Source of the DNA: a virus
Virus record (IMG/VR): IMGVR_UViG_3300045988_148900
Span: 1-64,000 of that record
Length of the DNA: 64,000 bases
Strand: one strand, 5' to 3'
Part shown: positions 1-64,000 of the stretch, piece by piece
Layout: the number at the start of each line of letters is the position of its first letter
How positions within the stretch are numbered: the stretch's first letter is position 1
Program-made: the position numbers and the translations under genes
The notes under the pieces: generated by a model
Databases searched by the model: none
What the model saw: the letters and a program-made list of their open reading frames with translations, nothing else
Told to the model about the DNA's origin: nothing

Positions 1-18
1 TCCCTATCGATCACAACA

Positions 19-50
19 CAAAGGTAGGAAAATTAATTTTATTCTCCAAA
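19..50 (-). promoter_or_regulatory. Bacteroidota-type promoter (-33 TTTG, -7 TACCTTTG) firing leftward out of the window
   Basis: Minus strand reads TTTG-N20-TACCTTTG. It sits inside a 55-nt sequence (1-55) repeated exactly at 54137-54191. Confidence 0.5.
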
Positions 51-110
51 TAAAAAGGAAAGTTTGATTGTACTATCTTCACTCTCCTTAGCACTGTCTT
101 GAAAAAGACA

Positions 111-593
111 TTATTTTGTATTCCGCCTCTCTAACTCTTCGATCAAGGCGTCGGCAAACGCGCAAGCCATACTTGCAACCCCATCTTCAGCGTATGAAGT
201 ATCCATACCCAACGAAGACACAATCCCCTGCATTGCCTGCCCGGCATACACCCGCCGCCAGTACTCGCGAACAGGTATAAGGTCTTGAACAGTGGCTGAC
301 TTGGCCATTTCGTTAACATCAACAATGCGATTCATGCACTTTCCCTGCTCCAGCTTCTCGTCATCATCTTCTCGCATCATCAGATCTTGACTACACTTTG
401 TATTGGCTGGGAGCCAGCCCCCGTCATCTCGATACGATTGTGGTGTTTCTTTGCCAGACAAGGGATCTTGCACCATAGCTACTATTGAAAATAACGGATT
501 ATTTACATTGAAGCAAACAATACGTGCTTTACAGCCTCCCAGCGTGCACACCGCCGCACCTCGCTTGGCGGCCTCCAAATCGAAATTCTTCAT
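111..593 (-). CDS. hypothetical protein (160 aa)
   Basis: ORF track; ATG start, TAA stop; no motif recognised. Confidence 0.6.
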   Translation of the reverse strand: MKNFDLEAAKRGAAVCTLGGCKARIVCFNVNNPLFSIVAMVQDPLSGKETPQSYRDDGGWLPANTKCSQDLMMREDDDEKLEQGKCMNRIVDVNEMAKSATVQDLIPVREYWRRVYAGQAMQGIVSSLGMDTSYAEDGVASMACAFADALIEELERRNTK

Positions 594-613
594 AATATAT
601 TTAATTTATAAAA

Positions 614-916
614 TTATAACTGTTTCCACATCCACACAAAAGCCGGATCATCGTAATCGGCATAATCTTCATATCCCCGGCGTCTATACCAATCATGCAT
701 CCATGCGGACTTATCAACCCATAAAACACATGAGTCACAACCTAACCCGCGAGCAATATTCTTCAACGTAGCCAATAACTCATTCCCATAACCTTTACGT
801 CTTTGGCTCGACTTAACCTCCACATTCTTAAATACAGCAATAGACTGTCCAATATGTCGATAGATAACCGCCTTGCAGCACCTGTGCAGAGTTACGTGTA
901 ATTTTAAGTCAAGCAT
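614..916 (-). CDS. GNAT-family N-acetyltransferase-like protein (about 100 aa)
   Basis: The internal ATG at 914-916 sits just after the upstream stop (921-923). SSQRRKGYGNELL...WYRRRGY resembles the GNAT acetyl-CoA-binding core. Confidence 0.55.
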   Translation of the reverse strand: MLDLKLHVTLHRCCKAVIYRHIGQSIAVFKNVEVKSSQRRKGYGNELLATLKNIARGLGCDSCVLWVDKSAWMHDWYRRRGYEDYADYDDPAFVWMWKQL

Positions 917-920
917 AATA

Positions 921-1796
921 TCATGGAATTGATATCCACTGATAACTACATGGATCACACTGCAAAATGTCCATCCATTTGGCAACATTGTGGCAGTCGA
1001 TAAGTTCAACGCTCCCGTCCCACTTGTTCCGCACAAGGCGCGGCAGATGGCAGAATATCTCTTCTATGGTGTTATCGGTAACGCGACAGTCTGAGACAGC
1101 CTGAATGTCGTGCCATTGTGTCAGAGAAGAAACTCGATACTCTAAATCGGCAATCTCATCAGCTTGCTTATCTAATGCCCGCTCGTACGCAGCTACTGTC
1201 TGCGGGGCAATATCTTCCGCCTTGTCGATGTTGCGCCAATAGCGGCGAACCCAATTCCACATTGCATAGTAGAACTTATCCCGCATATCCCGCCGGTGCA
1301 AATCGGCCTGCGTGTCGTACTTGGCCGTGTGGTGGCATGGAGCAGACTTGATGCAGCGGAATGTGCCCGAATCGGTGATATACATCAGCCCTGCGAACTT
1401 CGGGCATTCAGCCTCGGAGATGATTCCATCCGGACAGACATACCAAAAGTAGTTAGGCTTCTGCATCGGTTCCTTGCCACACCCTATACCGTATTTGTCA
1501 TAGCTGTGGTATTTTGCTACCGTCATATCCTCTCCTCCCAGCAATCGCATTTTCTCCTGCTTGTGGGCAGCCTCATTCAGAAAATCTGAATGGCTGATCT
1601 TGATCTCACACTCGTACACATATCCGGCTTTTGAGATTGCCAAGTAGTCAGACTCCCAAGCATAGAAAAATAAACCAATCATCTCAAATGCAGGCTGTCG
1701 CAGGATTGGATGATTCTCATAGAAAGCCCGCTGAATACTATCCTCCGTATATTTATGCTTCTGTGCGACTACACCCCGTCGACCTCTAAGTCCCAT
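921..1796 (-). CDS. putative PD-(D/E)xK nuclease (MmcB-like)
   Basis: 291-aa ORF. YVYECEIKISHSDFLNE...K resembles the E-x-K core of restriction-endonuclease-fold nucleases. Recalled from memory, not searched. Confidence 0.45.
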   Translation of the reverse strand: MGLRGRRGVVAQKHKYTEDSIQRAFYENHPILRQPAFEMIGLFFYAWESDYLAISKAGYVYECEIKISHSDFLNEAAHKQEKMRLLGGEDMTVAKYHSYDKYGIGCGKEPMQKPNYFWYVCPDGIISEAECPKFAGLMYITDSGTFRCIKSAPCHHTAKYDTQADLHRRDMRDKFYYAMWNWVRRYWRNIDKAEDIAPQTVAAYERALDKQADEIADLEYRVSSLTQWHDIQAVSDCRVTDNTIEEIFCHLPRLVRNKWDGSVELIDCHNVAKWMDILQCDPCSYQWISIP

Positions 1797-1809
1797 GCAA
1801 TCAATAAAT

Positions 1810-2403
1810 TTATTTTACCAACTCAAATTCATAAGCAGTAACAAATAGATTAGATTCCCAAGTCCCAGAACCAGAAATCATATCAGTCAATGACGCAAAA
1901 GCCTCACGAGGTGTACCACCAAGCCATTCACGTAAAGTATTCGTGATACCGAGACTTACATAAAACATACGGGCTTTATGATCCCACTCAAGGCCCTCCT
2001 TGATGCAATCCGCGTCCGAAATATCCTGCAACCGCTTGCACTTGACTCCGGCGATGCAGATTCGGCGAGGCATAAGCTCCGCTTTAGTGAACAGCTTGTT
2101 ATTCCACCCTGCAAGGTCCTGCACGATTTCGAGGGGTATTTTATGCGCTTTGGCCACCTGAAGCAAAAACGTATCGACATCCGGATGTTCAGCAGCAATC
2201 GTCGAATATTTTTGCGCCACTGCCACGATCTCTCCGACCCCGTATTTTGGCAGTATCACATCCCCATTATTCCTTTTCGCCCATCCGAAGTTATCAGATA
2301 AAAAGTCCGGTTGCGGAGTTATTATCCATCGGGACATGATCTTCCGACCCTCAATAACCGCCTGCGTCAACCCATAGTGAGCATTAAAGTATATCTTCTG
2401 CAT
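1810..2403 (-). CDS. hypothetical protein (197 aa), possible ASCH/PUA-like fold
   Basis: ORF track. The N-terminal GLTQAVIEGRKxxxR pattern is reminiscent of ASCH domains; weak. Confidence 0.5.
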   Translation of the reverse strand: MQKIYFNAHYGLTQAVIEGRKIMSRWIITPQPDFLSDNFGWAKRNNGDVILPKYGVGEIVAVAQKYSTIAAEHPDVDTFLLQVAKAHKIPLEIVQDLAGWNNKLFTKAELMPRRICIAGVKCKRLQDISDADCIKEGLEWDHKARMFYVSLGITNTLREWLGGTPREAFASLTDMISGSGTWESNLFVTAYEFELVK

Positions 2404-2405
2404 AT

Positions 2406-2828
2406 CTATCTCTCTTTAAAATGCTCGACAAGCTCCTCAACCGTAGCCTTGCGCCAGTAACAATAATATTTCTCAAAGTTCTCCTTTAGCCATTCGGTAG
2501 ACCACTTGTCAGACAAACATAAACAAAAATCACCAGCAGTATCTGTAAACCACTGATCCCGGTCATTCTCGTCATTCATCGCCGCCAATGCTTTGAACAT
2601 CCCAATGTTTTCGCCACAATCAATAAGCCCATATGCCGCAAGCTCATCTGATGTATTACAATGGGGCACGTCAACGCATCCATCCTCCAACCCGACAACT
2701 ATAATCGAATTAGCCATATTAATTTGATGCCTTCCCGCGTACCCTCTATCGAACAACCATTTAAATAAATCAGTCCGCTTCTTTGCATCCTTAACACGAA
2801 CAAAGCACGGAGTAATGAATTTTATCAT
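2406..2828 (-). CDS. hypothetical protein (140 aa)
   Basis: ORF track. The TAG stop at 2406-2408 lies 2 nt before the next ATG (2401-2403). Confidence 0.6.
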   Translation of the reverse strand: MIKFITPCFVRVKDAKKRTDLFKWLFDRGYAGRHQINMANSIIVVGLEDGCVDVPHCNTSDELAAYGLIDCGENIGMFKALAAMNDENDRDQWFTDTAGDFCLCLSDKWSTEWLKENFEKYYCYWRKATVEELVEHFKER

Positions 2829-2832
2829 ATGC

Positions 2833-3066
2833 TTATCGTTTTAGATTGTTGGTTTTGTTAATCTCTGCGGCAATAGCCTCCACGGTCTTGCCCCGGCCTC
2901 GGCCATTGCGGCGCACTCGTTCTATTTTCTGGAACCGCCGAACAACTCCCGTTGGCTGAAGGTATTCATCGAGACCTGAATAGGCGACAACCTCATTGAG
3001 CCATTCCTTTACGTCGAATCCATCCGGCGGTCCCTGCCAAGTACCATCAATCAAAAAATTTTTCAC
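2833..3066 (-). CDS. hypothetical protein (about 77 aa)
   Basis: A GTG at 3064-3066 overlaps the upstream TGA (GTGA). The track's longer ATG start (3120) would overlap the upstream gene by 58 nt. Confidence 0.45.
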   Translation of the reverse strand: MKNFLIDGTWQGPPDGFDVKEWLNEVVAYSGLDEYLQPTGVVRRFQKIERVRRNGRGRGKTVEAIAAEINKTNNLKR

Positions 3067-3338
3067 TCCTTGTTCAGTTTTGAAATAAACAATGTAACAT
3101 ACTTGCAAGCATAGGTACAAGTGTAGTCATCACGGTCACGATGAAGACATTGGAACTCATTCAACGGACAACAGTCACGATGTGCCTTTATCGCTTCCGC
3201 AATCACCCGAGACTCTGCATCCAACTCAGCAAGTTCGACACACTCAATCACACGCCGCTTCAACATAGAAGCTGCACCATCACGGCTATTTCCAACGGCA
3301 TATTTTTCAATATACTCTTCTACTCTTTTACTATTCAT
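3063..3338 (-). CDS. hypothetical Cys-rich protein, paralog of 3335-3619
   Basis: Shares a Cys-rich C-terminus ending FISKLNKE, versus FIQKLNDV in its neighbour. Confidence 0.6.
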   Translation of the reverse strand: MNSKRVEEYIEKYAVGNSRDGAASMLKRRVIECVELAELDAESRVIAEAIKAHRDCCPLNEFQCLHRDRDDYTCTYACKYVTLFISKLNKE

Positions 3339-3619
3339 ACATCATTCAGTTTTTGAATAAACAATCTCAAGTCTTCACACAATGTAGGATCGCAAGCCCG
3401 ACCAGCACCACCACAACCATCCTTATACATACAAGAAGACTTGAATGCCTCTACCGATTTTTGCCGCATCTGTTCATAAGCCTCATCCTCGGCGAGTTCG
3501 ATAGCGATAGACACATCCCATCTTGATACGACCAACTCGCGCCCTCCGAATCTTTCAGCATACTCTTGTGCCGTACACGTGGCAAATGTAATGTATTCCT
3601 TTGCTTCCTCGCTTTTCAT
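3335..3619 (-). CDS. hypothetical Cys-rich protein, paralog of 3063-3338
   Basis: The ATG at 3617-3619 forms an ATGA overlap with the upstream stop (3616-3618). Confidence 0.6.
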   Translation of the reverse strand: MKSEEAKEYITFATCTAQEYAERFGGRELVVSRWDVSIAIELAEDEAYEQMRQKSVEAFKSSCMYKDGCGGAGRACDPTLCEDLRLFIQKLNDV

Positions 3620-3873
3620 AGTCTTATGGCATTTGTTATCAAGCATATCGTCTTTTTGCCATTATCACATCTCAGTTTCAATAGCGGAGAATTCTCCCTT
3701 ATCCCATGACCAACAACCACCCCTCTGACATGCTTGCTCTTTTTGGACTGAACAAGACACCCAATAGGGAAGTTTGACAAGGCAGACGCCATCAATATGG
3801 CACATTTTTTACATTGATCTTCATACTCGGCTATTGTACGCAGGGCTTGCTGATACTCTTTTTCTGTTATCAT
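3616..3873 (-). CDS. hypothetical protein (85 aa)
   Basis: ORF track. Confidence 0.55.
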   Translation of the reverse strand: MITEKEYQQALRTIAEYEDQCKKCAILMASALSNFPIGCLVQSKKSKHVRGVVVGHGIRENSPLLKLRCDNGKKTICLITNAIRL

Positions 3874-3876
3874 GGC

Positions 3877-4038
3877 TCAATCATTTTTATCGTTATCGTC
3901 ATCGGGATAGCTCACATCCTCATAATTCACGCAGAAGTCGAGGTCCGGATTATCGTCGAATATTCCTTTGGCTCGGCATTCTTCGTACTTTCGGCAGTTA
4001 TCGCAATGGCATTCGTTTATTAGTCTGTTGATCTTCAT
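3877..4038 (-). CDS. small Cys-rich acidic protein (53 aa), below the ORF-track size cutoff
   Basis: Hand translation gives MKINRLINECHCDNCRKYEECRAKG...DDDNDKND. Its ATG overlaps the upstream TGA (ATGA), and its stop lies 3 nt before the next ATG. Confidence 0.5.
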   Translation of the reverse strand: MKINRLINECHCDNCRKYEECRAKGIFDDNPDLDFCVNYEDVSYPDDDNDKND

Positions 4039-4211
4039 TTTCTCTTCCCTTTTAGCTCCGCAACGCGGTGGAGGATATGATTTCTCATCGCTTCATTAGC
4101 AAATTTTAATGCTCCGAAATAGCCCTTACACTCGGCAAGCATTAAAATCAAATCATCCGGGAACTCTTTGCGGGCCTCCCGCCGCAGTCGTTTCAGTTGG
4201 CGTGTTTTCAT
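4035..4211 (-). CDS. small basic protein (58 aa), below the ORF-track size cutoff
   Basis: Hand translation gives MKTRQLKRLRREARKEFPDD...AELKGKRK. There is an ATGA overlap with the stop of 4208-4585. Confidence 0.5.
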   Translation of the reverse strand: MKTRQLKRLRREARKEFPDDLILMLAECKGYFGALKFANEAMRNHILHRVAELKGKRK

Positions 4212-4585
4212 CGTTTAATCAACTTTGCATGTAAACCATCAATCTCATACTCCCGGTAGCATTTATCGCAGATGATTAGCCCATCCTCATAAACCGGGCA
4301 TTCCAAATCTTCCCAAACGTCAGTATAATTAATGCCCCTCGCCTGAATCGCATTTCCGCAAATGCACCTGAACTCACAGACGACTTCGTACTTAATATCT
4401 TCCACATGAATGTGGACATCTAACAGGCCATCATTGGCGGCCTTTTCCCGTTGTGTACGTTCGCGCTCGATCTTCTGCAAAAGCGTGATTTGTTCGGGAT
4501 TGCCGATTTCAGGTTTTACCTCTATATCCCCGCGCATAAACTTGCCATCCACGAGGCGCAACGGCATTCCTACTGCATGTCTCAT
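4208..4585 (-). CDS. hypothetical zinc-ribbon-like protein (125 aa)
   Basis: ORF track. Cys pairs CxC...CDKC are present. Confidence 0.6.
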   Translation of the reverse strand: MRHAVGMPLRLVDGKFMRGDIEVKPEIGNPEQITLLQKIERERTQREKAANDGLLDVHIHVEDIKYEVVCEFRCICGNAIQARGINYTDVWEDLECPVYEDGLIICDKCYREYEIDGLHAKLIKR

Positions 4586-4953
4586 AACTCCAACTCGTAA
4601 CCGTTAGACACAAGCCACTCAATAGCATCTTCCAGCAGATGCAAGAAAGAGATTCGATCCTGCCATCCAACCTGCGTCTCTTCATCTCCCCAATACAAAC
4701 ACCAACAAGGGCTGGTGGACGAACAGGCCTCAATGTGCAAAATATGGACTGCGCCTCCATTGGTCGTTATCTTTTTCGGCAACATCCCCAGCAGGTCCGC
4801 GACCGTGAAGGCCGGGATAACATCTTCTCGTATTTTTTCTTTCGGAGGATAACCATTCACTTGATAAGGCTGAGCATATAATTTAGGCTCACCCTGAGTA
4901 AAGTGGCTCTGATAAGTCAGGCTCGCCTTCTCTGCCGGAACGCCCAACTCCAA
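4582..4953 (-). CDS. hypothetical protein whose 5' end appears frameshifted in an A6 run
   Basis: The ORF track starts at a TTG. A homologous N-terminus (KNQVTSIEQSRRLLELG) continues upstream to an ATG at 4994-4996 that is out of frame by one A. Confidence 0.5.
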   Translation of the reverse strand: MELGVPAEKASLTYQSHFTQGEPKLYAQPYQVNGYPPKEKIREDVIPAFTVADLLGMLPKKITTNGGAVHILHIEACSSTSPCWCLYWGDEETQVGWQDRISFLHLLEDAIEWLVSNGYELEL

Positions 4954-4992
4954 CAGGCGGCGAGACTGCTCAATGCTTGTTACCTGATTTTT

Positions 4993-5586
4993 TCATAACT
5001 CATAAGGATTTTTGACAAAAGTATTGACGTCCAAAGCAAGGTCAACAAAAATCAGCCCTCGATAATCGAACATCCATTGAGATAACATATCAAGAGCATC
5101 CATATTAAAAAGCATATCTGCCATAGGAGATGAAGCGAAATCATCGTCATACCAGAGACTAAAAGAACCAGATGCAGAATTCCAATCAAACAAATAACCC
5201 TGAGAGTCGTCCAAGTATGTCATCTCAAAACCATAAGCAACATGCCCACCATTCTCGCACCGCACAAGCCCAGAATATCCAAGCAACTTGGCAATCTCAA
5301 CCATAGGCACAAAAGTCTGGCCCCTGTGTGTGATCTCGTTGACCAGATCCGACATGGGACGAAGAATAGGCTTTATATCGCTGAGGTAATCATACTGCTG
5401 ACAGTCGCCACCATCACAACACAAACCAACATCCCCGTCCATACAAGGGTCTACATTGCCAAGCTGAGACAGCAACCAAATATCCAAATCTCTATCTTGA
5501 ACTTTCAACCCATACGGAATATATGAAGCAATATCCTTCTGCTCCAAAACACACGGCGAAATGTTAGTACTTTTAAGAAAACCCAT
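4993..5586 (-). CDS. hypothetical protein, paralog of 6193-6705
   Basis: Shares YIPYGL and ILRPMS motifs with 6193-6705. The ATG at 5584-5586 was chosen because it follows the upstream stop (5601). Confidence 0.6.
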   Translation of the reverse strand: MGFLKSTNISPCVLEQKDIASYIPYGLKVQDRDLDIWLLSQLGNVDPCMDGDVGLCCDGGDCQQYDYLSDIKPILRPMSDLVNEITHRGQTFVPMVEIAKLLGYSGLVRCENGGHVAYGFEMTYLDDSQGYLFDWNSASGSFSLWYDDDFASSPMADMLFNMDALDMLSQWMFDYRGLIFVDLALDVNTFVKNPYEL

Positions 5587-5600
5587 AAGACGTATGAAGA

Positions 5601-5822
5601 TTAGTGATAAGCATAAAACCAACGATACATGTGACGATCGTGATCCGAGGAAGCGTCATGCCCTATAATAAGACGCCCACATGAAGGACACCGCTTCTGA
5701 TTATCGCATATAGCAACATGACAACACGTAGTAAACATAGTGGAGTTATAAGGACTACAGAGATAAACATACCCCATAGGTAACTCCTCCGACCTCGGAT
5801 TATAATTGCAACTCATAATCAT
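5601..5822 (-). CDS. small zinc-ribbon protein
   Basis: Contains CCHVAIC...CPSCG. First ATG used; the track start is a TTG at 5840. Confidence 0.45.
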   Translation of the reverse strand: MIMSCNYNPRSEELPMGYVYLCSPYNSTMFTTCCHVAICDNQKRCPSCGRLIIGHDASSDHDRHMYRWFYAYH

Positions 5823-5877
5823 GAGATAAAACCCACTCAATAGTAGTAACCTGATCTTTCATAAGTAATAAAAAAAA

Positions 5878-6111
5878 TTAGCACAAAATTGTATAGTTGT
5901 TTCTTAAATATGAATTCCAAGAATCCCTCGCAGCATACCAAACAGCACAAGAACGAGTGATAGAATCACTAAAGATAAAAGCTCCACTAACCGCCATATC
6001 ATAAAGACAAGAATAAGCAGCAGGAGCATCCCATAAGTAACCAATATACTCTGACAAGGTTAAAGGACGTGAACGACTATACAGAAGATTCATACAAAAA
6101 TCAGAGTACAA
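5878..6111 (-). CDS. hypothetical protein, paralog of 6720-7007, with its canonical start apparently lost
   Basis: Homology to the paralog continues upstream to an ATA codon (6178-6180) at the position where the paralog has ATG. Confidence 0.45.
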   Translation of the reverse strand: MYSDFCMNLLYSRSRPLTLSEYIGYLWDAPAAYSCLYDMAVSGAFIFSDSITRSCAVWYAARDSWNSYLRNNYTILC

Positions 6112-6192
6112 GCCAACCTCCTTAAGCCACTCCCGAAAAACATGAGTATATTCCTGTAGGGAAGTTATTTTAATCTTTATGGCGCAACAGAA

Positions 6193-6705
6193 TTAAAACC
6201 TCCTACAATCGCTATAAGGATTACAATCCAAAGTATCCGCATCCACTGCAAGCCCACGCTCGATAAGACCACCCACGTCGAAACGCCAACGATAAAGAAG
6301 ATCAAAGCACCCCTTGGGCATACTCTCATTAGTACCAAAATAATGAGTTATTCGCCCCTGCGGCGTAAAAGTGTAAACCATCACAAAAGAATCTCGATCC
6401 ACAACAATCCAAGAATCTTCCGGAATATCCGGACTGCAATACAACGCAAGCTCCACTGCCGGAATGAAAGAATCCACCCGGTAATCAAAGTCACGAATAG
6501 GTTTACTCAGAAACGACATAGGGCGTAATATCGGACGAACATCCGACAGGGAAAAAGAACCTCCTCGTCGTACAAAACCACCAGTAAGCGGAAGATGACC
6601 AGACGAAAGCGGAACTAAAAAGTCTACCGTCTGATCCGGGAACTGAAAAGCCAAACCATAGGGAATATAGCCCCATAAATCCTGAATACTAACTACATTT
6701 GACAT
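6193..6705 (-). CDS. hypothetical protein, paralog of 4993-5586
   Basis: ORF track plus paralogy. Confidence 0.6.
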   Translation of the reverse strand: MSNVVSIQDLWGYIPYGLAFQFPDQTVDFLVPLSSGHLPLTGGFVRRGGSFSLSDVRPILRPMSFLSKPIRDFDYRVDSFIPAVELALYCSPDIPEDSWIVVDRDSFVMVYTFTPQGRITHYFGTNESMPKGCFDLLYRWRFDVGGLIERGLAVDADTLDCNPYSDCRRF

Positions 6706-6719
6706 AAATATAGCATATT

Positions 6720-7007
6720 TTAATTTACAATGGTGAAATTTCTATCCAAGTAAGCATCCCATGCTGCTGCGCAATCATACCAAACCTCTCCAGCACAATA
6801 TGGTGCCCTATGAAAAATAAACGATGACCAAAGACCCATCTTTTGAGCACGAGACTTGAATTGCCACAAGCCAACTACAAATTCAGATAGAGTCTTACCA
6901 TGCCACAATAACAAGTTCATACAGAAATCACCATACAAACCATTATCCTTGAGCCAAGCCCGAAGCACCTTAGTATAAAGGACGGCACTATCAATCACTA
7001 TACTCAT
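6720..7007 (-). CDS. hypothetical protein, paralog of 5878-6111
   Basis: Shares YGDFCMNLL and related segments with its paralog. It is the first gene after the promoter at 7054-7084. Confidence 0.6.
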   Translation of the reverse strand: MSIVIDSAVLYTKVLRAWLKDNGLYGDFCMNLLLWHGKTLSEFVVGLWQFKSRAQKMGLWSSFIFHRAPYCAGEVWYDCAAAWDAYLDRNFTIVN

Positions 7008-7053
7008 AGTAACAACTTAAATGTCTATTAGTTCTAAAATCAACTCTACATCA

Positions 7054-7084
7054 CAAAAGTAGTAAATTAAATGTATAATCCAAA
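7054..7084 (-). promoter_or_regulatory. Bacteroidota-type promoter (TTTG-N19-TACTTTTG)
   Basis: Minus strand reads TTTGGATTATACATTTAATTTACTACTTTTG. It lies about 45 nt upstream of the 7007 start. Confidence 0.55.
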
Positions 7085-7184
7085 ATAAATATAAAGAAAA
7101 AATAAAGACAACCTATCAGTCGTCTTTATTCATATACCCAAGCAGCCGCAGATTCCCATCTGTAACTACAAACATAAACGTAAC

Positions 7185-7463
7185 CTAACCCTTCTGACTG
7201 TCATCGTTACCGTCCTCAGAACCATGCTCCCGGTACCTACTCTCCTCATTCTCCATGTGGCAAACCAAATCGCCAAGCAATAAAGTAAGTAGACACCAGA
7301 AGCCAACGTAAGGAATAGCAACGACCTTCCAGTAACGCCACGGAACAGGTGCCTCCTCGTACCTATACATGCCTGAAAAGCATAACATGAGGCACACAAA
7401 AAAGACATACGACAAAACGTAATACAAAACAGTGGCCCAGAACAAAAAGATCAAAAATCCCAT
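7185..7463 (-). CDS. small membrane protein (92 aa)
   Basis: Two or three hydrophobic helices followed by an acidic C-terminus. Confidence 0.5.
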   Translation of the reverse strand: MGFLIFLFWATVLYYVLSYVFFVCLMLCFSGMYRYEEAPVPWRYWKVVAIPYVGFWCLLTLLLGDLVCHMENEESRYREHGSEDGNDDSQKG

Positions 7464-7497
7464 AAGCCCTCATCAATTATAGGTTCGACAGTCTCCT

Positions 7498-7659
7498 CTA
7501 CACAAACCAAAGCCCAGTCGGGAACAAAAGACCAAATAGACAAAATAAACCTCCTACTAAAGTAATAAACAAAATCGCTGACAAGACAACAACAAGGCAC
7601 GTCGTCCGAAGCCCAAGACATCGCAAAAAGCCAACATAAGCATCCCGAAAGTCGTCCAT
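7498..7659 (-). CDS. small membrane protein (53 aa), below the ORF-track size cutoff
   Basis: Hand translation gives MDDFRDAYVGFLRCLGLRTTCLVVVLSAILFITLVGGLFCLFGLLFPTGLWFV. Its ATG lies 2 nt after the upstream TAG. Confidence 0.45.
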   Translation of the reverse strand: MDDFRDAYVGFLRCLGLRTTCLVVVLSAILFITLVGGLFCLFGLLFPTGLWFV

Positions 7660-7661
7660 CG

Positions 7662-7859
7662 CTATAAAGTATTAACGTCCCCGGAACACAAACGCTTCCG
7701 CATGTCCTTCAAAGACAAATTGTGCTTCTGACCATCGAAGAAAGAAGCAACAAGCAAATCCTGATCCGGAATGATCTTGCAAACCAAAAAAGTGGTATCA
7801 AACTCTGTAGACCGATACGTCCTACCTACAACAAAAACAGGCTTAGCCTTCTTAACCAT
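7662..7859 (-). CDS. hypothetical protein (65 aa)
   Basis: ORF track. Confidence 0.5.
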   Translation of the reverse strand: MVKKAKPVFVVGRTYRSTEFDTTFLVCKIIPDQDLLVASFFDGQKHNLSLKDMRKRLCSGDVNTL

Positions 7860-7863
7860 AACA

Positions 7864-8085
7864 CTAACTGAAGCTACACAGAACAGAAACTATTGAACTT
7901 TCCTCGAAAGCAGCAACGTAAACAGAACCCAAGTCCTTCAAGAAATGGAAACCATCCCAGTATAGCCACAAGGTGCTCATGTCTGACATGAGACACAAGT
8001 AACCACCACAAGACGCTCCGCACCGACGGAACTGACCCACAGCAACCCAAGACCCATCTACCTCACTACCCGGACAATAACACAC
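7864..8085 (-). CDS. hypothetical protein; start uncertain (an internal ATG at 7986 is possible)
   Basis: ORF track only. Confidence 0.3.
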   Translation of the reverse strand: MCYCPGSEVDGSWVAVGQFRRCGASCGGYLCLMSDMSTLWLYWDGFHFLKDLGSVYVAAFEESSIVSVLCSFS

Positions 8086-8111
8086 GATTCAATAAAAATA
8101 ACTAACGACCT

Positions 8112-8147
8112 AAACGTAAGAAACGGCTCATGCCGAAAGCACAAGCC
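8112..8147 (-). terminator. putative intrinsic terminator after 8183-8875
   Basis: Minus strand reads GGCTTGTGC-TTTC-GGCATGAGCC, a 9-bp stem with two G:U pairs, followed by GTTTCTTACGTTT. Confidence 0.4.
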
Positions 8148-8182
8148 ATGACCTATAACCACCTATCAAGCATCAACACCCA

Positions 8183-8875
8183 TCACTTCGCATATAAGGA
8201 AAGAAGACCTGCAAAGCCCGCACGATCCAACTGAGACGAGATATTAGCAATATCGAAACCATGAGACGAAAAAGAAAGACCAACAACACCCAAAGGCTTC
8301 GTGCCCAAGAACAAGACCCGAAGGGCAATACAATGAACATCGTTAGACTTTAACTTAAAATAAAGACGCTCGTCGATGTCGCGAATACCATCAACACAGC
8401 CATAATAAGAACCTACACGAACAAGATGAAAAATAAAAGGATACTTGGCAAGATCAAAATCAGTATACTCATCACTCACGCTGTTAACACCATCCCCGGT
8501 AACCTCCATACGCAAATTACCAAATACAAAAGGAAGCTCCGTGGCCATGTTCTTGGTCCCGTTGTGAAACTCCAAAACCCAAGCACGCGACGCACCCGTC
8601 TTAGCCTGAAGCTGGGAGAGCAAACCTAAAACCTGAGAGTCTACCTGAATCCTCCGGGAAATAGCCTCCGAATGACGTGCCCGCTGAATGGCCTCAACCT
8701 TATCTAAAACAAAAGACGGATTCAAAACTGCAAGCAGAAGCAACAGCAGAAAAATACACTGAAGTATATTAAAGAATCCGTACTTATTCTTCAAGGACAA
8801 AAGCTGCTTCAACCAACCAATGGCCGGACTAACAGACTCTGAAGCCGAAGCAACACTCTTTTTATTATCAGACAT
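8183..8875 (-). CDS. membrane-anchored hypothetical protein (230 aa)
   Basis: N-terminal TM helix (FLLLLLLAVL). Preceded by the 14-mer motif 22 nt upstream. Confidence 0.6.
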   Translation of the reverse strand: MSDNKKSVASASESVSPAIGWLKQLLSLKNKYGFFNILQCIFLLLLLLAVLNPSFVLDKVEAIQRARHSEAISRRIQVDSQVLGLLSQLQAKTGASRAWVLEFHNGTKNMATELPFVFGNLRMEVTGDGVNSVSDEYTDFDLAKYPFIFHLVRVGSYYGCVDGIRDIDERLYFKLKSNDVHCIALRVLFLGTKPLGVVGLSFSSHGFDIANISSQLDRAGFAGLLSLYAK

Positions 8876-8897
8876 AAGACTAAAACTACTATTTTCC

Positions 8898-8911
8898 GGA
8901 TATATAATTGC
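8898..8911 (-). promoter_or_regulatory. conserved 14-mer GCAATTATATATCC (candidate late promoter)
   Basis: Exact copy, 22 nt upstream of the ATG at 8875. Confidence 0.6.
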
Positions 8912-8914
8912 AAG

Positions 8915-11680
8915 CTACCAAGTAACACCTCGCTTGGCCTTCTCCTGCTCAAGCCATGAGTCTACAAAATACCAATCTCCAGAATCAATGTACTCCTGTG
9001 GGGGCGTGAAATCCTTAGGCCACAGCTTCCCCGTCTTCTTGTCAACAGCATGGATGTCGAGCTCGTAACCCCACGTAAGACCCACACAAGGCTCCGTAAC
9101 CAAAGGAACCTCAAAATTAGATGGCCAAAAGTTCATGATACGCTGCAAAACACATACCGCCTTAGCAAGATACTGAATGCGAGACGCAATCTGAATCTCA
9201 TCATGAACTGTAACCACAAAACGTGTATTGGCTGCGAACTCCGGGTCCATATCTCGATAACGCATAAGACGAATTAAATCCCGACGAATCAAGTCGCCAC
9301 CCGTATTTTTATGAACAAAACCACATAATGGATAAACAGGCAACCCACTACACATACTTGGTGACATGATATTATGAGTCACACCCAAAGGCATAGCAAA
9401 GACAGCATGAGCCTTCTGCTTCCGACCACGACATAACTTAAAGACATAATCCGTAGACGACGAAGCCGCAAAGTCATAGACCAAATTCCAACCAAAAAGA
9501 TCGCAGACCGAACGAAGGGTCGCTGCCGTGACAAAAGACCGCGTATGGAAACGTTTGCCCCCAAGAAATGACTTTAACAGACCCCAATAGATACCCCAGT
9601 CATCAACAGCAATAGGACGACCCATGTGAGCCAACGATGCAAGCTGCTCTAAACTAAAATTACCCCGACTAAAAAGACCCTTCAGAAGAGAAAAACGAGG
9701 CCGCTTAAAAGGCTTGCCCATGCGAACCGGAATACGACCACAAGAGTCCAAGTCTATGACGACATCGTCTGTCCCATACTTGACGAACTTGTGACCCCTA
9801 TTGCAAACCACAAAATCACCCGTATTGAAAATAACAACATGAAGCTCCTCCTCGCCACGAAATGTAGGAACACCCATACGACGCACACCTGACAAGGGAT
9901 CGACAAAGTCAACGCGCTGACCCGCAAAGTCCTTCCACGGACGATAACTCTTACCATCCTGAGATGGTAAATAAATTGTGTTAATTAAAGAGCCCTGTAT
10001 TGTACTATTTTTGGCCACACGCTCCGCATAAGCACGCATCCCATTATCAGGAGAACTAAACCATCGAGCTAAGTAAATAGTACGACCAAAGTAAGTCCGA
10101 GAAAACCCAGTTCGCTTAGCTGTTCGAACAACCTCATCCTGCCAAGCCTTCAACCGAGGCATACCTTTGTCGTAATCTGAAATGAGTTGGACAGCAGCCT
10201 GACGAGAAATGTTCAAACGCTGAGCAATCAAAGAAGCTCCACCACCATACAACTTGCCAAAAGAAACAGCCTTTGACTTAGAACGAAACGAAGGATCGGT
10301 TACACCAAAACGCTTATTGGCTACATACAAGTGAACATCTAACTTATGCTTAATCGGATACAAAAAACCATCCTCACGGGCCATATTCCCAGCCAGATTT
10401 AACTCCTCACTCGCATAATCGGCTCCTAAAACAGCCCAGCCATCTTCACCTGCAGGAGCAGGGAGGAATGCACTACGCATACCAGCTTTCGTCTTGTACT
10501 TAATGGGATTACCCGATGCATCACAAATCGCACCATCAGCCTCCTCAGTAAGACAATAACCCAAAACCGGATGAGTATGAAGATAAGCTTTAATCTCAAT
10601 TTTTGGCAAGTTTTGGCCGTTTAAGGGCTTATAGTAATCATTACCCTTAGAACCAGAGCTACTCATACGACCCGTCAAGGCAACCGTTAGATTGTAATTA
10701 ATGCGAACAGGAGTGCCACGCCAACTACACATCTTAGAGACAAAAGACTTAATGTAAGTGGAAACCTCCGAGTACTCAAGAAGCAACTTTGCCAATGGAT
10801 GATCAATAGTCGCAAGCACATTCTTATCTACCTTCAAACCTCCCCTCTCGGTGCGAACCGTAAGCGTCACAAAACGACCCAAAGCCTCGGCAATCTGAGG
10901 CCCGCTGTCAACGTTGAAGGAATAACCTACAAGCTGATAAATCTGCTGACGCAAAGACTCCATCTGAGCATTCGACCTCCGAAGCTCTGCATCCAAAAAG
11001 TCATAGTCCAAGTAAATCTCCTGCTGAGTCATCCGACGAACAGCCTCGCCACACTCGTTGTCCAACGAGTAAATCTTCCGAATGTTGGGATAATCGCTCC
11101 ATATCTTCAGACCAAGAAGAGCAGTTATGAGAGGATCACCCCCAGCATAAATAAAACTAACCTCCGGATCAGTAGAACCAAAGTCATTATTCTCAGCCTC
11201 ATTCTCCTCATAAGAAATAGTCTGGAACTTCAAGAAACGCTTCGCCCAGTCCTTCAACTTCGGCATACGGTCATTGAAAACCTCATGAGCCATGAACTGG
11301 ATGTCATGCGTCTTGCCTACAAATGGTGCCTTAAAGCCATCCTTCTCAAGCATCGAAAAGTCAAAGGACCTATTCCACCATGCAGTCATGTAGTTATCAA
11401 CAACAAACTGAACGAACTCCATAACCTCCTTAATGGGCAAGTTGCGAGAATAACCATAATGACGAAGCGGAATGTAATAACCTACATAATCCGCCTTGCT
11501 ATAGGTCCTACCTGTGGATAAGCAAATTCCAACAACATAATCGCTTACAAACGAGAGCCCTGTAGTTTCAGAGTCACAGCCGACCAAAATATTAGCATAA
11601 AGATTTGACCTTATAAAAGCCAAATCCTCAAGCGACTGAACGAGAGCAACCTTATAACCGTTAAAGGAACCCCAAAGCAT
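8915..11680 (-). CDS. family A DNA polymerase with 3'-5' exonuclease domain, interrupted by an intein-like insert
   Basis: Exo I VGCDSETTGL; motif A GADYASEELNLAG; motif B KAVSFGKLYGG; motif C VVTVHDEIQI. The QGTAAD-equivalent motif is split. Confidence 0.9.
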   Translation of the reverse strand: MLWGSFNGYKVALVQSLEDLAFIRSNLYANILVGCDSETTGLSFVSDYVVGICLSTGRTYSKADYVGYYIPLRHYGYSRNLPIKEVMEFVQFVVDNYMTAWWNRSFDFSMLEKDGFKAPFVGKTHDIQFMAHEVFNDRMPKLKDWAKRFLKFQTISYEENEAENNDFGSTDPEVSFIYAGGDPLITALLGLKIWSDYPNIRKIYSLDNECGEAVRRMTQQEIYLDYDFLDAELRRSNAQMESLRQQIYQLVGYSFNVDSGPQIAEALGRFVTLTVRTERGGLKVDKNVLATIDHPLAKLLLEYSEVSTYIKSFVSKMCSWRGTPVRINYNLTVALTGRMSSSGSKGNDYYKPLNGQNLPKIEIKAYLHTHPVLGYCLTEEADGAICDASGNPIKYKTKAGMRSAFLPAPAGEDGWAVLGADYASEELNLAGNMAREDGFLYPIKHKLDVHLYVANKRFGVTDPSFRSKSKAVSFGKLYGGGASLIAQRLNISRQAAVQLISDYDKGMPRLKAWQDEVVRTAKRTGFSRTYFGRTIYLARWFSSPDNGMRAYAERVAKNSTIQGSLINTIYLPSQDGKSYRPWKDFAGQRVDFVDPLSGVRRMGVPTFRGEEELHVVIFNTGDFVVCNRGHKFVKYGTDDVVIDLDSCGRIPVRMGKPFKRPRFSLLKGLFSRGNFSLEQLASLAHMGRPIAVDDWGIYWGLLKSFLGGKRFHTRSFVTAATLRSVCDLFGWNLVYDFAASSSTDYVFKLCRGRKQKAHAVFAMPLGVTHNIMSPSMCSGLPVYPLCGFVHKNTGGDLIRRDLIRLMRYRDMDPEFAANTRFVVTVHDEIQIASRIQYLAKAVCVLQRIMNFWPSNFEVPLVTEPCVGLTWGYELDIHAVDKKTGKLWPKDFTPPQEYIDSGDWYFVDSWLEQEKAKRGVTW
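9305..9991 (-). mobile_element. putative intein (229 codons, Ser564-Asn792 of the polymerase)
   Basis: The insert splits NSTIQG / TGGDLIRR. It starts SLINTIYL, contains CNRGH (block-B-like) and ends FVHKN, followed by Thr. Confidence 0.6.
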
Positions 11681-11685
11681 AACTA

Positions 11686-11844
11686 CTACCCCCGCTTCTT
11701 CTGATACGGAATCACCTCGCGAACAACACTCTTAGAAACAAGAGAAACCTTAAAAGGACGTGTGACAACAACGTAGCACATTTCAAGACTAAAAAAGATA
11801 TACACATCCTCAGTATGACCATCCACATGAACCAATGTTTTCAT
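11686..11844 (-). CDS. small hypothetical protein (52 aa), below the ORF-track size cutoff
   Basis: Hand translation gives MKTLVHVDGHTEDVYIFF...YQKKRG. Its TAG stop lies 5 nt before the polymerase ATG. Confidence 0.4.
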   Translation of the reverse strand: MKTLVHVDGHTEDVYIFFSLEMCYVVVTRPFKVSLVSKSVVREVIPYQKKRG

Positions 11845-11867
11845 TTAAAACTCGCTAATTTATACAA

Positions 11868-13106
11868 TTAACAAAATGAATTAATCGCAACTTTATCCGC
11901 ACATACACGGACTGGACAGCTCACATGCCCTCTATTGACTAAACATCGCAACGCAACGTCGTCGCCAAATACCTTCCGCAGAATGTTAACACTCCCGTTA
12001 ACGTCTGCATTTATTAACATCCCACTACCCGAACGAAACAAGCCTCGACGAATACGCTTGCCAACATAAGCGTCATGATGACATACAGCCTCGCGGTCTA
12101 AACTACTACAAACGGACGTGTGCGACTCATTGACACCAATGAACCCTATGCCCAAAACATTAGACTTATAACGAATCATCTCAACAAAACGACCATGTGG
12201 CAAACATACGAAATTCTGATTCGTAACGGAACCCAAATTAATACAATCCTTCCAACCCGGATTGTAACCCACAACTATCCTGTTAATACCATGATCCCTA
12301 CAATAATTTACTATTAAACGACTCGCCTTATGCAAGTAATCGTCAACCTTATTATTACGACGCAACGTAAGCCTAGCAAGACGGCGGGAATGCTTCTAAC
12401 CATGCTGCTTCTGTAAGCTACTCTGTAACTCACCACGCCGCTTATTATAATACTGATTTATAGACTTCAATGAACGACCATTGACTATAAAAGAAAAACC
12501 GTTGCTGTCATAGCAAGTCGCCAAGTTGTCAAGGCCCAAGTCGATAGATAAGTAACGACCGCTATCCGGTAACTCCACAACATCCGGAACCTTGTAAACA
12601 ACCTCGATGACGTAATAACCATGACGCGGTATAAAACGAACCTCATGGATACCTCCCGTAACACGCGTACGTAAAGGCGCAAAACCCTCCTTCTTGGGGA
12701 AGTGTAACATCCCGTCAACCAACCGAACCATCTGCGACGAGTAGACAAAGGAGAAGCGACCATTCGTCTTATCCTTGTAGTGCGGAAAACGAGGACATCC
12801 TGTGAACTTCTTATTATCGCGCTTCCATGCCTTGATCGACGAAAAGTAACCCTTCAAGTTCTGATCCAAACGGTGAAGAATATTATTCGACGACCATGCA
12901 CTCAACGCACGGTAATCTACATTGTTAGCCGACAAGAATTGCTTATTCAACTCAATCCAACGAATCCACTTGCCGCTACGCAAGAACTCCTGCTTAATGA
13001 CAAAAATACCCGCATTATACAAGTTCTTAGATAACCAGCATACATGGTCTATACGACCATAACGATGGTCGCCCCGTCGTACTATATGACGCTCTACTTG
13101 AACCAT
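11868..13106 (-). pseudogene. tnpB: IS200/IS605-family TnpB (OrfB) interrupted by one in-frame TAG at 12396-12398
   Basis: ORFs 12396-13106 and 11868-12365 are in the same frame. The sequence reads ...LQKQHG*KHSRRLARLTLRRNNK..., with SIDLGLDN, NESHTS and NADVNGSVNI motifs. Confidence 0.8.
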
Positions 13107-13172
13107 GACGCGAATTTACTAATAAATTGGAAATAAGCGAATATAAAATGTAAATAAATCAATGAATTTATA

Positions 13173-13562
13173 TCAACAATTGCTTGCTAAGTAGTTAAAA
13201 AAATCAAAGGACCCCGGAACAACACCCGGCGGAACATCCGATAACGAAGCATAGCGTAAACGTGACGATCTAACCGAACTACGAAGAAGAAAACCCGTAT
13301 CCGGAACAACCCCAGACATACTCAACCGCTTCAGGCTATCCGGATCGAAACGCTGAAGCAAATCAAACACAGAATAACTCCTACCACAACCATAGCACTT
13401 CAGCCAATTGCCGTAAAGCTTCGCAGCCGGACTATCCACGTTATGGTGAAAAGGACAAAAGGCATTACCATATGGCAACTCCTTGCCGAATATGCGCTGA
13501 TACTCATCCCGGAAAGACAGATTGGAATTAACCCACTCAGCTAAACGAGCGTAAGACGACAT
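13173..13562 (-). CDS. stand-alone DnaG-type (CHC2) primase zinc-finger protein (129 aa)
   Basis: Contains CPFHHNVDSPAAKLYGNWLKCYGCG. No TOPRIM segment follows. Confidence 0.6.
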   Translation of the reverse strand: MSSYARLAEWVNSNLSFRDEYQRIFGKELPYGNAFCPFHHNVDSPAAKLYGNWLKCYGCGRSYSVFDLLQRFDPDSLKRLSMSGVVPDTGFLLRSSVRSSRLRYASLSDVPPGVVPGSFDFFNYLASNC

Positions 13563-13564
13563 GG

Positions 13565-14146
13565 CTAAGCTCCCTCTACAACACAACCCGGCAACCGATC
13601 AGCAGCGTAATCACCAACAACAGACTGCTCTGAAGCCTCAAGTAAAAAACGCTTCGTATCCTGAAGGCATACAAGCCACCAAACGCAAGCACTCTTACCT
13701 AACCACCCATAAACCTCTGACGTATTCAAACTACCGTCAACAGTACCTGCCAAAAGCAGATGCTTAGATACAAAACCATGAATACTATCAGAGCACCACA
13801 AAGAAGCAACATTAGAAGGTACAGAATCTATATTCTCAACATCAAAAAACTCCTCAGGAGAAGCATAGATGAGCACACTAATAACATCTACACTATCGCA
13901 ACCATCCTCCTCGATAACACCACGCATGCCACGACAAACAAAACCATGAGACTGGTAAGTCCTATCATAGCGTACATCCACACCCGTAGCATACGACGGT
14001 ATAAAGTCTAAGTCCGACGCCGAATCCGGAACCACAAAAGACAAATGTAAACGAACTCCACCAATAGGACATGTGTAAATACGATCTAAAATTGTAGTCA
14101 TAGCACTCAAAAAAAGATTAGGTGCCACGGAAATCATCCATAGCAC
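13565..14146 (-). CDS. hypothetical protein (alternative ATG start at 14101)
   Basis: ORF track. Its TAG stop lies 2 nt before the next ATG. Confidence 0.5.
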   Translation of the reverse strand: MLWMISVAPNLFLSAMTTILDRIYTCPIGGVRLHLSFVVPDSASDLDFIPSYATGVDVRYDRTYQSHGFVCRGMRGVIEEDGCDSVDVISVLIYASPEEFFDVENIDSVPSNVASLWCSDSIHGFVSKHLLLAGTVDGSLNTSEVYGWLGKSACVWWLVCLQDTKRFLLEASEQSVVGDYAADRLPGCVVEGA

Positions 14147-14172
14147 CTAATCTACGTAGGTGGAAGAAAACC

Positions 14173-17100
14173 CTACGAAAGCATGATATAGATATCTGAC
14201 TTAGATCCACACTTAAAGCAAGACACCTTCTTATCTGCCGACAAGGATGCGTCAAAAGGAGTGGTAGATACAAGACAAGAGCCTGACGCACCCGAAAGAC
14301 CATCCAACTTAAACGAATCAGCTACCTTCTGAACGTCATCACATACCCAATAGCTATCTGATAACTTGCGCTTATAGATATCTGAGCAGTACAAATCCAA
14401 AGCATCCATAGCCAAAGCAGAATCCATGACCTTAGAAACCTTTGCCTTCGCAGCACGACTGCCTGACTTGCAGAGACTCTTATAAACACTCGGAGTAAGA
14501 CGCTCGCCAAGAACATCCGACGCTACACCAAGAACAGAGTCTAAGATACGCTTTGTGTTACGAATGCGACGAAAGGTGGACGCCGTATGAGGAATATCAA
14601 ACGTATTAGGTGCTCCATCCTGAACCCTATCAACATCAATCCCCACTACAACACTATCCTCTACAAGAATCTCCTTCTCCTCAAGGGCCTTCTTAATCTC
14701 ACTCTCTATAGAGTGAAGAACCTCCTGCTTGGCAGCGTCAGACAGAAGACTGTCATCATCCATCACCTCCTCCGGCCACGTGTTAAACAACGAATAGGTA
14801 ATCTTGCCATCCTTAATAAGCTGCTTCAACCGATCAAAAGCCTCGCGCTTATCCGAGAAACGAACAGCCTCAGAGCGATCCGACGTCTCACCGTCTTCAG
14901 ACATGTACTTCTTATCACGCCCAAAGGTATCCGCCATTGCTACGATAAACTTGCCATCCTCGTCGTCCTCGACTCGAACGTAACGAAAATCATCTCCTCC
15001 AGCCTGCACAGCATCCAAAGCACGCAACAAACCATCCTTCGACTCGAAGTCTACATAAGCCCCATCAACGCCCGTAGGAGCCGAATCCGAAACCTCCGGA
15101 AGGTCATAAATCTTGTGAGCCAACTGAACAGACGCGTCACTAAAGTCAGACGCAAACTTAGAAATGGCAGAATCCGACGTCTGATAGAAGAAAGCTACCG
15201 TGCCCACATAAGCCCCATCAGGACGTACATCTATAAAACGCTGATTCTTGCAAAGAACACGAGGAACAGACGGATCAAAACGAACCTCCATATGCAAAAC
15301 CTCAAGACCCGCAGACAAAAGCTCGCAAGCAGTCTGTAAATTAGCATCCGTAGGCTCCTGTGCGAGCTTGAAACTGTTATCTAATGCCCACTGCCGACAA
15401 GTGTCGCCAACAGCACCCCAGGCGACGACTTCAGGTGATCCTGTCTCAGAAACTCCCTGCTCCTCGACAATCTCCTCAGAAACAGAAGAAGAAACTTCAT
15501 CTCCAGCAGCATCCTCAATATGAACATCGCCAGAGACTACATCTGTGACTATCGCGCCAAGAGCCTCGCCGATCGCATCCGCAGACTCTGATATAGCCTC
15601 CTTAAATGCATCCAAATGAGACGACAGGTAACCTACTGCCTCTGATACAGGAACAATATCGGTACCATCCTCCGTGACAAACAGAACTGAACTGTCAGCT
15701 CCATAATCTGACCCATCATCATAGAAAATACCAACAGACGAATCTGAGTTGGAGATATCTACACCTGCCTGAACAGCGGAAAGAAGCTTATCAACATCAA
15801 AGTCTACAGCTGAGTCCGAAACATAAAATTTTTGCGGCGCAAAGTAATGAGCTAAATCAGAAGCCACTGTCCGCCAGTCGCCCTCATTATCCATGAGATT
15901 CAACCCTATATTACCCTCCATACGACGACCGACTCCCCTTAAAACATAGTGAACATTAGATTCACTATTAAAATCGGGACGGAGAACCAAAGTTCCTTCA
16001 TAAAACCTACCATCCGACTTAAGAACCGTAATATCGGTACTCTTAGTTGCGCCTCCTGAAACCTCCGGAAGAATAGACGCCAACGCCTCAATATTCTTAC
16101 GAATAACATCATCATACGTCGTGCTGTCAGAAGCACGGAAAACATCATCAAGGTCTACAAGAGTAAATACCTGAGGACCCAGCTTCTCCTTGATAAACTC
16201 CGTGACCTTGTCTACAAACAGAATGCCCTTCTCGTCATCACTCAAACCTCCCGTAGGAATCATCAAACCTCCGCAATCAACGATACCCTCAAATACATGA
16301 GCACTTATATTATTGGGATTACTACCGTCTACATGAAGCGAGAAGTCAGCCACAAGAGGAATGTCGAAAATATCATCAGCCTCATGACCTACACAACCAT
16401 CGCGTAAAATACCCCGAAGCTCCTGCTCGAAAGGCGTATTACCAATAGCATCCTCAATCTTCTCGTCATCATCCATCATAATGCTCTGCATATAACCCCC
16501 CTCCGGAGTAGACTCCTCTACAGTATTCTCCTCGACAGCAACCTCCGATTCCACAGAAGGACCATCTAAAGCAACAAGACTCCCGTCTGCCGGAAGAACA
16601 ACAACATCGGTAGAAGCAAAGGTATAATCAGCATCAGAACCCGTAAAAGCTCCGTTCTCGGCACGAACATTGAAATACTCAATAGGAAGACCCGAAACAA
16701 CAACCGAACCATCCCCTACGGAGGTAATAGTGCCTGCATACAAGTTACCCATATAAGACACCTGAACCGACGACCCAACCGGAAGCGGAAGACTCGGAAC
16801 AGAACAACTGTCTTTAACGCGCTTATTCGCAACTCTATGCTTAGGCGCAGCGTCAACCACAGACCTCGAAGATCGTTTATTCTCTGCATACTTCTTGGCA
16901 GAAGAGTCAACCACGGGACGATTAGAACGCTTATTAGGAACATGGACAGGAGCAGAATCACCTACCTCGACAGAAGTAGCCTCCTCGACAACATCGTCAT
17001 CATCCTGAGCAGGATCATCTTCTGACTCCACATCGGCCTCAATAGGCGGATTGTCTACAATCTCTTCAGAAGCCTCCTCGGCTCCTCCCGAAACCTGACC

Positions 17101-17847
17101 CGCAACAATATCTCCCAAACCATTCGTATACATAGCGGCAACCTCCGTGGCGAAATCCTGTGCCATGATAGCCGCCTGATCACTCAAAGCATCCAAAGCA
17201 TCTAATGCATCCCCGTAAAGCTCCTCGCCTGCAACAGACGCCTCCTCAACGACATCATTGAGAGCATCCTCCTGAGTAGCTCCACCCTCCAAGAAGGCCG
17301 CAACACGCTCATCATCCTGAACAAGACGGTAAGGACCCAACAAGGACTGAGCCTCCTGAGCCTCCACGGAATAACGATTCTCAACAAAGGCATTGTAGAA
17401 CCGCTTAACCTCCTCCGGCAACGACTCGTAACTCTTCTTAAGAAGAGCGTAACCCTTCGGATCCTCATTCGCAATAACTGCATTAATGGCCCAGCAAACC
17501 TCAGGAGTATACTCAATACAAGAATCCTGTACCCGAGCATGAATGGCCTTACACTCGGCAATCAAACGACGACGGGTACTACTATCCGTAGCCTCCAAGA
17601 AAGCCCGGCGAGGACCACGACGCTGCGAAAGCAAAGAACAAGAAAGCATATGAATCTCATCATCCGTGAACCCACGGCGTGACGAACTCCCCGCAGAATC
17701 CGAAACACTACGGCGTGAACCACGTGCAGAATCCTGCAAATACGAACCCACAGAGTCACCAACACGACGAACAGACGCACCCGACTCCGGAACCGTATCG
17801 GTAGACGAAGCTACCGCTACAATCTGCTGATAAAAACAATCTCCCAT
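14173..17847 (-). CDS. very large acidic protein (1224 aa), function unknown
   Basis: Long D/E/S/V-rich ORF with a short basic repeat (NKRSNRPVVDS / NKRSSRSVVDA / NKRVKDS). The 14-mer motif lies 57 nt upstream. Confidence 0.7.
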   Translation of the reverse strand: MGDCFYQQIVAVASSTDTVPESGASVRRVGDSVGSYLQDSARGSRRSVSDSAGSSSRRGFTDDEIHMLSCSLLSQRRGPRRAFLEATDSSTRRRLIAECKAIHARVQDSCIEYTPEVCWAINAVIANEDPKGYALLKKSYESLPEEVKRFYNAFVENRYSVEAQEAQSLLGPYRLVQDDERVAAFLEGGATQEDALNDVVEEASVAGEELYGDALDALDALSDQAAIMAQDFATEVAAMYTNGLGDIVAGQVSGGAEEASEEIVDNPPIEADVESEDDPAQDDDDVVEEATSVEVGDSAPVHVPNKRSNRPVVDSSAKKYAENKRSSRSVVDAAPKHRVANKRVKDSCSVPSLPLPVGSSVQVSYMGNLYAGTITSVGDGSVVVSGLPIEYFNVRAENGAFTGSDADYTFASTDVVVLPADGSLVALDGPSVESEVAVEENTVEESTPEGGYMQSIMMDDDEKIEDAIGNTPFEQELRGILRDGCVGHEADDIFDIPLVADFSLHVDGSNPNNISAHVFEGIVDCGGLMIPTGGLSDDEKGILFVDKVTEFIKEKLGPQVFTLVDLDDVFRASDSTTYDDVIRKNIEALASILPEVSGGATKSTDITVLKSDGRFYEGTLVLRPDFNSESNVHYVLRGVGRRMEGNIGLNLMDNEGDWRTVASDLAHYFAPQKFYVSDSAVDFDVDKLLSAVQAGVDISNSDSSVGIFYDDGSDYGADSSVLFVTEDGTDIVPVSEAVGYLSSHLDAFKEAISESADAIGEALGAIVTDVVSGDVHIEDAAGDEVSSSVSEEIVEEQGVSETGSPEVVAWGAVGDTCRQWALDNSFKLAQEPTDANLQTACELLSAGLEVLHMEVRFDPSVPRVLCKNQRFIDVRPDGAYVGTVAFFYQTSDSAISKFASDFSDASVQLAHKIYDLPEVSDSAPTGVDGAYVDFESKDGLLRALDAVQAGGDDFRYVRVEDDEDGKFIVAMADTFGRDKKYMSEDGETSDRSEAVRFSDKREAFDRLKQLIKDGKITYSLFNTWPEEVMDDDSLLSDAAKQEVLHSIESEIKKALEEKEILVEDSVVVGIDVDRVQDGAPNTFDIPHTASTFRRIRNTKRILDSVLGVASDVLGERLTPSVYKSLCKSGSRAAKAKVSKVMDSALAMDALDLYCSDIYKRKLSDSYWVCDDVQKVADSFKLDGLSGASGSCLVSTTPFDASLSADKKVSCFKCGSKSDIYIMLS

Positions 17848-17904
17848 GACTATAAATAATTAAGACACCCCAAGACGCCTAAAACATAAGCCCCTCAGGA
17901 TGTC

Positions 17905-17918
17905 GGATATATAATTGC
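17905..17918 (-). promoter_or_regulatory. conserved 14-mer GCAATTATATATCC
   Basis: Exact copy, 57 nt upstream of the ATG at 17847. Confidence 0.55.
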
Positions 17919-17933
17919 ATGCTGCCAAAACAA

Positions 17934-18383
17934 CTACTTATGGTGGCGAACCTTCCGGTTAGGAATGCAAGACAAGAAGCCCCAATAAGGAATCCGATGC
18001 TTCAAATAGTCCGGATCATCCTCGTGATTATAGGCCTCCGTCTCAAAACATGTGTAATAGTAAGCTCCCGGATAAGGAGGTATAAGAACCTCAATCAACC
18101 ACGACAACCCGTAGCATATCCAGAAGGCAAACAAAATACCCACAACAGACAACGCCCAAGCCCACCATGTGAAGCTATAATGAATCCCAAGAGGAATGAG
18201 AATAGCAGCAAAAAGAACTGAAAGCTCAAGCGAGTGTAAAGTATGCACAAGCTCATGCCTACGTGTACGAGCGGACATGTGGAAATTCTTGTGCTTCCGA
18301 GTAAAGCTGAAAATATGAAAAGTCAACCACCCGAACCCCTTAAAAGGAATGAACTTGTTGTGAACCTCAATTGGAATCTTCAT
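17934..18383 (-). CDS. membrane protein with an HExxH zincin-like motif
   Basis: HELVH is followed by several TM helices. The 14-mer motif lies 17 nt upstream. Confidence 0.45.
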   Translation of the reverse strand: MKIPIEVHNKFIPFKGFGWLTFHIFSFTRKHKNFHMSARTRRHELVHTLHSLELSVLFAAILIPLGIHYSFTWWAWALSVVGILFAFWICYGLSWLIEVLIPPYPGAYYYTCFETEAYNHEDDPDYLKHRIPYWGFLSCIPNRKVRHHK

Positions 18384-18400
18384 GGCACATACAATTTATT

Positions 18401-18414
18401 GGATATATAATTGC
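18401..18414 (-). promoter_or_regulatory. conserved 14-mer GCAATTATATATCC
   Basis: Exact copy, 17 nt upstream of the ATG at 18383. Confidence 0.6.
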
Positions 18415-18428
18415 ATGACACCAAACCA

Positions 18429-19805
18429 CTACAAGCTACCTACTAAATCGCCCATGAGGTCGGAACCACCCCCACCAAAAACTCCTCCACCATCACTAAT
18501 GGCGGCAAACTCATCCTCGTAAGAGATGTTCTCAACATTGGAACCTACAAGAAGAACGCCCGGCAAAAACTGAGTCGTAACAGGCTCCGGCAAAACTCGA
18601 CCTAACCGATGCTTCAACATGCAAACTCGAGTCTCCTGAGCATCGGCAAGGTCGGGAGGAGTGTAAAGAAAGATACAATAAGTAGACGACCGCTCAATCT
18701 CATTAAGGTCCGAAATAGACATCAAATCATACTGCCCATTCCGACGACCAGCTCGCGTGAAACCCTGACGGTTACACTGAACAGCAAAGATAGTGACAGG
18801 ATGCACATTGGCCTGATTCGTGTAAGACAAACCCGCAGCACGCAAATTGACGATAATCGTATTGCCAAGACTCTGACCACGCTCCACAAACAAAGCATTC
18901 AATTGAGTGATATGATCATAACAAATAATATCCAAACCACCCAAATACTTACTCGTAGCCTCATAAACAGCTACAATCTTCGACGGGTCCATGAACACAC
19001 CCTTCGTGAAAGTAGACAAGTCTAAAATCGTGATATTATCACCAACCAACTTATGAAACTCGTCATTGGACGCCAAGACAGCAGCCTGCTTATCACCCGA
19101 CAGCTTATGAAAGATCAAATCCTGAGAATTAATGCTCAATCCCTTCTCCTCGTACAAAAAACGAGTCTGGAACATCAACCACACAATATTAGGATCAAGC
19201 TCCAGAGAAACATATAGACACTTCCGACCAGAACGAGCTGCCTTATAAAGACTCGAAAGACATAACGTGGACTTGCCCTGACCCGTATAAGCACATATAC
19301 TGGCTATGGTACTACTCTGAAAACCGTTAGTCAAATCGTCAATCTCCGGAACACCCAACTTAATACCCTCCGTGTAAGGACGCTTGACCTCCTCGGCGAA
19401 ATCCCACTTCGTGAACTCAATATCCGACAAGTCGGACACCTCATCCTCCGTAGCAGCAATGGCCTTCTTCAACTCCTCGCGGTAATCCTTAAACCTAAGA
19501 GACTCCGTGCCCGCAGCAGTCACCGTACCCATAAGAGCCATACGGCGATACATGTCGGAAATATCCAAAAAGGCAACACCAAGCTCCCCAAGATTATACT
19601 GATGATCCGGAGCAGAATAATAACGACTATAATAATCCCACGGAGGATAAATACCTACCGCAGAACAGTCTAAGGTGTACTGTAAAATCGTCCTATCCTG
19701 AGACGATAAATTAGGAAGCTCTAAAAAACGAGTAAACCAATCATCAAAATCCGGATGCGACTTATGACCCGCACACTTATAAAAGAAAACCTCGAAACCT
19801 ATCAT
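18429..19805 (-). CDS. DnaB/gp41-like replicative helicase
   Basis: Walker A AYTGQGKST and a RecA-like C-terminal domain pattern. Confidence 0.7.
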   Translation of the reverse strand: MIGFEVFFYKCAGHKSHPDFDDWFTRFLELPNLSSQDRTILQYTLDCSAVGIYPPWDYYSRYYSAPDHQYNLGELGVAFLDISDMYRRMALMGTVTAAGTESLRFKDYREELKKAIAATEDEVSDLSDIEFTKWDFAEEVKRPYTEGIKLGVPEIDDLTNGFQSSTIASICAYTGQGKSTLCLSSLYKAARSGRKCLYVSLELDPNIVWLMFQTRFLYEEKGLSINSQDLIFHKLSGDKQAAVLASNDEFHKLVGDNITILDLSTFTKGVFMDPSKIVAVYEATSKYLGGLDIICYDHITQLNALFVERGQSLGNTIIVNLRAAGLSYTNQANVHPVTIFAVQCNRQGFTRAGRRNGQYDLMSISDLNEIERSSTYCIFLYTPPDLADAQETRVCMLKHRLGRVLPEPVTTQFLPGVLLVGSNVENISYEDEFAAISDGGGVFGGGGSDLMGDLVGSL

Positions 19806-19819
19806 CTAAACATCCTCAT

Positions 19820-20578
19820 CTAAAGAGTATCCGAATCCGTAAAATCAGGCAACTCCTTATCACTCATAGAAACACGAACAACCGGAGAAGCACTATCAGC
19901 TGGTATAGACGTCCCCGAACGAACAACTGGCGATACAGGAACATACGAAGAAGATGGCGAGGCAACAACCCTATGCGTAGGTGACTCAACGGGGCCTGAA
20001 ACAACCCCTCCAGCCGACGATTTTAACTCAAACCAATCCTTGCCAATCATAGGCTTCAACCACGACGTAAGCAAAAAAACAACCCCACCAACAGAACGAA
20101 CTAAGTTAATGAACGAGTCAACCATACCCATAGCCTTCTCCGTCCGACCATTCCCGTTATATATTTCGAGGAAATAAACACTCTGCTCAAAATCAAACTC
20201 ACCTCGGTTGTAAGAATAACAGCTACTAATAACACTCTCCAAAGTAAAGTACTTAACAGGAGAACCCCCGAAATCCTGAATAGCACGGCGAACCGCAAAA
20301 GACTTCAAACGATCAGCAAGCCATACATACTGACTATTCTTATACAGCATGTCTGACGAAACAATCTGGGAAATAACACACTGACCCCAAACAACACTCT
20401 GAGACGGAACAAAAGGAGATCCTGACGAGCGTCGAACCGTCACAAAGTGAAAAGGCTGTAAAGGCTTAGCACAGGCAATTAAATGATACTTCCGATACAA
20501 AGGACAAGACCGAAACACAACAACAAAACAGTCTGCGCAACCCGCAGACGCTCGATACTTACACCCAAAATCTGACAT
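19820..20578 (-). CDS. hypothetical protein next to the helicase (possible loader; unproven)
   Basis: ORF track. The ATG at 20576-20578 is preferred to the longer start. Confidence 0.5.
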   Translation of the reverse strand: MSDFGCKYRASAGCADCFVVVFRSCPLYRKYHLIACAKPLQPFHFVTVRRSSGSPFVPSQSVVWGQCVISQIVSSDMLYKNSQYVWLADRLKSFAVRRAIQDFGGSPVKYFTLESVISSCYSYNRGEFDFEQSVYFLEIYNGNGRTEKAMGMVDSFINLVRSVGGVVFLLTSWLKPMIGKDWFELKSSAGGVVSGPVESPTHRVVASPSSSYVPVSPVVRSGTSIPADSASPVVRVSMSDKELPDFTDSDTL

Positions 20579-20641
20579 GACTAATCCTTCGAAAAAAGCT
20601 TGCCGTAAAGGCAAAACATATCCATCACTTTAGACTTAATG

Positions 20642-20715
20642 CGGTGTGTAGGGGACTCGAACCCCTGACCCCGTGCGTGACAGGCACGTATTCTAACCTG
20701 CTGAACTAACACACC
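20642..20715 (-). tRNA. tRNA-Asp (GTC)
   Basis: A cloverleaf folds by hand: acceptor GGTGTGT/ACACACC, anticodon loop CTGTCAC, T arm AGGGG-TTCGAGT-CCCCT. Confidence 0.85.
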
Positions 20716-20740
20716 TGATAAACCCATAAACGTAGCAAGG

Positions 20741-20953
20741 CTACTTAGAACGCTTACGCTCCTTGCGACTCAAACGCCGACTACCAAACTCCTTCTTCTT
20801 AGGACGAACATGACCTACTGGACTCGTTTCGTTACCTCGACCCGTACATGTAGAACCATTGGAAATCCTCCGTGACGGAACACCATACAAATCAGAGTCC
20901 GACGCACACAGCGAACTCAAGGAAAGATATAAAGGAAGCAAACTCCTACCCAT
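20741..20953 (-). CDS. possible small basic protein
   Basis: ORF track only. The sequence is low-complexity and S/R/K-rich. Confidence 0.3.
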   Translation of the reverse strand: MGRSLLPLYLSLSSLCASDSDLYGVPSRRISNGSTCTGRGNETSPVGHVRPKKKEFGSRRLSRKERKRSK

Positions 20954-20964
20954 GACCACCTCGA

Positions 20965-21381
20965 TTAAAAACTACCCTCAAAACCATGACCTAACTCCAG
21001 AGACTCATCCACTACAAACTCAAAGTCTCCCGGAATGCCAAACTCCTCAACAATGAGAACCCGGAGAATATCAGCATAAGGCTCATACCAACTACCAACG
21101 TTCACTATGAACCTACCATCAGCAAAAGTTACTCGACCACGAGGAACATCCTTGAAATCCTGAGTATAAACAGAATTATTCCGATTCCGAGGGCTAAAGC
21201 GAGCCTTCTCCCACCAAAACTCATGCGTCTTAGTATAAAGCAACAGACCATTGATAACTCTATCTGGATCGAAGTCCTTCGTGTGAACCTCGAGCAAACT
21301 CTCAGAATCCTCATCAAACCAAAAGATACCAATCTTCGGTACCACAGATGTATCAGCGTCAAAAACTTGCATATCCTCCAT
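20965..21381 (-). CDS. hypothetical protein (138 aa)
   Basis: ORF track. It is the first gene after the promoter at 21395-21426. Confidence 0.6.
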   Translation of the reverse strand: MEDMQVFDADTSVVPKIGIFWFDEDSESLLEVHTKDFDPDRVINGLLLYTKTHEFWWEKARFSPRNRNNSVYTQDFKDVPRGRVTFADGRFIVNVGSWYEPYADILRVLIVEEFGIPGDFEFVVDESLELGHGFEGSF

Positions 21382-21394
21382 ATAACCAATGACG

Positions 21395-21426
21395 CAAAAA
21401 TAATATAATTAATTGTATAATCCAAA
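21395..21426 (-). promoter_or_regulatory. Bacteroidota-type promoter (TTTG-N20-TATTTTTG)
   Basis: Minus strand reads TTTGGATTATACAATTAATTATATTATTTTTG. Confidence 0.55.
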
Positions 21427-21429
21427 CGG

Positions 21430-21461
21430 AAAAAAAGAGACCATGATGCCTACATGGTCTC
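21430..21461 (-). terminator. intrinsic terminator closing the tRNA island
   Basis: Perfect 9-bp stem GAGACCATG/CATGGTCTC with a 7-nt loop, followed by T7 on the minus strand. Confidence 0.75.
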
Positions 21462-21485
21462 CTGTCAGCTCCTGTCAGCTCCTGA
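21461..21485. repeat. short tandem repeat (cctgtcagct x2.5)
   Basis: Read directly from the sequence. Confidence 0.6.
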
Positions 21486-21712
21486 TCTCTGAAGCCCGAT
21501 GATATCCATATATCGACTGGAACATCTTTAGCCGTTGATATTAACCTAAATCAATCAAAAATAGGAGCATACAACATGAGCATGCCAGTCGTCCTGCGTT
21601 TTTATAACCTCCATGCAGGGAATGGGCGGAGGGGCATAGCATTAAGACTCCAGCAGACTATAAGCAGTAAACGCAGAAAAATAAAACCCACTGAAACCTT
21701 AGAACAAAAAAG

Positions 21713-21797
21713 CGGAGAGTGAGAGATTCGAACTCCCGGTACCTTTCGGTACGCCTGATTAGTAGGCAGGTGCTTTAGACCACTCAGCCAACTCTCC
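21713..21797 (-). tRNA. type II tRNA-Ser with unusual anticodon ACT (A34)
   Basis: Paralogous to the tRNA-Ser at 22493-22577 (same acceptor GGAGAGT and a long variable arm). Anticodon loop is CTACTAA, with a C31:T39 mismatch. Confidence 0.65.
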
Positions 21798-22245
21798 AAA
21801 CCTTAAAAAAGAGGGGATGGGATACCCACTTATACTCTACCCCTCATAGAGTCTGTCGCCTCCGCTCCGGCACTCGCCTATGGAAAAAGTCCGTGTTGCT
21901 GCCTCGGAAACAATTTGTTTGGCCTCACGACCCAGTTGGCTGGTGTCTGGACTTATCCGTTAAGGAGCCAAACTCAGATCCCCCACAGCCGGGGATATGG
22001 TAAGTTGTAGGAGAGTTGGACGCTACTCATCTCCGTAGCATAATCCCATTACGAAAGCCGCTACAGCATTCTCACAATTAAACTACTACAACATGGGCAC
22101 CGGAGAGCCCGAAGACTCTAACGAGAACACCAACAAGCAATTCGTGCGCACTCTTTGACTCAAATGTCCCCTCTACCGGCATGTATCTCAAAGAACAAAG
22201 ATATAACTACCACTCTATGAAACCATATATCAATGACTTTATAAG
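21798..22245 (-). ncRNA. ORF-free block, candidate structured RNA (family unknown)
   Basis: No ORF of 60 aa or more on either strand. Local hairpins are present. Strand assumed from context. Confidence 0.3.
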
Positions 22246-22455
22246 TCAAAACACATCTTCTTTCTGCAACTCGCGCCAAAATTCTAAATCACAAGGAACG
22301 TGAGTATATCTCGGAAGACACTGAGTTCTAAAATCAGTATGATTATATACTTTGACCTCTAAAGGATTCGACGCTTTTTCATTAAGCACCTCATACTGTT
22401 TACACTCAAAAATAAACTTCTTTCCCGGCTTTATATTTGCAAGCTCAATATACAT
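22246..22455 (-). CDS. hypothetical protein (69 aa) embedded in the tRNA island
   Basis: ORF track. ATG start and ordinary amino-acid composition. Confidence 0.5.
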   Translation of the reverse strand: MYIELANIKPGKKFIFECKQYEVLNEKASNPLEVKVYNHTDFRTQCLPRYTHVPCDLEFWRELQKEDVF

Positions 22456-22492
22456 ATTAAAACATTTAATAAAAAGTTTAAGTACTTATCGG

Positions 22493-22577
22493 CGGAGAGT
22501 GAGGGATTCGAACCCCCGGTACGTTGCCGTACAACAGTTTTCAAGACTGTCACCATAAACCACTCGGACAACTCTCC
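22493..22577 (-). tRNA. tRNA-Ser (TGA), type II
   Basis: Anticodon arm ACAGT-CTTGAAA-ACTGT, long variable arm, T arm CGGGGGTTCGAATCCCTC. Confidence 0.85.
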
Positions 22578-22633
22578 ATACATGTTATTACTTCTTGACA
22601 TACTCCCATGCGTAAACACACGGAATTCATGAC

Positions 22634-22840
22634 TCAAACATGACTGCCGCAAACCGCGGACTTACTATCACTCATCATAGCGTCCATGCCCGAACGCACA
22701 AGATTCAGCGCCGCATTCAAATCCCTATCATGGACCATACCACATGCGGGGCACGCCCAAGACCTATCCGTCAAATGCAACACCTTATTAACGTATCCAC
22801 AACCGCGAAGAGCAAAAGAATAAATAAAGTCCGTAGTCAT
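22634..22840 (-). pseudogene. tnpB: C-terminal remnant of a TnpB (zinc finger plus last RuvC motif only)
   Basis: WACPACGMVHDRDLNAALNL aligns with WACPQCGTIHDRDLTAATNI of the intact TnpB at 61780-62958. The N-terminal roughly 320 aa are absent. Confidence 0.6.
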
Positions 22841-22860
22841 CCCATGGCTAAAGCCATGGG
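22841..22860. repeat. perfect 8-bp palindromic hairpin CCCATGGC-TAAA-GCCATGGG
   Basis: Read directly. It abuts the first codon of the tnpB remnant. Confidence 0.7.
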
Positions 22861-22879
22861 ATTTCTACGAATAGTTTCG

Positions 22880-23320
22880 TAAACTCCAACAGGTGTGAGC
22901 GCACATTGAGGAATTTTCCGCCTGTCTTCAACATATTACTTCAATAACACCATATTTATCAGAACCTTGAGCTGAGGGATGGACTTGAACCATCCTAACC
23001 AACGCTACTCGTACTATTCCCTAAGGTCAACATTTCACGCCGCGCTTTGCCTGATAAGCTACTCAGCTTGTGCCTACACCTAAGTGTACGAGGGCAACGT
23101 CTCGGCAAGTATTTTGAGTGTGACTGCTCCACTACGGGTGAACGGTTCCTGGTTTACGAGTGGCTAAGGCTTGCGCACCGTTCAAGTGTCTCGTTTTAAT
23201 CGAACTGCTTTGTTTTACTGCTTAACATACGCCCCTGCGGGGTTCTAATACACAGTGGGAGAGAATTACGTACTTCTAAAGCCAGACCCTCATCGCACCT
23301 GCTCGATTAATAGCGGGAGA
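22880..23320 (-). ncRNA. ORF-free block, candidate structured RNA, containing a 99-nt tRNA-like module (22970-23068)
   Basis: No ORF of 60 aa or more on either strand. Composition is balanced (23041-23100: A13 C17 G15 T15). The T arm GGATGG-TTCAAGT-CCATCC is followed by CTCAGCT, which pairs with AGCTGAG. Confidence 0.3.
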
Positions 23321-23393
<73 letters not shown>

Positions 23394-23421
23394 AACACTA
23401 AATTTTAGTGTTGGCGAGGGC

Positions 23422-23527
23422 AGGGGGATTCGAACCGCATCCGTCACCCAAGCTCAAGGCTACCCTTTACAGGACCTTATAGACTTACTGGGGCACTACC
23501 AACTGTGCTACACCCTCATATTATTAT
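23422..23527 (-). tRNA. aberrant 106-nt tRNA-like element with encoded CCA and an extended, rod-like anticodon arm
   Basis: Acceptor GAGGGTG/TGCCCTC, a normal D arm GCAC-AGTTGGTA-GTGC, the T-loop sequence GGTTCGAATCC with a weak stem, and about 46 nt where a 17-nt anticodon arm is expected. Confidence 0.4.
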
Positions 23528-24115
23528 AAAGAACCTTGATATATTACAACGTTTCTCAGAAAGAACCCAAACCTCCAGCCAATGCCTTGAAATAGTCTTT
23601 CTATATAAAAAAGCCTCCGCTCCTATTTGCCTGTTCCCCGTTTTCCGTGACTTAGGAAACACCATGACGACTAAGACGACAAGATGTATTTTACGCGATC
23701 CTGTGAACGCCACCGAGGCGAGCTGCCGAGGCTCTGCCAAATATACGTAAAAAAAGTAGAAACTCTTATAGTCAGAGCAGTAGGTGAACAGATAAACCCA
23801 CCAATAAAGTAATTACTCCATAAAGCGGTCGTAAACCCTGAGCGAAGCGGATGCTAAACCCAGCAAGGACTAACCATATGTCTGTTACTACAACCGCACC
23901 AAAAGAACCTCTACTAAGCTAATTGCCGTGCTACTCCCGGACGCTCACTCCGGATATTCAGTCATAATAACGGTTCTATGGGCAGGATAAGAACCTCTGA
24001 CAACGCACCCAGTACCTACTCACTCTAAATTCAGTACTGCAACACATAAAACCAACCTCCTGCCATCTCAAAGGGTTGGACGCCCACTCGCATAGCAAGC
24101 CTGACGTGGAACGCG
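23528..24115 (-). ncRNA. ORF-poor block, candidate large structured RNA (family unknown)
   Basis: 588 nt between two tRNA genes. Only two mutually overlapping marginal ORFs occur. G+C is higher and less skewed than in coding DNA. Confidence 0.3.
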
Positions 24116-24199
24116 TACCGCCTCTGGGACTCGAACCCAGACGCCATCTCTGACACTACATTTTGAGTGTAGCCCGTCTACCAATTCCGACAAGGCGGC
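24116..24199 (-). tRNA. tRNA-Leu (CAA), type II
   Basis: Anticodon arm CTACA-CTCAAAA-TGTAG, T arm CTGGG-TTCGAGT-CCCAG, acceptor GCCGCCT/AGGCGGT. Confidence 0.85.
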
Positions 24200-24239
24200 A
24201 AATATAAAACAACATCTAAAGAACCAAATATCTAAAACA

Positions 24240-24476
24240 CTACTCACTATCCGGAGGCAGGAACTGAGCATAGAAAGATATCTTATCTGATAAAACCTTC
24301 CGAGACGCAACCGGAAACTTACCCGCTTTATTATCGCTAATGTATTCCAGAAGCGTATGCATCGCTTCATAATCTCGAAAAATCTCCATAGCATTGCAAG
24401 CCCCATGAAAATGGCTAATACTCGCCGTCTCTAAATAAGAAGTAAGCAAACTTACACAATCTCCGAAATTTCCCAT
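24240..24476 (-). CDS. hypothetical protein (about 78 aa)
   Basis: The ATG at 24474-24476 was chosen because the track's GTG start (24500) lies within 5 nt of the -7 box. Confidence 0.5.
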   Translation of the reverse strand: MGNFGDCVSLLTSYLETASISHFHGACNAMEIFRDYEAMHTLLEYISDNKAGKFPVASRKVLSDKISFYAQFLPPDSE

Positions 24477-24504
24477 CACAAACAGTAATCGTTTAACCAC
24501 AAGG

Positions 24505-24536
24505 CAAAGATAATAACATTAATTTTATTATCCAAA
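24505..24536 (-). promoter_or_regulatory. Bacteroidota-type promoter (TTTG-N20-TATCTTTG)
   Basis: Minus strand reads TTTGGATAATAAAATTAATGTTATTATCTTTG. Confidence 0.55.
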
Positions 24537-24559
24537 TAATTGTGACAAAAAAGCGATTT

Positions 24560-24919
24560 TTATTTCAGCAATCTAAAAGCCTCCTGTAACCCATCCGCCA
24601 AAGCGTCATCATAACAATCGAAAAAACGAACTCCAGAATAGCTTAAAAGACTACCATGATTGAAAAGCTCCCAATAAAAATAACCAGACGCATACCGACG
24701 ATCCATAGTAACGGCTACAAAAAGACCTGTAGTCACAAACACCATATGACGCAAAGAGTCCTGATAAGGAAGAGGGTAAACCGCAACCAAATCTGAATCC
24801 GGAAGCTTCTCGGAACCATAAGCAGAGTCACTCGGAATATCAGACGAAGAAACCTTCGACACCTCCAGAATGCCTAAAGCAACTGCTTCCTTAGCAACAT
24901 CAAGTGAAATACGATTCAT
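24560..24919 (-). CDS. hypothetical protein (119 aa)
   Basis: ORF track. It lies downstream of tRNA-Leu(TAA) in the same apparent transcription unit. Confidence 0.6.
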   Translation of the reverse strand: MNRISLDVAKEAVALGILEVSKVSSSDIPSDSAYGSEKLPDSDLVAVYPLPYQDSLRHMVFVTTGLFVAVTMDRRYASGYFYWELFNHGSLLSYSGVRFFDCYDDALADGLQEAFRLLK

Positions 24920-24940
24920 AACATGTTAGTTACAACACTG

Positions 24941-25026
24941 TACTCGGAGCGGGAATCGAACCCGCACGACCATTACTGATCACAGGATTTTAAGTCCGGC
25001 GCGGCTACCAATTACGCCATCCGAGC
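24941..25026 (-). tRNA. tRNA-Leu (TAA), type II
   Basis: Anticodon loop CTTAAAA, long variable arm, T arm GCGGG-TTCGATT-CCCGC. One mismatch in the anticodon stem. Confidence 0.8.
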
Positions 25027-25047
25027 ATATATTATTTAATTCCAATG

Positions 25048-25079
25048 CAAAGATAATAAGATTAATTTTATCATCCAAA
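25048..25079 (-). promoter_or_regulatory. Bacteroidota-type promoter (TTTG-N20-TATCTTTG) in front of tRNA-Leu(TAA)
   Basis: Minus strand reads TTTGGATGATAAAATTAATCTTATTATCTTTG. The -7 box lies about 22 nt upstream of the tRNA 5' end. Confidence 0.55.
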
Positions 25080-25111
25080 TAATTATAATAAAAATTAATG
25101 TATATAACAAC

Positions 25112-25176
25112 AAAAAAAAAGCACGCGAAATCTGCTGAAACTCCGGACGCAATGAAAACAACAGACTCCGCGTGCT
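25112..25176 (-). terminator. possible terminator after 25192-25977 (long-loop hairpin plus T8-9)
   Basis: The stem AGCACGCG...CGCGTGCT (8 bp) encloses 41 nt and is followed by a T run on the minus strand. Confidence 0.35.
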
Positions 25177-25191
25177 CATGAAACTTAAAGA

Positions 25192-25977
25192 CTACTCCAG
25201 CTCACTACACGAAGGATAATCAGACGTCTTCGGAGTCTGAAACAAAGTATGATAGATGCGTTCCAAATCAGCAATATGACGCTCAGTCCATTTATAAGCA
25301 TCATATAACCCCAGAACAACGTCAATATTCAAAGGAAACTGATTCAGACTATCCATGTATTTCTGATAACGAGCATCTCGAGCCTCCTTCGCATCTAAAA
25401 GTGCAAGCTTCAACTCCAGCCGAGTGCGCTCCCGATGCTGACAAGCGTCGAAAGACTCGGACGCCAAAGCCTCGGACGATAGATTTGTATTCACATTATC
25501 AGAAGCCTCACCACCACAGTCGCACTCCGAAACAGAAGGCATATCTGACATGGATTCAAAATCAGGTGACTTGACATCAAGATCGTCGTCGGAGGCATAC
25601 CGCCTATAAAAGACTACATTTAAGTAGTACTCGCAAAACAAATCGGCCGAAAACAAGCGATCTCCGCAACCCACCAACTTATACATAACCTCTGTGTCAT
25701 CGCCATAACGCGAATGGCTTTTGGACTCTACGCTCTCTGGAAGTACATCCGCGATTGTATATGACTTCCCGCCATAAATGTCTATCAACATCCGAGCCCC
25801 AAGAAGATGATAAGTAAAGTCATCGTCCGTATCAGTCACAATCCGCGGAATAACCGTAACACGATCTCCAACCTTAAAATGGTGCGGTAAGGCACCACCG
25901 TCAGACGAAAAAGAGGTTGAATACTCCGGCTCCAAAACCTCAAAGGGGGTCCCTTTATACTCTACTAATTTACTCAT
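25192..25977 (-). CDS. hypothetical protein (261 aa)
   Basis: ORF track. Confidence 0.65.
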   Translation of the reverse strand: MSKLVEYKGTPFEVLEPEYSTSFSSDGGALPHHFKVGDRVTVIPRIVTDTDDDFTYHLLGARMLIDIYGGKSYTIADVLPESVESKSHSRYGDDTEVMYKLVGCGDRLFSADLFCEYYLNVVFYRRYASDDDLDVKSPDFESMSDMPSVSECDCGGEASDNVNTNLSSEALASESFDACQHRERTRLELKLALLDAKEARDARYQKYMDSLNQFPLNIDVVLGLYDAYKWTERHIADLERIYHTLFQTPKTSDYPSCSELE

Positions 25978-26031
25978 GATAAAAAAAAACTTAATACTTT
26001 CAAAACCTTAGGAAATTGTATATATACACGT

Positions 26032-26060
26032 AAAAAAAAACGGTGCCTAAAAAGTCACCG
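26032..26060 (-). terminator. putative intrinsic terminator after the holin-like gene
   Basis: A 5-bp stem CGGTG/CACCG followed by T9 on the minus strand. Confidence 0.45.
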
Positions 26061-26106
26061 ATAAGACTCAAGAGCTAAAAAGCAACACAACAGGAACAAA
26101 CTCAAA

Positions 26107-26448
26107 CTACCCCTGAACCTTCTTCTGCTTCAACGTAGGCTTCTTGGCAAACCAAGCATCAACCCATGCCTTAATGGTAGGAATATCGTAAATGCCATTA
26201 CTCGACAAACCCGTGACAACACACAAGGCTACGACTCCAAGCCACTGAGGATCACCCATCTCTACAAGACCAGCGAAATATGCCCCGACAGAAAGACCGG
26301 ACGCCAGAACCCAAGCCACAACCTGAGGCCAGACACCCTTCTCAATCTTGAGAAGACCATTCACAACGCCCGCAAGCAATACCGTGGCAGCAGAAATAAC
26401 AGGAGCAACCCACCAGAAGCTCTCAGAAAAAATACCCGTAATATCCAT
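26107..26448 (-). CDS. holin-like small membrane protein (113 aa, 3 predicted TM helices, basic C-terminus)
   Basis: Hydrophobicity pattern and a KKPTLKQKKVQG tail. The 14-mer motif lies 23 nt upstream. Confidence 0.4.
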   Translation of the reverse strand: MDITGIFSESFWWVAPVISAATVLLAGVVNGLLKIEKGVWPQVVAWVLASGLSVGAYFAGLVEMGDPQWLGVVALCVVTGLSSNGIYDIPTIKAWVDAWFAKKPTLKQKKVQG

Positions 26449-26471
26449 AAACTAAAATGTTTTGGTTTGCA

Positions 26472-26485
26472 GGATATATAATTGC
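26472..26485 (-). promoter_or_regulatory. conserved 14-mer GCAATTATATATCC
   Basis: Exact copy. It overlaps the TAG stop of 26485-26874. Confidence 0.6.
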
Positions 26486-26874
26486 TACTTCACACCCGAA
26501 GTGGACGAAGCATTAAGTAACCGCTTCTTATGCAATATATCACGCAAGCACCGCCCATCAAAGGTTGATGCATAGACCGACTTTGTCTTAGATAATGAAA
26601 TGCCTGCAAACCCGGTGGTCTCCTCAAAAAGAGAATGCAAAGTACAATCACCTAAAACAACATCATCCAGATGAGCATGCATAAACCAAAACGCAGCACG
26701 CGCCTGAAGCAAAGCGTCCGCAACAAGACCCGAGATCAAAAGATAGTTTTGAACCACAAAGCGATCGTGATCCAAATAAGGACCCGTGTAATCTAAAATG
26801 AACTCCAAAAGCTCCTCACGACGATCGTCGGAGAGAAACTGATAACCTCTGTAAGTATATGAACATTTCCCCAT
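26485..26874 (-). CDS. hypothetical protein (129 aa)
   Basis: ORF track. Confidence 0.6.
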   Translation of the reverse strand: MGKCSYTYRGYQFLSDDRREELLEFILDYTGPYLDHDRFVVQNYLLISGLVADALLQARAAFWFMHAHLDDVVLGDCTLHSLFEETTGFAGISLSKTKSVYASTFDGRCLRDILHKKRLLNASSTSGVK

Positions 26875-26877
26875 GAC

Positions 26878-27159
26878 CTACTGCATAGACACTAACTCCA
26901 ACTCACCTGTAGACACAATCTGGAAAGTGTAAAGATCATATTCAGGACTCAAGCTCGACGTACTGACTTTAACCATCTCCAACTTACCACCCTTATATAA
27001 AAGCACCACCCTCAAATCTACACCGTCAGAAATAATTGCTGTCCCATTTAAACCTCCTCCCGAGTAAAGAAGCAAAGCCCCAAGCACAATGTCTTTCAAC
27101 CGACACGTAGAACCCACCGGAAGCTTCCGCATAAAACTACTCTTTATCGAAACATCCAC
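26878..27159 (-). CDS. hypothetical protein (93 aa)
   Basis: ORF track. Confidence 0.55.
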   Translation of the reverse strand: MDVSIKSSFMRKLPVGSTCRLKDIVLGALLLYSGGGLNGTAIISDGVDLRVVLLYKGGKLEMVKVSTSSLSPEYDLYTFQIVSTGELELVSMQ

Positions 27160-27190
27160 GACAACTATAAAATTTGGTGACTACATACAA

Positions 27191-27412
27191 TTACTTAAGA
27201 AAACGCAAAATCCTATCTGTAACCCGCTGTGACTCCTCTAAGGATAAACACTCCGAATAACCCGGATCAGACTTCACAGATACTGCCATAGCAGCCATAA
27301 CCTCATCCTCATCCGAATATAAAGCTGAGTCAGGAACCAAAAATATGCCCCGACAAGAAGCATTAGCCACATCCTCACAAACAACATCTACAAAAGCAAT
27401 ATCCTTCTTCAT
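27191..27412 (-). CDS. hypothetical acidic protein (about 73 aa)
   Basis: The ATG at 27410-27412 was chosen because the track's GTG start abuts the -7 box. Confidence 0.5.
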   Translation of the reverse strand: MKKDIAFVDVVCEDVANASCRGIFLVPDSALYSDEDEVMAAMAVSVKSDPGYSECLSLEESQRVTDRILRFLK

Positions 27413-27437
27413 AATCACCAAAATTAATAACACACCA

Positions 27438-27469
27438 CAAAGATATGAAAATTAATTTAATTCTCCAAA
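27438..27469 (-). promoter_or_regulatory. Bacteroidota-type promoter (TTTG-N20-TATCTTTG)
   Basis: Minus strand reads TTTGGAGAATTAAATTAATTTTCATATCTTTG. It is near-identical to the 1-55 / 54137-54191 box. Confidence 0.55.
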
Positions 27470-27474
27470 TCTCA

Positions 27475-29139
27475 TCAAAACAATGTACCCTGCGGAGAAG
27501 CAGGAGCATCTGGATGCTTAACCTTCTGAGGCTTCAAGTCATGCCACAACAAAACCCGCTTAGCCATCTTCAAGTGCTCACCATCTGTCATCGCCTTAAC
27601 ATACTCTCTCGGAAAATTAGGAACCTCAAAGGATATACGCTCCTGCATGTAAGTCTTAAAACCAACCAACCGAAGCTTATACTCACTAATGTCACGACCA
27701 TTGCGAAAATACCAAGCATGAAGATTGCCTAAGAACTTGCTCGACCGACGTGTAATACGACCTACAAACTGGATAACCGAAATAGGGACTACCGGAATGT
27801 CAAACAGAATAGCGTTATTCAAAAACGTGAAATTCGCAGACTCTGTAGCCGACCGAGTCATGATTATAAAATAACTCCTAAGAGAACACATCGACTCGGT
27901 AACCTGATTCTTCTTCAAACCAACACGCGACGACTGCTCAACAACAACAATATCCTTCCCGTTAGAATCCTTAATCCCAGAACGACGCAGATGATGAAGC
28001 AGCACATCAACCGTAGTGTAGTAATCCGCGTAAATAAGAGCAGACTCATTACGGCTCGCAATATCACGACACAAGTCAATAAGAGCCTTGACCTTGTTGC
28101 CGCCTTTCGTGCCAAACGTGCCGTCATCATTCAAACACCCATCCGTGACAGCCTGAAGATAGATAAAACGCGACGAATGACGCTCCAAGTCCTTCACAGA
28201 CTTAACATCTCGAGAAAGAATATCATCCCGAGACAAAGCACGCTTCAACCACGACGTGTCATCCTCATCATCCGCCCCCGACAACATAATGCCATTAGCT
28301 ACACGAGCATACAAGTCTGACTCCTCCTCAGACATCGTGTAAGGAACCATATGAACATGAGCCTCAACAGGAGGACTGCCTACAACCAAAACCGACGAAC
28401 AGTAATCCATCAATGCCTTCGGGTCCTTATAGTCAACAATCGTATAGACCTTCTTAAAGGAACCATCCGGATTCCGGCCTATGATCTTAGACTCCATACG
28501 ACAAAACTGATTCTGAAAGCCTCGAATAGAGCGGAAAAAACGTGGATAAACAAAGTTGATGATATGATAAGTGTCAATACAATTCTTCGACAAGATCGTC
28601 GCTGTAATACCCCACAAAGCGTAAGTGTTACGAAGCAAAAGACTCATTGTCGTTGTAAGCTCCGTCTTAGGACTTTTGAATGCATGCGTCTCGTCGCACA
28701 CCGTCAGAATCCGCAACTTTGTCCCCAGCAAATAAAGCTCCCGAAGCAAAGCGTAATCTGTCTTACAATGCGTGTGCTTCCCGTAAAGAACATCCACATC
28801 ACTAATAGCATCCTCGACAGACTGCCCAGACGAAACACGCTTCTTCAACTCATCAATAGACAAACAACGCAAGTTAGTGAACTTCTGAGCATCCTTCAAC
28901 CATATCTCCTTCGTGTAAGCATTGAGAGGCGTAAAAACAACCATCAAATCTACACTATCACGAGACCGAAGATAACTATAAGAATAAAGACACATCAAAG
29001 ACTTACCATTCCCTACAGCGTCCACAAATAAAGCACGACGCTTAGAAATAAGTGAACGACAGCAGTCAACCTGATGCTCCATCAAAGAGCAATTATCCTT
29101 AAGAAACTTACGCATGACAAAAAAAGCTACGTCTGACAT
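27475..29139 (-). CDS. SF2 (SNF2/DEAH-like) helicase
   Basis: Motif I DAVGNGKS, motif II CDETH, motif III GITAT, motif VI QFVGRITR. Confidence 0.75.
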   Translation of the reverse strand: MSDVAFFVMRKFLKDNCSLMEHQVDCCRSLISKRRALFVDAVGNGKSLMCLYSYSYLRSRDSVDLMVVFTPLNAYTKEIWLKDAQKFTNLRCLSIDELKKRVSSGQSVEDAISDVDVLYGKHTHCKTDYALLRELYLLGTKLRILTVCDETHAFKSPKTELTTTMSLLLRNTYALWGITATILSKNCIDTYHIINFVYPRFFRSIRGFQNQFCRMESKIIGRNPDGSFKKVYTIVDYKDPKALMDYCSSVLVVGSPPVEAHVHMVPYTMSEEESDLYARVANGIMLSGADDEDDTSWLKRALSRDDILSRDVKSVKDLERHSSRFIYLQAVTDGCLNDDGTFGTKGGNKVKALIDLCRDIASRNESALIYADYYTTVDVLLHHLRRSGIKDSNGKDIVVVEQSSRVGLKKNQVTESMCSLRSYFIIMTRSATESANFTFLNNAILFDIPVVPISVIQFVGRITRRSSKFLGNLHAWYFRNGRDISEYKLRLVGFKTYMQERISFEVPNFPREYVKAMTDGEHLKMAKRVLLWHDLKPQKVKHPDAPASPQGTLF

Positions 29140-29174
29140 TAACGTAGCTCACACAAAAAAGTTGTAATAACGCC

Positions 29175-29744
29175 CTAAACGTTCCTATATACAATCTCCC
29201 ATGGTAAAGACAAAGTCGTGGCCTTCTCCTTCTTGATGACTTCCGCTGGCATCGTAAACACAAACAAACGCTCATTACCTGTTTCCTTGCCCGGCAAGTA
29301 ATTGAAGGACGGAATACCCGGCAAGTTGCCCTCACTATGACAATCAAGATTGCCACCAAGCAAAAGACCAAAACCACCCACAACACCGTCACCTACAACA
29401 GGAACATCGGCGGTAAGTACAGACGTCACCAAAACAGACGAACCTAAAGTCTTAGACGTGACAGAGTCGACAAACGGCTCCGGACTCCCGACAGCCAACC
29501 CATAACCAACAGCAGTACAATAAACAATATACGACTGAACCTGCTCAAACGTTAAATCAACGGAAGCAGACGACGTAAGCAACTCGCCAATACTACTGTT
29601 GAAGTATAAAACATTAGTCAACTGCTGATACGAGATATTGGTCTCTACTCCTCCCAGTAAACCTATAAGACGATTTATACCCTCTGCGCAAATAACTCCT
29701 ACCTCACCATCCGATAAGGCGGAAACACTACGAACCTGTATCAT
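29175..29744 (-). CDS. hypothetical virion (baseplate or fibre-associated) protein
   Basis: ATGA overlap with the upstream baseplate-module gene. Function inferred from position only. Confidence 0.45.
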   Translation of the reverse strand: MIQVRSVSALSDGEVGVICAEGINRLIGLLGGVETNISYQQLTNVLYFNSSIGELLTSSASVDLTFEQVQSYIVYCTAVGYGLAVGSPEPFVDSVTSKTLGSSVLVTSVLTADVPVVGDGVVGGFGLLLGGNLDCHSEGNLPGIPSFNYLPGKETGNERLFVFTMPAEVIKKEKATTLSLPWEIVYRNV

Positions 29745-31789
29745 GAATCTTCCTTAATTAATGTGAAACCCTCGTTCGACTGAACATAAACAACGGTAGA
29801 ATCCCCACCCTCTTGAACAATGACATTATCTCCGTCGGACGTAACTAATAACTCATTCTCGGAAGTCATGAAGTTCAAATCCTGAGAACCCTCAATCGGA
29901 ACATCAATATGAATCGTAGGCAAAAATACCTTCCCGTCCGCACTCACACGAGCAAACGGACCAACACCACTGCCACTAACAACCCACGCCGAATTGGATA
30001 GAATATCTACAGTAGTAGAGCCCGCCACCGCTCCAACAGAAATAGTCTTAGTAGAAACTCCCGAACCTCCGTCGTCAAACAAAACATAAGGAGATAAATC
30101 CGGTGTGTTAACCACAAAACTCAACTCTACACGAGACGGACGATAGTTGAACTCTACCTGAACCCTAACGCCTATAGGGACCGAAGCCGATAATATATCC
30201 TCAAGACGACGTATAAAAGCATCGCACTCAGATTCCGACGAAGCCAAACCACGGGCCAGAAGCATGGAATAAAACAGAGCCTGCGAACAACCGAAGGACA
30301 AAACAAGACGATCAATGGAACCAGCATTAAGAGATAAATCATAATAATCCTTCGTAATACCATAAGAAATAGACGACGCAGACGTAGCTGAATCCGGAGT
30401 AACAAGAGGAATAGAAACAGGATCGGCATCAGAAACAGGAGTGCCAAAAACAATACCCTCAAAACCAGCATAAGGAAGCAACTCCGACGAATGGTATATT
30501 TGAGGAGGAACACTATAATCAGACGTCAACTTTGCAGACCAGCCTCTACCTGCTGACGAACCACCACCATAACCAACCTTAAAAGAACCACCCGGAGCTG
30601 ACGACGTAGACGCCTCCTCCGAAATAGTAGTCGCCGACGGAGACGCCCACACATATCGAGACGACAGACCCCACGCACTCGACGAAGCAGGATAACCTGC
30701 AAGATAAATGAGCTTCGACCCCGGAGAGTTGTTGCCAACAACCCAAAGCTTCTTGTCGTAACCTACAATACTCCCATACTTGGCGAAAATGGCACGCAAA
30801 GACGCAGACGGAGAATTAGACGATACCACATTATCACCAGTACCCCACAAGTCGTGAACTGCCGACACAAGACTATCCTCAGCAGCCACCAACCCTACAA
30901 GTTCAGAGTAACCACTCCTGGATAAAGGAGCAAAAGAGTTCAAAGCGTCTAAGACCTGACGAAACTCAACCCAAGAATCCCACTCTACGGTAGTCGAACC
31001 TAAGTTAGAACCTGCCACTAAGTAAACCCTAAAAGGACAAAGGGTGTAATCAATCCCAAGACTAAAAAGACGCCGAAATAGAGAAACAGCATAAGGCGAA
31101 GCCCCATACAAACTATTGCCAACGCCTGACGACTGGCGTGCCCCGGAAACGAAAGGCGCATTAACACCATCAGGAACACCAACGAGCTGAAGACCAACAC
31201 AAGACGAGTCCTTCGGAGTCTCGGGAGAAACCAAAGCCTCCGACGAGTCATGGAGATACTCCCACACCCGGACAAAGAAACAACACGGTGTAGTAGCATC
31301 ATACTTAAACAAGTCGGCAGACGTGTCCCAAACGGCGTTCGCAGCGACGAAAGAAGCCCAAGCATCTCCAGCTGTTAAGAGAGCCTCTAAAGTAACTGTA
31401 TCCGGAACAACCCACAAGGAACAAGTCGCATACGACGTAATAACACCAGACGTATCCTTAACATCCTGAAGCATACTCGTGACACGAGCATCCCCAAAGT
31501 CATAATAGGTGGTAGCCCCAAAGGGCATATTAAACCCTAAAAGAGTATAGGCATTCTTATCATCTTCACCATCCTTATGACGATAAACCTGAACGAAAGA
31601 GTTACTACTCTCGAAAAGAGAACCAAACGCCGAAAACAAAAACTCAAAAGGAACACCCCCAGACTGAAGGTAGTGAAGAGCACGAACATCTAACGCCGAA
31701 ACAAGAAGGTCTATATACTCAGACCAGCCCGGATCAACACGAAGCTCATCTATGAAATAACGCCTAAAAGCCTGCCTTACTGAATCCAT
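29741..31789 (-). CDS. baseplate wedge / tail-fibre-proximal protein (gpI-like position)
   Basis: 682-aa S/G/V-rich ORF directly after the gpJ-like gene. Synteny only. Confidence 0.45.
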   Translation of the reverse strand: MDSVRQAFRRYFIDELRVDPGWSEYIDLLVSALDVRALHYLQSGGVPFEFLFSAFGSLFESSNSFVQVYRHKDGEDDKNAYTLLGFNMPFGATTYYDFGDARVTSMLQDVKDTSGVITSYATCSLWVVPDTVTLEALLTAGDAWASFVAANAVWDTSADLFKYDATTPCCFFVRVWEYLHDSSEALVSPETPKDSSCVGLQLVGVPDGVNAPFVSGARQSSGVGNSLYGASPYAVSLFRRLFSLGIDYTLCPFRVYLVAGSNLGSTTVEWDSWVEFRQVLDALNSFAPLSRSGYSELVGLVAAEDSLVSAVHDLWGTGDNVVSSNSPSASLRAIFAKYGSIVGYDKKLWVVGNNSPGSKLIYLAGYPASSSAWGLSSRYVWASPSATTISEEASTSSAPGGSFKVGYGGGSSAGRGWSAKLTSDYSVPPQIYHSSELLPYAGFEGIVFGTPVSDADPVSIPLVTPDSATSASSISYGITKDYYDLSLNAGSIDRLVLSFGCSQALFYSMLLARGLASSESECDAFIRRLEDILSASVPIGVRVQVEFNYRPSRVELSFVVNTPDLSPYVLFDDGGSGVSTKTISVGAVAGSTTVDILSNSAWVVSGSGVGPFARVSADGKVFLPTIHIDVPIEGSQDLNFMTSENELLVTSDGDNVIVQEGGDSTVVYVQSNEGFTLIKEDS

Positions 31790-31804
31790 GAACTAAGACG
31801 AAAT

Positions 31805-34543
31805 TTAACTCTCTACAACAACACTACTCAACAGCGGATATGTAGAACCTCCTGACAAGGTCGAACCAACCTCATACTCAACATAACTACCAGACGAACC
31901 TCCAAGACCGTAAATAATGCCAGTAGAGTAATCAACACTCCCCGCATTCGTCAAAACATAAGAACCCGCCGTAGCCGCCGAAAGAACTCGATAGGACGAC
32001 AAGAAACCACTACCAATGCTCGTATAGGAACCATGCCAGAAAACATACGACGACAACGACGAACCACCACCCGTAGGCGTGCCAACAAGAGTCAAAGACG
32101 TCCCGGAAACATTCACAATCGAATCTGCGTAGGGAGCAGCAAAAGACTCCTCCTTGGAAATGCTATAACGGAACTTGCTAACCGTATCCGAACTAATGAC
32201 AAAGTATACTAACCCCAAGTAACGCTTCGAATCGCGCTCGTAGATCATAACCATGTAAGTGGGATTCACAACACGCATGCTCAAAACATTAACACCCGAC
32301 AAAGAACCCACAGAGTCGCTTCCTGAAATAAGCTCAAGATCCAAAGACTTAGACCACACCGAAACGCCAGCCTCATTCGTAACACCAAGACCCGGAGACG
32401 ACTCATTATGAATCAAGAAACCGGAAAGACTACCCGACGAATCCGACGAAAGAGGCATATACCAAACACCGTCATAGTAAGACGACGCAGACGCAAAGGA
32501 CGACGTCGTATTAGCAAGCATCATAGTCAAGTCCAAGTAATACTCAGAACCAGAACGACGATAGCGAGCTAAACCATACTGAACAGGAGAACTGCTGACA
32601 CTCAACTTATAGCTTATAGAGGCTATAAGAAAATCTGAGTCCGAGCCAGAGCCACTAACCCCCAAAATACTATAAACACTAACCGTCTCGTAAGACTTCA
32701 ACCTAAACAAACCTGACGGATCAGACGACGAAACAGGAGTAATATAAGACGGACGCTCAAACAAGGAATAACGACCCGCATGGAAAATAGATGAATCCCT
32801 ATAAAGACGGAACGAAACATCCTTGTCACTCCTACTCCACAAGGCAAGAAGACCATCCGAATAAGGCGCAAACTGAGCAGACTCCGAAGCAAAAGAAACG
32901 GACGAATCCGAAAGAAGTAAACGACCGTCAAGAAGCGAAACAAGATAACTTACATTATTCCCGCCAAGCCAAACGTAATCACCAACACCTGACGCAACAA
33001 CGCCATCGGAATTCAACAACGACGCAAGCGTACTGCTCAACTCAACATACTCCTTAAAACGACCGTCAGAATCAAAACCAAAAGTCAAACCAGACCGATC
33101 CCGCAAAACAATAGAACCAACAGCAGGCAACGACTGAAGCGTAAAAGAACCCCCCGTATCCTCCGGAACAGACTCCCGAGCATACAACGTAGCAACAATG
33201 CCATTAAGACCCTGAAGCGTAAGCTCCTGCTGAACCAAAGCACTCGAAACACGTGTCGACAACGTCACATTGTCGTAAGAGTAAAGCTGACGCAAGTAAT
33301 TCTGAGCCTGAATCAACGACGACGAACTGTCAGACGTAGACGCCCGAAGAGAAATAATAAAAGGCAACGCTGTAGCTACGGAAACACTATAATGAATGCC
33401 GCTAACGCCATACTGATACAAGTAATCGGATATGAAACCAAAAGCAGTATCACCCTCCGTAACAGGCTTGACATAAACATCTACAGACTGAGGCGAAACA
33501 GACAAATAAGTGCTCTGGACACTCGAAAAGGATAAAACAAAATTACGAATCTGAGTCTCCGTTACCAAACCACTATCCCGAAAAATAGACGAAATAACAT
33601 AGTTCCGAGCATAAGACAAACTCGGAGACTCCCCGTCAACCGAACTCACAACGCGAAAACCAACACCCGACTCGGAACTCGAAAGCTGCTTCAACGACGA
33701 AACGGACGACGAACCCGTAACCTCAATAGACAGACCACTCGTAACCGTGAAACGGGTATAAGTCCCGCGAAGCCAAACTATGCAATAGTCATACTGGCTC
33801 GGCAAAACAGGCTGGGCCCAGTTACTGTCACCAAACAAAACAACACAACTCGAATCCCACAAGCTACGAACCTTGTACAACTTAGCAGACGGATTCGATA
33901 AAGACGCATTGTAACTCGTGTAGGGAAAAACAGGACCATAGTCGGAACCAGACGTCCCTATAGAGCGTGCGAAAACCCAAACACTCGACGACAAAACATC
34001 TGAACCAAGCTTCACGTAACTACTCTGATAACGACCCTCCCGAAGCTCCAAATATAAACGCCACGGACCTCCGTACGCCAAATCGGACGCCGGAAAAGGA
34101 AAAGACGACCGGAAATCAGAACCCGAAATAACATACTGTGGATCGCCCTGATACAAGGCAACCTCACCACTCGTATCGCAATAACCAATATTATAAAACG
34201 ACGAATCGCCTACACGCAAACACAACGAGAACGGCGCAAACGTCTGAGGACTACTGCTCGAGAACCCGGAAAACGATATCTTAACACTCGCAGGACGACT
34301 CAAGTCTACCGGAACCTCATTCGTGTAAGCATACGAAAGCAACTGACGAAGATCATAGCGTGACAAGTCGAGAACCCCATTAACACTATCCGACAAAAGC
34401 TCCGTGGCACTAACAATATTGGCACCCGCCCACAAAAGCTCCTTGCCTACAAGGCTGTCCTTCAACGACGACCACGACGAACCACTCCGAGAGCCTATCA
34501 ACTCAACAAGCGAATCATAAATATCCTCTATATCGCGAGCCAT
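31805..34543 (-). CDS. large baseplate protein (gpJ / T4 gp6-like position)
   Basis: 912-aa Ser-rich ORF directly after the gp25-like gene. Call rests on synteny plus N-terminal resemblance to baseplate J proteins. Confidence 0.5.
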   Translation of the reverse strand: MARDIEDIYDSLVELIGSRSGSSWSSLKDSLVGKELLWAGANIVSATELLSDSVNGVLDLSRYDLRQLLSYAYTNEVPVDLSRPASVKISFSGFSSSSPQTFAPFSLCLRVGDSSFYNIGYCDTSGEVALYQGDPQYVISGSDFRSSFPFPASDLAYGGPWRLYLELREGRYQSSYVKLGSDVLSSSVWVFARSIGTSGSDYGPVFPYTSYNASLSNPSAKLYKVRSLWDSSCVVLFGDSNWAQPVLPSQYDYCIVWLRGTYTRFTVTSGLSIEVTGSSSVSSLKQLSSSESGVGFRVVSSVDGESPSLSYARNYVISSIFRDSGLVTETQIRNFVLSFSSVQSTYLSVSPQSVDVYVKPVTEGDTAFGFISDYLYQYGVSGIHYSVSVATALPFIISLRASTSDSSSSLIQAQNYLRQLYSYDNVTLSTRVSSALVQQELTLQGLNGIVATLYARESVPEDTGGSFTLQSLPAVGSIVLRDRSGLTFGFDSDGRFKEYVELSSTLASLLNSDGVVASGVGDYVWLGGNNVSYLVSLLDGRLLLSDSSVSFASESAQFAPYSDGLLALWSRSDKDVSFRLYRDSSIFHAGRYSLFERPSYITPVSSSDPSGLFRLKSYETVSVYSILGVSGSGSDSDFLIASISYKLSVSSSPVQYGLARYRRSGSEYYLDLTMMLANTTSSFASASSYYDGVWYMPLSSDSSGSLSGFLIHNESSPGLGVTNEAGVSVWSKSLDLELISGSDSVGSLSGVNVLSMRVVNPTYMVMIYERDSKRYLGLVYFVISSDTVSKFRYSISKEESFAAPYADSIVNVSGTSLTLVGTPTGGGSSLSSYVFWHGSYTSIGSGFLSSYRVLSAATAGSYVLTNAGSVDYSTGIIYGLGGSSGSYVEYEVGSTLSGGSTYPLLSSVVVES

Positions 34544-34555
34544 GAAACACCAAGA

Positions 34556-34867
34556 TTAAAAACTACCCAAACTATACTCAAAATCAGACAACGAACCCCG
34601 ATAGGAAACACGAACTATAACCCGATCCCCAGAAACAACGACACTCTCACAAGAACAACCTGAAAGCTGCTCGATAGTCGCACTAATACCCGCCTGAAGC
34701 AAACCACCATCAATAGTATGTGGAGCAACTCGAGAACCCATAGCCGGACTCTGCAAAAAACGACCGTACTCCGTCTTCAATAACAAATAAAGGGTCTGAC
34801 GAAACTCATCATACCCGTAAACAAAACTCAAGTCCCTAACATTCGGAAGATAAGCAGGTATATCCAC
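34556..34867 (-). CDS. baseplate wedge protein, GPW/gp25 family
   Basis: FRQTLYLLLKTEYGRFLQSPAMGSRV matches the gp25 pattern (iL.T..GER...P.fGs). GTG start. Confidence 0.6.
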   Translation of the reverse strand: MDIPAYLPNVRDLSFVYGYDEFRQTLYLLLKTEYGRFLQSPAMGSRVAPHTIDGGLLQAGISATIEQLSGCSCESVVVSGDRVIVRVSYRGSLSDFEYSLGSF

Positions 34868-34883
34868 ACTCTACAAATTTTAT

Positions 34884-34897
34884 GGATATATAATTGC
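34884..34897 (-). promoter_or_regulatory. conserved 14-mer GCAATTATATATCC
   Basis: Exact copy, 16 nt upstream of the GTG at 34867. About 35 nt of context is shared with the 38197 copy. Confidence 0.6.
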
Positions 34898-35058
34898 ATA
34901 ACCCCAAAACAAAACACCCGGAACATAGAAATGTCCGGAACGTAAAAAAATATAGACTACAACGCTAACTCAAACGAACAACAAAGCACTCGCTGAAAGG
35001 CAAACATAGACCAAGACGCAAAGTATTAATGCAGTCTATGTGATAAACAAGCAAAAAA

Positions 35059-35547
35059 CTAAAGAAGACTAATGGCAACACGAGCACCCTCAAGAGACTC
35101 ACTCAGGGTATCAAGACCTGACTTCACGGCAGGCAACTCCTGAATCCCCAAGTCCGACAAAACACCAGTCAAAGACGACAGCAATGAAACACACGTCGAA
35201 ACACCGCCCGACAAACTCGACTTCTGGCTCGACTTAACACCCGAAACCAAACCAGACGCATCAGCAGTACCAGCACCAGTAGAAACTGCAACAACCAAAG
35301 CCGTATTCGTCGGCGTAGTCGACATAGTAAGCATACTCGAAGCACTCTGTGATAAACTCTTCAAACCTTCCTGAATCTGATCGTAATAAACCTGAGCCTC
35401 CGAAAGCTTCCGATTAATAAAAGCACGAGACGCCTCCGTCAAGATAGACTTGATACTATCACGAGAAACTGAATCCTCAATAGCTGAAAGACTCTCCCCG
35501 TACTTAACATCTATACACTCGGCAACGTCAATACCCAAAAAAGCCAT
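35059..35547 (-). CDS. hypothetical helical virion protein (about 162 aa)
   Basis: The ATG at 35545-35547 lies just after the gpV-like stop. Confidence 0.5.
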   Translation of the reverse strand: MAFLGIDVAECIDVKYGESLSAIEDSVSRDSIKSILTEASRAFINRKLSEAQVYYDQIQEGLKSLSQSASSMLTMSTTPTNTALVVAVSTGAGTADASGLVSGVKSSQKSSLSGGVSTCVSLLSSLTGVLSDLGIQELPAVKSGLDTLSESLEGARVAISLL

Positions 35548-35552
35548 AACCC

Positions 35553-36089
35553 CTAATGTAAAAAGTTCTTGTCCTCCAAAAAAGGATCGTCCGTGCCAAG
35601 CCACTTAACTACATTGCTGCCGCTACCTACGACTGCAAGATCCTTGACCAAAGCCTCCACAAGACTACGAATGCGCGCGACGTTAACAACACCTCCATTG
35701 GAACCATCGTGAACCGTAACAACACCACCGTCGCTACGAAAAACAAAACCCGAACTATTCTCAAAGACGAAAACATCGCCCTCCGTGTAAGCAACACTCC
35801 AAGACGAACCGTCCGAACTAACACTCTCCCACAGTAAGCTGAAGCCCGAACCAAAAGAACTACCATGCGTACGCCAACTCCTATCGTGACTACGACCAAG
35901 AACCAAAGGACTATCAACACCGCAACTGATGTCGACAAAGACAATGTCACCCTCATTCAACGCAACATTCCCTACAACGGGTATCCGCAAGCTACGATCC
36001 CATAAACCACTCGAACGCAACGCAACCCTCCCGAAACCAAGAGGATCACTCGACGAACCGCCTACAACCTCTGCCTTAACTAACATCAC
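35553..36089 (-). CDS. baseplate spike protein (gpV / gp5 OB-fold-like)
   Basis: GRVALRS...IPVVGNVALNEGDIVFVDISCGVDSPLVLG fits the gpV pattern. Confidence 0.55.
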   Translation of the reverse strand: MMLVKAEVVGGSSSDPLGFGRVALRSSGLWDRSLRIPVVGNVALNEGDIVFVDISCGVDSPLVLGRSHDRSWRTHGSSFGSGFSLLWESVSSDGSSWSVAYTEGDVFVFENSSGFVFRSDGGVVTVHDGSNGGVVNVARIRSLVEALVKDLAVVGSGSNVVKWLGTDDPFLEDKNFLH

Positions 36090-36095
36090 TAAAAG

Positions 36096-37007
36096 CTAAT
36101 CTACGCGCACAACGTCTAACTCGATATCCTGAACATCTCCACAAAAAGACGAACGATATCCTACACACACAAAATGCTGACCATCCGAACTACCGTCAAG
36201 GTAAGTACAAGAACCACCACAACACAACGTACCGCCAACAAGCTCAACACCCCGAAAAGTAAAACTACGACTCCGCAAGTAACTACGCCAGTAACCATTA
36301 CGACTCCGCCACTGACGATCCAAGCGCAACTCGTCATTCGACAAGTAACTCTTATAAACACCAACCAAACTCCCCGACGACCCAAAGGTCAGATCGACAC
36401 CATCCGAAACACCACCGTCGCCGTCCAAGTACATCCGAAGACGACCCGGAACGTCCGGCTCCGACAAACGACTCGTACTATAACTGTCATTACGACCCCG
36501 GAACCCGAAGCAACTCGGCATACCCCAAGACGCAAGCAAGTCACAATACATAAAGTCCCCACCAACGGTATAATGAAGAGTACTACACCCGCCACCACTG
36601 CAAGCTCCTCCAAGCGTCAACGTCTCGAACAAGTAAGAACCCCTAAGACGCCCGAAGCACCACCAATGACGAACAAGGCTACTCAAACTAGGAAGACTCC
36701 GAAAAGGCAAACCCAAAACGCTACAAACATCCGACAATGTATAGTCTCCGCAAACAGGCTGACGCAACATACCACACATCTTCCAGTAACCCTCCGGATA
36801 ACTCAGATAACGATACGAATTGACGCCCAAGACCTCTACGGAAACAACAACGTACCTACAACCAGTACCACGCCACTCCCAAACGTCGCCTCGAAGAAGA
36901 GTAGACAACTCCATCCAAACCTCGCTGCTGTAACGCCAAACACTCTCCCGGACGCCCCACCGAACAACAGGATACAAAACACCATCGCAATCTACTCGAA
37001 GATCCAT
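36096..37007 (-). CDS. baseplate hub candidate (gpD / Mu gp44-like position)
   Basis: Lies between the LysM gpX-like and gpV-like genes. Sequence evidence is weak. Confidence 0.4.
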   Translation of the reverse strand: MDLRVDCDGVLYPVVRWGVRESVWRYSSEVWMELSTLLRGDVWEWRGTGCRYVVVSVEVLGVNSYRYLSYPEGYWKMCGMLRQPVCGDYTLSDVCSVLGLPFRSLPSLSSLVRHWWCFGRLRGSYLFETLTLGGACSGGGCSTLHYTVGGDFMYCDLLASWGMPSCFGFRGRNDSYSTSRLSEPDVPGRLRMYLDGDGGVSDGVDLTFGSSGSLVGVYKSYLSNDELRLDRQWRSRNGYWRSYLRSRSFTFRGVELVGGTLCCGGSCTYLDGSSDGQHFVCVGYRSSFCGDVQDIELDVVRVD

Positions 37008-37016
37008 GACCAAACA

Positions 37017-37241
37017 CTACGACAACGAATTCATACTAACAACGTCCGGACTCAAATAAACAATACTAACGCCGCCCGGAAGACTAAGCCAGTCAACACG
37101 CGGATTCAAAACCTGAAGGATCCGACGATAGTAACTCGAATCACTACCGTAAAGACGACGGCTCACAAAAAGAAGACTGTCACCCTCACTCGAAACATAC
37201 GTCAAATACCCATAGCTCTGATAAGCCTCCTCGATAGTCAT
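37017..37241 (-). CDS. tail protein X-like LysM-domain protein (74 aa)
   Basis: SEGDSLLFVSRRLYGSDSSYYRRILQVLNPRV...LPGGVSIVYL fits the LysM / gpX pattern. Confidence 0.55.
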   Translation of the reverse strand: MTIEEAYQSYGYLTYVSSEGDSLLFVSRRLYGSDSSYYRRILQVLNPRVDWLSLPGGVSIVYLSPDVVSMNSLS

Positions 37242-37253
37242 AACACCTCAAAC

Positions 37254-38180
37254 TTAAAAACCCGTCATACGACCCGAAAGGCTGTCGAACAACATATCAC
37301 TCGTAGCAACACGAAGAGTCTCAAACGTCAGACTAACCTCCATAACCTGCGGAAAACCACCACTATAATAAAGCTTCGGAATACTAACTCCCAAACTCTT
37401 TATATAAACATTCGACACGAAGCTCCGACCGTAACCAACAGACAATCCACTATTCGTACTCGGATAATAATGAACCTCAACGCCATTAGACAGGGTGCGA
37501 CTATCGGCCCCGACGCCGCGCTTACGACCTCCTGTAACCCAACTAACAATAGGACTCCGAAAAGTGGGAGGAGCATACAAGCTATAAACATCCCCGAAAA
37601 GACCGTTGAAATTCTTGCTAACCCAATCAACAGCGCCCGAAATGCCCCCAGAACCACTATTACCCCTAAGTAAAAAGTCTGCCAAACTATACCAAAAGCT
37701 ATCCTTATGCTTCGCGGCGTCCTTAGCAAAGTCCGACGCAAACTTCGAAACACTCTCCGTAATACTCTTACTCATCTCGTCGCCACGCTGAGGATAAGTG
37801 AGGAAAAACAACCGAAGCAAAGGATCGTAAAAGTCGCTAACAACGTCATCCTCCAAAACCAAGTAACACTTACTACGGAAGCTCAAAGGACTCGTACCCT
37901 GAAACAAAAACTTACGACTATAGTCCACCTGCGGTACAAGACCCCAGCCTATCTGAGCAGCACCTGACAGAAACTTACCAATATTAGTAGAACCAACACC
38001 GCCCGGAATAAGATCCTCGGTCGTAATACCAGCGTCCAAACCAAGACCACCCTCGCTATACATCGAAAACTTCCAAACACCAGCACTACCCATGCTCAAA
38101 CGACCCGCAGGATCGCTACAGCACGTAACATACAACGACAACTTATTTAACTCGCGCAAACGCTGGATGTCCAATGGCAT
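37254..38180 (-). CDS. tail/baseplate assembly protein (308 aa), first gene of the baseplate operon
   Basis: The 14-mer motif lies 16 nt upstream. Function inferred from position. Confidence 0.5.
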   Translation of the reverse strand: MPLDIQRLRELNKLSLYVTCCSDPAGRLSMGSAGVWKFSMYSEGGLGLDAGITTEDLIPGGVGSTNIGKFLSGAAQIGWGLVPQVDYSRKFLFQGTSPLSFRSKCYLVLEDDVVSDFYDPLLRLFFLTYPQRGDEMSKSITESVSKFASDFAKDAAKHKDSFWYSLADFLLRGNSGSGGISGAVDWVSKNFNGLFGDVYSLYAPPTFRSPIVSWVTGGRKRGVGADSRTLSNGVEVHYYPSTNSGLSVGYGRSFVSNVYIKSLGVSIPKLYYSGGFPQVMEVSLTFETLRVATSDMLFDSLSGRMTGF

Positions 38181-38196
38181 GACTAAAACATTTTAT

Positions 38197-38413
38197 GGAT
38201 ATATAATTGCATAACCCCAAACAACACGCAAAAAACATAACCATAACAACAAAAAAACGGATATAGAATTGAGCAAAGCATGCTCTAAAGTAAAAATACC
38301 GGATATAGAATTGCTCCAAGCAACAACCTTGAACTCTATACAAACGCAAATTATAGGATATAGAATTGCTGAAAGTGACGACCAATCTACTAAAATAACG
38401 GATATAGAATTGC
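38197..38413 (-). repeat. array of five copies of the 14-mer motif (one consensus, four GCAATTCTATATCC-type variants)
   Basis: Copies at 38197-38210, 38259-38272, 38301-38314, 38356-38369 and 38400-38413. Successive starts are 62, 42, 55 and 44 nt apart. Confidence 0.8.
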
Positions 38414-38463
38414 TCAAAGCAGAAGCTAAACCTAACAACTACACCTGAAGATAAACTCTAAGT

Positions 38464-38511
38464 AAACGCCGAAAGGCGCAGATAACCAAATGAATATAAA
38501 CGCCAAAGGCG
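38464..38511 (-). terminator. two short tandem hairpins after the M23 peptidase gene (weak terminators)
   Basis: Minus strand has CGCC-TTTC-GGCG-TTT and CGCC-TTT-GGCG-TTTAT. Confidence 0.35.
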
Positions 38512-38805
38512 AAGCAGAAGAACGAGCGACGAAATGCCAGAAGCTCCTACGCAAAAAGAAGAAGGCCCGGCCCAACAAGACACACCACCCCGGACCCCGG
38601 ATAACCCCCTAAAAGAAAAAGAACTCATCTAATAATAGATAAGCTCCTAAAATCTACCTTTTACGTATGATTTTAGACTACCAAAATGTAAATAAAATAA
38701 ACTATGACACCTAAAACGAACCTTTTGAACAAATAATCAAGAAAATCCCATTAGGAAAATCGCAGAATATAGGGAAATTTAGACCAATGAAATTATTTTA
38801 ATTGC

Positions 38806-40431
38806 CTAAAACTTTTGGACATTGGGTAAAACTATCGCACCCCGCTGATTATTGTAACATAGTCGCGGCTCCCGCAAAACAGACGTTACGACACGCTTGG
38901 CAACCTCCGGCTCCACAACCGTACCTGACTCCTGCTTAACAAGACCAAGTAACACATTAGTGGCTGTATCTGCATCTCGTAAGTCTATAGGCTGATCCGA
39001 ACGAACACCAACATAAGAAGCTACGTTAGAAGCCCATGCCAGAATGTCGTCACCAGCGTAAGCAGGACGACCTGACATGTTGCCTCCAACATACATACGG
39101 CTAACATCGCCTAAAGTAACCCACTGACCATTAGAACGTGAAATATCCCGGCGATCCTGATAACCAAGCAATGTCATATAGGCAGCCCGCAAAGATAACT
39201 CTGGCGACGAGAACTTAACAAAACGCCTGCCATCAGGTAAGACCTTAGTGCCAGTACGACCCTTCCACTTGACACCAAAGTCCTGAACGTTGGCAATATT
39301 ATTAGTCTGTTTGGCGAGGCTGGAACCTATAGTGATACCTGTGGTCGACTGCTGAGAGATCGGCGAAATTTGAGGCGTTTCCATGGCTGGAATAGCAACT
39401 CCTAAGTCTCTGGAAAACTCAGTAGGACTGACGCGCGAGCCAGACGCGTCTCTAAAGGTGATATGTAAGTGAGCCCCCGAAGTATGCGAGCCTGTGTTGC
39501 CTGAAATAGCTACCACATCCCCTCGTTTTACTTCTGCCCCAACAGGTAAAACCGTATTACTGCTTAGGTGGGCCATACCTATACGACGCCCAGACTTCAT
39601 CCTAACAATAAGAGAAAGACCGCCCGCATCATTATTGGTACCATAAGCCTTCTCAATAACACCTGGCTCGTCGAATGGCCACCGAAGCGGTGTTCCTCCT
39701 GCAATGCGTAAGTCAAGACCACTATGAGCCTTAGAATGCCAACTATCGGTCACTCCGTAATAGGTAGACACCGCACCCTTCTTCTTATCACCGTACTCCT
39801 CACCCACAAGACGCTTGTAAAGCTCCTCGCCAACAACCCCCTGAGCCATGCGCTCAGTATAACCAACTCCAAGTACTGCCGAAGATACAGAGCCTGAAGC
39901 AGAACCTGACCGCATGTCGGAAATCCAAGTCGGCTCCAAAACCCACTCGGCGGTCATGGAATTCCCATCTCCGTCTTTAGGCTCCGCTAAAGAAGAGGCT
40001 GCACGCCTAACCAACTTGAACCCTCCCCACAAAAGAAGACCCCATACTGCTGTAGAACCCACAGACTTGACAAGCTCAAGTAACGCTAAACCCGCCTTAA
40101 TAGGTGCAGGAAGCAACATGGAAGCTCCCTTAGACATCAACCAGCCAAGAACACCCCCATCCTCCTCATCATCATCCTCATCAGCGGCCTTCGCGAGCTT
40201 AGGAGTCTCTACTCCATCCAACGCCGACTGATCGGCCACAGACGTGGACTCCAAGAACTCCCGTAAGGCACTAAGAGACATCTCGCGCCCATTAACAGAC
40301 AAGTCATCAGAATCCGAGAGAGCTGATACTGCCGCAAGCCATACGTCAAGAACAGACGTAGAAAGCTCCGTAAAAGCCTCAACACCCGAACCTATAAGAG
40401 TATCTCGTCCCTCTGATTGCATAAACATCAC
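38806..40431 (-). CDS. tail-associated peptidoglycan hydrolase with M23 (LytM) peptidase domain
   Basis: HSGLDL (HxxxD) and GNTGSHTSGAHLHITF (HxH). Its start overlaps the tape-measure stop. Confidence 0.8.
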   Translation of the reverse strand: MMFMQSEGRDTLIGSGVEAFTELSTSVLDVWLAAVSALSDSDDLSVNGREMSLSALREFLESTSVADQSALDGVETPKLAKAADEDDDEEDGGVLGWLMSKGASMLLPAPIKAGLALLELVKSVGSTAVWGLLLWGGFKLVRRAASSLAEPKDGDGNSMTAEWVLEPTWISDMRSGSASGSVSSAVLGVGYTERMAQGVVGEELYKRLVGEEYGDKKKGAVSTYYGVTDSWHSKAHSGLDLRIAGGTPLRWPFDEPGVIEKAYGTNNDAGGLSLIVRMKSGRRIGMAHLSSNTVLPVGAEVKRGDVVAISGNTGSHTSGAHLHITFRDASGSRVSPTEFSRDLGVAIPAMETPQISPISQQSTTGITIGSSLAKQTNNIANVQDFGVKWKGRTGTKVLPDGRRFVKFSSPELSLRAAYMTLLGYQDRRDISRSNGQWVTLGDVSRMYVGGNMSGRPAYAGDDILAWASNVASYVGVRSDQPIDLRDADTATNVLLGLVKQESGTVVEPEVAKRVVTSVLREPRLCYNNQRGAIVLPNVQKF

Positions 40432-42809
40432 ATGTTTCCGGCACTCTTAGGTGCAACCTGAACATTTACAGACGAGTTGCTAACAACTGCAGAACCGCCT
40501 GCATTAGACAGCTTATCACCTAAAGACTGCTGGCCCTTAGTCAAGATATCCACCTTAGCGTTAACCGTCTCTACTGCATTAAGTAGACCCTTAAGCTCCT
40601 GATCAAGACTCAGTAAATTCCCCGAAAGAGGATTGCGACCCGAACCCTCACGCATAAAGTCGGTAACCCCAGAACGAACCTCAGAGAACCCAGCAGAGTA
40701 CTCAGGGCGATAGGTCCCAACAGTCGCCTTCACAATAGCATTCTCGCCTATGAAGTAATCTCCAGTCCAACCACTGACAATAGACCCAAGCCGCTTAATC
40801 GCCGGATTGGAAATGTAACCCAAGATAGGACGACGCTCCAGCTCCGCATCTAAATTTGCCTTAGTATAATCATGAAAACGCTGCGTAGTCCAATCAGCAC
40901 CCTTCATATAACCACCGGAAGCCACAATCTCGCCCGGAGCAACCCGCAACTCCTGTAACCGACGCTGAAATTCTGGATCATTCTCGCCGCCCGGATAACC
41001 TAAAGACGCCGCATGAAGCATATCCGAAAGGGACTCAAAATGAACATTACCCAATACCGAACTACGATTCAAAGCCGATGAGTAACCACCCGGAAAATAC
41101 TTCAACGACCCATCCAGTAATGTCCTATACAACTCCGGATGTGCCTGCAAGAAAGCCTCCCTCTCCTCGGGCGTGGTTGAATTAAGCCAGTCCGTAAAAG
41201 CCTCAGACTTATTCTTCGCTGAAGCATAAGCCCCACCACCCATAGCTAACACTCCTACGGTATCCGGATTGGCGGCAAAAGCAGCATTAATAATATTATA
41301 CGAATTCTGAGACTGCAAATGATGACCCAGCCATGCATAAGTGTTAGTAGCTACTCCAAGCTGATCATCCTCAGACATCTCAGAATACAAGGTGCCGCCA
41401 CTCTGGCCGCGTAAGCTACTCAAAGCTACAAGTGCCGGAGGCCCTTCGGTCGAACCATCGTGAAACAAATAAGCTACCCCTGACCCTATCTTCAAGGCAT
41501 AAGCCATTGACTTCATATTAAACACCGTGCGAGAAGCCTTATCCATCTCCTGCCAAGCTCTAAGACCAAGCAAGGTGAAACCCATCGTCGTGACTAAGGG
41601 TCCCGCGAGCTTATAAAGTGCCGAAAGGCCGCCCCACCTAATACCTGCACCGACAGCACCTCCGGCAAGTAGACCTCCCGCAAGTGTGTCAAAAGCAGCA
41701 GAACTTCCAGAAGTAACTAAAGACTCGTTCCCGCTAATGCCATAAGCATCAAACGGTTTTTCATTAGAAAGTGTATCTGCAAAATCAGAAATACGCGAAC
41801 GCATCGTATCGGAAGCTGTAGTGTAAGCTGCAACCCCCGCCTGAGCCTGACCAAGCAAATGTTCCTTAGGGCTGGTCGTAGAAGAAGCTATCAAATCATA
41901 AACACTCGTGACCTTCTCCCAAATGGCCGTAATCTTAGAAAAAAGATCATTCCGACCATCAGGATCAATGATATTCTTCTTAATCCAGTCCTGAACCTTC
42001 GGGATACTAAGAATACCATATAAGGCCCCTGCAGTGCCCGCAATCCCACCAAGCAACTTCAATGTCGACCACCAACTACCATGATCCTTCTTAGGCTTAT
42101 TCGGCTTAGAAGCCTCGACGGTAATATTAGTACCACCGCGCTGCTTACCAAGAGCTGTCAGAATGGCGTCAGACGTGGACTCAATAGTAGCAACAGCACC
42201 CTCGAACTTCTCCTGACGATCCTCTGCAGCAAGCTCTGTAACAAGATGATCGCTATCCCCACCAATGCGAGAGTCAAGACCACTGCCCAGAGAAAAAGTA
42301 CTCTCCTGCATATATGACATCATACTCCTCCGAGACGGTGCAGACCCAGAACGAGACGACCAGTCAAGAAGAGGACGAAGCTGAGCAGGTGAAACCTGTG
42401 AAAAGGTGGGCCCCAAACCCGACTTATTAATACCAGCAGACAAAGACTGTAAACCATCCCGCTCAGATAGAGATAAACTCGGAAAAGACGACGCTGCAGT
42501 ACCTCGACGAGTCAAATCAACAGCTCGAGCCTCCTGACGCAACAATGAATCAACAGAACCACCACTCAAAGCAGTAGTCTTGATCCGAGACAGCAAACCC
42601 GCACGAGCAGACTTCTCACCCGCAGACGCTCCAGACGACTCAATAGCTTTAATCTTCGAATCCAAAGAATCCGAAAGACGAATACAATCCTCCAGAAGCT
42701 TCTGGTTAGCAAGTAAAGACTCCCGACTCAGATTGACCTTGTCGATCTTCGATAAATACTCATCTAAGGCGGCATTTAGACCGCTAATTTTGAATTTCTC
42801 GTCCGCCAT
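40428..42809 (-). CDS. tail tape measure protein
   Basis: 793-aa ORF, helical at the N-terminus with Gly/Ala-rich hydrophobic segments. It sits between the tube-like genes and the baseplate. Confidence 0.55.
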   Translation of the reverse strand: MADEKFKISGLNAALDEYLSKIDKVNLSRESLLANQKLLEDCIRLSDSLDSKIKAIESSGASAGEKSARAGLLSRIKTTALSGGSVDSLLRQEARAVDLTRRGTAASSFPSLSLSERDGLQSLSAGINKSGLGPTFSQVSPAQLRPLLDWSSRSGSAPSRRSMMSYMQESTFSLGSGLDSRIGGDSDHLVTELAAEDRQEKFEGAVATIESTSDAILTALGKQRGGTNITVEASKPNKPKKDHGSWWSTLKLLGGIAGTAGALYGILSIPKVQDWIKKNIIDPDGRNDLFSKITAIWEKVTSVYDLIASSTTSPKEHLLGQAQAGVAAYTTASDTMRSRISDFADTLSNEKPFDAYGISGNESLVTSGSSAAFDTLAGGLLAGGAVGAGIRWGGLSALYKLAGPLVTTMGFTLLGLRAWQEMDKASRTVFNMKSMAYALKIGSGVAYLFHDGSTEGPPALVALSSLRGQSGGTLYSEMSEDDQLGVATNTYAWLGHHLQSQNSYNIINAAFAANPDTVGVLAMGGGAYASAKNKSEAFTDWLNSTTPEEREAFLQAHPELYRTLLDGSLKYFPGGYSSALNRSSVLGNVHFESLSDMLHAASLGYPGGENDPEFQRRLQELRVAPGEIVASGGYMKGADWTTQRFHDYTKANLDAELERRPILGYISNPAIKRLGSIVSGWTGDYFIGENAIVKATVGTYRPEYSAGFSEVRSGVTDFMREGSGRNPLSGNLLSLDQELKGLLNAVETVNAKVDILTKGQQSLGDKLSNAGGSAVVSNSSVNVQVAPKSAGNM

Positions 42810-42832
42810 GACATAAACCCTCTAATTGTAGA

Positions 42833-43660
42833 CTACTCGCCAGAATTCCGCAAATTAAGCTCCATCTGAGAAAGCTCCGGCATCGACAAATCCAGAAAAT
42901 CCTTGAAAGTAACCATCCCCGACAAGCTCATGAACCTGTTGACAATCTTCGCAGAGTCCATTGTAGTCACAGCCGCCGTGAAAGGAATGATAACCTTAAT
43001 ATCCCCACCACAATGAGAACACTTACCAATAGCATACTGAGGAACCCCATGATAAGTCATCTGACTAAACAACAATGCCGAAAAGTAAACATACATAGGA
43101 TACTCGTCAACCCGCTTGATGCTCGCCTCAATCTCGGACACAGACCCGATAGGCTGACCAAGAGTAGCCGCAATAAAAGCCTGCTCGTAACGCAAGGTGT
43201 AATTCTCGTAATCAGCAAGAGCGTAATTGATGATCTTCTCCTCATCCGGAACAGACAAAAAACGATACGTTACATCCATATCAATCCCATCCCAACGCTT
43301 CTTAACCTCGACAGGAGTACCCTCATCCAAAGCAATAAGCTCCTGCTGCGTAATATCATAAACAACACTATTGGTGACCGGATTCCCATTGTCGTCCTTG
43401 CACAAAGGACATACAAAGTCAGTGCTAATCTGATTCAAACAGACACCAGACGCAGCAACATCAAAAAGAAAGTCCCGATCACACAAGGTCATCTTAGACA
43501 AATCCTCCGGACGCTCCAAAAGCATCCGAACAAACTCCGTCTTCAACTGCTCGTCCGTATAAGACGCAGAGTTAATACTCCGAATATGGCCCAGCTTCGG
43601 CGTGTTCAAAACTGTCTGGTGCAGGCCAAACAAACCATTAGAAGGTAATGTTATAATCAT
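42833..43660 (-). CDS. tail assembly protein with a zinc ribbon (about 275 aa)
   Basis: CPLC...CSHCG. ATG at 43658-43660 follows the upstream stop. Confidence 0.45.
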   Translation of the reverse strand: MIITLPSNGLFGLHQTVLNTPKLGHIRSINSASYTDEQLKTEFVRMLLERPEDLSKMTLCDRDFLFDVAASGVCLNQISTDFVCPLCKDDNGNPVTNSVVYDITQQELIALDEGTPVEVKKRWDGIDMDVTYRFLSVPDEEKIINYALADYENYTLRYEQAFIAATLGQPIGSVSEIEASIKRVDEYPMYVYFSALLFSQMTYHGVPQYAIGKCSHCGGDIKVIIPFTAAVTTMDSAKIVNRFMSLSGMVTFKDFLDLSMPELSQMELNLRNSGE

Positions 43661-43668
43661 AATAAAAA

Positions 43669-44484
43669 CTATTTTGCTGACGAAACCATAGGATAAACCG
43701 TCGATCCTTTCATAGCAGAGGTACGATCCTTCCCTAAAAGAGACCCTACATTCCATTTAATAAACTGGTACCCTATCTGCTGAGTAAAAGACATCGGTGA
43801 AACCCCAGACGGATTAGGAGACGGTGTAGGCGTACCAAAAACACAACGAGTAAATCTACACAACTCCAGCTCCTCGTCTGCCTCCGTGATATCGGAATTC
43901 GGACATAAAGCAATAAGAGCAATTGATGGGCGAATATAGATATCCGTACCCACGGTATCAATAGAGCCCCCGCCGGAACCTCCAAAAACATCGGCATCAT
44001 TATTAAACCTATTTGTTTCTGCAGCTGCCCGAGCCGACTCGGTAGCACGCGGACCCACTACCATACTATCAATATCAACCCAATTACGCTGTACAGGAGC
44101 ACGCAGTAACCCATCGCTGGAAAACTGCTCATTATAATACATCAGACTCGGAAAGCTCTTAGAGGCAAAGTCTGCATCCCCTGAAATATAAAAAGTTATC
44201 GACAAATAATCAGTCTGAACAGAGGGCATTGGTACACCATACACCGAACCATGAGGTGACCACGACAAAGCAGCCCCCGGAAGTGTAATACCCGTAAGTA
44301 AAAAATCGGTTGAATCTAAGGACATTCCATTTCCTATAAACCGCAAAACAAAGTCTCCCTGAAGCAACGGCGCAATAGGACGGTCCTGAGACAGAAGACC
44401 TGAACCAAGAGACCCCGACGACTGGCTCATCAACTTCACACGACTGGCAATAGCCTGCTTAACCAAATTGTTTAACCTTCCCAT
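43669..44484 (-). CDS. tail-tube-fold protein (T4 gp54/gp48-like tube initiator candidate)
   Basis: LTGITLPG...SITFY resembles the gp19-family N-terminal pattern. Position before the tape measure. Confidence 0.45.
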   Translation of the reverse strand: MGRLNNLVKQAIASRVKLMSQSSGSLGSGLLSQDRPIAPLLQGDFVLRFIGNGMSLDSTDFLLTGITLPGAALSWSPHGSVYGVPMPSVQTDYLSITFYISGDADFASKSFPSLMYYNEQFSSDGLLRAPVQRNWVDIDSMVVGPRATESARAAAETNRFNNDADVFGGSGGGSIDTVGTDIYIRPSIALIALCPNSDITEADEELELCRFTRCVFGTPTPSPNPSGVSPMSFTQQIGYQFIKWNVGSLLGKDRTSAMKGSTVYPMVSSAK

Positions 44485-44488
44485 GACT

Positions 44489-45016
44489 CTAACCCAAAGG
44501 CGATAACTTCGAAATGTAAGTATAATGAACCTTCACGTTCCACACAATAGCCTCCGTGGCTGACGACGTCTTCGAAAACTGAGCAGGATCAATGCCCTTA
44601 ATAAAAGCCTTCTCCAGCTGAACAGCCGTAAGCAAGGACGCAGATGTCATAGAACCAACACGTGCAAGAGAATTCAAAGCCCCTCCGGTACCAAGAACAT
44701 CCAGCATATTGCCCATTATCAGTGTAATGGTATGCATCTTACGCTCATAGAAAGCACGCTCAATCTCATACCGAACAGTAGTAAACATACTATCGGGTAT
44801 CTCGAAGGACCAATCGCCCGGCTTGAAAACATGAGTCGGAAGCTCTATATCAACTCCCCTATGAGGAACCGTAACCGTAGCTAATTCCTCCGTGGGAAAA
44901 GTAAGAGACTGAACCAAGATGGTAGACTGAGGTAACGCAGGCCACACCATCGTGATATCGCGCTTCGTAAGCGGTGACGTAACAAGTGCCTTAAAAGCAT
45001 CTATGCGATAACTCAT
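44489..45016 (-). CDS. tail-tube-fold protein (gp19 family-like)
   Basis: VQSLTFPTEELATV...WSFEIPDS parallels VQSTTFPSEQLRTT...WGFNVPET of 46737-47243. Confidence 0.5.
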   Translation of the reverse strand: MSYRIDAFKALVTSPLTKRDITMVWPALPQSTILVQSLTFPTEELATVTVPHRGVDIELPTHVFKPGDWSFEIPDSMFTTVRYEIERAFYERKMHTITLIMGNMLDVLGTGGALNSLARVGSMTSASLLTAVQLEKAFIKGIDPAQFSKTSSATEAIVWNVKVHYTYISKLSPLG

Positions 45017-45103
45017 GAAACCTAAACAAAAAGCTGTGAGCGTGGGACAATATAAACCCACAGCCCACAGCGGTTAATTAAATGCAATCGTATAATGCCT
45101 CTA

Positions 45104-46675
45104 CTACGCCCCCTCCGTAATAGAAGCATTGTCCATCGGACCAAATACCTCATCTAAATGAGCATCTGCCTCGTCGTAACCACAATGCTCCTCGTGGCAG
45201 AACATCACAGCATCAAAGATGTCATCAATCTGAGACTTCGTCGGATTGGTGACCGTGTACTCTTTAGGAATCACACCATAGTCACCGAACTTCTTGAACA
45301 GCTGGACACCAACCGTCGAAATATCAGCTTTAGCATAGAAGGCGTCAATCCCCTCATTGTCATACAGATCATCCAAACGATCCTCGTCGCCGTCCAGAGC
45401 ATCTTTGCTCTTGCCATAAACAATCAGCATGGCCTCATCGCCCTGATCATGATTGTCGAGTTTGATCTGCTCCGACCACAGAACATAGTCCTCCATCGAG
45501 TACTCAATGCCATTCTTATTGAACGCCTCCGCAAGAGTATCATAAACAACCTCCTCTGATGCATCTGAAACCTTCTTGCCGCGACAAACACAAGGTGCAC
45601 TGTCACTCACTTTATTGCTCTTCAGCTCTAAATCGTTATCAAGATATGATACAACCTCATCTGACGACAAATGTTCATCCGAGCAGAACAAAGCAGCATC
45701 AATAATCTCTCTAACCTGACCAATAGTAGGATTAATAATGTTCCATTCTGCAGACGGACCCTTATCAGATTTAACATCATAAACCTGAATACCCAACACC
45801 TCCAAAGGAGTCTGATCATAGAAGGCATTATCACCAACCTCATCGTAACGAGACGCCAAAACATCCAAAACAGGATCAGTATAAGCATCTTTAGCCATAC
45901 CATAAATCTGAATCTGACCCGCGTCTGCCTGATTGCCATGACCATCAAACTTCTGCTCGTTCATCCAAATAACATAATCCTCAAGGGTATAAGGAAGGTT
46001 AGCATCATCCAAAGCATCCGCCAAATCAGCATAGGTCAAAGTCGCATCATCTTTAACATGCGCCTTCCGAACAGGCTTGCCAACACGCTCACCGACAATC
46101 TTAGCAACCTCGGCCGAATCCTGAACATACCCAGAATCAGACGTCGGAAGAGCCTGATCCAACGCAACAGCTGCATCCTCTGCCGACGACTCCGAGCCGC
46201 GAACATCTGCAACAATCTTCGCGACAGTCTCGAATAACTCTTTAGACGGATTCTTCCACATCCACTCCTTGTAGAAGTCTGACTCGTCGTCAATAAGCTG
46301 AACAAGTAAATACTCCGCGGCAGTCTCAGCAAGAGCCTCATCCATCTTAAAGTACTTAGAACGGCTCCCGCGGAAAACCTCTTCTCGAGCCTCAGTATCC
46401 ATACCACCTACGCTCATATCCAAGCGAACCTCATGACCGTCGTTAATCCATGAATAATTACTCCACATAGTGCCATCGAAAAGCTGCATGTCAACATTGT
46501 GCTTCCGAGAGAGAACCACAGCATCCGTATAAGAGAACGGTACAAGCACCTCCTCCGAATCTGAAACACGACCGCGCTTGCGAGGCAAAGCTGAATCTGA
46601 TACACGACCACTCCGGTTGGTCGAAACCGAGATAACGTCGCCTACAACCTCAGTATAAAAATCTACACTATTCAT
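45104..46675 (-). CDS. acidic protein with an internal tandem duplication of about 150 aa; function unknown
   Basis: Two repeats: ...YTLEDYVIWMNEQKFDGH...AFYDQTPLEVLGIQVY...NPTIGQVREIIDAALFCSDEH and ...YSMEDYVLWSEQIKLDNH...AFYAKADISTVGVQLF...NPTKSQIDDIFDAVMFCHEEH. Confidence 0.65.
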   Translation of the reverse strand: MNSVDFYTEVVGDVISVSTNRSGRVSDSALPRKRGRVSDSEEVLVPFSYTDAVVLSRKHNVDMQLFDGTMWSNYSWINDGHEVRLDMSVGGMDTEAREEVFRGSRSKYFKMDEALAETAAEYLLVQLIDDESDFYKEWMWKNPSKELFETVAKIVADVRGSESSAEDAAVALDQALPTSDSGYVQDSAEVAKIVGERVGKPVRKAHVKDDATLTYADLADALDDANLPYTLEDYVIWMNEQKFDGHGNQADAGQIQIYGMAKDAYTDPVLDVLASRYDEVGDNAFYDQTPLEVLGIQVYDVKSDKGPSAEWNIINPTIGQVREIIDAALFCSDEHLSSDEVVSYLDNDLELKSNKVSDSAPCVCRGKKVSDASEEVVYDTLAEAFNKNGIEYSMEDYVLWSEQIKLDNHDQGDEAMLIVYGKSKDALDGDEDRLDDLYDNEGIDAFYAKADISTVGVQLFKKFGDYGVIPKEYTVTNPTKSQIDDIFDAVMFCHEEHCGYDEADAHLDEVFGPMDNASITEGA

Positions 46676-46736
46676 AAAAAAATAAGTTTAAGTCCACTAA
46701 TAATACAAAAGTAAAATAAATTACTGAAACCGCAAA

Positions 46737-47243
46737 CTATTTACCCCGCAAATTTTTTTCCTCAAGCCACTGATATCGGATAACCCAGTCGTACCGGAAG
46801 TTCGTCTCCACGCTCTGCTTGTTGAGCTGAATGTCATTGTGGCCCTGAAGCCATGCACCATGAAGAACTACACAGAAAGACTCAACGGAATTCAAATCCC
46901 GGCAAGTAACCGTAATATCCCGCCATAAAGAAATGTCAGGCGTGAAAGCTCCGGACTTCTGGTTCCACATCTGAGCCTTGATGGCGTTCAAGGCAGCACC
47001 AATAGATCCGTCATCCGTCTCGGGAACATTAAAACCCCAAGTACCGCTGTTCTGCGGAATGGTAGGATAACGAACCTCTTCACCATCCATATATAAGACC
47101 GTAGTCCTAAGCTGCTCCGACGGAAAAGTCGTAGACTGAACCGTGATGGCGTAATCCTCAAAACCCGGAATATCCAACGCAAAGTTATGCGTATTCATCG
47201 GATTTGAAATGACATTCGTAAAAGTAGATATCTTAATAGACAT
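46737..47243 (-). CDS. tail tube protein (T4 gp19-like)
   Basis: 168 aa directly after the sheath gene. N-terminal NFALDIPG and C-terminal F.YDW pattern resemble gp19. Confidence 0.65.
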   Translation of the reverse strand: MSIKISTFTNVISNPMNTHNFALDIPGFEDYAITVQSTTFPSEQLRTTVLYMDGEEVRYPTIPQNSGTWGFNVPETDDGSIGAALNAIKAQMWNQKSGAFTPDISLWRDITVTCRDLNSVESFCVVLHGAWLQGHNDIQLNKQSVETNFRYDWVIRYQWLEEKNLRGK

Positions 47244-47284
47244 GACCTAAATGTATTTATCGAATTAACAACCTCTATAAAAGA

Positions 47285-49099
47285 CTACGCTGACATCGAA
47301 ACATCCGCCGAAACAGAACCGTCGCGTGCTACAACCGTAATGAATACCTTCTCCGTAAGGCTCATGAAGTAGCAAACAAGCTGAATGCGCAAGTAACGAC
47401 CACCATTCGTATTCACATCCGAATTGAGCTCATCTCCCACATTAGCATACGACTCCACCTTCAACTCCTGACGAGCAGCAAAATTGCCAAGAAGCGTATT
47501 CAAACGACCCTCCAAAGCAAGGCGATTCGACCGATTGGCAGCAACATCCGTATGGATAACCTCCTCGACCATATCGAAAGTCTGAGAAAGCAACGCCGCC
47601 GTAACACGCATGACGTTCAAGCGAGCGAAGTAAGACTCGCCGGCACCATACAAGTCGCGGATGCAGAAGATGTAATTGCCAACAGCCGACGAGTAAACAG
47701 ACCCAATACCATCCTCATCGTGCATAGCTACAACCGTGTCGAAATCAAGAGTCCGAACAAGAGACCCCGAGAACGAACCGTAAGCCTTGTAAGACGGAAG
47801 CTGGTTGCGATTATGCAGTGCTGACGCAACCGCACAAATACGTCCAGCCCAAGCAGCGGTGCAATCTAAGTCGAACCGCTGAATACCAAGAGTGGTGCGT
47901 AGCGTATAAGTCTCCCAGCCCACAATCCCCGACGTAAACATGCGAAGACCCCCATTGCTAATGCTGGCGATATTAAACCATGCAACAGCATTGTCTCGCG
48001 TCTCAGAATCAGGAGTACCTTTGGACTTCCAATAATATGGATTAGTAATTGTCGGAAAACCAACCAAAGAATTACAATCCTTGCGAGACTCCGAAACAGA
48101 GGACATGGCTGACAAAACAGAAGCATAATCAGTAAAACCAGTAATCGCAGAGGAAGCATCAGACGCCTTTTTAGAATCCATTAACGGAATGAAAGAGCTA
48201 ACAAGCAACGTAGAAGAAGAAATATCTCGATCCCCAAACAACCCATAAGCTAACTTAAAGGCTGACGCCGAATAAGCCGGAGCTTGCATAGACACATCCT
48301 TAGAAGCCGTAGAAACTTCATAGCCCTGAATATCACCCATACCCACATTCACATACGACAAAGCTACTCCAGTCGAGGAAGTCGGAGTCGTATACTTAGA
48401 AGTATTTGAGTACGCCCACGTAATATCCGTAGTAAAGTAAGCTGAATTGTTCGATATCTGATCAGCATAGAAGTATGAAACCCCACTGGCCTCTAATTCC
48501 TCCAAAGTAAAGGACAACGTCTCTAACGTGTTATTGAAAGACGGAGTGGACTTGCCAGAAGAATCATAAGTAAAGCCGGAAAAAGCCGAAAGCGTGAGAG
48601 TAAACAACTGCTTCTGCATGAAAGTCTTGGACGACGACAAAGACACTCGCATCGGAAAACCTCCCGGATAACGCAACCGGAAAGCAGCAACAGAACCCTC
48701 TTTGATCGGATTATTCTCACTCGACGTAACAGCTTTAAAATCTGTAGCCTCCGTATCATCAGCGTAAGTAAAATCAGCATCGGCGGTCAACACGCCTTGA
48801 GCATCAATGCTAAAGAACACCCACGGCTCCGAAGTAGAGGCATCCTTACCAAGCCGTACAACCTCAACAAAGGAAGCACCCATCTCTAAAACACGAGTAA
48901 CAGTCGCTAAAGATGAATTTAACCGACCAAGACCCTGAGGATTAAACAAAGTCCGATAAGTGCTACTATTGCAAACCGTGGGAACACCAACAGGACCCCA
49001 GTTCGTATCTGCTACAACCCCGACGATATCTGAACCGTCCGAAACAGAGATGTAGTTAGTCTCATCTAAAAAATCGACTTGGATAAGATTCGAAGCCAT
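47285..49099 (-). CDS. contractile tail sheath protein (T4 gp18-like)
   Basis: N-terminus ...GVVADTNWGPVGVPTVCNSSTYRTLFNPQG...FVEVVRLG parallels the gp18 N-terminus. ATG at 49097-49099; 14-mer motif 23 nt upstream. Confidence 0.75.
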   Translation of the reverse strand: MASNLIQVDFLDETNYISVSDGSDIVGVVADTNWGPVGVPTVCNSSTYRTLFNPQGLGRLNSSLATVTRVLEMGASFVEVVRLGKDASTSEPWVFFSIDAQGVLTADADFTYADDTEATDFKAVTSSENNPIKEGSVAAFRLRYPGGFPMRVSLSSSKTFMQKQLFTLTLSAFSGFTYDSSGKSTPSFNNTLETLSFTLEELEASGVSYFYADQISNNSAYFTTDITWAYSNTSKYTTPTSSTGVALSYVNVGMGDIQGYEVSTASKDVSMQAPAYSASAFKLAYGLFGDRDISSSTLLVSSFIPLMDSKKASDASSAITGFTDYASVLSAMSSVSESRKDCNSLVGFPTITNPYYWKSKGTPDSETRDNAVAWFNIASISNGGLRMFTSGIVGWETYTLRTTLGIQRFDLDCTAAWAGRICAVASALHNRNQLPSYKAYGSFSGSLVRTLDFDTVVAMHDEDGIGSVYSSAVGNYIFCIRDLYGAGESYFARLNVMRVTAALLSQTFDMVEEVIHTDVAANRSNRLALEGRLNTLLGNFAARQELKVESYANVGDELNSDVNTNGGRYLRIQLVCYFMSLTEKVFITVVARDGSVSADVSMSA

Positions 49100-49122
49100 A
49101 ATAAAAAACAATTTAATTTAAC

Positions 49123-49136
49123 GGATATATAATTGC
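49123..49136 (-). promoter_or_regulatory. conserved 14-mer GCAATTATATATCC
   Basis: Exact copy, 23 nt upstream of the sheath ATG. Confidence 0.6.
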
Positions 49137-49151
49137 TTCTGCTTACACAAA

Positions 49152-49191
49152 GAAAAAGCAGGCCCCGGGCAAACCACCTCCCGAAACCTGC
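49152..49191 (-). terminator. putative intrinsic terminator after the neck genes
   Basis: Minus strand reads GCAGG-TTT-CGGG-AGGTGGTTTG-CCCG-GGG-CCTGC, followed by TTTTTC. Confidence 0.4.
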
Positions 49192-49218
49192 ACATGTGTA
49201 CTGCTACACAAGTTATCT

Positions 49219-49848
49219 CTAAACGGAAACCTTCAAATTATCAACCGTAGGCTCTACACCTCCGATAGGCAAGTCACCCTCTGCAGCAAGCCACTCCTCT
49301 GCCTCCACGCCATTGGGTACAATGTAGATCCTATACCCCAGCCACCGCATAGCTTCGTCATAATCCTCCAGCTGAAGAACAGAACGCCAGCGCATGGTCA
49401 AAACACGACGCGCGCCCTTCCGATCCAAATTGTCACGCTCCGACTCTACACGGAAAGACAAAAGACGCATACCCACATCCAAAAGCCAGTCTGCACCCTT
49501 CGGACGAACATGAGCATAAGAGTCATAACTCCAATGTTGACGTATGGCATTAGCAATAGCCCAAATATCCGACTGCTTCTCGGTGACGAGCTTCGCAGTA
49601 TAAATCTGCTCAAAAGGAAAAGTCCGGATATGCTGAAGAGTGCCGTCGACGTCAGTCTCATAAGAGTCGTAAGGAACTCCCGATACAATGTCACTATCCT
49701 CACGTGAATAGATCAACGACGGATACTTAACAATAGCATCCTTCGACAGAAGCTTATCAATATCAGCCGCATAAATCATCTCACGCAACTTAGGATAAGC
49801 CGCATGAAACCATTCTAAAACCGCCTTCTCGTACTGAAGCAACAACAT
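49219..49848 (-). CDS. neck / tail-completion candidate (209 aa)
   Basis: Position between the head genes and the sheath gene. No motif recognised. Confidence 0.4.
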   Translation of the reverse strand: MLLLQYEKAVLEWFHAAYPKLREMIYAADIDKLLSKDAIVKYPSLIYSREDSDIVSGVPYDSYETDVDGTLQHIRTFPFEQIYTAKLVTEKQSDIWAIANAIRQHWSYDSYAHVRPKGADWLLDVGMRLLSFRVESERDNLDRKGARRVLTMRWRSVLQLEDYDEAMRWLGYRIYIVPNGVEAEEWLAAEGDLPIGGVEPTVDNLKVSV

Positions 49849-49851
49849 GAC

Positions 49852-50355
49852 CTATGCAATATAAGCTAAGGAATCTATGAAATCGTCATAACTGGAAACA
49901 CTCGACACAACGTCTAAAACATAATCAATGAAAGACCCAAAGTCCCCATATGACCAAGACGACGCATCAAGAACTACTGCATCACGATCCACAGACGGCT
50001 TAGCAATCGTAATCTCGTCCCCAGAAAACCAAATTCGAAACACATCTGACCCCGAAAGAGGCTTAACAATAAAGGATGTACCTGACGACGAACCCTCCAC
50101 AACTGAAATATCAGGTATAATAGATCCAAGAACCCGCGCCAAAACCTCTGCAGACGGACGATCTGACGAAGCCGCGTCCGCAACCTCCTCACGAGCCCGC
50201 TCGCGCAAGTCCTCCAAAGACGGAACATGAGCATCCGCACCACCACGATGACGATGATACTCCGAGAGACCCAAGCCTATCTTGCGACCATCACGAGCCT
50301 TCTTATTAACTGACGCAGCGTTATCACTATCAATCACATCCTTATAAAACACCAT
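49852..50355 (-). CDS. neck / head-completion candidate (167 aa)
   Basis: Position only. Confidence 0.4.
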   Translation of the reverse strand: MVFYKDVIDSDNAASVNKKARDGRKIGLGLSEYHRHRGGADAHVPSLEDLRERAREEVADAASSDRPSAEVLARVLGSIIPDISVVEGSSSGTSFIVKPLSGSDVFRIWFSGDEITIAKPSVDRDAVVLDASSWSYGDFGSFIDYVLDVVSSVSSYDDFIDSLAYIA

Positions 50356-50368
50356 GACACACCTAAGA

Positions 50369-50932
50369 TTAAATGCCCGACGAATAAATGAATATAGACT
50401 CCTTCAGCTCCTCATAGCGACTCCGGCATGTAGACGCAAAATCGGATAAAGCATCCAAGTTAACCTGACCATTATCCGCATCAAGAACTACCGACCGAAG
50501 AATAGACAACTCCTTCTCGGCCATCTTGCTCAATACATACATCAAAGCAAAAACAAGCTGATCGCCTGCTAAGGTATCAAGATCTGACAAACGCAAATAA
50601 CGACGGTAAGTAACACGAGCAGGAACATAGCGACACAGAATCTGATGAGCACCGCGATCCAACTCTACACGAACACTCCGGTTACCCTGAAAAGGAAAAG
50701 TGAGCTTTGCATTAACAACAGCAAAGACATCCTCATCAACATACGTGGTCATGGAATTCAAAACCATGTAATCCGTGATATACAAGTCCGACCGAAGCTC
50801 GTCAACGCAAGACGCTATAAGAACATCCAAATCCGAAACCGCCTGCGTAGTAACACCGTCGCCATACCAACAAGACGCCGTCTGTGGAATGACATACTGA
50901 GACCACAACTTATCCTTAAAAGAAACTGCCAT
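50369..50932 (-). CDS. neck / head-completion candidate (187 aa)
   Basis: Position only. Confidence 0.4.
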   Translation of the reverse strand: MAVSFKDKLWSQYVIPQTASCWYGDGVTTQAVSDLDVLIASCVDELRSDLYITDYMVLNSMTTYVDEDVFAVVNAKLTFPFQGNRSVRVELDRGAHQILCRYVPARVTYRRYLRLSDLDTLAGDQLVFALMYVLSKMAEKELSILRSVVLDADNGQVNLDALSDFASTCRSRYEELKESIFIYSSGI

Positions 50933-50934
50933 CG

Positions 50935-51702
50935 CTAACCAACATAAGTCCTGCTCGTGCAGGGAGTAATATACATAACACCATCTGAGTCAAGTAAGCC
51001 ATTGAAACCTGCCGCCACGGACGCAGACGACCCACAAGGACGACCGCCAAAAGTGAAGCCTACAACCTCCCCGGACTCACCCCGAACGAATAAACGTGAC
51101 GCCTTATTCGGAACCGTGACAGACGACGTCGGAACAAACGGAACCCACGTCTTCTTATCCCAAGACATCTCAATAGGATAACCACCCCAGATAATCTGCA
51201 TAGCAACCTCCTTGCCCCAAGCATCCTCTAAAGAGACAGGAACAAAGTTGCTATGAAAAGACACAGAATAAATAGCAAGAGAGTCTATAAAATCCCTACG
51301 CTCAGGGTAAACCAAACACTCAATAACACCCTGAGAATCTCGATTTATAGGCTTCACGGCAGAAACAGAGTAGACAAGACCGTCAAGCAAAAACCGATCA
51401 TCAAGCATAGGAAGCCGAGGTAAACCTGTACACGACATGTAGATAACCCACGGAATAATATCGCCATCCTGAACCATAGCGTCGTCGCCAAAAGACTCCT
51501 GAACATAAAACATGTCCGGATTCTTCTTAACAATACACTGCTTCAAGACCCGAGCCTCCTCATGAGAGTGACCATCCTGATAAATGTCAAACTCAGTACA
51601 GTTGACTATAAAGATACAATCACGCCGAAGCGGATGCCGGGAAATCCGAACATCCGCCATCTTAGCAGTATATTGCTCTAAAGCACTAAGTCGAGCGTCC
51701 AT
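50935..51702 (-). CDS. neck / head-tail joining candidate (255 aa)
   Basis: The 14-mer motif lies 19 nt upstream. Function inferred from position only. Confidence 0.4.
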   Translation of the reverse strand: MDARLSALEQYTAKMADVRISRHPLRRDCIFIVNCTEFDIYQDGHSHEEARVLKQCIVKKNPDMFYVQESFGDDAMVQDGDIIPWVIYMSCTGLPRLPMLDDRFLLDGLVYSVSAVKPINRDSQGVIECLVYPERRDFIDSLAIYSVSFHSNFVPVSLEDAWGKEVAMQIIWGGYPIEMSWDKKTWVPFVPTSSVTVPNKASRLFVRGESGEVVGFTFGGRPCGSSASVAAGFNGLLDSDGVMYITPCTSRTYVG

Positions 51703-51721
51703 GCACAGATCCGAATTTCTT

Positions 51722-51735
51722 GGATATATAATTGC
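51722..51735 (-). promoter_or_regulatory. conserved 14-mer GCAATTATATATCC
   Basis: Exact copy, 19 nt upstream of the ATG at 51702. Confidence 0.6.
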
Positions 51736-51850
51736 AGAACCGCCGAAGCAAACGACCTATAAAAACAACAACGTCGCAAAGAATCCACAGTACTGCAATA
51801 ATAGGAATTAAGTACATGAAAACACCTATAATAAAGTCTGCCCACATAAC

Positions 51851-52174
51851 CTACTTCGTGTCTAAAGGTTGCAAGGCTTCTAAAATAGTATCACAACCAA
51901 AAAATACAACCCTTGAATTGGACCTCAAGTGCTTCGAATGACGACACAAGGGATAAACATACAAAAAATCCCTAAACTCAATCCACAAATAGTTGCTAAC
52001 ACTAAAACGATATATCTTCGAAGTACTCGCGTCCTGAAAAGTCATTGCAAAGCACACAATTTGAGGACAGAATGCCACAACACGCACTCTAATATCCAAC
52101 TTCCAACCCGAACGCAAATAAAAACCCTTAAGCAAATACTCCGAATCTATCTTGAGATCTGAATAAGATACCAT
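51851..52174 (-). CDS. member of a 4-gene paralog family (MxSYSDLK N-terminus)
   Basis: MVSYSDLKIDSEYLLKGFYL...DIRVRVVAFCPQ... aligns with 52268-52588. Confidence 0.6.
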   Translation of the reverse strand: MVSYSDLKIDSEYLLKGFYLRSGWKLDIRVRVVAFCPQIVCFAMTFQDASTSKIYRFSVSNYLWIEFRDFLYVYPLCRHSKHLRSNSRVVFFGCDTILEALQPLDTK

Positions 52175-52267
52175 AAGATTGTTATTTTACACTCTCTATG
52201 CTCGTCAAACCGACACACTGACGACAATACATCAGATAAATCATCATACACCTGTATAAACAAGACG

Positions 52268-52588
52268 TTAGTTTGAAATCGGGATTAGCATATCCAAAAA
52301 ATCATCACAAAGAAAAGGTACAACCCTCGAATTAGACTTCAATCGTTTCGAACAACGAGATAAAGGATGATTATGAAGATAATCTTCAAAAGAAATAACA
52401 TTATACAGAGTCTTACTAAAAAGACGTCTCCGGCCCGTAGAATCCTCGTAAAAAGTTATCCCCAAACAAACGCTTTCTGGACAGAACGCAACCACGCGTA
52501 CCCTAACATCCAAACGCTCGCTATCTCCAAGATAAAAATCTCAAATCAAATAATATGAATCTATCTTGAGATCAGAATAAGATGCCAT
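52268..52588 (-). pseudogene. paralog of 51851-52174 carrying an in-frame TGA at 52541-52543
   Basis: MASYSDLKIDSYYLI*DFYLGDSERLDVRVRVVAFCPES... The stop aligns with Lys16 of the paralog. Confidence 0.6.
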
Positions 52589-52590
52589 AG

Positions 52591-53496
52591 TTAATTGTTA
52601 TAAAAATTTACATACTCAGTCAGCAACTCACGAAGACGCTCAATCACATAGCAATCCTGAAAGTCTAAACACTCCGTATTGCTAACACGCGAATCAGAAA
52701 CCAACTGTGACTCGTCACTCTTATTGAAAGGATAAACATTATCAAACCCCCTCCCAATATCTGGAATGAAATAAGAACCACTTCCAATGTTCACAAAGGT
52801 ATCACCCCAATAAGAAACCTCAATCCCATGAGTATGAGTATAAAGACTCTTTACAACGTCTATGTTGACGACACTTGCATTCCCGAAACGACAACCATTA
52901 GAAATCTTAACTCCCTCCGAAACAAACGAATTGCGACCAATAATAACATCAGAACCTACTGAAGCATTAGCCATAACAACAGTGCCAGATCTAATGATAG
53001 AATTAACACCCACTCGAACATTGGAGCCAAGTTTGCACTTAGACTCTACAACACAACCATGATACAGACAAACCTCAGCACTCAACTCAACATCTGAGCC
53101 CAACAATATGTCGTAGTAGCTTAAAATAGCACTCAACTCCGAAATGGAATCATAGGTAAACCGTTTTTCTGTCTCATCAAACCCTATAATGGAAATGGAA
53201 TTATTACGCTGTACGGGAGTCAATTGATCCAAGACATAATCTCCAGCAACTAAGACACGATCCTCGACATCAAAAGCATCCGAATACTTAATATCCGGAT
53301 ACCTACTAACAACCGTCGACGCAGGAATTCGGCGAATAAGGGACAAGACTGCATCTTCTCCAGAGACCTGAAAAACGAGAACGAGATTCGAATCGAACAG
53401 GCCCGAAGAACCCATACCAACAAGAGTGAAAGAAATCTTGTCGGAAAAAGACTGCATCCGATAAACAGACCCTAAAGTTAAATCATCGTAAGTCAT
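52591..53496 (-). CDS. left-handed beta-helix (hexapeptide-repeat) protein with a family-specific N-terminal domain
   Basis: Imperfect hexapeptide repeats run from LGSDVELSAEVCLYHGCVVESKCKLGSNVRVGVNSIIRSGTVV to RFGNASVV. The N-terminus MTYDDLTLGSVY is related to its neighbours. Confidence 0.6.
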   Translation of the reverse strand: MTYDDLTLGSVYRMQSFSDKISFTLVGMGSSGLFDSNLVLVFQVSGEDAVLSLIRRIPASTVVSRYPDIKYSDAFDVEDRVLVAGDYVLDQLTPVQRNNSISIIGFDETEKRFTYDSISELSAILSYYDILLGSDVELSAEVCLYHGCVVESKCKLGSNVRVGVNSIIRSGTVVMANASVGSDVIIGRNSFVSEGVKISNGCRFGNASVVNIDVVKSLYTHTHGIEVSYWGDTFVNIGSGSYFIPDIGRGFDNVYPFNKSDESQLVSDSRVSNTECLDFQDCYVIERLRELLTEYVNFYNN

Positions 53497-53532
53497 AGCC
53501 GCCTAAAATTGAAACAAACTGCCAAAAACAAC

Positions 53533-53847
53533 CTAAAGCTCCTCTAACGAGCTAATCCCAATAGACCCAAAACAAAAAACAGAATCTTCCAATGAAGCAG
53601 AGGAATCAATATCAGTAATGTGGTAATACTGTTCATCCAAATCCGAAATGACATCCTTCCGATAAATAGACATATCAACATGACGCCCACTCATATCTAT
53701 GACATCCGTAGATATGGCAATAAACGGAGATTTACCATCAGATAGAAAACCCACTGCAACAAGATTGACAAGTGCAGGTCGGTCATAACCAACCAACCCA
53801 TGGAAGATATAAGTTCGTCCAACCTTCAAATCTGAAAAAGAAAGCAT
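53533..53847 (-). CDS. member of the MxSxSDLK paralog family (104 aa)
   Basis: N-terminus MLSFSDLKVGRTYIF. Confidence 0.55.
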   Translation of the reverse strand: MLSFSDLKVGRTYIFHGLVGYDRPALVNLVAVGFLSDGKSPFIAISTDVIDMSGRHVDMSIYRKDVISDLDEQYYHITDIDSSASLEDSVFCFGSIGISSLEEL

Positions 53848-53881
53848 AATCGTAGAAAATTAAAAAACCAGAACCCGCCAA

Positions 53882-54097
53882 TCAGTAACCTGCCTTCGTC
53901 TGACGTGTATTAGCAACAAAGTGCTTGTTGGAACCCTTCAAAACAATAGGACCAATAGGCTCCCAATCGCCATTCGACCATACCTTCGTAATTGAACCTT
54001 TGGCATTATGCTCCTTCATAGCCTTCTTAGCAGCAGACAGAGAATGAAAAGTCTCGTGATAACCCGTCTCGTGATTATAAACCGAATAAATCTTCAT
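53882..54097 (-). CDS. hypothetical protein (71 aa)
   Basis: First gene after the promoter at 54155-54186. Confidence 0.55.
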   Translation of the reverse strand: MKIYSVYNHETGYHETFHSLSAAKKAMKEHNAKGSITKVWSNGDWEPIGPIVLKGSNKHFVANTRQTKAGY

Positions 54098-54154
54098 GAC
54101 TTAAAATGTTATATTAAATTCAACAATCAATCGTAATCCCTATCGATCACAACA

Positions 54155-54186
54155 CAAAGGTAGGAAAATTAATTTTATTCTCCAAA
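54155..54186 (-). promoter_or_regulatory. Bacteroidota-type promoter, within an exact 55-nt repeat (54137-54191 = 1-55)
   Basis: TTTG-N20-TACCTTTG. Confidence 0.55.
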
Positions 54187-54207
54187 TAAAATGAAAAAAG
54201 AGTTGTA

Positions 54208-54525
54208 TTAATTGTGTGTCTCCTCCCGAACCCAAGCTTGCTTGGCCGTATCCCATCGAACAGTATAAAAATACTCCTCATCACCATGAATAGACGTCGT
54301 CAACTCATAATCAGGCAACCGCTGCTTCTGCCAACCCGAGTAAGTAACTGCCAAGAACAAAGTAACCAACAAGGATACCTCAGAACAACTCCAGCGACCT
54401 TGCGCAATAGACAAAACCCGATCAATATCAGGCTCCACAATCTCTGGAAAGCCGTCGTGACCCCGGTAAATATAGACAACATTGGCATACTCGTCTATGA
54501 ATCTAAGAGAAGCACGTGTACTCAT
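54208..54525 (-). CDS. hypothetical protein (about 105 aa)
   Basis: ATG at 54523-54525 follows the methyltransferase stop. Confidence 0.5.
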   Translation of the reverse strand: MSTRASLRFIDEYANVVYIYRGHDGFPEIVEPDIDRVLSIAQGRWSCSEVSLLVTLFLAVTYSGWQKQRLPDYELTTSIHGDEEYFYTVRWDTAKQAWVREETHN

Positions 54526-54530
54526 GACTG

Positions 54531-55187
54531 TTAAAATAATTGTTGTTGACGCTGATGCCACTCTAATCTCCTAACAGCATCAGCATAATAATCTGAATCA
54601 AGCTCTATGCCAAGCATCTCAAAACCAAGACCGTGGCACGCAATACATATAGAACCACTCCCAAGATGAGTATCCAAAATACGAAAACCCGGCTTAGCGT
54701 AATTATTCAAAACCCACCCATACAATGCGACAGGCTTCTGAGTAGGATGGATACGCTTCTCCTTATGCTTCATGTTACCCTGAAGCATGCCCTGCCAACG
54801 GTAACTAAACATACGAACCGACGACTTAAAAGACGTCCATGCAAGCTCACAATCGGCAAAGTCGTTCACGCCGTTCTGCTTATCCCAAACAAGCCAACAA
54901 GACGAAGGTGGAAGAAGATCGGCAAAGTAATTACCACCCCAGATGATCTGATCCTTGCTGACACGACGAAGCTCCTTAAAGTACTCCGCAGACGGACGCT
55001 CACTATCCCACGACTTGACAGCATAATTAGACGCCTTAGCCAAGACACCTGCTCCACGCGGACGATCCTTCTTAATACCATAAGGAGGATCTACAACCGC
55101 CAAATCAAAAGAGTTATCCGCAAGGCCCCGAAGTACATCCATACAATCTCCGCAGACCAACTCTATATTACCTAACTTAATGCTCAT
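54531..55187 (-). CDS. orphan DNA methyltransferase (N6-adenine or N4-cytosine, beta class)
   Basis: Motif IV VVDPPYG at the N-terminus and an AdoMet motif THLGSGS at the C-terminus. No adjacent endonuclease. Confidence 0.8.
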   Translation of the reverse strand: MSIKLGNIELVCGDCMDVLRGLADNSFDLAVVDPPYGIKKDRPRGAGVLAKASNYAVKSWDSERPSAEYFKELRRVSKDQIIWGGNYFADLLPPSSCWLVWDKQNGVNDFADCELAWTSFKSSVRMFSYRWQGMLQGNMKHKEKRIHPTQKPVALYGWVLNNYAKPGFRILDTHLGSGSICIACHGLGFEMLGIELDSDYYADAVRRLEWHQRQQQLF

Positions 55188-55211
55188 TATAAATGCACTG
55201 ACAAAAATAAT

Positions 55212-55457
55212 CTAAAAACAGCCATTCCGGAACCAATACTCATGACCACAATGTCTGCAACAATGAACCTCATCCCAATCGTGAATCGTTCCATCCGGAC
55301 CACCACTCAAATGCTCATTGCAACAAATAGGATATGTCTTAGAACCCACCACATAAAAGTCATCGCCACTCTCATCAAAATAACCACAAGTGGGACATGC
55401 ATATGAACCATACCCAGAAAAAGGTCCGACGATAAGTCTATAGTAGGCAAACCCCAC
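55212..55457 (-). CDS. small double zinc-ribbon protein (81 aa)
   Basis: CPTCG...CCRHCG. Confidence 0.55.
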   Translation of the reverse strand: MGFAYYRLIVGPFSGYGSYACPTCGYFDESGDDFYVVGSKTYPICCNEHLSGGPDGTIHDWDEVHCCRHCGHEYWFRNGCF

Positions 55458-55871
55458 AAACGATAAGCACTAAAAGAACCCATGGCGAAAACACTAATTA
55501 AGACATAGAACCTATGGACGATAATCACTCACGCAAGGAATCCTCCGTCTCCTACGCAAGAGCATCATCCAGAAGCGACTCCAAAAGAGAAAGATCAATC
55601 ATAAAAACCATGAATATTAATTGCAAAGATAAACGTAAGAATGCCTTATATCAAGGTGTCAAAATAGTAAAAAAGCATTGATACAGAGATCAATAAACCA
55701 GTAAGTATGCTAAAAATGGAACCATAAGATCAATTAAGGCGAGAGCCGCAAAAAGAAAGCCTAATTTAGAGTAGACACCCCCAATTTGTATCTCCATACC
55801 AATGCAATCATCTATACGTAAAGCCTCAGAGAATATAAAAATAACCCGCAGCATAAAAGCAAAACACGAAG

Positions 55872-57161
55872 CTACTCACAAGAAGCGTATCTAAAAGTAT
55901 AACCTTTTACTGACTGTATCTTACCTGTACAACAGCATACAATAGAAGTGCGATTAATTCCCAATACCGATCCAGCCTCTGCAGAAGACTTAAACTGTGA
56001 AGTAACTCCATCTACAAGACGAGTGGAAATAACCGACTTCCGTCTCTTCGCGCCACAGTCAAAATAATCTGCAGGCAACTCTGACAAAGAAGGAGCTTTA
56101 GCATCATCAGGATACCTGAAAATATACCCCTTACCCTGCTTATAACGACCCAAACAACAACCCGTAATATGAGAAGAACGAACTCCGGTTGCCTTACTTG
56201 CCTCAGACAAAGACGAAAAAACAACAGAGACTCCTGAAGCAATATTTATCGCCTCTACTGATCGCACGCGTGCAGCACAAGCTACCGTGCGCAAAACGTT
56301 GGAATTATTAGCATACGGATCATAACACAATCGCCGGGCAACCTCGTCTAAATCCATAGAACGCAAAAAAATAAACCCGTACACCTTCGGCGGATTACCA
56401 TCCACAGCATCCAAAATGCGAGAAACACGATTCTGAATATCCAACTCCTTAACCAAAACATGTACATTAGGCCAAGACTTAACGAAAGAGCCATCCTTGG
56501 CTGAAAACCCAAATATTTCAAAATCTGAGTCCTTCCGCTTAGGACGCTTATAAACCTTATTCTGAACATCAGAAAGAACCAACAAAGCATCATCAGGACT
56601 ATCTTTATACAGAAATAGATAACCACATACAGATAAAAGCTTCCGCTGACAGCATAACGTAATAGACGCAGAAGCAACACCCAACTTCTCGGATGCTGCC
56701 TTAGCTCCATAAAACTCTCCAACAAACTCTCCAGTAGAAACCCGATAGCAAACCACAGGACGACTCTTGCGACGACGCGTCTCCCCCGACGCACGACGAT
56801 TATGAAGCATTGCTATAACATGATCAGGCTGCTTAAATCCGCTACAACCATCACCTCCCTTAGTGGAATTATAACCATGAAGATATGTATCATAAAAGGC
56901 AATCCAATAAATCTCTCGCTCATTTAACCCTTTACTACGAGCTTCTATGGAGTCATAAGATAACCTCTCTAAAATCTCATAATCAAAAGACTCGGGGCCA
57001 TACTTCCGACGCGCATTATCAATAGCACTCCTACCACTCGTATAAGTGGTACCTATTGACAAAAACTGACTATGACGTTCTTCCCCATCACCTATAGCCT
57101 GACCAACATAAGACCTCCCAGAAACCTTACAGGTGTACTTATAAATTATACCCTCAAACAT
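55872..57161 (-). CDS. free-standing GIY-YIG homing endonuclease with four C-terminal repeated DNA-binding modules
   Basis: GIIYKYTCKVSGRSYVGQA...REIYWIAFYDTYLHGYNSTKGGDG, then four modules ending GYLFLY / (diverged) / GYIFRY / GYTFRY. Confidence 0.85.
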   Translation of the reverse strand: MFEGIIYKYTCKVSGRSYVGQAIGDGEERHSQFLSIGTTYTSGRSAIDNARRKYGPESFDYEILERLSYDSIEARSKGLNEREIYWIAFYDTYLHGYNSTKGGDGCSGFKQPDHVIAMLHNRRASGETRRRKSRPVVCYRVSTGEFVGEFYGAKAASEKLGVASASITLCCQRKLLSVCGYLFLYKDSPDDALLVLSDVQNKVYKRPKRKDSDFEIFGFSAKDGSFVKSWPNVHVLVKELDIQNRVSRILDAVDGNPPKVYGFIFLRSMDLDEVARRLCYDPYANNSNVLRTVACAARVRSVEAINIASGVSVVFSSLSEASKATGVRSSHITGCCLGRYKQGKGYIFRYPDDAKAPSLSELPADYFDCGAKRRKSVISTRLVDGVTSQFKSSAEAGSVLGINRTSIVCCCTGKIQSVKGYTFRYASCE

Positions 57162-57179
57162 AATACTTTAATTATGGCA

Positions 57180-57210
57180 CAAATATAGTAAAATGTTTGT
57201 GTAATTCAAA
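57180..57210 (-). promoter_or_regulatory. Bacteroidota-type promoter (TTTG-N19-TATATTTG) for the homing endonuclease
   Basis: Minus strand reads TTTGAATTACACAAACATTTTACTATATTTG. It lies 18 nt upstream of the ATG. Confidence 0.55.
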
Positions 57211-57220
57211 ATAAAGACAT

Positions 57221-57251
57221 AAAAAAAGTGGAGAACATAAAAGTTCTCCAC
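57221..57251 (-). terminator. strong intrinsic terminator after the major capsid gene
   Basis: Perfect 9-bp stem GTGGAGAAC/GTTCTCCAC with a 6-nt loop, followed by T7. Confidence 0.8.
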
Positions 57252-57274
57252 CAAAAAGAAACCGTAAATTAGTA

Positions 57275-58780
57275 CTATACGTAACGAACGGTCAATTTCG
57301 AAATGCAATTGGCCTTGTGCAGCTTATAAGCTTCCATGCTTACCATCGACTGGCGAACGGTAACACCAATAGCTACCTGATCCGTCGGAACCAAAGGTAA
57401 GAAGATACCCATGTACATGACGGCGTCGTACCATTCAGGACCTCGATAGGTCATCATGACAGCATCGTCAGCCCTCCAAGGATCGTAATAGACCTTAAAC
57501 GAACCAAACTGACCGATCTCACGAGCTGCTGACCACTGAGCCTGATAGCGCACAGGCTGGAACCACGTGTTGGGCAGTGACTCAAGGAACGACTTCATGT
57601 TCTTGCCTACAACCAGACGGTTGCCCTCGATACGGCCTGACGCCAGCTCGATCTGCGTAGCATACTGCTTCAGCTGCTGCATCACATTAGCTGCCTGTAC
57701 GTCAAGAGAGATCGACGTCGACTGGGGAATGTTGATCGTTCCGGTAGCTCCGGTAGCGAACGTCCACATGGTGTCGAGAATGTAACGAACCTGATACTGA
57801 TACATGAGGTTCAGTACGCGCTTCGTGTTCTCGGTGCGGATGTCGGTGCCGAACTGCGACTTCTTGAGAGCCTCAGCAAAGATGGTCCACTCCATGCCGA
57901 TAGCACGCGGAATGGCACGCATCTCGACCTTCTCGACCTGCTCCTTGACCTTCGGAATGTTCTCCTGAATGGCGTAGTCGAGGTTCCAAACGTAGTTGGC
58001 GTTGATGCACGGAGCCGTCAGAGCACCACCTGCGTCTGCAGCAGCGATGAAGATACCACCCGAGCTAATCAGCATGTACGACGCCGGAGCCTGAGTGGGT
58101 GCCGAAGCCGGAACAAGGTTGATCTTGTCGCCTATAACGCCTGCGGGAATCATCGAAGCCTTCAGCTCCTGACCGTCGTAGATGTCCAGCTTGAACTTGT
58201 CGATGTAGTCGCCCGAAACGTTCAAAGCGAAGTAAGCTGTAACAGCCGTGATGTTGTTAGAAGCGTCAACCTCCAGCTGATCCGACGGAATGGTCTCGCC
58301 GAGAATCTCACCAGTCGGGTAGTAACCATTGATCTGACGCATACCCGTAGCGGTCTCAACGGCCTGACCTACAATCGTGGGAGCCTTGTTCGTGCCAGTA
58401 ACGAGTTTCGAGAAGAACAGGAAGGCAAGGTCCTGCGACATGTCCTGAACCGAAATCAGGTCCTTCAGTGGGAAGTCGGGATACCAAGCAGCAACGATGG
58501 GGAATACCTCCGGAACGTAGGGACCGAAGTCACTCATCATGTTGACCTGCTGACCACGAGTGGCGGGAGCGTCAATCGAGTCGCAAACCTTCTCGCACTC
58601 ACGCTTGAAGGTGTTCAGAATACCTGCCTGAATGCCACGATCTTTAACCGAAAGGGCCATGCCATGCTTCTTGGCAAAGGCATCATACCGATTCATGTAT
58701 TCGGTAATACGCTTGCTCTTACGAGTGAGGGCGATACTGTCAGTAACGCGACTCATCTCCTGTGAAATAATATCAGTCAT
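57275..58780 (-). CDS. major capsid protein (T4 gp23-like)
   Basis: Segments ...MRAIPRAIGMEWTIFAEALKKSQFGTD...ILDTM and ...YYDPW...MTYRGPEWYDAVMYMGIFLPLVP parallel gp23. It follows the gp21-like protease. Confidence 0.8.
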   Translation of the reverse strand: MTDIISQEMSRVTDSIALTRKSKRITEYMNRYDAFAKKHGMALSVKDRGIQAGILNTFKRECEKVCDSIDAPATRGQQVNMMSDFGPYVPEVFPIVAAWYPDFPLKDLISVQDMSQDLAFLFFSKLVTGTNKAPTIVGQAVETATGMRQINGYYPTGEILGETIPSDQLEVDASNNITAVTAYFALNVSGDYIDKFKLDIYDGQELKASMIPAGVIGDKINLVPASAPTQAPASYMLISSGGIFIAAADAGGALTAPCINANYVWNLDYAIQENIPKVKEQVEKVEMRAIPRAIGMEWTIFAEALKKSQFGTDIRTENTKRVLNLMYQYQVRYILDTMWTFATGATGTINIPQSTSISLDVQAANVMQQLKQYATQIELASGRIEGNRLVVGKNMKSFLESLPNTWFQPVRYQAQWSAAREIGQFGSFKVYYDPWRADDAVMMTYRGPEWYDAVMYMGIFLPLVPTDQVAIGVTVRQSMVSMEAYKLHKANCISKLTVRYV

Positions 58781-58818
58781 AAGATAAAAACTTAAAAAAA
58801 AATGTTAATAACCAAAAT

Positions 58819-59526
58819 CTAACGAACTCCAAGACTCCGACTAACACGGTCCTTCAGCCGCTCTAAGTCCGAAATAACCTTGCTAATGTCCGCCAATAAA
58901 TGATCGGGATTATAAGCATCGTCTACAGAATCTCGTAACTGATACATCTGCACAGCTTCTCTGAACAGCGGGGACGCCATAAGAGAATCCGAAACTTTCT
59001 CCAACCGAATATCCTCAAAGTTGGGCGACCGAACAAGATCCCATGTAATAACATAGTAGTTGTTCTCATCCAAGTACTCCGAAATGGAGTCCTCCAGATA
59101 GTCACCCAAAGCACGAGTGCTACAACCCGGACGGAAGCCTACGTCGACAAGAGCCTTGATAGCACAACCATCCTCGTTATTAAGCAACCCGCAGTCAATG
59201 TATGGATCATGTGAGGAATCATCAACCCACGCACGCAGCACAATATGCGACGCCTTATTCAAAGGAGTACGCATGTACTCAGAATCATCAAGTGGATGCT
59301 CAATCATCCCAAGCATATCACGACCCTCAACTCGCTGCTGAAGCTGAGAATCGTTCACCACCTTATCCCAAAAACCCTTACGATACCGATAACCCTTCTG
59401 ACTCCGAACGTCACTATGGGACGCCGCACCACGAATAATAGGAATCTTCACTCCCGTGGTGGGATCCTCCTTCGAGTCGACAACCCGGAAAGAACTGCGG
59501 TACGTAGATAAAACTTTGTTAAGCAT
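58819..59526 (-). CDS. prohead core protease (T4 gp21-like)
   Basis: LGMIEHP (His) and GFRPGCSTRALG (Ser) align with gp21 LGELNHP and GWIPGVSSRGLG. Confidence 0.8.
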   Translation of the reverse strand: MLNKVLSTYRSSFRVVDSKEDPTTGVKIPIIRGAASHSDVRSQKGYRYRKGFWDKVVNDSQLQQRVEGRDMLGMIEHPLDDSEYMRTPLNKASHIVLRAWVDDSSHDPYIDCGLLNNEDGCAIKALVDVGFRPGCSTRALGDYLEDSISEYLDENNYYVITWDLVRSPNFEDIRLEKVSDSLMASPLFREAVQMYQLRDSVDDAYNPDHLLADISKVISDLERLKDRVSRSLGVR

Positions 59527-59543
59527 CTCTGAAAAAGTTTAAG

Positions 59544-59557
59544 GGATATATAATTGC
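59544..59557 (-). promoter_or_regulatory. conserved 14-mer GCAATTATATATCC
   Basis: Exact copy, 17 nt upstream of the protease ATG. Confidence 0.6.
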
Positions 59558-59567
59558 TTAGAGTGTC

Positions 59568-59936
59568 CTAAGGCTGCACCGCCGGAGCAACTGCCCACGG
59601 CAAGTAGATAACCTGATTAATGCCCTCCGGAACAAGAGTCCCCTCGATAGCAACATAGCCGTCAGCCTCGGCCTTATAAGACACCTCCTCGCCCGACTTC
59701 AGAATCGCAACCGCACGATCCTCAGTACTCTCGTAAGCAACTCTCGAAATCGTAACCTTGAAACCCGCAGGAATGGCTCCCAGAGAACTCTGGAAAACAA
59801 CCGCCGTCTGAGGCTCCTCGAAAGTAGCACCAGCCTTGCCTGCAAGAATCGAAATGTTGTATGCCATAACGTCCAGCATAGCAACAGGCGACGTGAAACG
59901 ATCGCGCTCCATGCGCCGCAATTTTTGATCTGCCAT
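59568..59936 (-). CDS. head-associated protein, short paralog of 59966-60811
   Basis: Shares N-terminal RFTSPVAMLDVMAYN with TQFTSPVAMMDVIASN in its paralog. Confidence 0.6.
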   Translation of the reverse strand: MADQKLRRMERDRFTSPVAMLDVMAYNISILAGKAGATFEEPQTAVVFQSSLGAIPAGFKVTISRVAYESTEDRAVAILKSGEEVSYKAEADGYVAIEGTLVPEGINQVIYLPWAVAPAVQP

Positions 59937-59965
59937 AACTAACTATAAAATTAAAAAGTGAAAAA

Positions 59966-60811
59966 TTACTTCTTCTCGGAACCGCTATGCGTCGATGCAT
60001 CGACAACATCCGGATCCAACGACGCAACCTCCGGATCGGACTCAGCAGCAGAAACGGCATCCAGAACAACATCGATAGTCTGAGTAGCCGAAACGGTCAC
60101 GGTAGCCGACTTGGTAACATAATCCGTCTTCGAAACCTCGTAAGTGACCTGTGAACCCTTGTCAACCTCGATAGACTTCTGCTCCACGTTATTCAGTTTA
60201 ACCGTGGCATCTGCAGGAGTAGGATTAATGGTGATAGTCACCTTCGCAACAGGAACCTCCTCCAGAACAACATCAACCGTCTTGGTCGAATCAGCTACCA
60301 CAGAGCCACTCTTCGGAGTGTAGCCATCCTTAGATACCTCGTAAGAGACAGACGACCCAGACTCCACAGAGATAGATGACTGAACAACTCCATTCAGCTT
60401 AACCTCAGCATCCGACGGAGTGGGATTAATCGTGATAGTATACATCACAGGCTCCGGAGCAGGAGAAGCAACAGCAAAACGAGGCAACAAAATCTCCACA
60501 TTGACACCAGACGCTACAAGAGAACCTGTAATATCCTCAAAGCCCTCAGAACTGATGGTATAAGAGACTGCCGAATCGCGCACAACCAAAGCCTCCGCAC
60601 GCCCACCAACAGACGCAAACTTGTCAGACCCTACCGTAACTGTGTACTCATTGCCGTCGCCAAAAGCACGATGGAAAACAACAACCGAAAACAAATCCGA
60701 AAAGTCAACACCAAGCGCGGCGGCAAGAACCTTCACGTTAGAAGCAATAACATCCATCATAGCCACCGGAGAGGTGAACTGCGTCCGAATCATCGATTTT
60801 AACTGTGCCAT
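59966..60811 (-). CDS. head decoration / fibre candidate with two tandem PEGA-like domains
   Basis: ITINPTPSDAEVKLNGV...YEVSKDGYTPKS and ITINPTPADATVKLNNV...YEVSKTDYVTKS. The ATG at 60809-60811 was chosen because the track start would run through the upstream 14-mer. Confidence 0.55.
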   Translation of the reverse strand: MAQLKSMIRTQFTSPVAMMDVIASNVKVLAAALGVDFSDLFSVVVFHRAFGDGNEYTVTVGSDKFASVGGRAEALVVRDSAVSYTISSEGFEDITGSLVASGVNVEILLPRFAVASPAPEPVMYTITINPTPSDAEVKLNGVVQSSISVESGSSVSYEVSKDGYTPKSGSVVADSTKTVDVVLEEVPVAKVTITINPTPADATVKLNNVEQKSIEVDKGSQVTYEVSKTDYVTKSATVTVSATQTIDVVLDAVSAAESDPEVASLDPDVVDASTHSGSEKK

Positions 60812-60832
60812 AAAAAACAATTTTAATTTTAC

Positions 60833-60846
60833 GGATATATAATTGC
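60833..60846 (-). promoter_or_regulatory. conserved 14-mer GCAATTATATATCC
   Basis: Exact copy, 21 nt upstream of the ATG at 60811. Confidence 0.6.
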
Positions 60847-60857
60847 TACAGGCACGC

Positions 60858-60887
60858 AAAAAAAGAAGAGCCTACAAGACTCTTCTT
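60858..60887 (-). terminator. intrinsic terminator
   Basis: 8-bp stem AAGAAGAG/CTCTTCTT, followed by T7 on the minus strand (the first two Ts overlap the stem). Confidence 0.65.
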
Positions 60888-60907
60888 AAACAAACAAGAA
60901 CCATAAA

Positions 60908-61669
60908 CTACTTCCACCGACCAATAGCAAGCCACATGAAGGTATTACCTGAATTGCCGTACTCCGACTGAGCATTAGACAACCTCTTAATATAACGAGG
61001 CTTCATGGTAAAATAAGTAGTGTCAACAACAGCTGCGCTAGCTGACTCTACTGCAGAATCTCCAAAACCAGTAGACGTCGTATAAATACAATATGGAGTA
61101 GTATAAAAAGCCGTAGCGTAATATACCGAAAGTGACAAAACCTGACTTCCTAACGAACCCCAACAAAACATCATACCGTCAGGTGCCTTATAATAACCAG
61201 AAGGACCAAAACCCTTCGTTAAAGTAACATTACTCAGAGTGGTATTAGCGCAAGAGGTAAAAGAAAAAGATGTCCCTCTTCTAATTCTGTCTAAAATCTG
61301 ACTGTCCGTACCAGAGGCTAAACTGGCTTGAGTATCTGTAAAAGTGTTGCAGTAAGCAACTTTGGTTTTTGCCTCGTAAACAAAACCACTATTACTACCG
61401 GAACTATTATTAGCCCAAGCAACCCCAAAATAAGGCGCGTTATGAATAAAACGAACACTCCCCGTATGAATGAGACCAAAAAGACGAGAAATAAGATCGG
61501 TGATATTCTGATCCGAATCTAAAAAAGAAGACCAACCCTCCCCCTCACCAAGAGAAGAAGCCTGCATCGTCAAAGGAGCCTTCGCAGATACAGACTGCTC
61601 TAAAGGAGTCACCTTAGACAAAAGATCATCAATCTGAGGACCTGTATATGAGCTAACATAATCCGCCAT
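60908..61669 (-). CDS. virion protein, possibly fibre-like (253 aa)
   Basis: The 14-mer variant lies 19 nt upstream. The C-terminal ...FMWLAIGRWK is reminiscent of phage fibre C-terminal domains; weak. Confidence 0.4.
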   Translation of the reverse strand: MADYVSSYTGPQIDDLLSKVTPLEQSVSAKAPLTMQASSLGEGEGWSSFLDSDQNITDLISRLFGLIHTGSVRFIHNAPYFGVAWANNSSGSNSGFVYEAKTKVAYCNTFTDTQASLASGTDSQILDRIRRGTSFSFTSCANTTLSNVTLTKGFGPSGYYKAPDGMMFCWGSLGSQVLSLSVYYATAFYTTPYCIYTTSTGFGDSAVESASAAVVDTTYFTMKPRYIKRLSNAQSEYGNSGNTFMWLAIGRWK

Positions 61670-61688
61670 AACACATAAATAGTTTTAC

Positions 61689-61702
61689 GGATATATAATT
61701 AC
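61689..61702 (-). promoter_or_regulatory. variant 14-mer GTAATTATATATCC abutting the 3' flank of the tnpB element
   Basis: One mismatch (C to T at motif position 2). Confidence 0.5.
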
Positions 61703-61779
61703 CGACCCGCCAGCTAAGAAGATACAGGTCTAAAGCCTTCTTGCCGTACCACAGAATATTTAGGTGATTATATACAATT

Positions 61780-62958
61780 TTACACTGCACATATTGGCGA
61801 TTCTACGACATCGTAACCTCCGTCTCCACGCCCGTCAAACCGTCCCACCGACGGCGATAATTTTGCTAATCCTTCTTTTAGAATATTGGTCGCGGCGGTA
61901 AGATCCCGATCATGGATCGTACCACATTGCGGACACGCCCATGTCCTATCACTTAACGTAAAGCCATCGTTCTTGTAACCGCAACATCCGCAGGTCTTAC
62001 TACTCGGAAAGAAACGGTCGATCTTCAAAACTGTCCTACCAAGCCAACGGGCCTTGTAATCCAAGACACGAACGAACTCAAACCAACAAATGTTTTGGAT
62101 GGATTCAGCTAAACTGTGATTACCCATCATACCTTTCACATTTAAGTCCTCGATAAAGACGGCTTGGTTCTCACCCAATATCGAGTTAACCGTATGATGG
62201 ATAAGATTATTAATCAAATTGCGTTTCTTAGCATACAGCTTATTAATTTTTAGCCTTATCTCCGAACGGCGGCGACTGCCTTTTTGTCGTCGTGATTCTA
62301 TCTTCTGCAACCGAGAGATACGACGGTCTATGACATCCGCGAAACGCGGATTAGGTATCTTCCGACCATCGGAGGTGACTATAAAGTCTTTTAAGCCTAA
62401 ATCAAGACCGACGCACTTGGACTGACTCGTGATGGGCTCCGGCTTTGGTTCTTGAACACCTGTCTCCACAAGACAACTCGCCCAAAAGCGTCCGCAACCG
62501 TCACAACTAACCGTAACATTCCTAAGCTGACCCTTAAACCGACGATCCTGCTTATACCTAACCAAACCGATCTTCGACAGTTTGACGTGACGACTATCCT
62601 GATCGACGCTGCAATGAGTGGAAGGAAATCTGCAAGATAGCTTACTCCAATGCTTCGTCTTGTGCTTCGGAAATCCTTGCTTCGTCTTGAAAAACATCTG
62701 GTAGGCACTACTCATGTCGCGTACTGACTGAACCAAACAGACAGCGGGTACATCATACAACCACCCGTACTCGGACTTCAAGCCCGTCATCAAATTGATA
62801 CATTCGAACTCCGATAACGAGGTCTTATCTGTCTCGTAAGCTTTGATCTTAGCATCCAACGTAGCATTATAAACATATCGACAACAACCGAACGTCTGAC
62901 GCAACAAAACCTGTTGTGTCTTATTGGGATAAAGTCGATATTTATAAGTGCGCTTCAT
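61780..62958 (-). CDS. tnpB: intact stand-alone TnpB (IS200/IS605-family OrfB, RNA-guided nuclease family)
   Basis: MKRTYKYRLYPNKTQ, GLDLGLKDF (Asp), FIEDLNVKGM (Glu), CGCCG...CPQCG zinc finger, HDRDLTAATNI (Asp). No tnpA nearby. Confidence 0.9.
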   Translation of the reverse strand: MKRTYKYRLYPNKTQQVLLRQTFGCCRYVYNATLDAKIKAYETDKTSLSEFECINLMTGLKSEYGWLYDVPAVCLVQSVRDMSSAYQMFFKTKQGFPKHKTKHWSKLSCRFPSTHCSVDQDSRHVKLSKIGLVRYKQDRRFKGQLRNVTVSCDGCGRFWASCLVETGVQEPKPEPITSQSKCVGLDLGLKDFIVTSDGRKIPNPRFADVIDRRISRLQKIESRRQKGSRRRSEIRLKINKLYAKKRNLINNLIHHTVNSILGENQAVFIEDLNVKGMMGNHSLAESIQNICWFEFVRVLDYKARWLGRTVLKIDRFFPSSKTCGCCGYKNDGFTLSDRTWACPQCGTIHDRDLTAATNILKEGLAKLSPSVGRFDGRGDGGYDVVESPICAV

Positions 62959-63076
62959 GCTACAAATATAGTTATTTATTTACGTCTATGCAAGATGGTA
63001 GTGTAAAATTATATGTAGTCGCCATCTGAAAAACGAAGAGCAACACTCATAAGACAATCCTTTAATATCAACCTAC

Positions 63077-63322
63077 CTATTTATCAGCATCGAAAAAATA
63101 ACGCCAGCCAACAATATTTAAGCATCCAAAAGGAATCACATCTCCTGAGGCTGTCTCCCAGTAATCATTACCACGATAGAATCCAAACACTATATGATAG
63201 TTCCCATCCTTGTGAAGACGCAGAAGAACACGGGTATCAACGTCGGGATAACTATCAACACCCGGAGTATGCCACCGAGTCAGAAAATTATAGGCCCACA
63301 TAGCCCCATTCTCAAAATCCAT
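63077..63322 (-). CDS. hypothetical protein (81 aa)
   Basis: ORF track. Confidence 0.55.
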   Translation of the reverse strand: MDFENGAMWAYNFLTRWHTPGVDSYPDVDTRVLLRLHKDGNYHIVFGFYRGNDYWETASGDVIPFGCLNIVGWRYFFDADK

Positions 63323-63493
63323 GCTGGCAATTTTATTAGACCCACCAGCATAATCAGACGACGAGGACTTTAAAACGTCAAAGAAATCTATAGTATTAAA
63401 TTTATGTTAAAGCGAAGCTTACAAAAACCCGCATAAATTATAAAGATAAAAGTAAATAAAATAATCTTAAAATGCAAAACAAAATGAATAAAA

Positions 63494-64000
63494 TTACTTT
63501 AACGCGCGGCGGAAATAATAACCCTTCGTAGGCGAATCTCTATCAAGACCATACGCTACTGTAGACAAACCAATACCCATAACTCGAGACGCCTCTGATA
63601 TAGATGGAAAAGACCCATATAAAGAACCATCTAAAGTAAAAACGTCAACGTCAGTAGACCAACCATAATGATCCTTCTTAATTGTATGTTTAAGCCTATT
63701 CATACTCGTGGCAGCCCGAGCAACACGATTCGATATATCCTCTGCAGACGCACCCGGAAAAGCCCAAAGATAACCTCCAGCTGACGCACGATCGCATGTA
63801 CCCTCCGCACAAAACATAATAGACGCATTATCGGCTCCAGAAGCAATAGAAGCCTGATGATACGATGGATAAGAAGCAACAAAAACACCGTCTAAAGTAT
63901 ACTGATTGACGGCAACCTTCGTGCGATGCAAACGCTTAGGCTCCCGCAAGACTCTAACAGGAATGTCAATGTCATCTCGACGCCACTGATAACCACCAGC
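63494..64000 (-). CDS. homing-endonuclease-like DNA-binding protein, 5' end outside the window
   Basis: The reading frame stays open to position 64000. Repeated modules ending GGYQW / GGYLWAF / KGYYFRR resemble those of 55872-57161. Confidence 0.5.
   Translation of the reverse strand, partial: AGGYQWRRDDIDIPVRVLREPKRLHRTKVAVNQYTLDGVFVASYPSYHQASIASGADNASIMFCAEGTCDRASAGGYLWAFPGASAEDISNRVARAATSMNRLKHTIKKDHYGWSTDVDVFTLDGSLYGSFPSISEASRVMGIGLSTVAYGLDRDSPTKGYYFRRALK

Follow-up and report, generated by a model that had tools for sequence, protein, structure and literature searches.

A conserved 14-base motif ahead of virion and lysis genes as the candidate late promoter of a human-gut phage family with a sigma-like protein

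The window, which is the whole 64,000-nucleotide stretch analysed here (positions 1 to 64,000 of IMG/VR record IMGVR_UViG_3300045988_148900), bears every one of its genes on the minus strand, and this coding strand also carries every copy of a 14-base motif, GCAATTATATATCC. There are 10 exact copies and one with a single mismatch (GTAATT...), the count that the first-pass annotation had reported, and the 11 distances between motif end and start codon that it gave were reproduced when recomputed (Table 1). All copies are intergenic, lying between called genes, and only the first genes of operons carry them. Beyond these 11, four near-copies that the first-pass annotation did not list, spaced 42–62 nt apart, lie upstream of the exact copy at 38197. 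With up to two mismatches to the motif, the window holds 15 matches against 0.44 expected, and shuffled sequences gave a maximum of 3. In 10 of the 11 copies conservation extends 3′ of the 14-mer as nnnAAA(T/C).

Table 1. Motif copies and associated elements in the window; distances run from the end of the motif to the start codon.
Feature	Span	Strand	14-mer position	Predicted +1	Context
Copy with one mismatch (GTAATTATATATCCgtaAAAC)	61682..61702	-	61689	61685	19 nt before 253-aa gene 60908-61669
Exact copy + gtaAAAT	60826..60846	-	60833	60829	21 nt before 281-aa head-fibre-like gene, start 60811
Exact copy + cttAAAC	59537..59557	-	59544	59540	17 nt before prohead protease gene 58819-59526
Exact copy + aagAAAT	51715..51735	-	51722	51718	19 nt before 255-aa gene 50935-51702
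Exact copy + gttAAAT	49116..49136	-	49123	49119	23 nt before 604-aa sheath-like gene 47285-49099
Terminator-like hairpin, 13 pairs	38619..38648	-			After M23 peptidase gene
Variant array, four copies	38259..38413	-	38259, 38301, 38356, 38400		TCAATTCTATATCC once, GCAATTCTATATCC three times
Exact copy + ataAAAT	38190..38210	-	38197	38193	16 nt before 308-aa gene 37254-38180
Exact copy + ataAAAT	34877..34897	-	34884	34880	16 nt before 103-aa gene 34556-34867, GTG start
Exact copy + tgcAAAC	26465..26485	-	26472	26468	23 nt before 113-aa holin-like gene 26107-26448
Exact copy + aatAAAT	18394..18414	-	18401	18397	17 nt before 149-aa gene 17934-18383
Exact 14-mer without AAA block (gacATCC)	17898..17918	-	17905		57 nt before 1224-aa gene 14173-17847
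Exact copy + ggaAAAT	8891..8911	-	8898	8894	22 nt before 230-aa gene 8183-8875

The identifiable genes downstream of the motif are virion or lysis genes, and the protease and capsid, head-fibre-like, sheath-like, baseplate-like and holin-like genes that follow it amount to a late-gene placement. The gene labels of the first-pass annotation fared unequally. Those of the protease (PHROG 207), of the major capsid gene that comes after it at 57275-58780 (PHROG 138, Pfam Gp23) and of the fibre-like gene (PF25641, Head_fiber_dimeric) were upheld; the holin (PHROG 1299, E 0.002), the baseplate group (PHROG 975, E 3e-4) and the sheath have weak matches, the last being an hhalign hit to T4 gp18 with E 0.0046 over 60 residues of a conserved sheath segment; and 'neck operon', 'acidic' and 'membrane' found no support. 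In the baseplate group the 103-aa gene is followed by genes of 912, 682 and 189 aa, and the sheath-like gene opens a run that closes with an M23-peptidase tail protein (38806-40431, Peptidase_M23). Ahead of the sheath-like gene stand four genes of unassigned function, the first of which, the 255-aa gene, has no family match, while the 253-aa product matches Gp53-like_C weakly. Beyond the window but close to it, portal and terminase-like genes also have the motif ahead of them. The replication region holds three copies, and hence the class may not be strictly 'late'. The 230-aa gene lies directly after the DNA polymerase gene (8915-11680, DNA_pol_A), the 149-aa gene matches PHROG 15610 ('protease') and the 1224-aa product has no family or PDB match.

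Conservation among relatives is concentrated on the motif itself. At nine orthologous sites compared between clades A and B, whose nucleotide identity is about 67%, the 14-mer shows 100% identity, the upstream 40 nt 30% and positions +14 to +20 71%; judged by this comparison, the 14-mer is under strong selection. Clade B orthologues exist for the copies preceding the head-fibre-like, protease, sheath-like, 308-aa, 103-aa and 149-aa genes, and that of the sheath-like gene is also found in L010. More distant clades retain the core, TTATATAT-N5-AAA, as in the sites of L010 (G(C/G/T)TTATATATT(A/T)nnnAAA), L140 (TCAGTTATATATCCgttAAAT, after a terminator) and L111 (GCAATTATATATC); the flanks vary between clades (GCAA..CC, TCAG..CC, GC-TTATATAT-TA) and the core is constant. 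A scan of IMG/VR for the motif with its AAA returned 92 stretches, 81 of them within 12 contigs of the phage family and always on one strand, so the motif is specific enough to spot family members in metagenomes. A position-frequency matrix built from 113 non-redundant sites is informative between -1 and +20 of the block only; G is weakly enriched at -8 to -6, nothing shows farther upstream, and no -35-like block is conserved among these sites.

A second promoter class is present in the same genome. Primary-sigma promoters of Bacteroidota consist of a -33 TTTG and a -7 TAnnTTTG element (PMC6847099), and this pattern occurs 15 times in the window against 3 expected, together with a conserved 32-mer that has an AT-rich spacer; these sites precede small genes and at least one tRNA gene. 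The 14-mer of clades A and B, in contrast, has neither the -7 TTTG nor a fixed -33 element, and none of the 11 copies contains a -7 TAnnTTTG with a -33 TTTG 17–22 nt upstream, in line with the earlier view that the two are distinct. As a Bacteroidota primary-sigma promoter the motif was therefore rejected: no copy fits, and the pattern marks 15 other window sites.

The first-pass annotation had recognised no gp55- or gp33-like factor in the window and had proposed to search the rest of the genome. That search was rewarded in part: the same genome, a 134.6-kb ENA scaffold, encodes a 186-aa protein with sigma-70 region 2 at a distance of 7.4 kb from the window, but no gp33-like co-activator and no gp45 or other sliding clamp was recognised by Pfam and PHROG. 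The protein scores 35 bits against Pfam Sigma70_r2 (gathering score 24). Its AF2 model has a pLDDT of 90.4, and its top fold matches in the PDB are sigmaE region 2 in complex with a -10 element and the Pribnow-box domain of SigC (probability 1.0, target TM 0.60–0.66). Foldseek E-values are weak (0.008–0.1), and the viral matches in BFVD include annotated late sigma factors and a Gp55 (E 0.03–0.1). From the model we are confident that the protein adopts a sigma-region-2 fold. Its family comprises about 80 clusters, most of about 175–200 aa; Sigma70_r2 is matched by 29 of 60 members, Sigma70_r4 (region 4) by none of the 60 and PHROG 234 by one, which is not the phage's own protein.

Orthologues of the sigma-like gene occur in both motif-bearing clades, and every clade examined has the gene in a syntenic position. 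Distant relatives keep the order clamp loader, small ORFs, sigma gene, 241/266-aa gene, late motif and ferritin-like gene, with the clamp loader (DNA_pol3_delta2) 1.6 kb upstream of the sigma gene. In one relative, L111, a Bacteroidota host-type promoter stands directly before the sigma gene. In another, 143886, a motif copy lies 4.1 kb upstream in the same orientation, an arrangement that would mean autoregulation and not a simple cascade. ECF (group 4) sigma factors, whose region 2 is closest in sequence and fold to that of the phage protein, require region 4 and a -35 element, neither of which is seen in this phage; the motif was accordingly rejected as an ECF sigma promoter, there being no conserved -35 block and no Sigma70_r4 in any of the 60 family members.

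We propose, with a probability of roughly 0.65, that GCAATTATATATCC-nnn-AAAT serves this phage family as its late (or middle-to-late) promoter and is read by the gp55-like 186-aa protein, a pairing suggested by the co-occurrence of the two. The sigma-like protein would redirect the host RNA polymerase core to the motif, of which TTATATAT, at -13 to -6, would form a -10-type element and the A in motif position 7 would be base -11. The predicted +1 is the first A of the conserved AAA, which would give leaders of about 13–20 nt, and a Bacteroidota promoter of host type would drive earlier expression of the sigma gene itself.

T4 late promoters are read by gp55 together with gp33 and the gp45 sliding clamp. 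The first-pass suggestion of a T4-type, phage-specific promoter is favoured by all the sequence-level tests: by the strict orientation, intergenic position and short leaders of the copies, by invariance of the 14-mer at nine sites, by the TTATATAT-N5-AAA spacing, by the lack of a -35 block, by the host-type promoters as a class apart and by the sigma-like gene outside the window. Like its T4 counterparts, the motif contains a single A/T-rich, -10-type octamer with no -35 element and stands ahead of virion genes, and its TTATATAT-N5-A spacing, the same as in T4, leads to a conserved A that could serve as the predicted +1. Furthermore, the capsid genes of the phage are of T4 type (Pfam Gp23, weak Portal_T4), and its sigma-like protein resembles gp55 in being about 185 aa long, in having region 2 with no recognisable region 4 and in being encoded next to a clamp-loader gene. 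The differences are nevertheless considerable. The core here is TTATATAT, not the TATAAATA found at -13 to -6 in T4 (PMC1524935), and it is accompanied by six extra invariant flanking bases (GCAA and CC) plus AAAT. The sigma-like protein could not be assigned to the gp55 family from its sequence (no PHROG 234 match; hhalign against T4 gp55 weak, E 0.0027, probability 11%), there is no recognised homologue of gp33 or gp45, and the host appears to be a member of the Bacteroidota with its own -33/-7 promoters. Promoter and late sigma factor can diverge together in T4-related phages, for which Aeromonas phage Aeh1, with its divergent late promoter CTAAATA and diverged gp55, is a precedent (PMC1524935); in the present family the flanks change and the core is kept, its distance from T4 is much greater and the conserved block is longer.

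Some observations count against a promoter read by a phage sigma factor. To our knowledge, 14 invariant bases exceed any promoter recognised by sigma region 2 only (8 bp in T4); such invariance is more typical of single-subunit RNA polymerase promoters, and several of the family's large ORFs are unannotated, in a survey that covered all but about 4 kb of the reference relative. The motif could be the promoter of a phage RNA polymerase, T7-like and single-subunit or divergent and multisubunit or crAss/YonO-like, that profile libraries miss. Its block of about 21 bp is nearly invariant genome-wide, spans the likely start site and is followed by short leaders, as in the roughly 20-bp promoters of T7, T3 and SP6, and family ORFs of 878, 949, 956, 1224 and 912 aa lack Pfam, PHROG or PDB matches. 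The sequence is unrelated to those promoters, however, and where they have a polymerase gene a sigma-like one was found here, recognisable and syntenic in all clades examined. No RNA_pol family matched any window gene (precomputed Pfam) or the large ORFs of the near-complete relative 143886; D-x-D-x-D matched once in the large window ORFs, as DFDVD in the 1224-aa protein, which itself matches no RNA-polymerase family; and the core and its spacing agree with sigma-type -10 geometry. We regard a phage polymerase as unlikely, though a very divergent one may be encoded among the unannotated ORFs.

We think it quite improbable that the 14-mer is instead a MotA-box-like or operator-like site for a phage activator or repressor acting with the host primary sigma holoenzyme. 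Its length and invariance do go beyond a typical -10 element, the variant arrays described below keep its flanks as sites for a binding protein would, and a conserved 241/266-aa protein of unassigned function is always encoded after the sigma gene. Yet clades A and B show neither a host-type -7 TAnnTTTG nor a -33 TTTG at a fixed distance; the 14-mer has no dyad symmetry and is strictly oriented, and it occupies the expected -10 and start-site position, not one upstream of a core promoter. Action at the level of RNA, with the motif marking a processing site or signalling translation initiation within 5′ leaders of read-through transcripts, strikes us as very improbable. The motif does lie near start codons, and the genome does not use Shine-Dalgarno sequences (an SD-like 4-mer precedes 6 of 49 genes), so that some other initiation signal could exist; but the distance to the start codon varies (13–26 nt in the family, once 57) whereas the AAA is fixed relative to the motif, operon-first genes alone bear it, and some copies are directly preceded by terminator-like hairpins, as at 60863-60887 upstream of the head-fibre-like gene's copy. 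The copies share no RNA structure (mean z -0.29), and an Rfam search gave no match.

The four near-copies form part of a non-coding module of about 600 nt, in which the hairpin comes first, followed by a G-rich tract, the variant array and, last, the exact copy at 38197. In all four, C replaces A at the predicted -11 and the AAA block is missing, and the flanks of these variants are kept perfectly. Both clades have them at one locus, behind the terminator and G-rich tract. In clade A they have been amplified at two loci, and relatives in that clade carry arrays of the GCAATTCTATATCC-type unit at the second locus where clade B has a single copy; in 143886 the hairpin sequence heads the second array too. 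A late promoter read by a phage sigma factor leaves these arrays unaccounted for, which we count against it. We offer, as a decidedly speculative and improbable extension, that the sigma-like protein and the 14-mer make up a self-contained, highly specific switch for Bacteroidota RNA polymerase, with the A-to-C copies not as dead promoters but as a second element, itself under selection, to which the same factor binds without productive opening. If so, the arrays could serve late transcription as a decoy or timer, or could be an origin-like element that transcription activates.

The RNA polymerase and promoters of Bacteroidota are unlike those of E. coli, and we know of no description of T4-related late transcription in a Bacteroidota host. 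A short sigma factor with a cognate promoter of 14–20 bp would, if real, offer Bacteroides engineering a candidate part for orthogonal expression. What we describe is very probably a new version of a familiar type of phage switch, and the picture that it suggests for this uncultured human-gut phage family, with genomes of about 130–140 kb, is one in which host-type early promoters would lead to a phage sigma factor and this in turn to a very specific late promoter.

The 14-mer GCAATTATATATCC occurs in the window as ten exact copies and one single-mismatch copy, all on the minus strand, which also holds every credible gene, and by independent gene calls on the source contig all copies are intergenic. 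The first-pass annotation was accurate in the positions of these copies and in their distances to the start codons, which we recovered exactly (22, 57, 17, 23, 16, 16, 23, 19, 17, 21 and 19 nt from motif end). Allowing up to two mismatches gives 15 matches in the window, where shuffled sequences predict 0.44. Two features extend the original description: the 14-mer continues downstream as nnnAAA(T/C) in 10 of the 11 copies, and four further copies, of variant sequence, lie upstream of the exact copy at 38197. The minus (coding) strand of the whole window is strongly G+T-rich (all along the plus strand, the skews are about -0.22 for GC and +0.25 for AT), and an A-rich peak occurs at -14 to -12 ahead of start codons.

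Two window proteins were located on ENA scaffold ERZ28616900 scaffold_155 (134,587 bp, from a metagenome), of which the window represents bases 32297-96296, reverse-complemented; among GenBank phage records the closest is MT839083, which comes from human faeces. The major capsid protein matches Gp23 in Pfam, the portal matches Portal_T4 weakly, and the nearest isolates are distant T4-related phages with 24-28% identity. Megablast of 20 kb against INPHARED phages returned no match, most tail genes and those encoding proteins of 1224, 912, 793 and 682 aa returned nothing in PHROG, Pfam and PDB sequence searches, and an hhalign comparison of the tube-like protein with T4 gp19 was not significant. 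IMG/VR contains two clades of relatives, clade A (about 91% nucleotide identity, contigs up to 142 kb) and clade B (about 67%, capsid protein 69% identical), along with the more distant contig L010.

IMG/VR was scanned for the motif with its AAA extension, yielding 92 stretches, 81 of them in 12 contigs of the window phage's family, where the motif is always confined to one strand per contig; near-complete relatives have 12-18 exact copies each, every one of them on the coding strand. Motif copies precede orthologous genes in both clades and, when clades A and B were compared at nine orthologous sites with the motif as anchor, identity was 30% over the 40 nt upstream, 100% in the 14-mer, 71% in the seven nucleotides that follow (+14 to +20) and 39% in the leader. 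A frequency matrix of 113 non-redundant sites contains no conserved block upstream of the motif; its AAA columns are partly biased, because loci were gathered using the AAA pattern, a bias from which the window copies are free. The motif of the L010 clade is GCTTATATATTA, with the general form G(C/G/T)TTATATATT(A/T)nnnAAA, and stands ahead of the protease, sheath-like and other orthologues, while two further distant relatives have GCAATTATATATC (L111) and, behind a terminator, TCAGTTATATATCCgttAAAT (L140). Since these distant clades differ in the flanks and retain core and spacing, the deep core is TTATATAT-N5-AAA. A literature search for the 14-mer found no paper.

Late promoters of T4 have TATAAATA at -13 to -6 (PMC1524935). 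Given the same coordinates, TTATATAT would put the predicted +1 at the first A of the conserved AAA and the predicted -11 at the A in motif position 7, with leaders of 13-20 nt. Terminator-like hairpins lie directly upstream of some motif copies, in the window and in L140. No shared RNA structure was found at the motif (mean z -0.29, with variable pairing), nor any Rfam match, and a scan of the window genome for sigma-70-type promoters gave chance level only. In promoters of the sigma-70 family, the -11 base is normally captured by sigma region 2. All four variant copies (three GCAATTCTATATCC and one TCAATTCTATATCC, spaced 42-62 nt) carry A to C at precisely this predicted position and do not have the AAA; their flanks are otherwise intact, save that the copy at 38259 begins with T instead of G. 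Clade A relatives possess a second module at another locus, with 5-6 variant copies behind an identical hairpin and no exact copy after them. In clade B this second locus has a single variant copy, again preceded by a terminator and a tract rich in G and T; the 306-aa gene of that clade has an exact copy alone before it. That two clades share one identical substitution in copies whose flanks are intact points to a selected element and not to decay. Tandem Repeats Finder did not detect the array, the units of which are unequal in length, and Rfam returned nothing there.

A second promoter class conforms to the Bacteroidota -33/-7 consensus TTTG-N17-22-TAnnTTTG (PMC6847099), with 15 copies in the window against 3 expected, every one on the coding strand. 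Five share a 32-mer, TTTGGAnAATAAAATTAATnTTnnTAnCTTTG, for which chance predicts none. These host-type sites stand ahead of small genes, a tRNA-Leu gene and a homing-endonuclease gene, and they do not precede the heads of virion modules; they are also found in the distant relatives L111, L140 and L141. Some would yield leaderless or near-leaderless mRNAs, as at 27438, 5 nt ahead of a GTG start. Directly behind the major capsid gene comes the homing-endonuclease gene (GIY-YIG/NUMOD), which has a host-type promoter to itself, and a short way beyond the window there is a similar NUMOD gene. The genome has hardly any Shine-Dalgarno sequences (an SD-like 4-mer in only 6 of 49 ATG-start genes), and in one relative a protein of 874 aa matches the BACON domain weakly, under the Pfam cut-off. 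Taken with the host-type promoters, these features suggest that the host is probably a member of the Bacteroidota. Relatives of the TnpB element (IS605 OrfB/Cas12f1-like), sought in bacterial genomes for host assignment, were not found. One TnpB copy in the window is intact, one is split into two ORFs beside the DNA polymerase gene, and a small fragment lies among the tRNA genes; the element occupies other positions in relatives, which suggests that it is active within this family. The tRNA region is ORF-poor and includes an unusual Ser ACT anticodon. Among the relatives, one encodes a Tad3-like (Thoeris inhibitor) protein and another has a clamp-loader gene interrupted by an intein.

Coordinates of promoter-associated and accessory features in the window and in related or adjoining contigs (L105, same genome outside the window; L113, part of relative 143886; other L numbers, relatives)
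Feature	Position	Strand
Host-type promoters sharing the 32-mer	19-50, 24505-24536, 25048-25079, 27438-27469, 54155-54186	minus
Looser host-type copies	7054-7084, 21395-21426, 57180-57210, others	minus
Non-coding module (~600 nt): 13-pair terminator hairpin, then G-rich tract, then variant array at its end	hairpin 38619-38648	
Variant copies	38259-38413	
Modules of variant units in relatives	L124:11100-11700; L122; L123; clade B contig 099149 near 13562	
Terminator-like hairpin upstream of a motif copy	60863-60887	
TnpB copies	61780-62958; 11868-13106; 22634-22840; L105:1-1059	
Six tRNA genes: Asp, Ser(ACT), Ser(TGA), Met, Leu(CAA), Leu(TAA)	20641-25026	coding
GIY-YIG/NUMOD gene	55872-57161	
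Host-type promoter of GIY-YIG/NUMOD gene	57155-57210	
Similar NUMOD gene	L105:8588-9829	
241-266-aa protein genes	L105:1893-2693; L111:9481-10206; L140:10573-11298	
Exact motif in relative 143886	L113:11322	
Tad3-like protein gene	L124:14231-14986	
Weak BACON match	L021:4132-6753	
Clamp loader with intein	L140:4163-6373	

No window gene matches a sigma or RNA polymerase family, and the first-pass annotation was therefore right to report no gp55/gp33-like factor there; the search beyond the window that it proposed located a 186-aa protein on the same scaffold, encoded 7.4 kb past the window's high end, with a Pfam match to Sigma70_r2 (35 bits against a gathering score of 24). Orthologues are present in both clade A and clade B, the clades reached by the IMG/VR profile scan for sigma loci. 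Searched with a profile, 1.84 billion representatives yielded 81 relatives, most of about 175-200 aa; among 60 that were aligned, 29 match Sigma70_r2 and none has region 4, while weak PHROG matches are to 'RNA polymerase sigma factor' in a few cases and to 'late sigma transcription factor' in one. An AlphaFold2 model built on the 60-sequence alignment reached pLDDT 90.4 (41.6 with three sequences), and its best fold matches in the PDB are -10-bound sigmaE region 2 and the SigC Pribnow-box domain (probability 1.0, target TM 0.60-0.66, E 0.04-0.3). The top viral matches are phage sigma factors, including annotated late sigma factors, a Gp55 and the sigma factor of Stenotrophomonas phage Moby, the capsid of which is among the nearest to that of the window phage. 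When profiles are compared directly, the protein aligns colinearly with T4 gp55, but weakly (E 0.0027, probability 11%). Gene order around the sigma-like gene is conserved, running from clamp loader through small ORFs, sigma and a 241/266-aa gene to a late-motif copy, followed by ferritin-like and terminase-like genes. Directly ahead of the sigma gene there is a host-type promoter in L111 and a TnpB element in the window's own genome. The protein of 241-266 aa, encoded in every case behind the sigma-like gene and without a family match, is a candidate sigma partner, as co-activator or regulator. A 108-aa ORF ahead of the sigma gene was rejected as a gp33 candidate, because it overlaps the 3' flank of a TnpB element and the same sequence recurs in the flank of the other TnpB copy. 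The literature on late sigma factors of Bacteroides phages offered nothing relevant.

As far as sequence reaches, the original reading of the motif as a phage-specific promoter holds, and we put the probability that it is a sigma-dependent promoter at roughly 0.65. The main rival is that the motif is read by an unrecognised phage polymerase, which we consider distinctly unlikely: relative 143886 was extended to 87% coverage, its remaining gaps being window sequence except for 4.4 kb, and its large ORFs gave no RNA polymerase family, although several of them are without annotation and so leave room for a very divergent enzyme. For the sigma-dependent promoter, the most likely mechanism is a T4-like cascade, in which host-type promoters would express a small sigma having region 2 only, this sigma would bring the host core polymerase to TTATATAT-centred promoters, and these in turn would drive genes for the virion and lysis along with a few others. 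The promoter differs from that of T4 in sequence and in its greater length, the sigma is not a recognisable member of the gp55 family, neither gp33 nor a clamp was found, and the host is probably a Bacteroidota. Relative 143886 has an exact motif copy, oriented like the sigma gene and 4.1 kb upstream of it, at 124 nt ahead of a gene for a NUMOD homing endonuclease; unless a terminator lies between that copy and the sigma gene, sigma would be autoregulated through a promoter of the type that it is proposed to read.

Follow-up and report, generated by a model that had tools for sequence, protein, structure and literature searches.

A segment of 229 amino acids (residues 564-792) lying within the QG-T(G/A)(G/A)D motif of a family A DNA polymerase, encoded by the 64,000-nt stretch of viral DNA analysed here (the window), is probably a functional intein, predicted from its sequence and its structural model to act through the standard mechanism (class 1-like), although its assisting residues are atypical. 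This reading is preferred because of the HINT fold, the homology to inteins, the exact interruption of the motif and the conserved junction residues, because free-standing homologues, serving as a natural control, lost the junction residues yet kept the core, and because of the low dN/dS of the insert, the inteins present in the same clade at other sites and the published splicing of inteins devoid of a penultimate His.

Interruption of the polymerase motif

The features of the polA locus, all on the minus strand, are the following, with the source of each in brackets:

8915-11680 (-): polA precursor gene, 921 aa, 3'-5' exonuclease and family A polymerase (open reading frame list, Pfam)
9992-11680 (-): putative N-extein, residues 1-563, with C-terminal end ...AERVAKNSTIQG (Pfam, ends of tblastn matches)
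9305-9991 (-): putative intein (229 aa, residues 564-792), a HINT fold that contains a central inserted domain (AlphaFold2, Foldseek, hhalign, dN/dS)
8918-9304 (-): putative C-extein, residues 793-921 (TGGDLIRR...VHDE...) (second DNA_pol_A stretch; contiguous with the N-extein once the insert is deleted)
9719-9991 (-): N-terminal HINT part, intein residues 1-91, with block A (SLINTIYL) and block B (GDFVVCNRGHKF) (hhalign; beta-rich model)
9989-9991 (-): Ser564 (TCT), intein residue 1, predicted first nucleophile (sequence, family alignment)
9791-9793 (-): His630, equal to intein His67, the block B His (B:10) (family alignment, hhalign)
9407-9718 (-): central inserted domain, intein residues 92-195, at the homing-endonuclease place, including WGIYWGLLKSFLGG and LRSVCDLFGWNLVY (AlphaFold2 secondary structure)
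9305-9406 (-): C-terminal HINT part, intein residues 196-229, with blocks F and G, ...NIMSPSMCSGLPVYPLCGFVHKN (hhalign, weak HMM match, dN/dS)
9305-9310 (-): Lys791-Asn792 (AAA AAT), Asn792 being the terminal Asn (G:7), predicted to cyclise (family alignment)
9302-9304 (-): Thr793 (ACG), +1 residue of the C-extein, predicted second nucleophile and T of QGT(A/G)(A/G)D (sequence)

In the intact 921-aa protein, Pfam detected DNA_pol_A_exo1 and DNA_pol_A (3.6e-53), the latter broken at residue 564 into two stretches (181 bits), with residues 234-564 covering profile positions 9-304. Deletion of the insert resulted in a single DNA_pol_A stretch, spanning residues 234-642 and profile positions 9-380 of 381 (202.5 bits). 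The insert, SLINTIYL...GFVHKN, is preceded by AERVAKNSTIQG and followed by TGGDLIRRDLIRLM, thus interrupting the host motif ...NSTIQG-TGGDLIRR..., and the junction obtained after its deletion aligned without gaps with that of a solved large-fragment DNA polymerase I (6mu4, ...NTPIQG-SAADIIKK). The same junction is found in relatives carrying no insert (P0089, IQGTGGDIIR; P0092, IQGTGGDLIR). At the sequence level, the seamlessness of this junction is far beyond chance. In a tblastn search that hit 1137 phage polymerases, the alignments listed ended at residue 564 or at most about 15 residues past it.

A preliminary description of this DNA had placed the insert at Ser564-Asn792 (229 codons, 9305-9991), and these coordinates proved exact. 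The motifs it quoted are all present, namely the SLINTIYL start, FVVCNRGHKF with Asn for Thr, WGIYWGLLKSFLGG and the Lys before Asn-Thr. Its statement that removal restores IQG-TGGDLI is borne out by the single DNA_pol_A match, the gap-free alignment with 6mu4 and the junctions of P0089 and P0092, and the alignment to insert-less polymerases that it proposed as a check restored QG-TGGD.

The uninterrupted 921-aa reading frame was found on many independent contigs from different samples, and near-identical proteins (98-99%, also 921 aa) occur on contigs of 130-145 kb. No second copy of the element was detected within the 64,000-nt window, and megablast of window positions 1-25000 against phage genomes retrieved tRNA-sized matches only. 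The stop codon of polA is TAG (8915-8917), and an in-frame TAG was observed in the neighbouring TnpB gene. Reassignment of TAG was judged unlikely: this codon terminates 27 of the 45 minus-strand reading frames of at least 150 aa, and none of six tRNAs is a suppressor.

Fold of the insert and homology to inteins

The AlphaFold2 model of the insert, built with 40 diverse homologues, reached a pLDDT of 95.3 and a pTM of 0.91. When it was compared with PDB by Foldseek, the best 50 matches listed were all inteins or intein-like HINT domains; the Ssp DnaB mini-intein (E 6.7e-4, TM 0.62 on the target) was among them, and Mxe GyrA, VMA, Prp8, DnaE, RecA, PI-SceI, class 3 DnaB and BIL2 were also matched, with TM values of 0.55-0.68 on mini-intein targets. 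In BFVD, 100 matches were found at E<=1e-3, those listed with names being terminases, ribonucleotide reductases, helicases and similar intein-carrying kinds of protein. According to the model, residues 564-792 have a HINT fold, and the structure prediction suggested in the preliminary description as a check was thus answered by matches in both PDB and BFVD.

Alignment by hhalign of the 40-member profile with PF14890-positive mini-inteins of the same polymerase clade gave a Prob of 92.6% (E 4.5e-7). The two profiles are in register from residue 1 of both, with intein residues 1-79 and beyond facing mini-intein residues 1-72, and in particular Ser1 falls on Cys1, GDFxVCNxxH on the block B sequence GxxIxATxxH and His67 on the block B His. 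The C-terminal 50 columns aligned end-to-end with the mini-inteins (E 0.0085), placing GFVHKN on NGIIVHN, KN on HN and Ser210 on the Asp of F:4; a weak HMM match of the C-terminal part with the neighbouring class-3-like intein of L006 showed the same register. With shallow alignments (A1 versus A2) the hhalign match was weak (E 0.011), significance being reached with deeper profiles only. By these profile alignments the insert is homologous to bona fide inteins. The intein-like nature proposed in the preliminary description is therefore supported by the predicted fold, by the register of the blocks and by the junction conservation reported below.

Sequence models were of no help in recognising the element. 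Pfam, run on the window protein at E<=10, placed no intein-related model on the insert, so that the proposed check against the Intein_splicing and Hint profiles did not detect it. The Pfam models Intein_splicing, Hint and Hom_end_hint and the NCBIfam intein N- and C-terminal models retrieved none of the 40 family members at E<=1, and PHROGs recognised no member among the same 40. A sequence-profile search of PDB with the insert gave no matches, and tblastn of the insert against 50,697 phage genomes gave nothing intein-related. Among the methods applied, the insert is recognisable by structure and profile-profile methods only.

Junction residues, central domain and spread of the family

Conservation was evaluated in a family alignment of 40 diverse embedded copies, reaching down to about 20% identity with the window copy. 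Residue 1 is Cys in 36 copies and Ser in four, with a TGT codon in most relatives, and the window allele is derived both at this position (Ser for Cys) and at position 3, where it carries Ile and 36/40 copies carry Pro. His67 of block B and the terminal Asn229 (G:7) are present in all 40. At +1, the embedded junctions examined all carry Thr, apart from one with Ser (P0153); since Thr+1 is also the native residue of the polymerase, its conservation carries little weight. Of the features by which an intein is recognised, the window copy hence shows the motif-restoring removal, the HINT fold, Ser at residue 1, the block B His, the terminal Asn and Thr+1.

The assisting positions depart from the canonical set. 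At B:7 the expected Thr is replaced by Asn627 in the window copy (family: Asp 19, Asn 10, Ser 9, Thr 2), and at F:4 the expected Asp by Ser773, equal to intein Ser210 (S 34, T 4, C 2). At F:13, located by a gap-free count back from the C terminus, Pro is found in place of His, with Gln in many relatives. The penultimate residue (G:6) is Lys791 instead of His (K 36, R 2, H 2 in the 40 copies), and the canonical HN-T ending occurs in two clusters of embedded copies. It is known that the Thr at B:7 is assisting and not essential (PMC2807308, PMC4031507), that F:4 and F:13 belong to the less conserved intein positions, F:4 being variable, and that inteins without a penultimate His are able to splice (PMC4031507).

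The preliminary description had spoken of a mini-intein, a term that does not fit: such elements consist of the splicing domain only (about 130-165 aa), and here, in 229 aa, some 100 residues forming a structured domain separate the two HINT halves. The predicted secondary structure of this central domain comprises helices at 101-106, 114-122, 132-143 and 153-165 and strands at 147-150, 169-172 and 182-187. Modelled alone it reached a pLDDT of 77.9 and had no significant match among PDB structures (best E 0.28); the LAGLIDADG enzyme I-DmoI compared with this model gave a TM of 0.41 and a probability of about 0.3. Pfam detected no LAGLIDADG or HNH domain in the insert, either in the window copy or in the 40 members. 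In the family alignments no conserved Asp/Glu follows the LAGLIDADG-like helix, and no conserved acidic catalytic residue or nuclease signature was found in the central domain. A GIY-YIG assignment was rejected: the single member matching the Pfam GIY_YIG_domain did so at E 0.0054, a value that chance alone would yield in 40 scans, and the order of motifs around the family GYN motif does not fit the GIY-YIG fold. R160, G167, N169 and R190 of the domain are conserved in both embedded and free-standing copies. The central domain is thus common to the embedded copies and to free-standing phage proteins with a HINT-like core; it may or may not be the LAGLIDADG remnant supposed in the preliminary description.

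The family counts 62 clusters at 50% identity, its long members being mostly phage family A polymerases from metagenomes. The embedded element is fixed throughout a deep polymerase clade, always at one site of one gene; probably it is no longer mobile alone and passes vertically, together with the polymerase, through this phage clade. In 15 of the short free-standing clusters, which were aligned for comparison, the core is kept (G58, D59, F60, R160, G167, N169, R190, G224), the start Met lies mostly at or beside position 1, and a conserved Cys/Ser is found there in none. His67 is present in 6/15 of these homologues and the terminal Asn in 1/15. A single-protein scan of viral contigs for free-standing homologues found nothing. 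A free-standing gene splitting polA was considered and rejected, none lying between polymerase halves in exact look-ups, mostly on short contigs.

In the comparison with L006, dN/dS was 0.12 for the insert and 0.15 for the N-extein, with values of 0.19 for the central domain and 0.02 for the C-terminal HINT part. On these codon and residue comparisons the junction residues are under strong purifying selection, and the element, with its junction residues conserved in 40/40 diverse copies, is not decaying; the suggestion that it might be degenerate was consequently abandoned.

Proposed splicing, alternative readings and significance

Several groups of known inteins can be compared with the element. 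Class 1 inteins with an inserted domain (PI-SceI/Sce VMA, Mxe GyrA) share with it a HINT domain split at the endonuclease position, a nucleophile at residue 1, the block B His, the terminal Asn, Cys/Ser/Thr at +1 and an insertion point that is highly conserved in a replication enzyme. Differently from them, the window element has no recognisable LAGLIDADG/HNH, is fixed in its clade and not sporadic, is missed by curated profiles and carries Lys for His (G:6) and Ser for Asp (F:4), with Asn, Asp or Ser for Thr (B:7) in the family. The Ssp DnaE intein splices without a penultimate His (PMC4031507, its references 74 and 87), and inteins of its type likewise keep the terminal Asn with a G:6 residue other than His, so that other residues must assist Asn cyclisation; the present family, known here from sequence, differs in its conserved Lys at G:6 (36/40) and in being non-canonical also at F:4 and F:13. 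Recognised inteins occur at several other sites of the same polymerase clade. Among them, the PF14890 mini-inteins (e.g., the 137-aa FNGQN-CLRG...IIVHN-CPK in P0020) share the host family and the N-terminal splicing region with our element, but they are canonical (Cys1, TxxH, VYD, HN-C), are detected by Pfam and occur sporadically in close relatives, whereas the window element is 229 aa long, atypical and fixed.

In class 3 inteins, residue 1 is not a nucleophile and Cys is obligate at F:4, where it belongs to a Trp/Cys/Thr triplet (PMC2807308). The mycobacteriophage Bethlehem DnaB intein, of this class (PMC2807308), is similarly phage-associated and has a hydroxyl/thiol at F:4, but the element does not belong there, since in its family residue 1 is Cys/Ser, and F:4 is usually Ser, as in the window. 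In relatives, a separate class-3-like LAGLIDADG intein adjoins the element. Bacterial intein-like (BIL) domains, which share the HINT fold (BIL2 being among the structural matches), are found in variable regions of non-essential proteins, whereas the element lies in the core polymerase motif QGT(A/G)(A/G)D. By definition they have no +1 nucleophile (PMC4031507), unlike the element with its Thr+1.

We infer that the insert excises itself. In the 921-aa precursor, after translation, Ser564 would attack the Gly563 carbonyl (N-O acyl shift) with the assistance of His630, the N-extein would then be transferred to Thr793 by transesterification, Asn792 cyclisation would free the 229-aa intein, and an O-N shift would yield a 692-aa polymerase reading ...NSTIQG-TGGDLIRR.... 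The products expected are a ligated polymerase of about 79 kDa, a free intein of about 26 kDa and the junction peptide ...NSTIQGTGGDLIR. Asn627, Ser773, Pro and Lys791 stand in the places of the customary helper residues (B:7 Thr, F:4 Asp, F:13 His and G:6 His, respectively). The detailed catalysis must for this reason differ from the canonical one, and these four positions count against a functional intein, as do the derived residues of the window allele at positions 1 and 3 and the lack of any Pfam, NCBIfam, PHROG or PDB sequence match.

The same lack of sequence matches could also be expected if the insert were not an intein at all, that is, an unrelated domain or a misassembled or mistranslated region with splice-like ends arising by chance. 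Such a reading is highly improbable in view of the high-confidence HINT model, of PDB matches that were inteins or HINT domains in 50/50 listed cases, of the correctly registered profile-profile alignment with true inteins, of codon-level purifying selection and of the recurrence of the same 921-aa reading frame in independent contigs.

It is also unlikely, but less so, that the insert is a domesticated intein, no longer splicing and retained as an accessory part of the mature 921-aa polymerase, for instance to bind DNA or a partner via the central domain. Fixation in every member of a deep clade at a constant site weakens the functional-intein reading because a retained domain predicts the same pattern. 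The preliminary description had regarded conservation of the segment in related phages as a refutation of splicing; the conservation is literally true, extending to the whole clade, but it is no refutation because the conserved positions are the splicing residues, which are absent from the free-standing homologues. A retained domain needs no Cys/Ser1, block B His or terminal Asn, yet 40/40 copies have them, and the free-standing homologues lost the junction positions and kept the structural core. The missing canonical residues (G:6 Lys, F:4 Ser, B:7 Asn) would agree with domestication, and the canonical His-Asn-Thr ending of two clusters would not. Purifying selection over the whole insert is also compatible with a retained domain, and the conserved central domain, being common to free-standing, non-splicing proteins, points to an independent function. 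In the HINT fold the two termini lie side by side, which could make its insertion in a loop tolerable, but the insertion directly follows the Gln that in Pol I structures makes the minor-groove contact at the primer terminus (E. coli Q849, Taq Q754), where a 26-kDa domain would probably obstruct DNA binding.

Going beyond the preferred reading of a functional intein, the family might represent a distinct mechanistic sub-class, with His, Asp and Thr replaced by a conserved Lys (G:6), Ser/Thr/Cys (F:4) and Asp/Asn/Ser (B:7), in which a non-nuclease central domain would have its own function (e.g., DNA binding or conditional control of polymerase maturation) and relatives would splice in obligate order with the class-3-like intein, fused to Cys1 with no extein residue between; this proposal is speculative and we hold it with considerable doubt.

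Inteins in replication enzymes are well known and catalogued by sequence profiles. As standard sequence models miss this family, intein surveys of gut phages probably overlook it; censuses of inteins in phage genomes would then undercount, and annotated polymerase lengths and domain maps would be off by 229 residues. With its conserved Lys/Ser/Asn-type active-site set, the family would naturally lend itself to testing what share of the canonical apparatus splicing needs, and a 229-aa intein with oxygen nucleophiles (Ser1, Thr+1) could interest protein engineers. Finally, the free-standing homologues make it possible, as is seldom the case, to observe HINT domains passing between an embedded and an independent existence.

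Position and distribution of the insert

The DNA polymerase of the window is encoded by a single open reading frame:

8915..11680, minus strand: polA ORF, coding for a 921-aa product

In Pfam analysis, the product matched a family A polymerase domain and, less strongly, a 3'-5' exonuclease domain. The coordinates given in the preliminary description for an intein-like insert, SLINTIYL...GFVHKN (residues 564–792, 229 aa, window 9305–9991), were exact; it is preceded by AERVAKNSTIQG and followed by TGGDLIRRDLIRLM. The Pfam DNA_pol_A match breaks at residue 564 and, among the matches listed, tblastn alignments to 1137 phage polymerases end at this residue or just beyond. Removal of Ser564–Asn792 restores the polymerase motif, as had been claimed: with the insert, two DNA_pol_A stretches are found (181 bits), while the deleted protein shows a single stretch (202.5 bits) spanning profile positions 9–380 of 381. 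The deleted junction also aligns without gaps to the solved large-fragment DNA polymerase I (6mu4, NTPIQG/SAADIIKK) and agrees with the junctions of insert-less relatives, which read IQGTGGDIIR (P0089), IQGTGGDLIR (P0092), IQGAGGDII (P0086) and IQGLGADIC (P0093). The insertion site lies directly after the Gln (E. coli Q849, Taq Q754) that, in Pol I structures, contacts the minor groove where the primer ends.

No close relative of the window was found among deposited phage genomes. A homologue search for the polA product, covering 5.8 billion proteins, retrieved 98–99% identical 921-aa proteins on contigs up to 130–145 kb, and other polymerase relatives of 1058, 1290, 1355–1368, 1427 and 1497 aa. 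All members of the window's polymerase clade carry the 229-aa segment. A profile search across 1.84 billion cluster representatives detected 62 clusters, and junctions could be extracted from about 40 long proteins. All of these are polymerases carrying the element at one identical position, flanked on the left by QG or by the ...HN end of an upstream intein, and on the right by (T/S)(G/A)(G/A)D.

Fold, homology and conserved residues

No Pfam match to the insert was found at E≤10, and neither Pfam nor NCBIfam models recognised the element in any of the 40 aligned members; the HMM comparison with Pfam intein profiles, which had been proposed as a check, was negative. The element also went unrecognised in searches of PHROGs, PDB sequences and phage genomes. 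Structure prediction from the 40-sequence alignment (A3) gave a very confident model (pLDDT 95.3, pTM 0.91), and the expected similarity to the HINT fold was found, the 50 best PDB matches listed by Foldseek being inteins and HINT domains only. Among these are the Ssp DnaB mini-intein (E 6.7e-4, probability 1.0, TM 0.62 on target), the Mxe GyrA, VMA, Npu DnaB, Prp8, DnaE and RecA inteins, PI-SceI, a class 3 DnaB intein and a BIL domain. Predicted viral structures matched by the model include terminases, ribonucleotide reductases and helicases, protein kinds known to carry inteins, as well as a 1250-aa protein (TM 0.77), equal in length to the PolA relative P0137 and itself probably carrying the same element.

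Profile-profile comparison with bona fide mini-inteins excised from the same polymerase clade gave an alignment starting from residue 1 of both (probability 92.6%, E 4.5e-7), with Ser/Cys1 placed on Cys1 and GDFxVCxxxHKF on the block B pattern GxxIxATxxH. The C-terminal 50 columns aligned end-to-end, weakly (E 0.0085), with blocks F and G, KN falling on HN and Ser210 on Asp F:4; an identical register was obtained when the neighbouring intein at locus L006 of a relative was matched, again weakly, by HMM. The block assignments originally made (Ser1, block B and KN) are therefore right. The element is a HINT domain (residues 1–91 and 196–229), and the domain that splits it, about 100 aa long, occupies the endonuclease position of inteins.

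This central domain (residues 92–195) shows in the model a helix-strand-helix-strand-strand core, compatible with a stripped-down LAGLIDADG half-domain in which WGIYWGLLKSFLGG would be the LAGLIDADG-like helix. When modelled alone (pLDDT 77.9) it had no significant match in the PDB, I-DmoI reaching only TM 0.41 (probability about 0.3), and no conserved acidic residue was seen at the helix end in the family alignments. Because the domain is conserved also in free-standing proteins, these data suggest that it does something other than cutting DNA.

The 40 aligned embedded copies reach down to about 20% identity with that of the window. Residue 1 is Cys in 36 and Ser in four, the block B His and the terminal Asn are found in 40/40, and the +1 residue is Thr in all examined junctions bar one (Ser). 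The departures from canonical inteins already described, Asn at B:7 and a penultimate Lys, were confirmed and recur in the family: B:7 is Asp in 19 copies, Asn in 10, Ser in nine and Thr in two, and the penultimate residue is Lys in 36, Arg in two and His in two, with the canonical ending His-Asn/Thr occurring in two clusters. At F:4, Ser replaces Asp in the window (family: S 34, T 4, C 2). Counted without gaps from the C terminus, the place of His F:13 is taken by Pro in the window and by Gln in many relatives. B:7, F:4, F:13 and G:6 are listed as assisting, less conserved intein positions, and inteins splicing without the penultimate His are cited in the same review (PMC4031507). The non-canonical residues reduce confidence in splicing, yet are compatible with it.

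About 15 clusters consist of free-standing phage proteins of 190–237 aa, covered by no database family and homologous to the element over its full length. They retain the core residues G58, D59, F60, A156, R160, G167, N169, R190, G224 and F225, and in most of them the start Met falls on position 1 or next to it. Residue 1 Cys/Ser is lacking, the block B His is often absent (kept in 6/15), and the terminal Asn and the F:4 Ser are each present in 1/15. The positions invariant in embedded copies are those given up by homologues with no need to splice. The Arg45-Gly46 pair (PTFRG; window 9854–9859) is likewise kept in 37–38/40 embedded copies and not in free-standing homologues, a conservation resembling that of splice-junction residues, yet it corresponds to no recognised intein block position. 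The free-standing genes (P0154, P0155, P0164–P0166, P0168, P0170 and P0173–P0179; loci L001–L005) lie outside polA, adjoining genes for a Dam methylase, a BACON-domain protein or holin/AntA/RecA.

Compared with the L006 allele, dN/dS was 0.12 for the insert and 0.15 for the N-extein; within the insert, the central domain gave 0.19 and the C-terminal HINT part 0.02. The insert is thus under purifying selection equal to that on the polymerase.

Inteins of the clade and genomic surroundings

Many relatives have a LAGLIDADG-type intein (about 435 aa) that abuts the element upstream, with zero extein residues between them, the fused junctions reading ...IQG/PAHKDTLVLT...CYCLSLEDDSHCYDTDGLISHN/CLPNTLY.... 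That of the L006 polymerase, P0018, is located as follows:

L006 4690–5991: upstream intein of P0018

The upstream intein begins with Pro, Asn, Gly or Asp and invariably has Cys at block F position 4. A non-nucleophilic residue 1 together with F:4 Cys characterises class 3 inteins (PMC2807308); of their Trp/Cys/Thr triplet, however, Trp and Thr are absent here. The +1 nucleophile of the upstream intein would be Cys1 of the 229-aa element. Residue 1 of the element is Cys in every protein bearing the upstream intein, and Ser in close relatives without it, the window included. Between the window and the intein-bearing L006 allele, the 35 codons upstream of the site are identical in DNA, followed by seven nucleotide differences in the first nine element codons (window 9965–9991), a pattern that would be expected of homing-site divergence or co-conversion.

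The polymerase of the clade is an intein hot spot, with mini-inteins recognised by Pfam and LAGLIDADG inteins at several other sites; by its clade-wide presence, the window element is distinct from these. Canonical inteins occupy at least five other sites (YAGGDP region, FNGQN/C, motif A DY/C, CDVP/C and NF/C) in relatives including P0017, P0020, P0031, P0074, P0091, P0121 and P0127, the last (1545 aa) having four, the most in one protein. In some relatives polA is apparently fractured: N-halves (P0076, P0081, P0085) end within an intein N-part (...DY/CIHPDTLV...) and C-halves (P0070, P0071, P0090, P0122) start with an intein C-part (MGIVGSNIKS...GIICHN/CSEE...), pointing to a split intein in motif A. 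The high intein load recalls that of the crAss-like Zeta group (PMC7886860), a possible affiliation.

The window belongs to a phage genome; nearly all of its long ORFs run on the minus strand, and GC and AT skew are strong and constant where profiled (6000–12000). It encodes a DnaB-like helicase and another helicase; several large proteins (1224, 912, 793, 682 and 608 aa) had no PHROG match, the 1224-aa one also lacking a Pfam match. Other features are:

11868–13106, minus strand: TnpB/IS605 OrfB-like gene (Cas12f1-like TNB domain), directly upstream of polA
20641–25026, minus strand: six tRNA genes, spaced about 0.8–1 kb (Asp-GTC, Ser-ACT, Ser-TGA, Met-CAT, Leu-CAA, Leu-TAA)
55872–57161, minus strand: homing-endonuclease-like gene, 429 aa, with PHROG matches to GIY-YIG and HNH homing endonucleases
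57275–58780, minus strand: major head protein gene, with the homing-endonuclease-like gene immediately downstream

The TnpB gene is broken by a single in-frame TAG (12396–12398); in L006 it is missing from the interval separating polA from the large gene upstream. The window copy probably inserted recently and is now a pseudogene. TAG is the most frequent stop (27/45 ORFs of at least 150 aa), and no suppressor was found among the six tRNAs. No group I intron was detected at the Rfam gathering threshold.

Probable splicing of the element

The 229-aa element is probably excised by protein splicing, leaving a 692-aa polymerase. The fixed junction residues of embedded copies, their loss in free-standing homologues and the purifying selection on the insert all favour this. 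Ser564, assisted by His630, would form an ester with Gly563, the N-extein would pass to Thr793, and cyclisation of Asn792 would release the intein; the ester would then give way to a Gly563-Thr793 peptide bond, with the QGTGGD motif intact. The main alternative, an intein-derived domain kept unspliced in the polymerase, would fit an element fixed throughout the clade, confined to a single site and endowed with non-canonical assisting residues. However, a retained 26-kDa domain would, to judge from Pol I structures, be hard to accommodate beside the primer-terminus Gln, and the junction residues are fixed in the 40 embedded copies and relaxed in the free-standing homologues. We consider this alternative unlikely.

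The reading of the insert as a degenerate or mechanistically unusual mini-intein was largely right as regards the intein, in view of fold, profile homology and junction conservation, and as regards its unusual residues. Given its inserted domain (about 100 aa), the element cannot be called a mini-intein, nor is it decaying. Sequence comparison and structural modelling instead indicate an intein of a family missed by curated profiles, having an unusual, conserved active-site set and an inserted domain.
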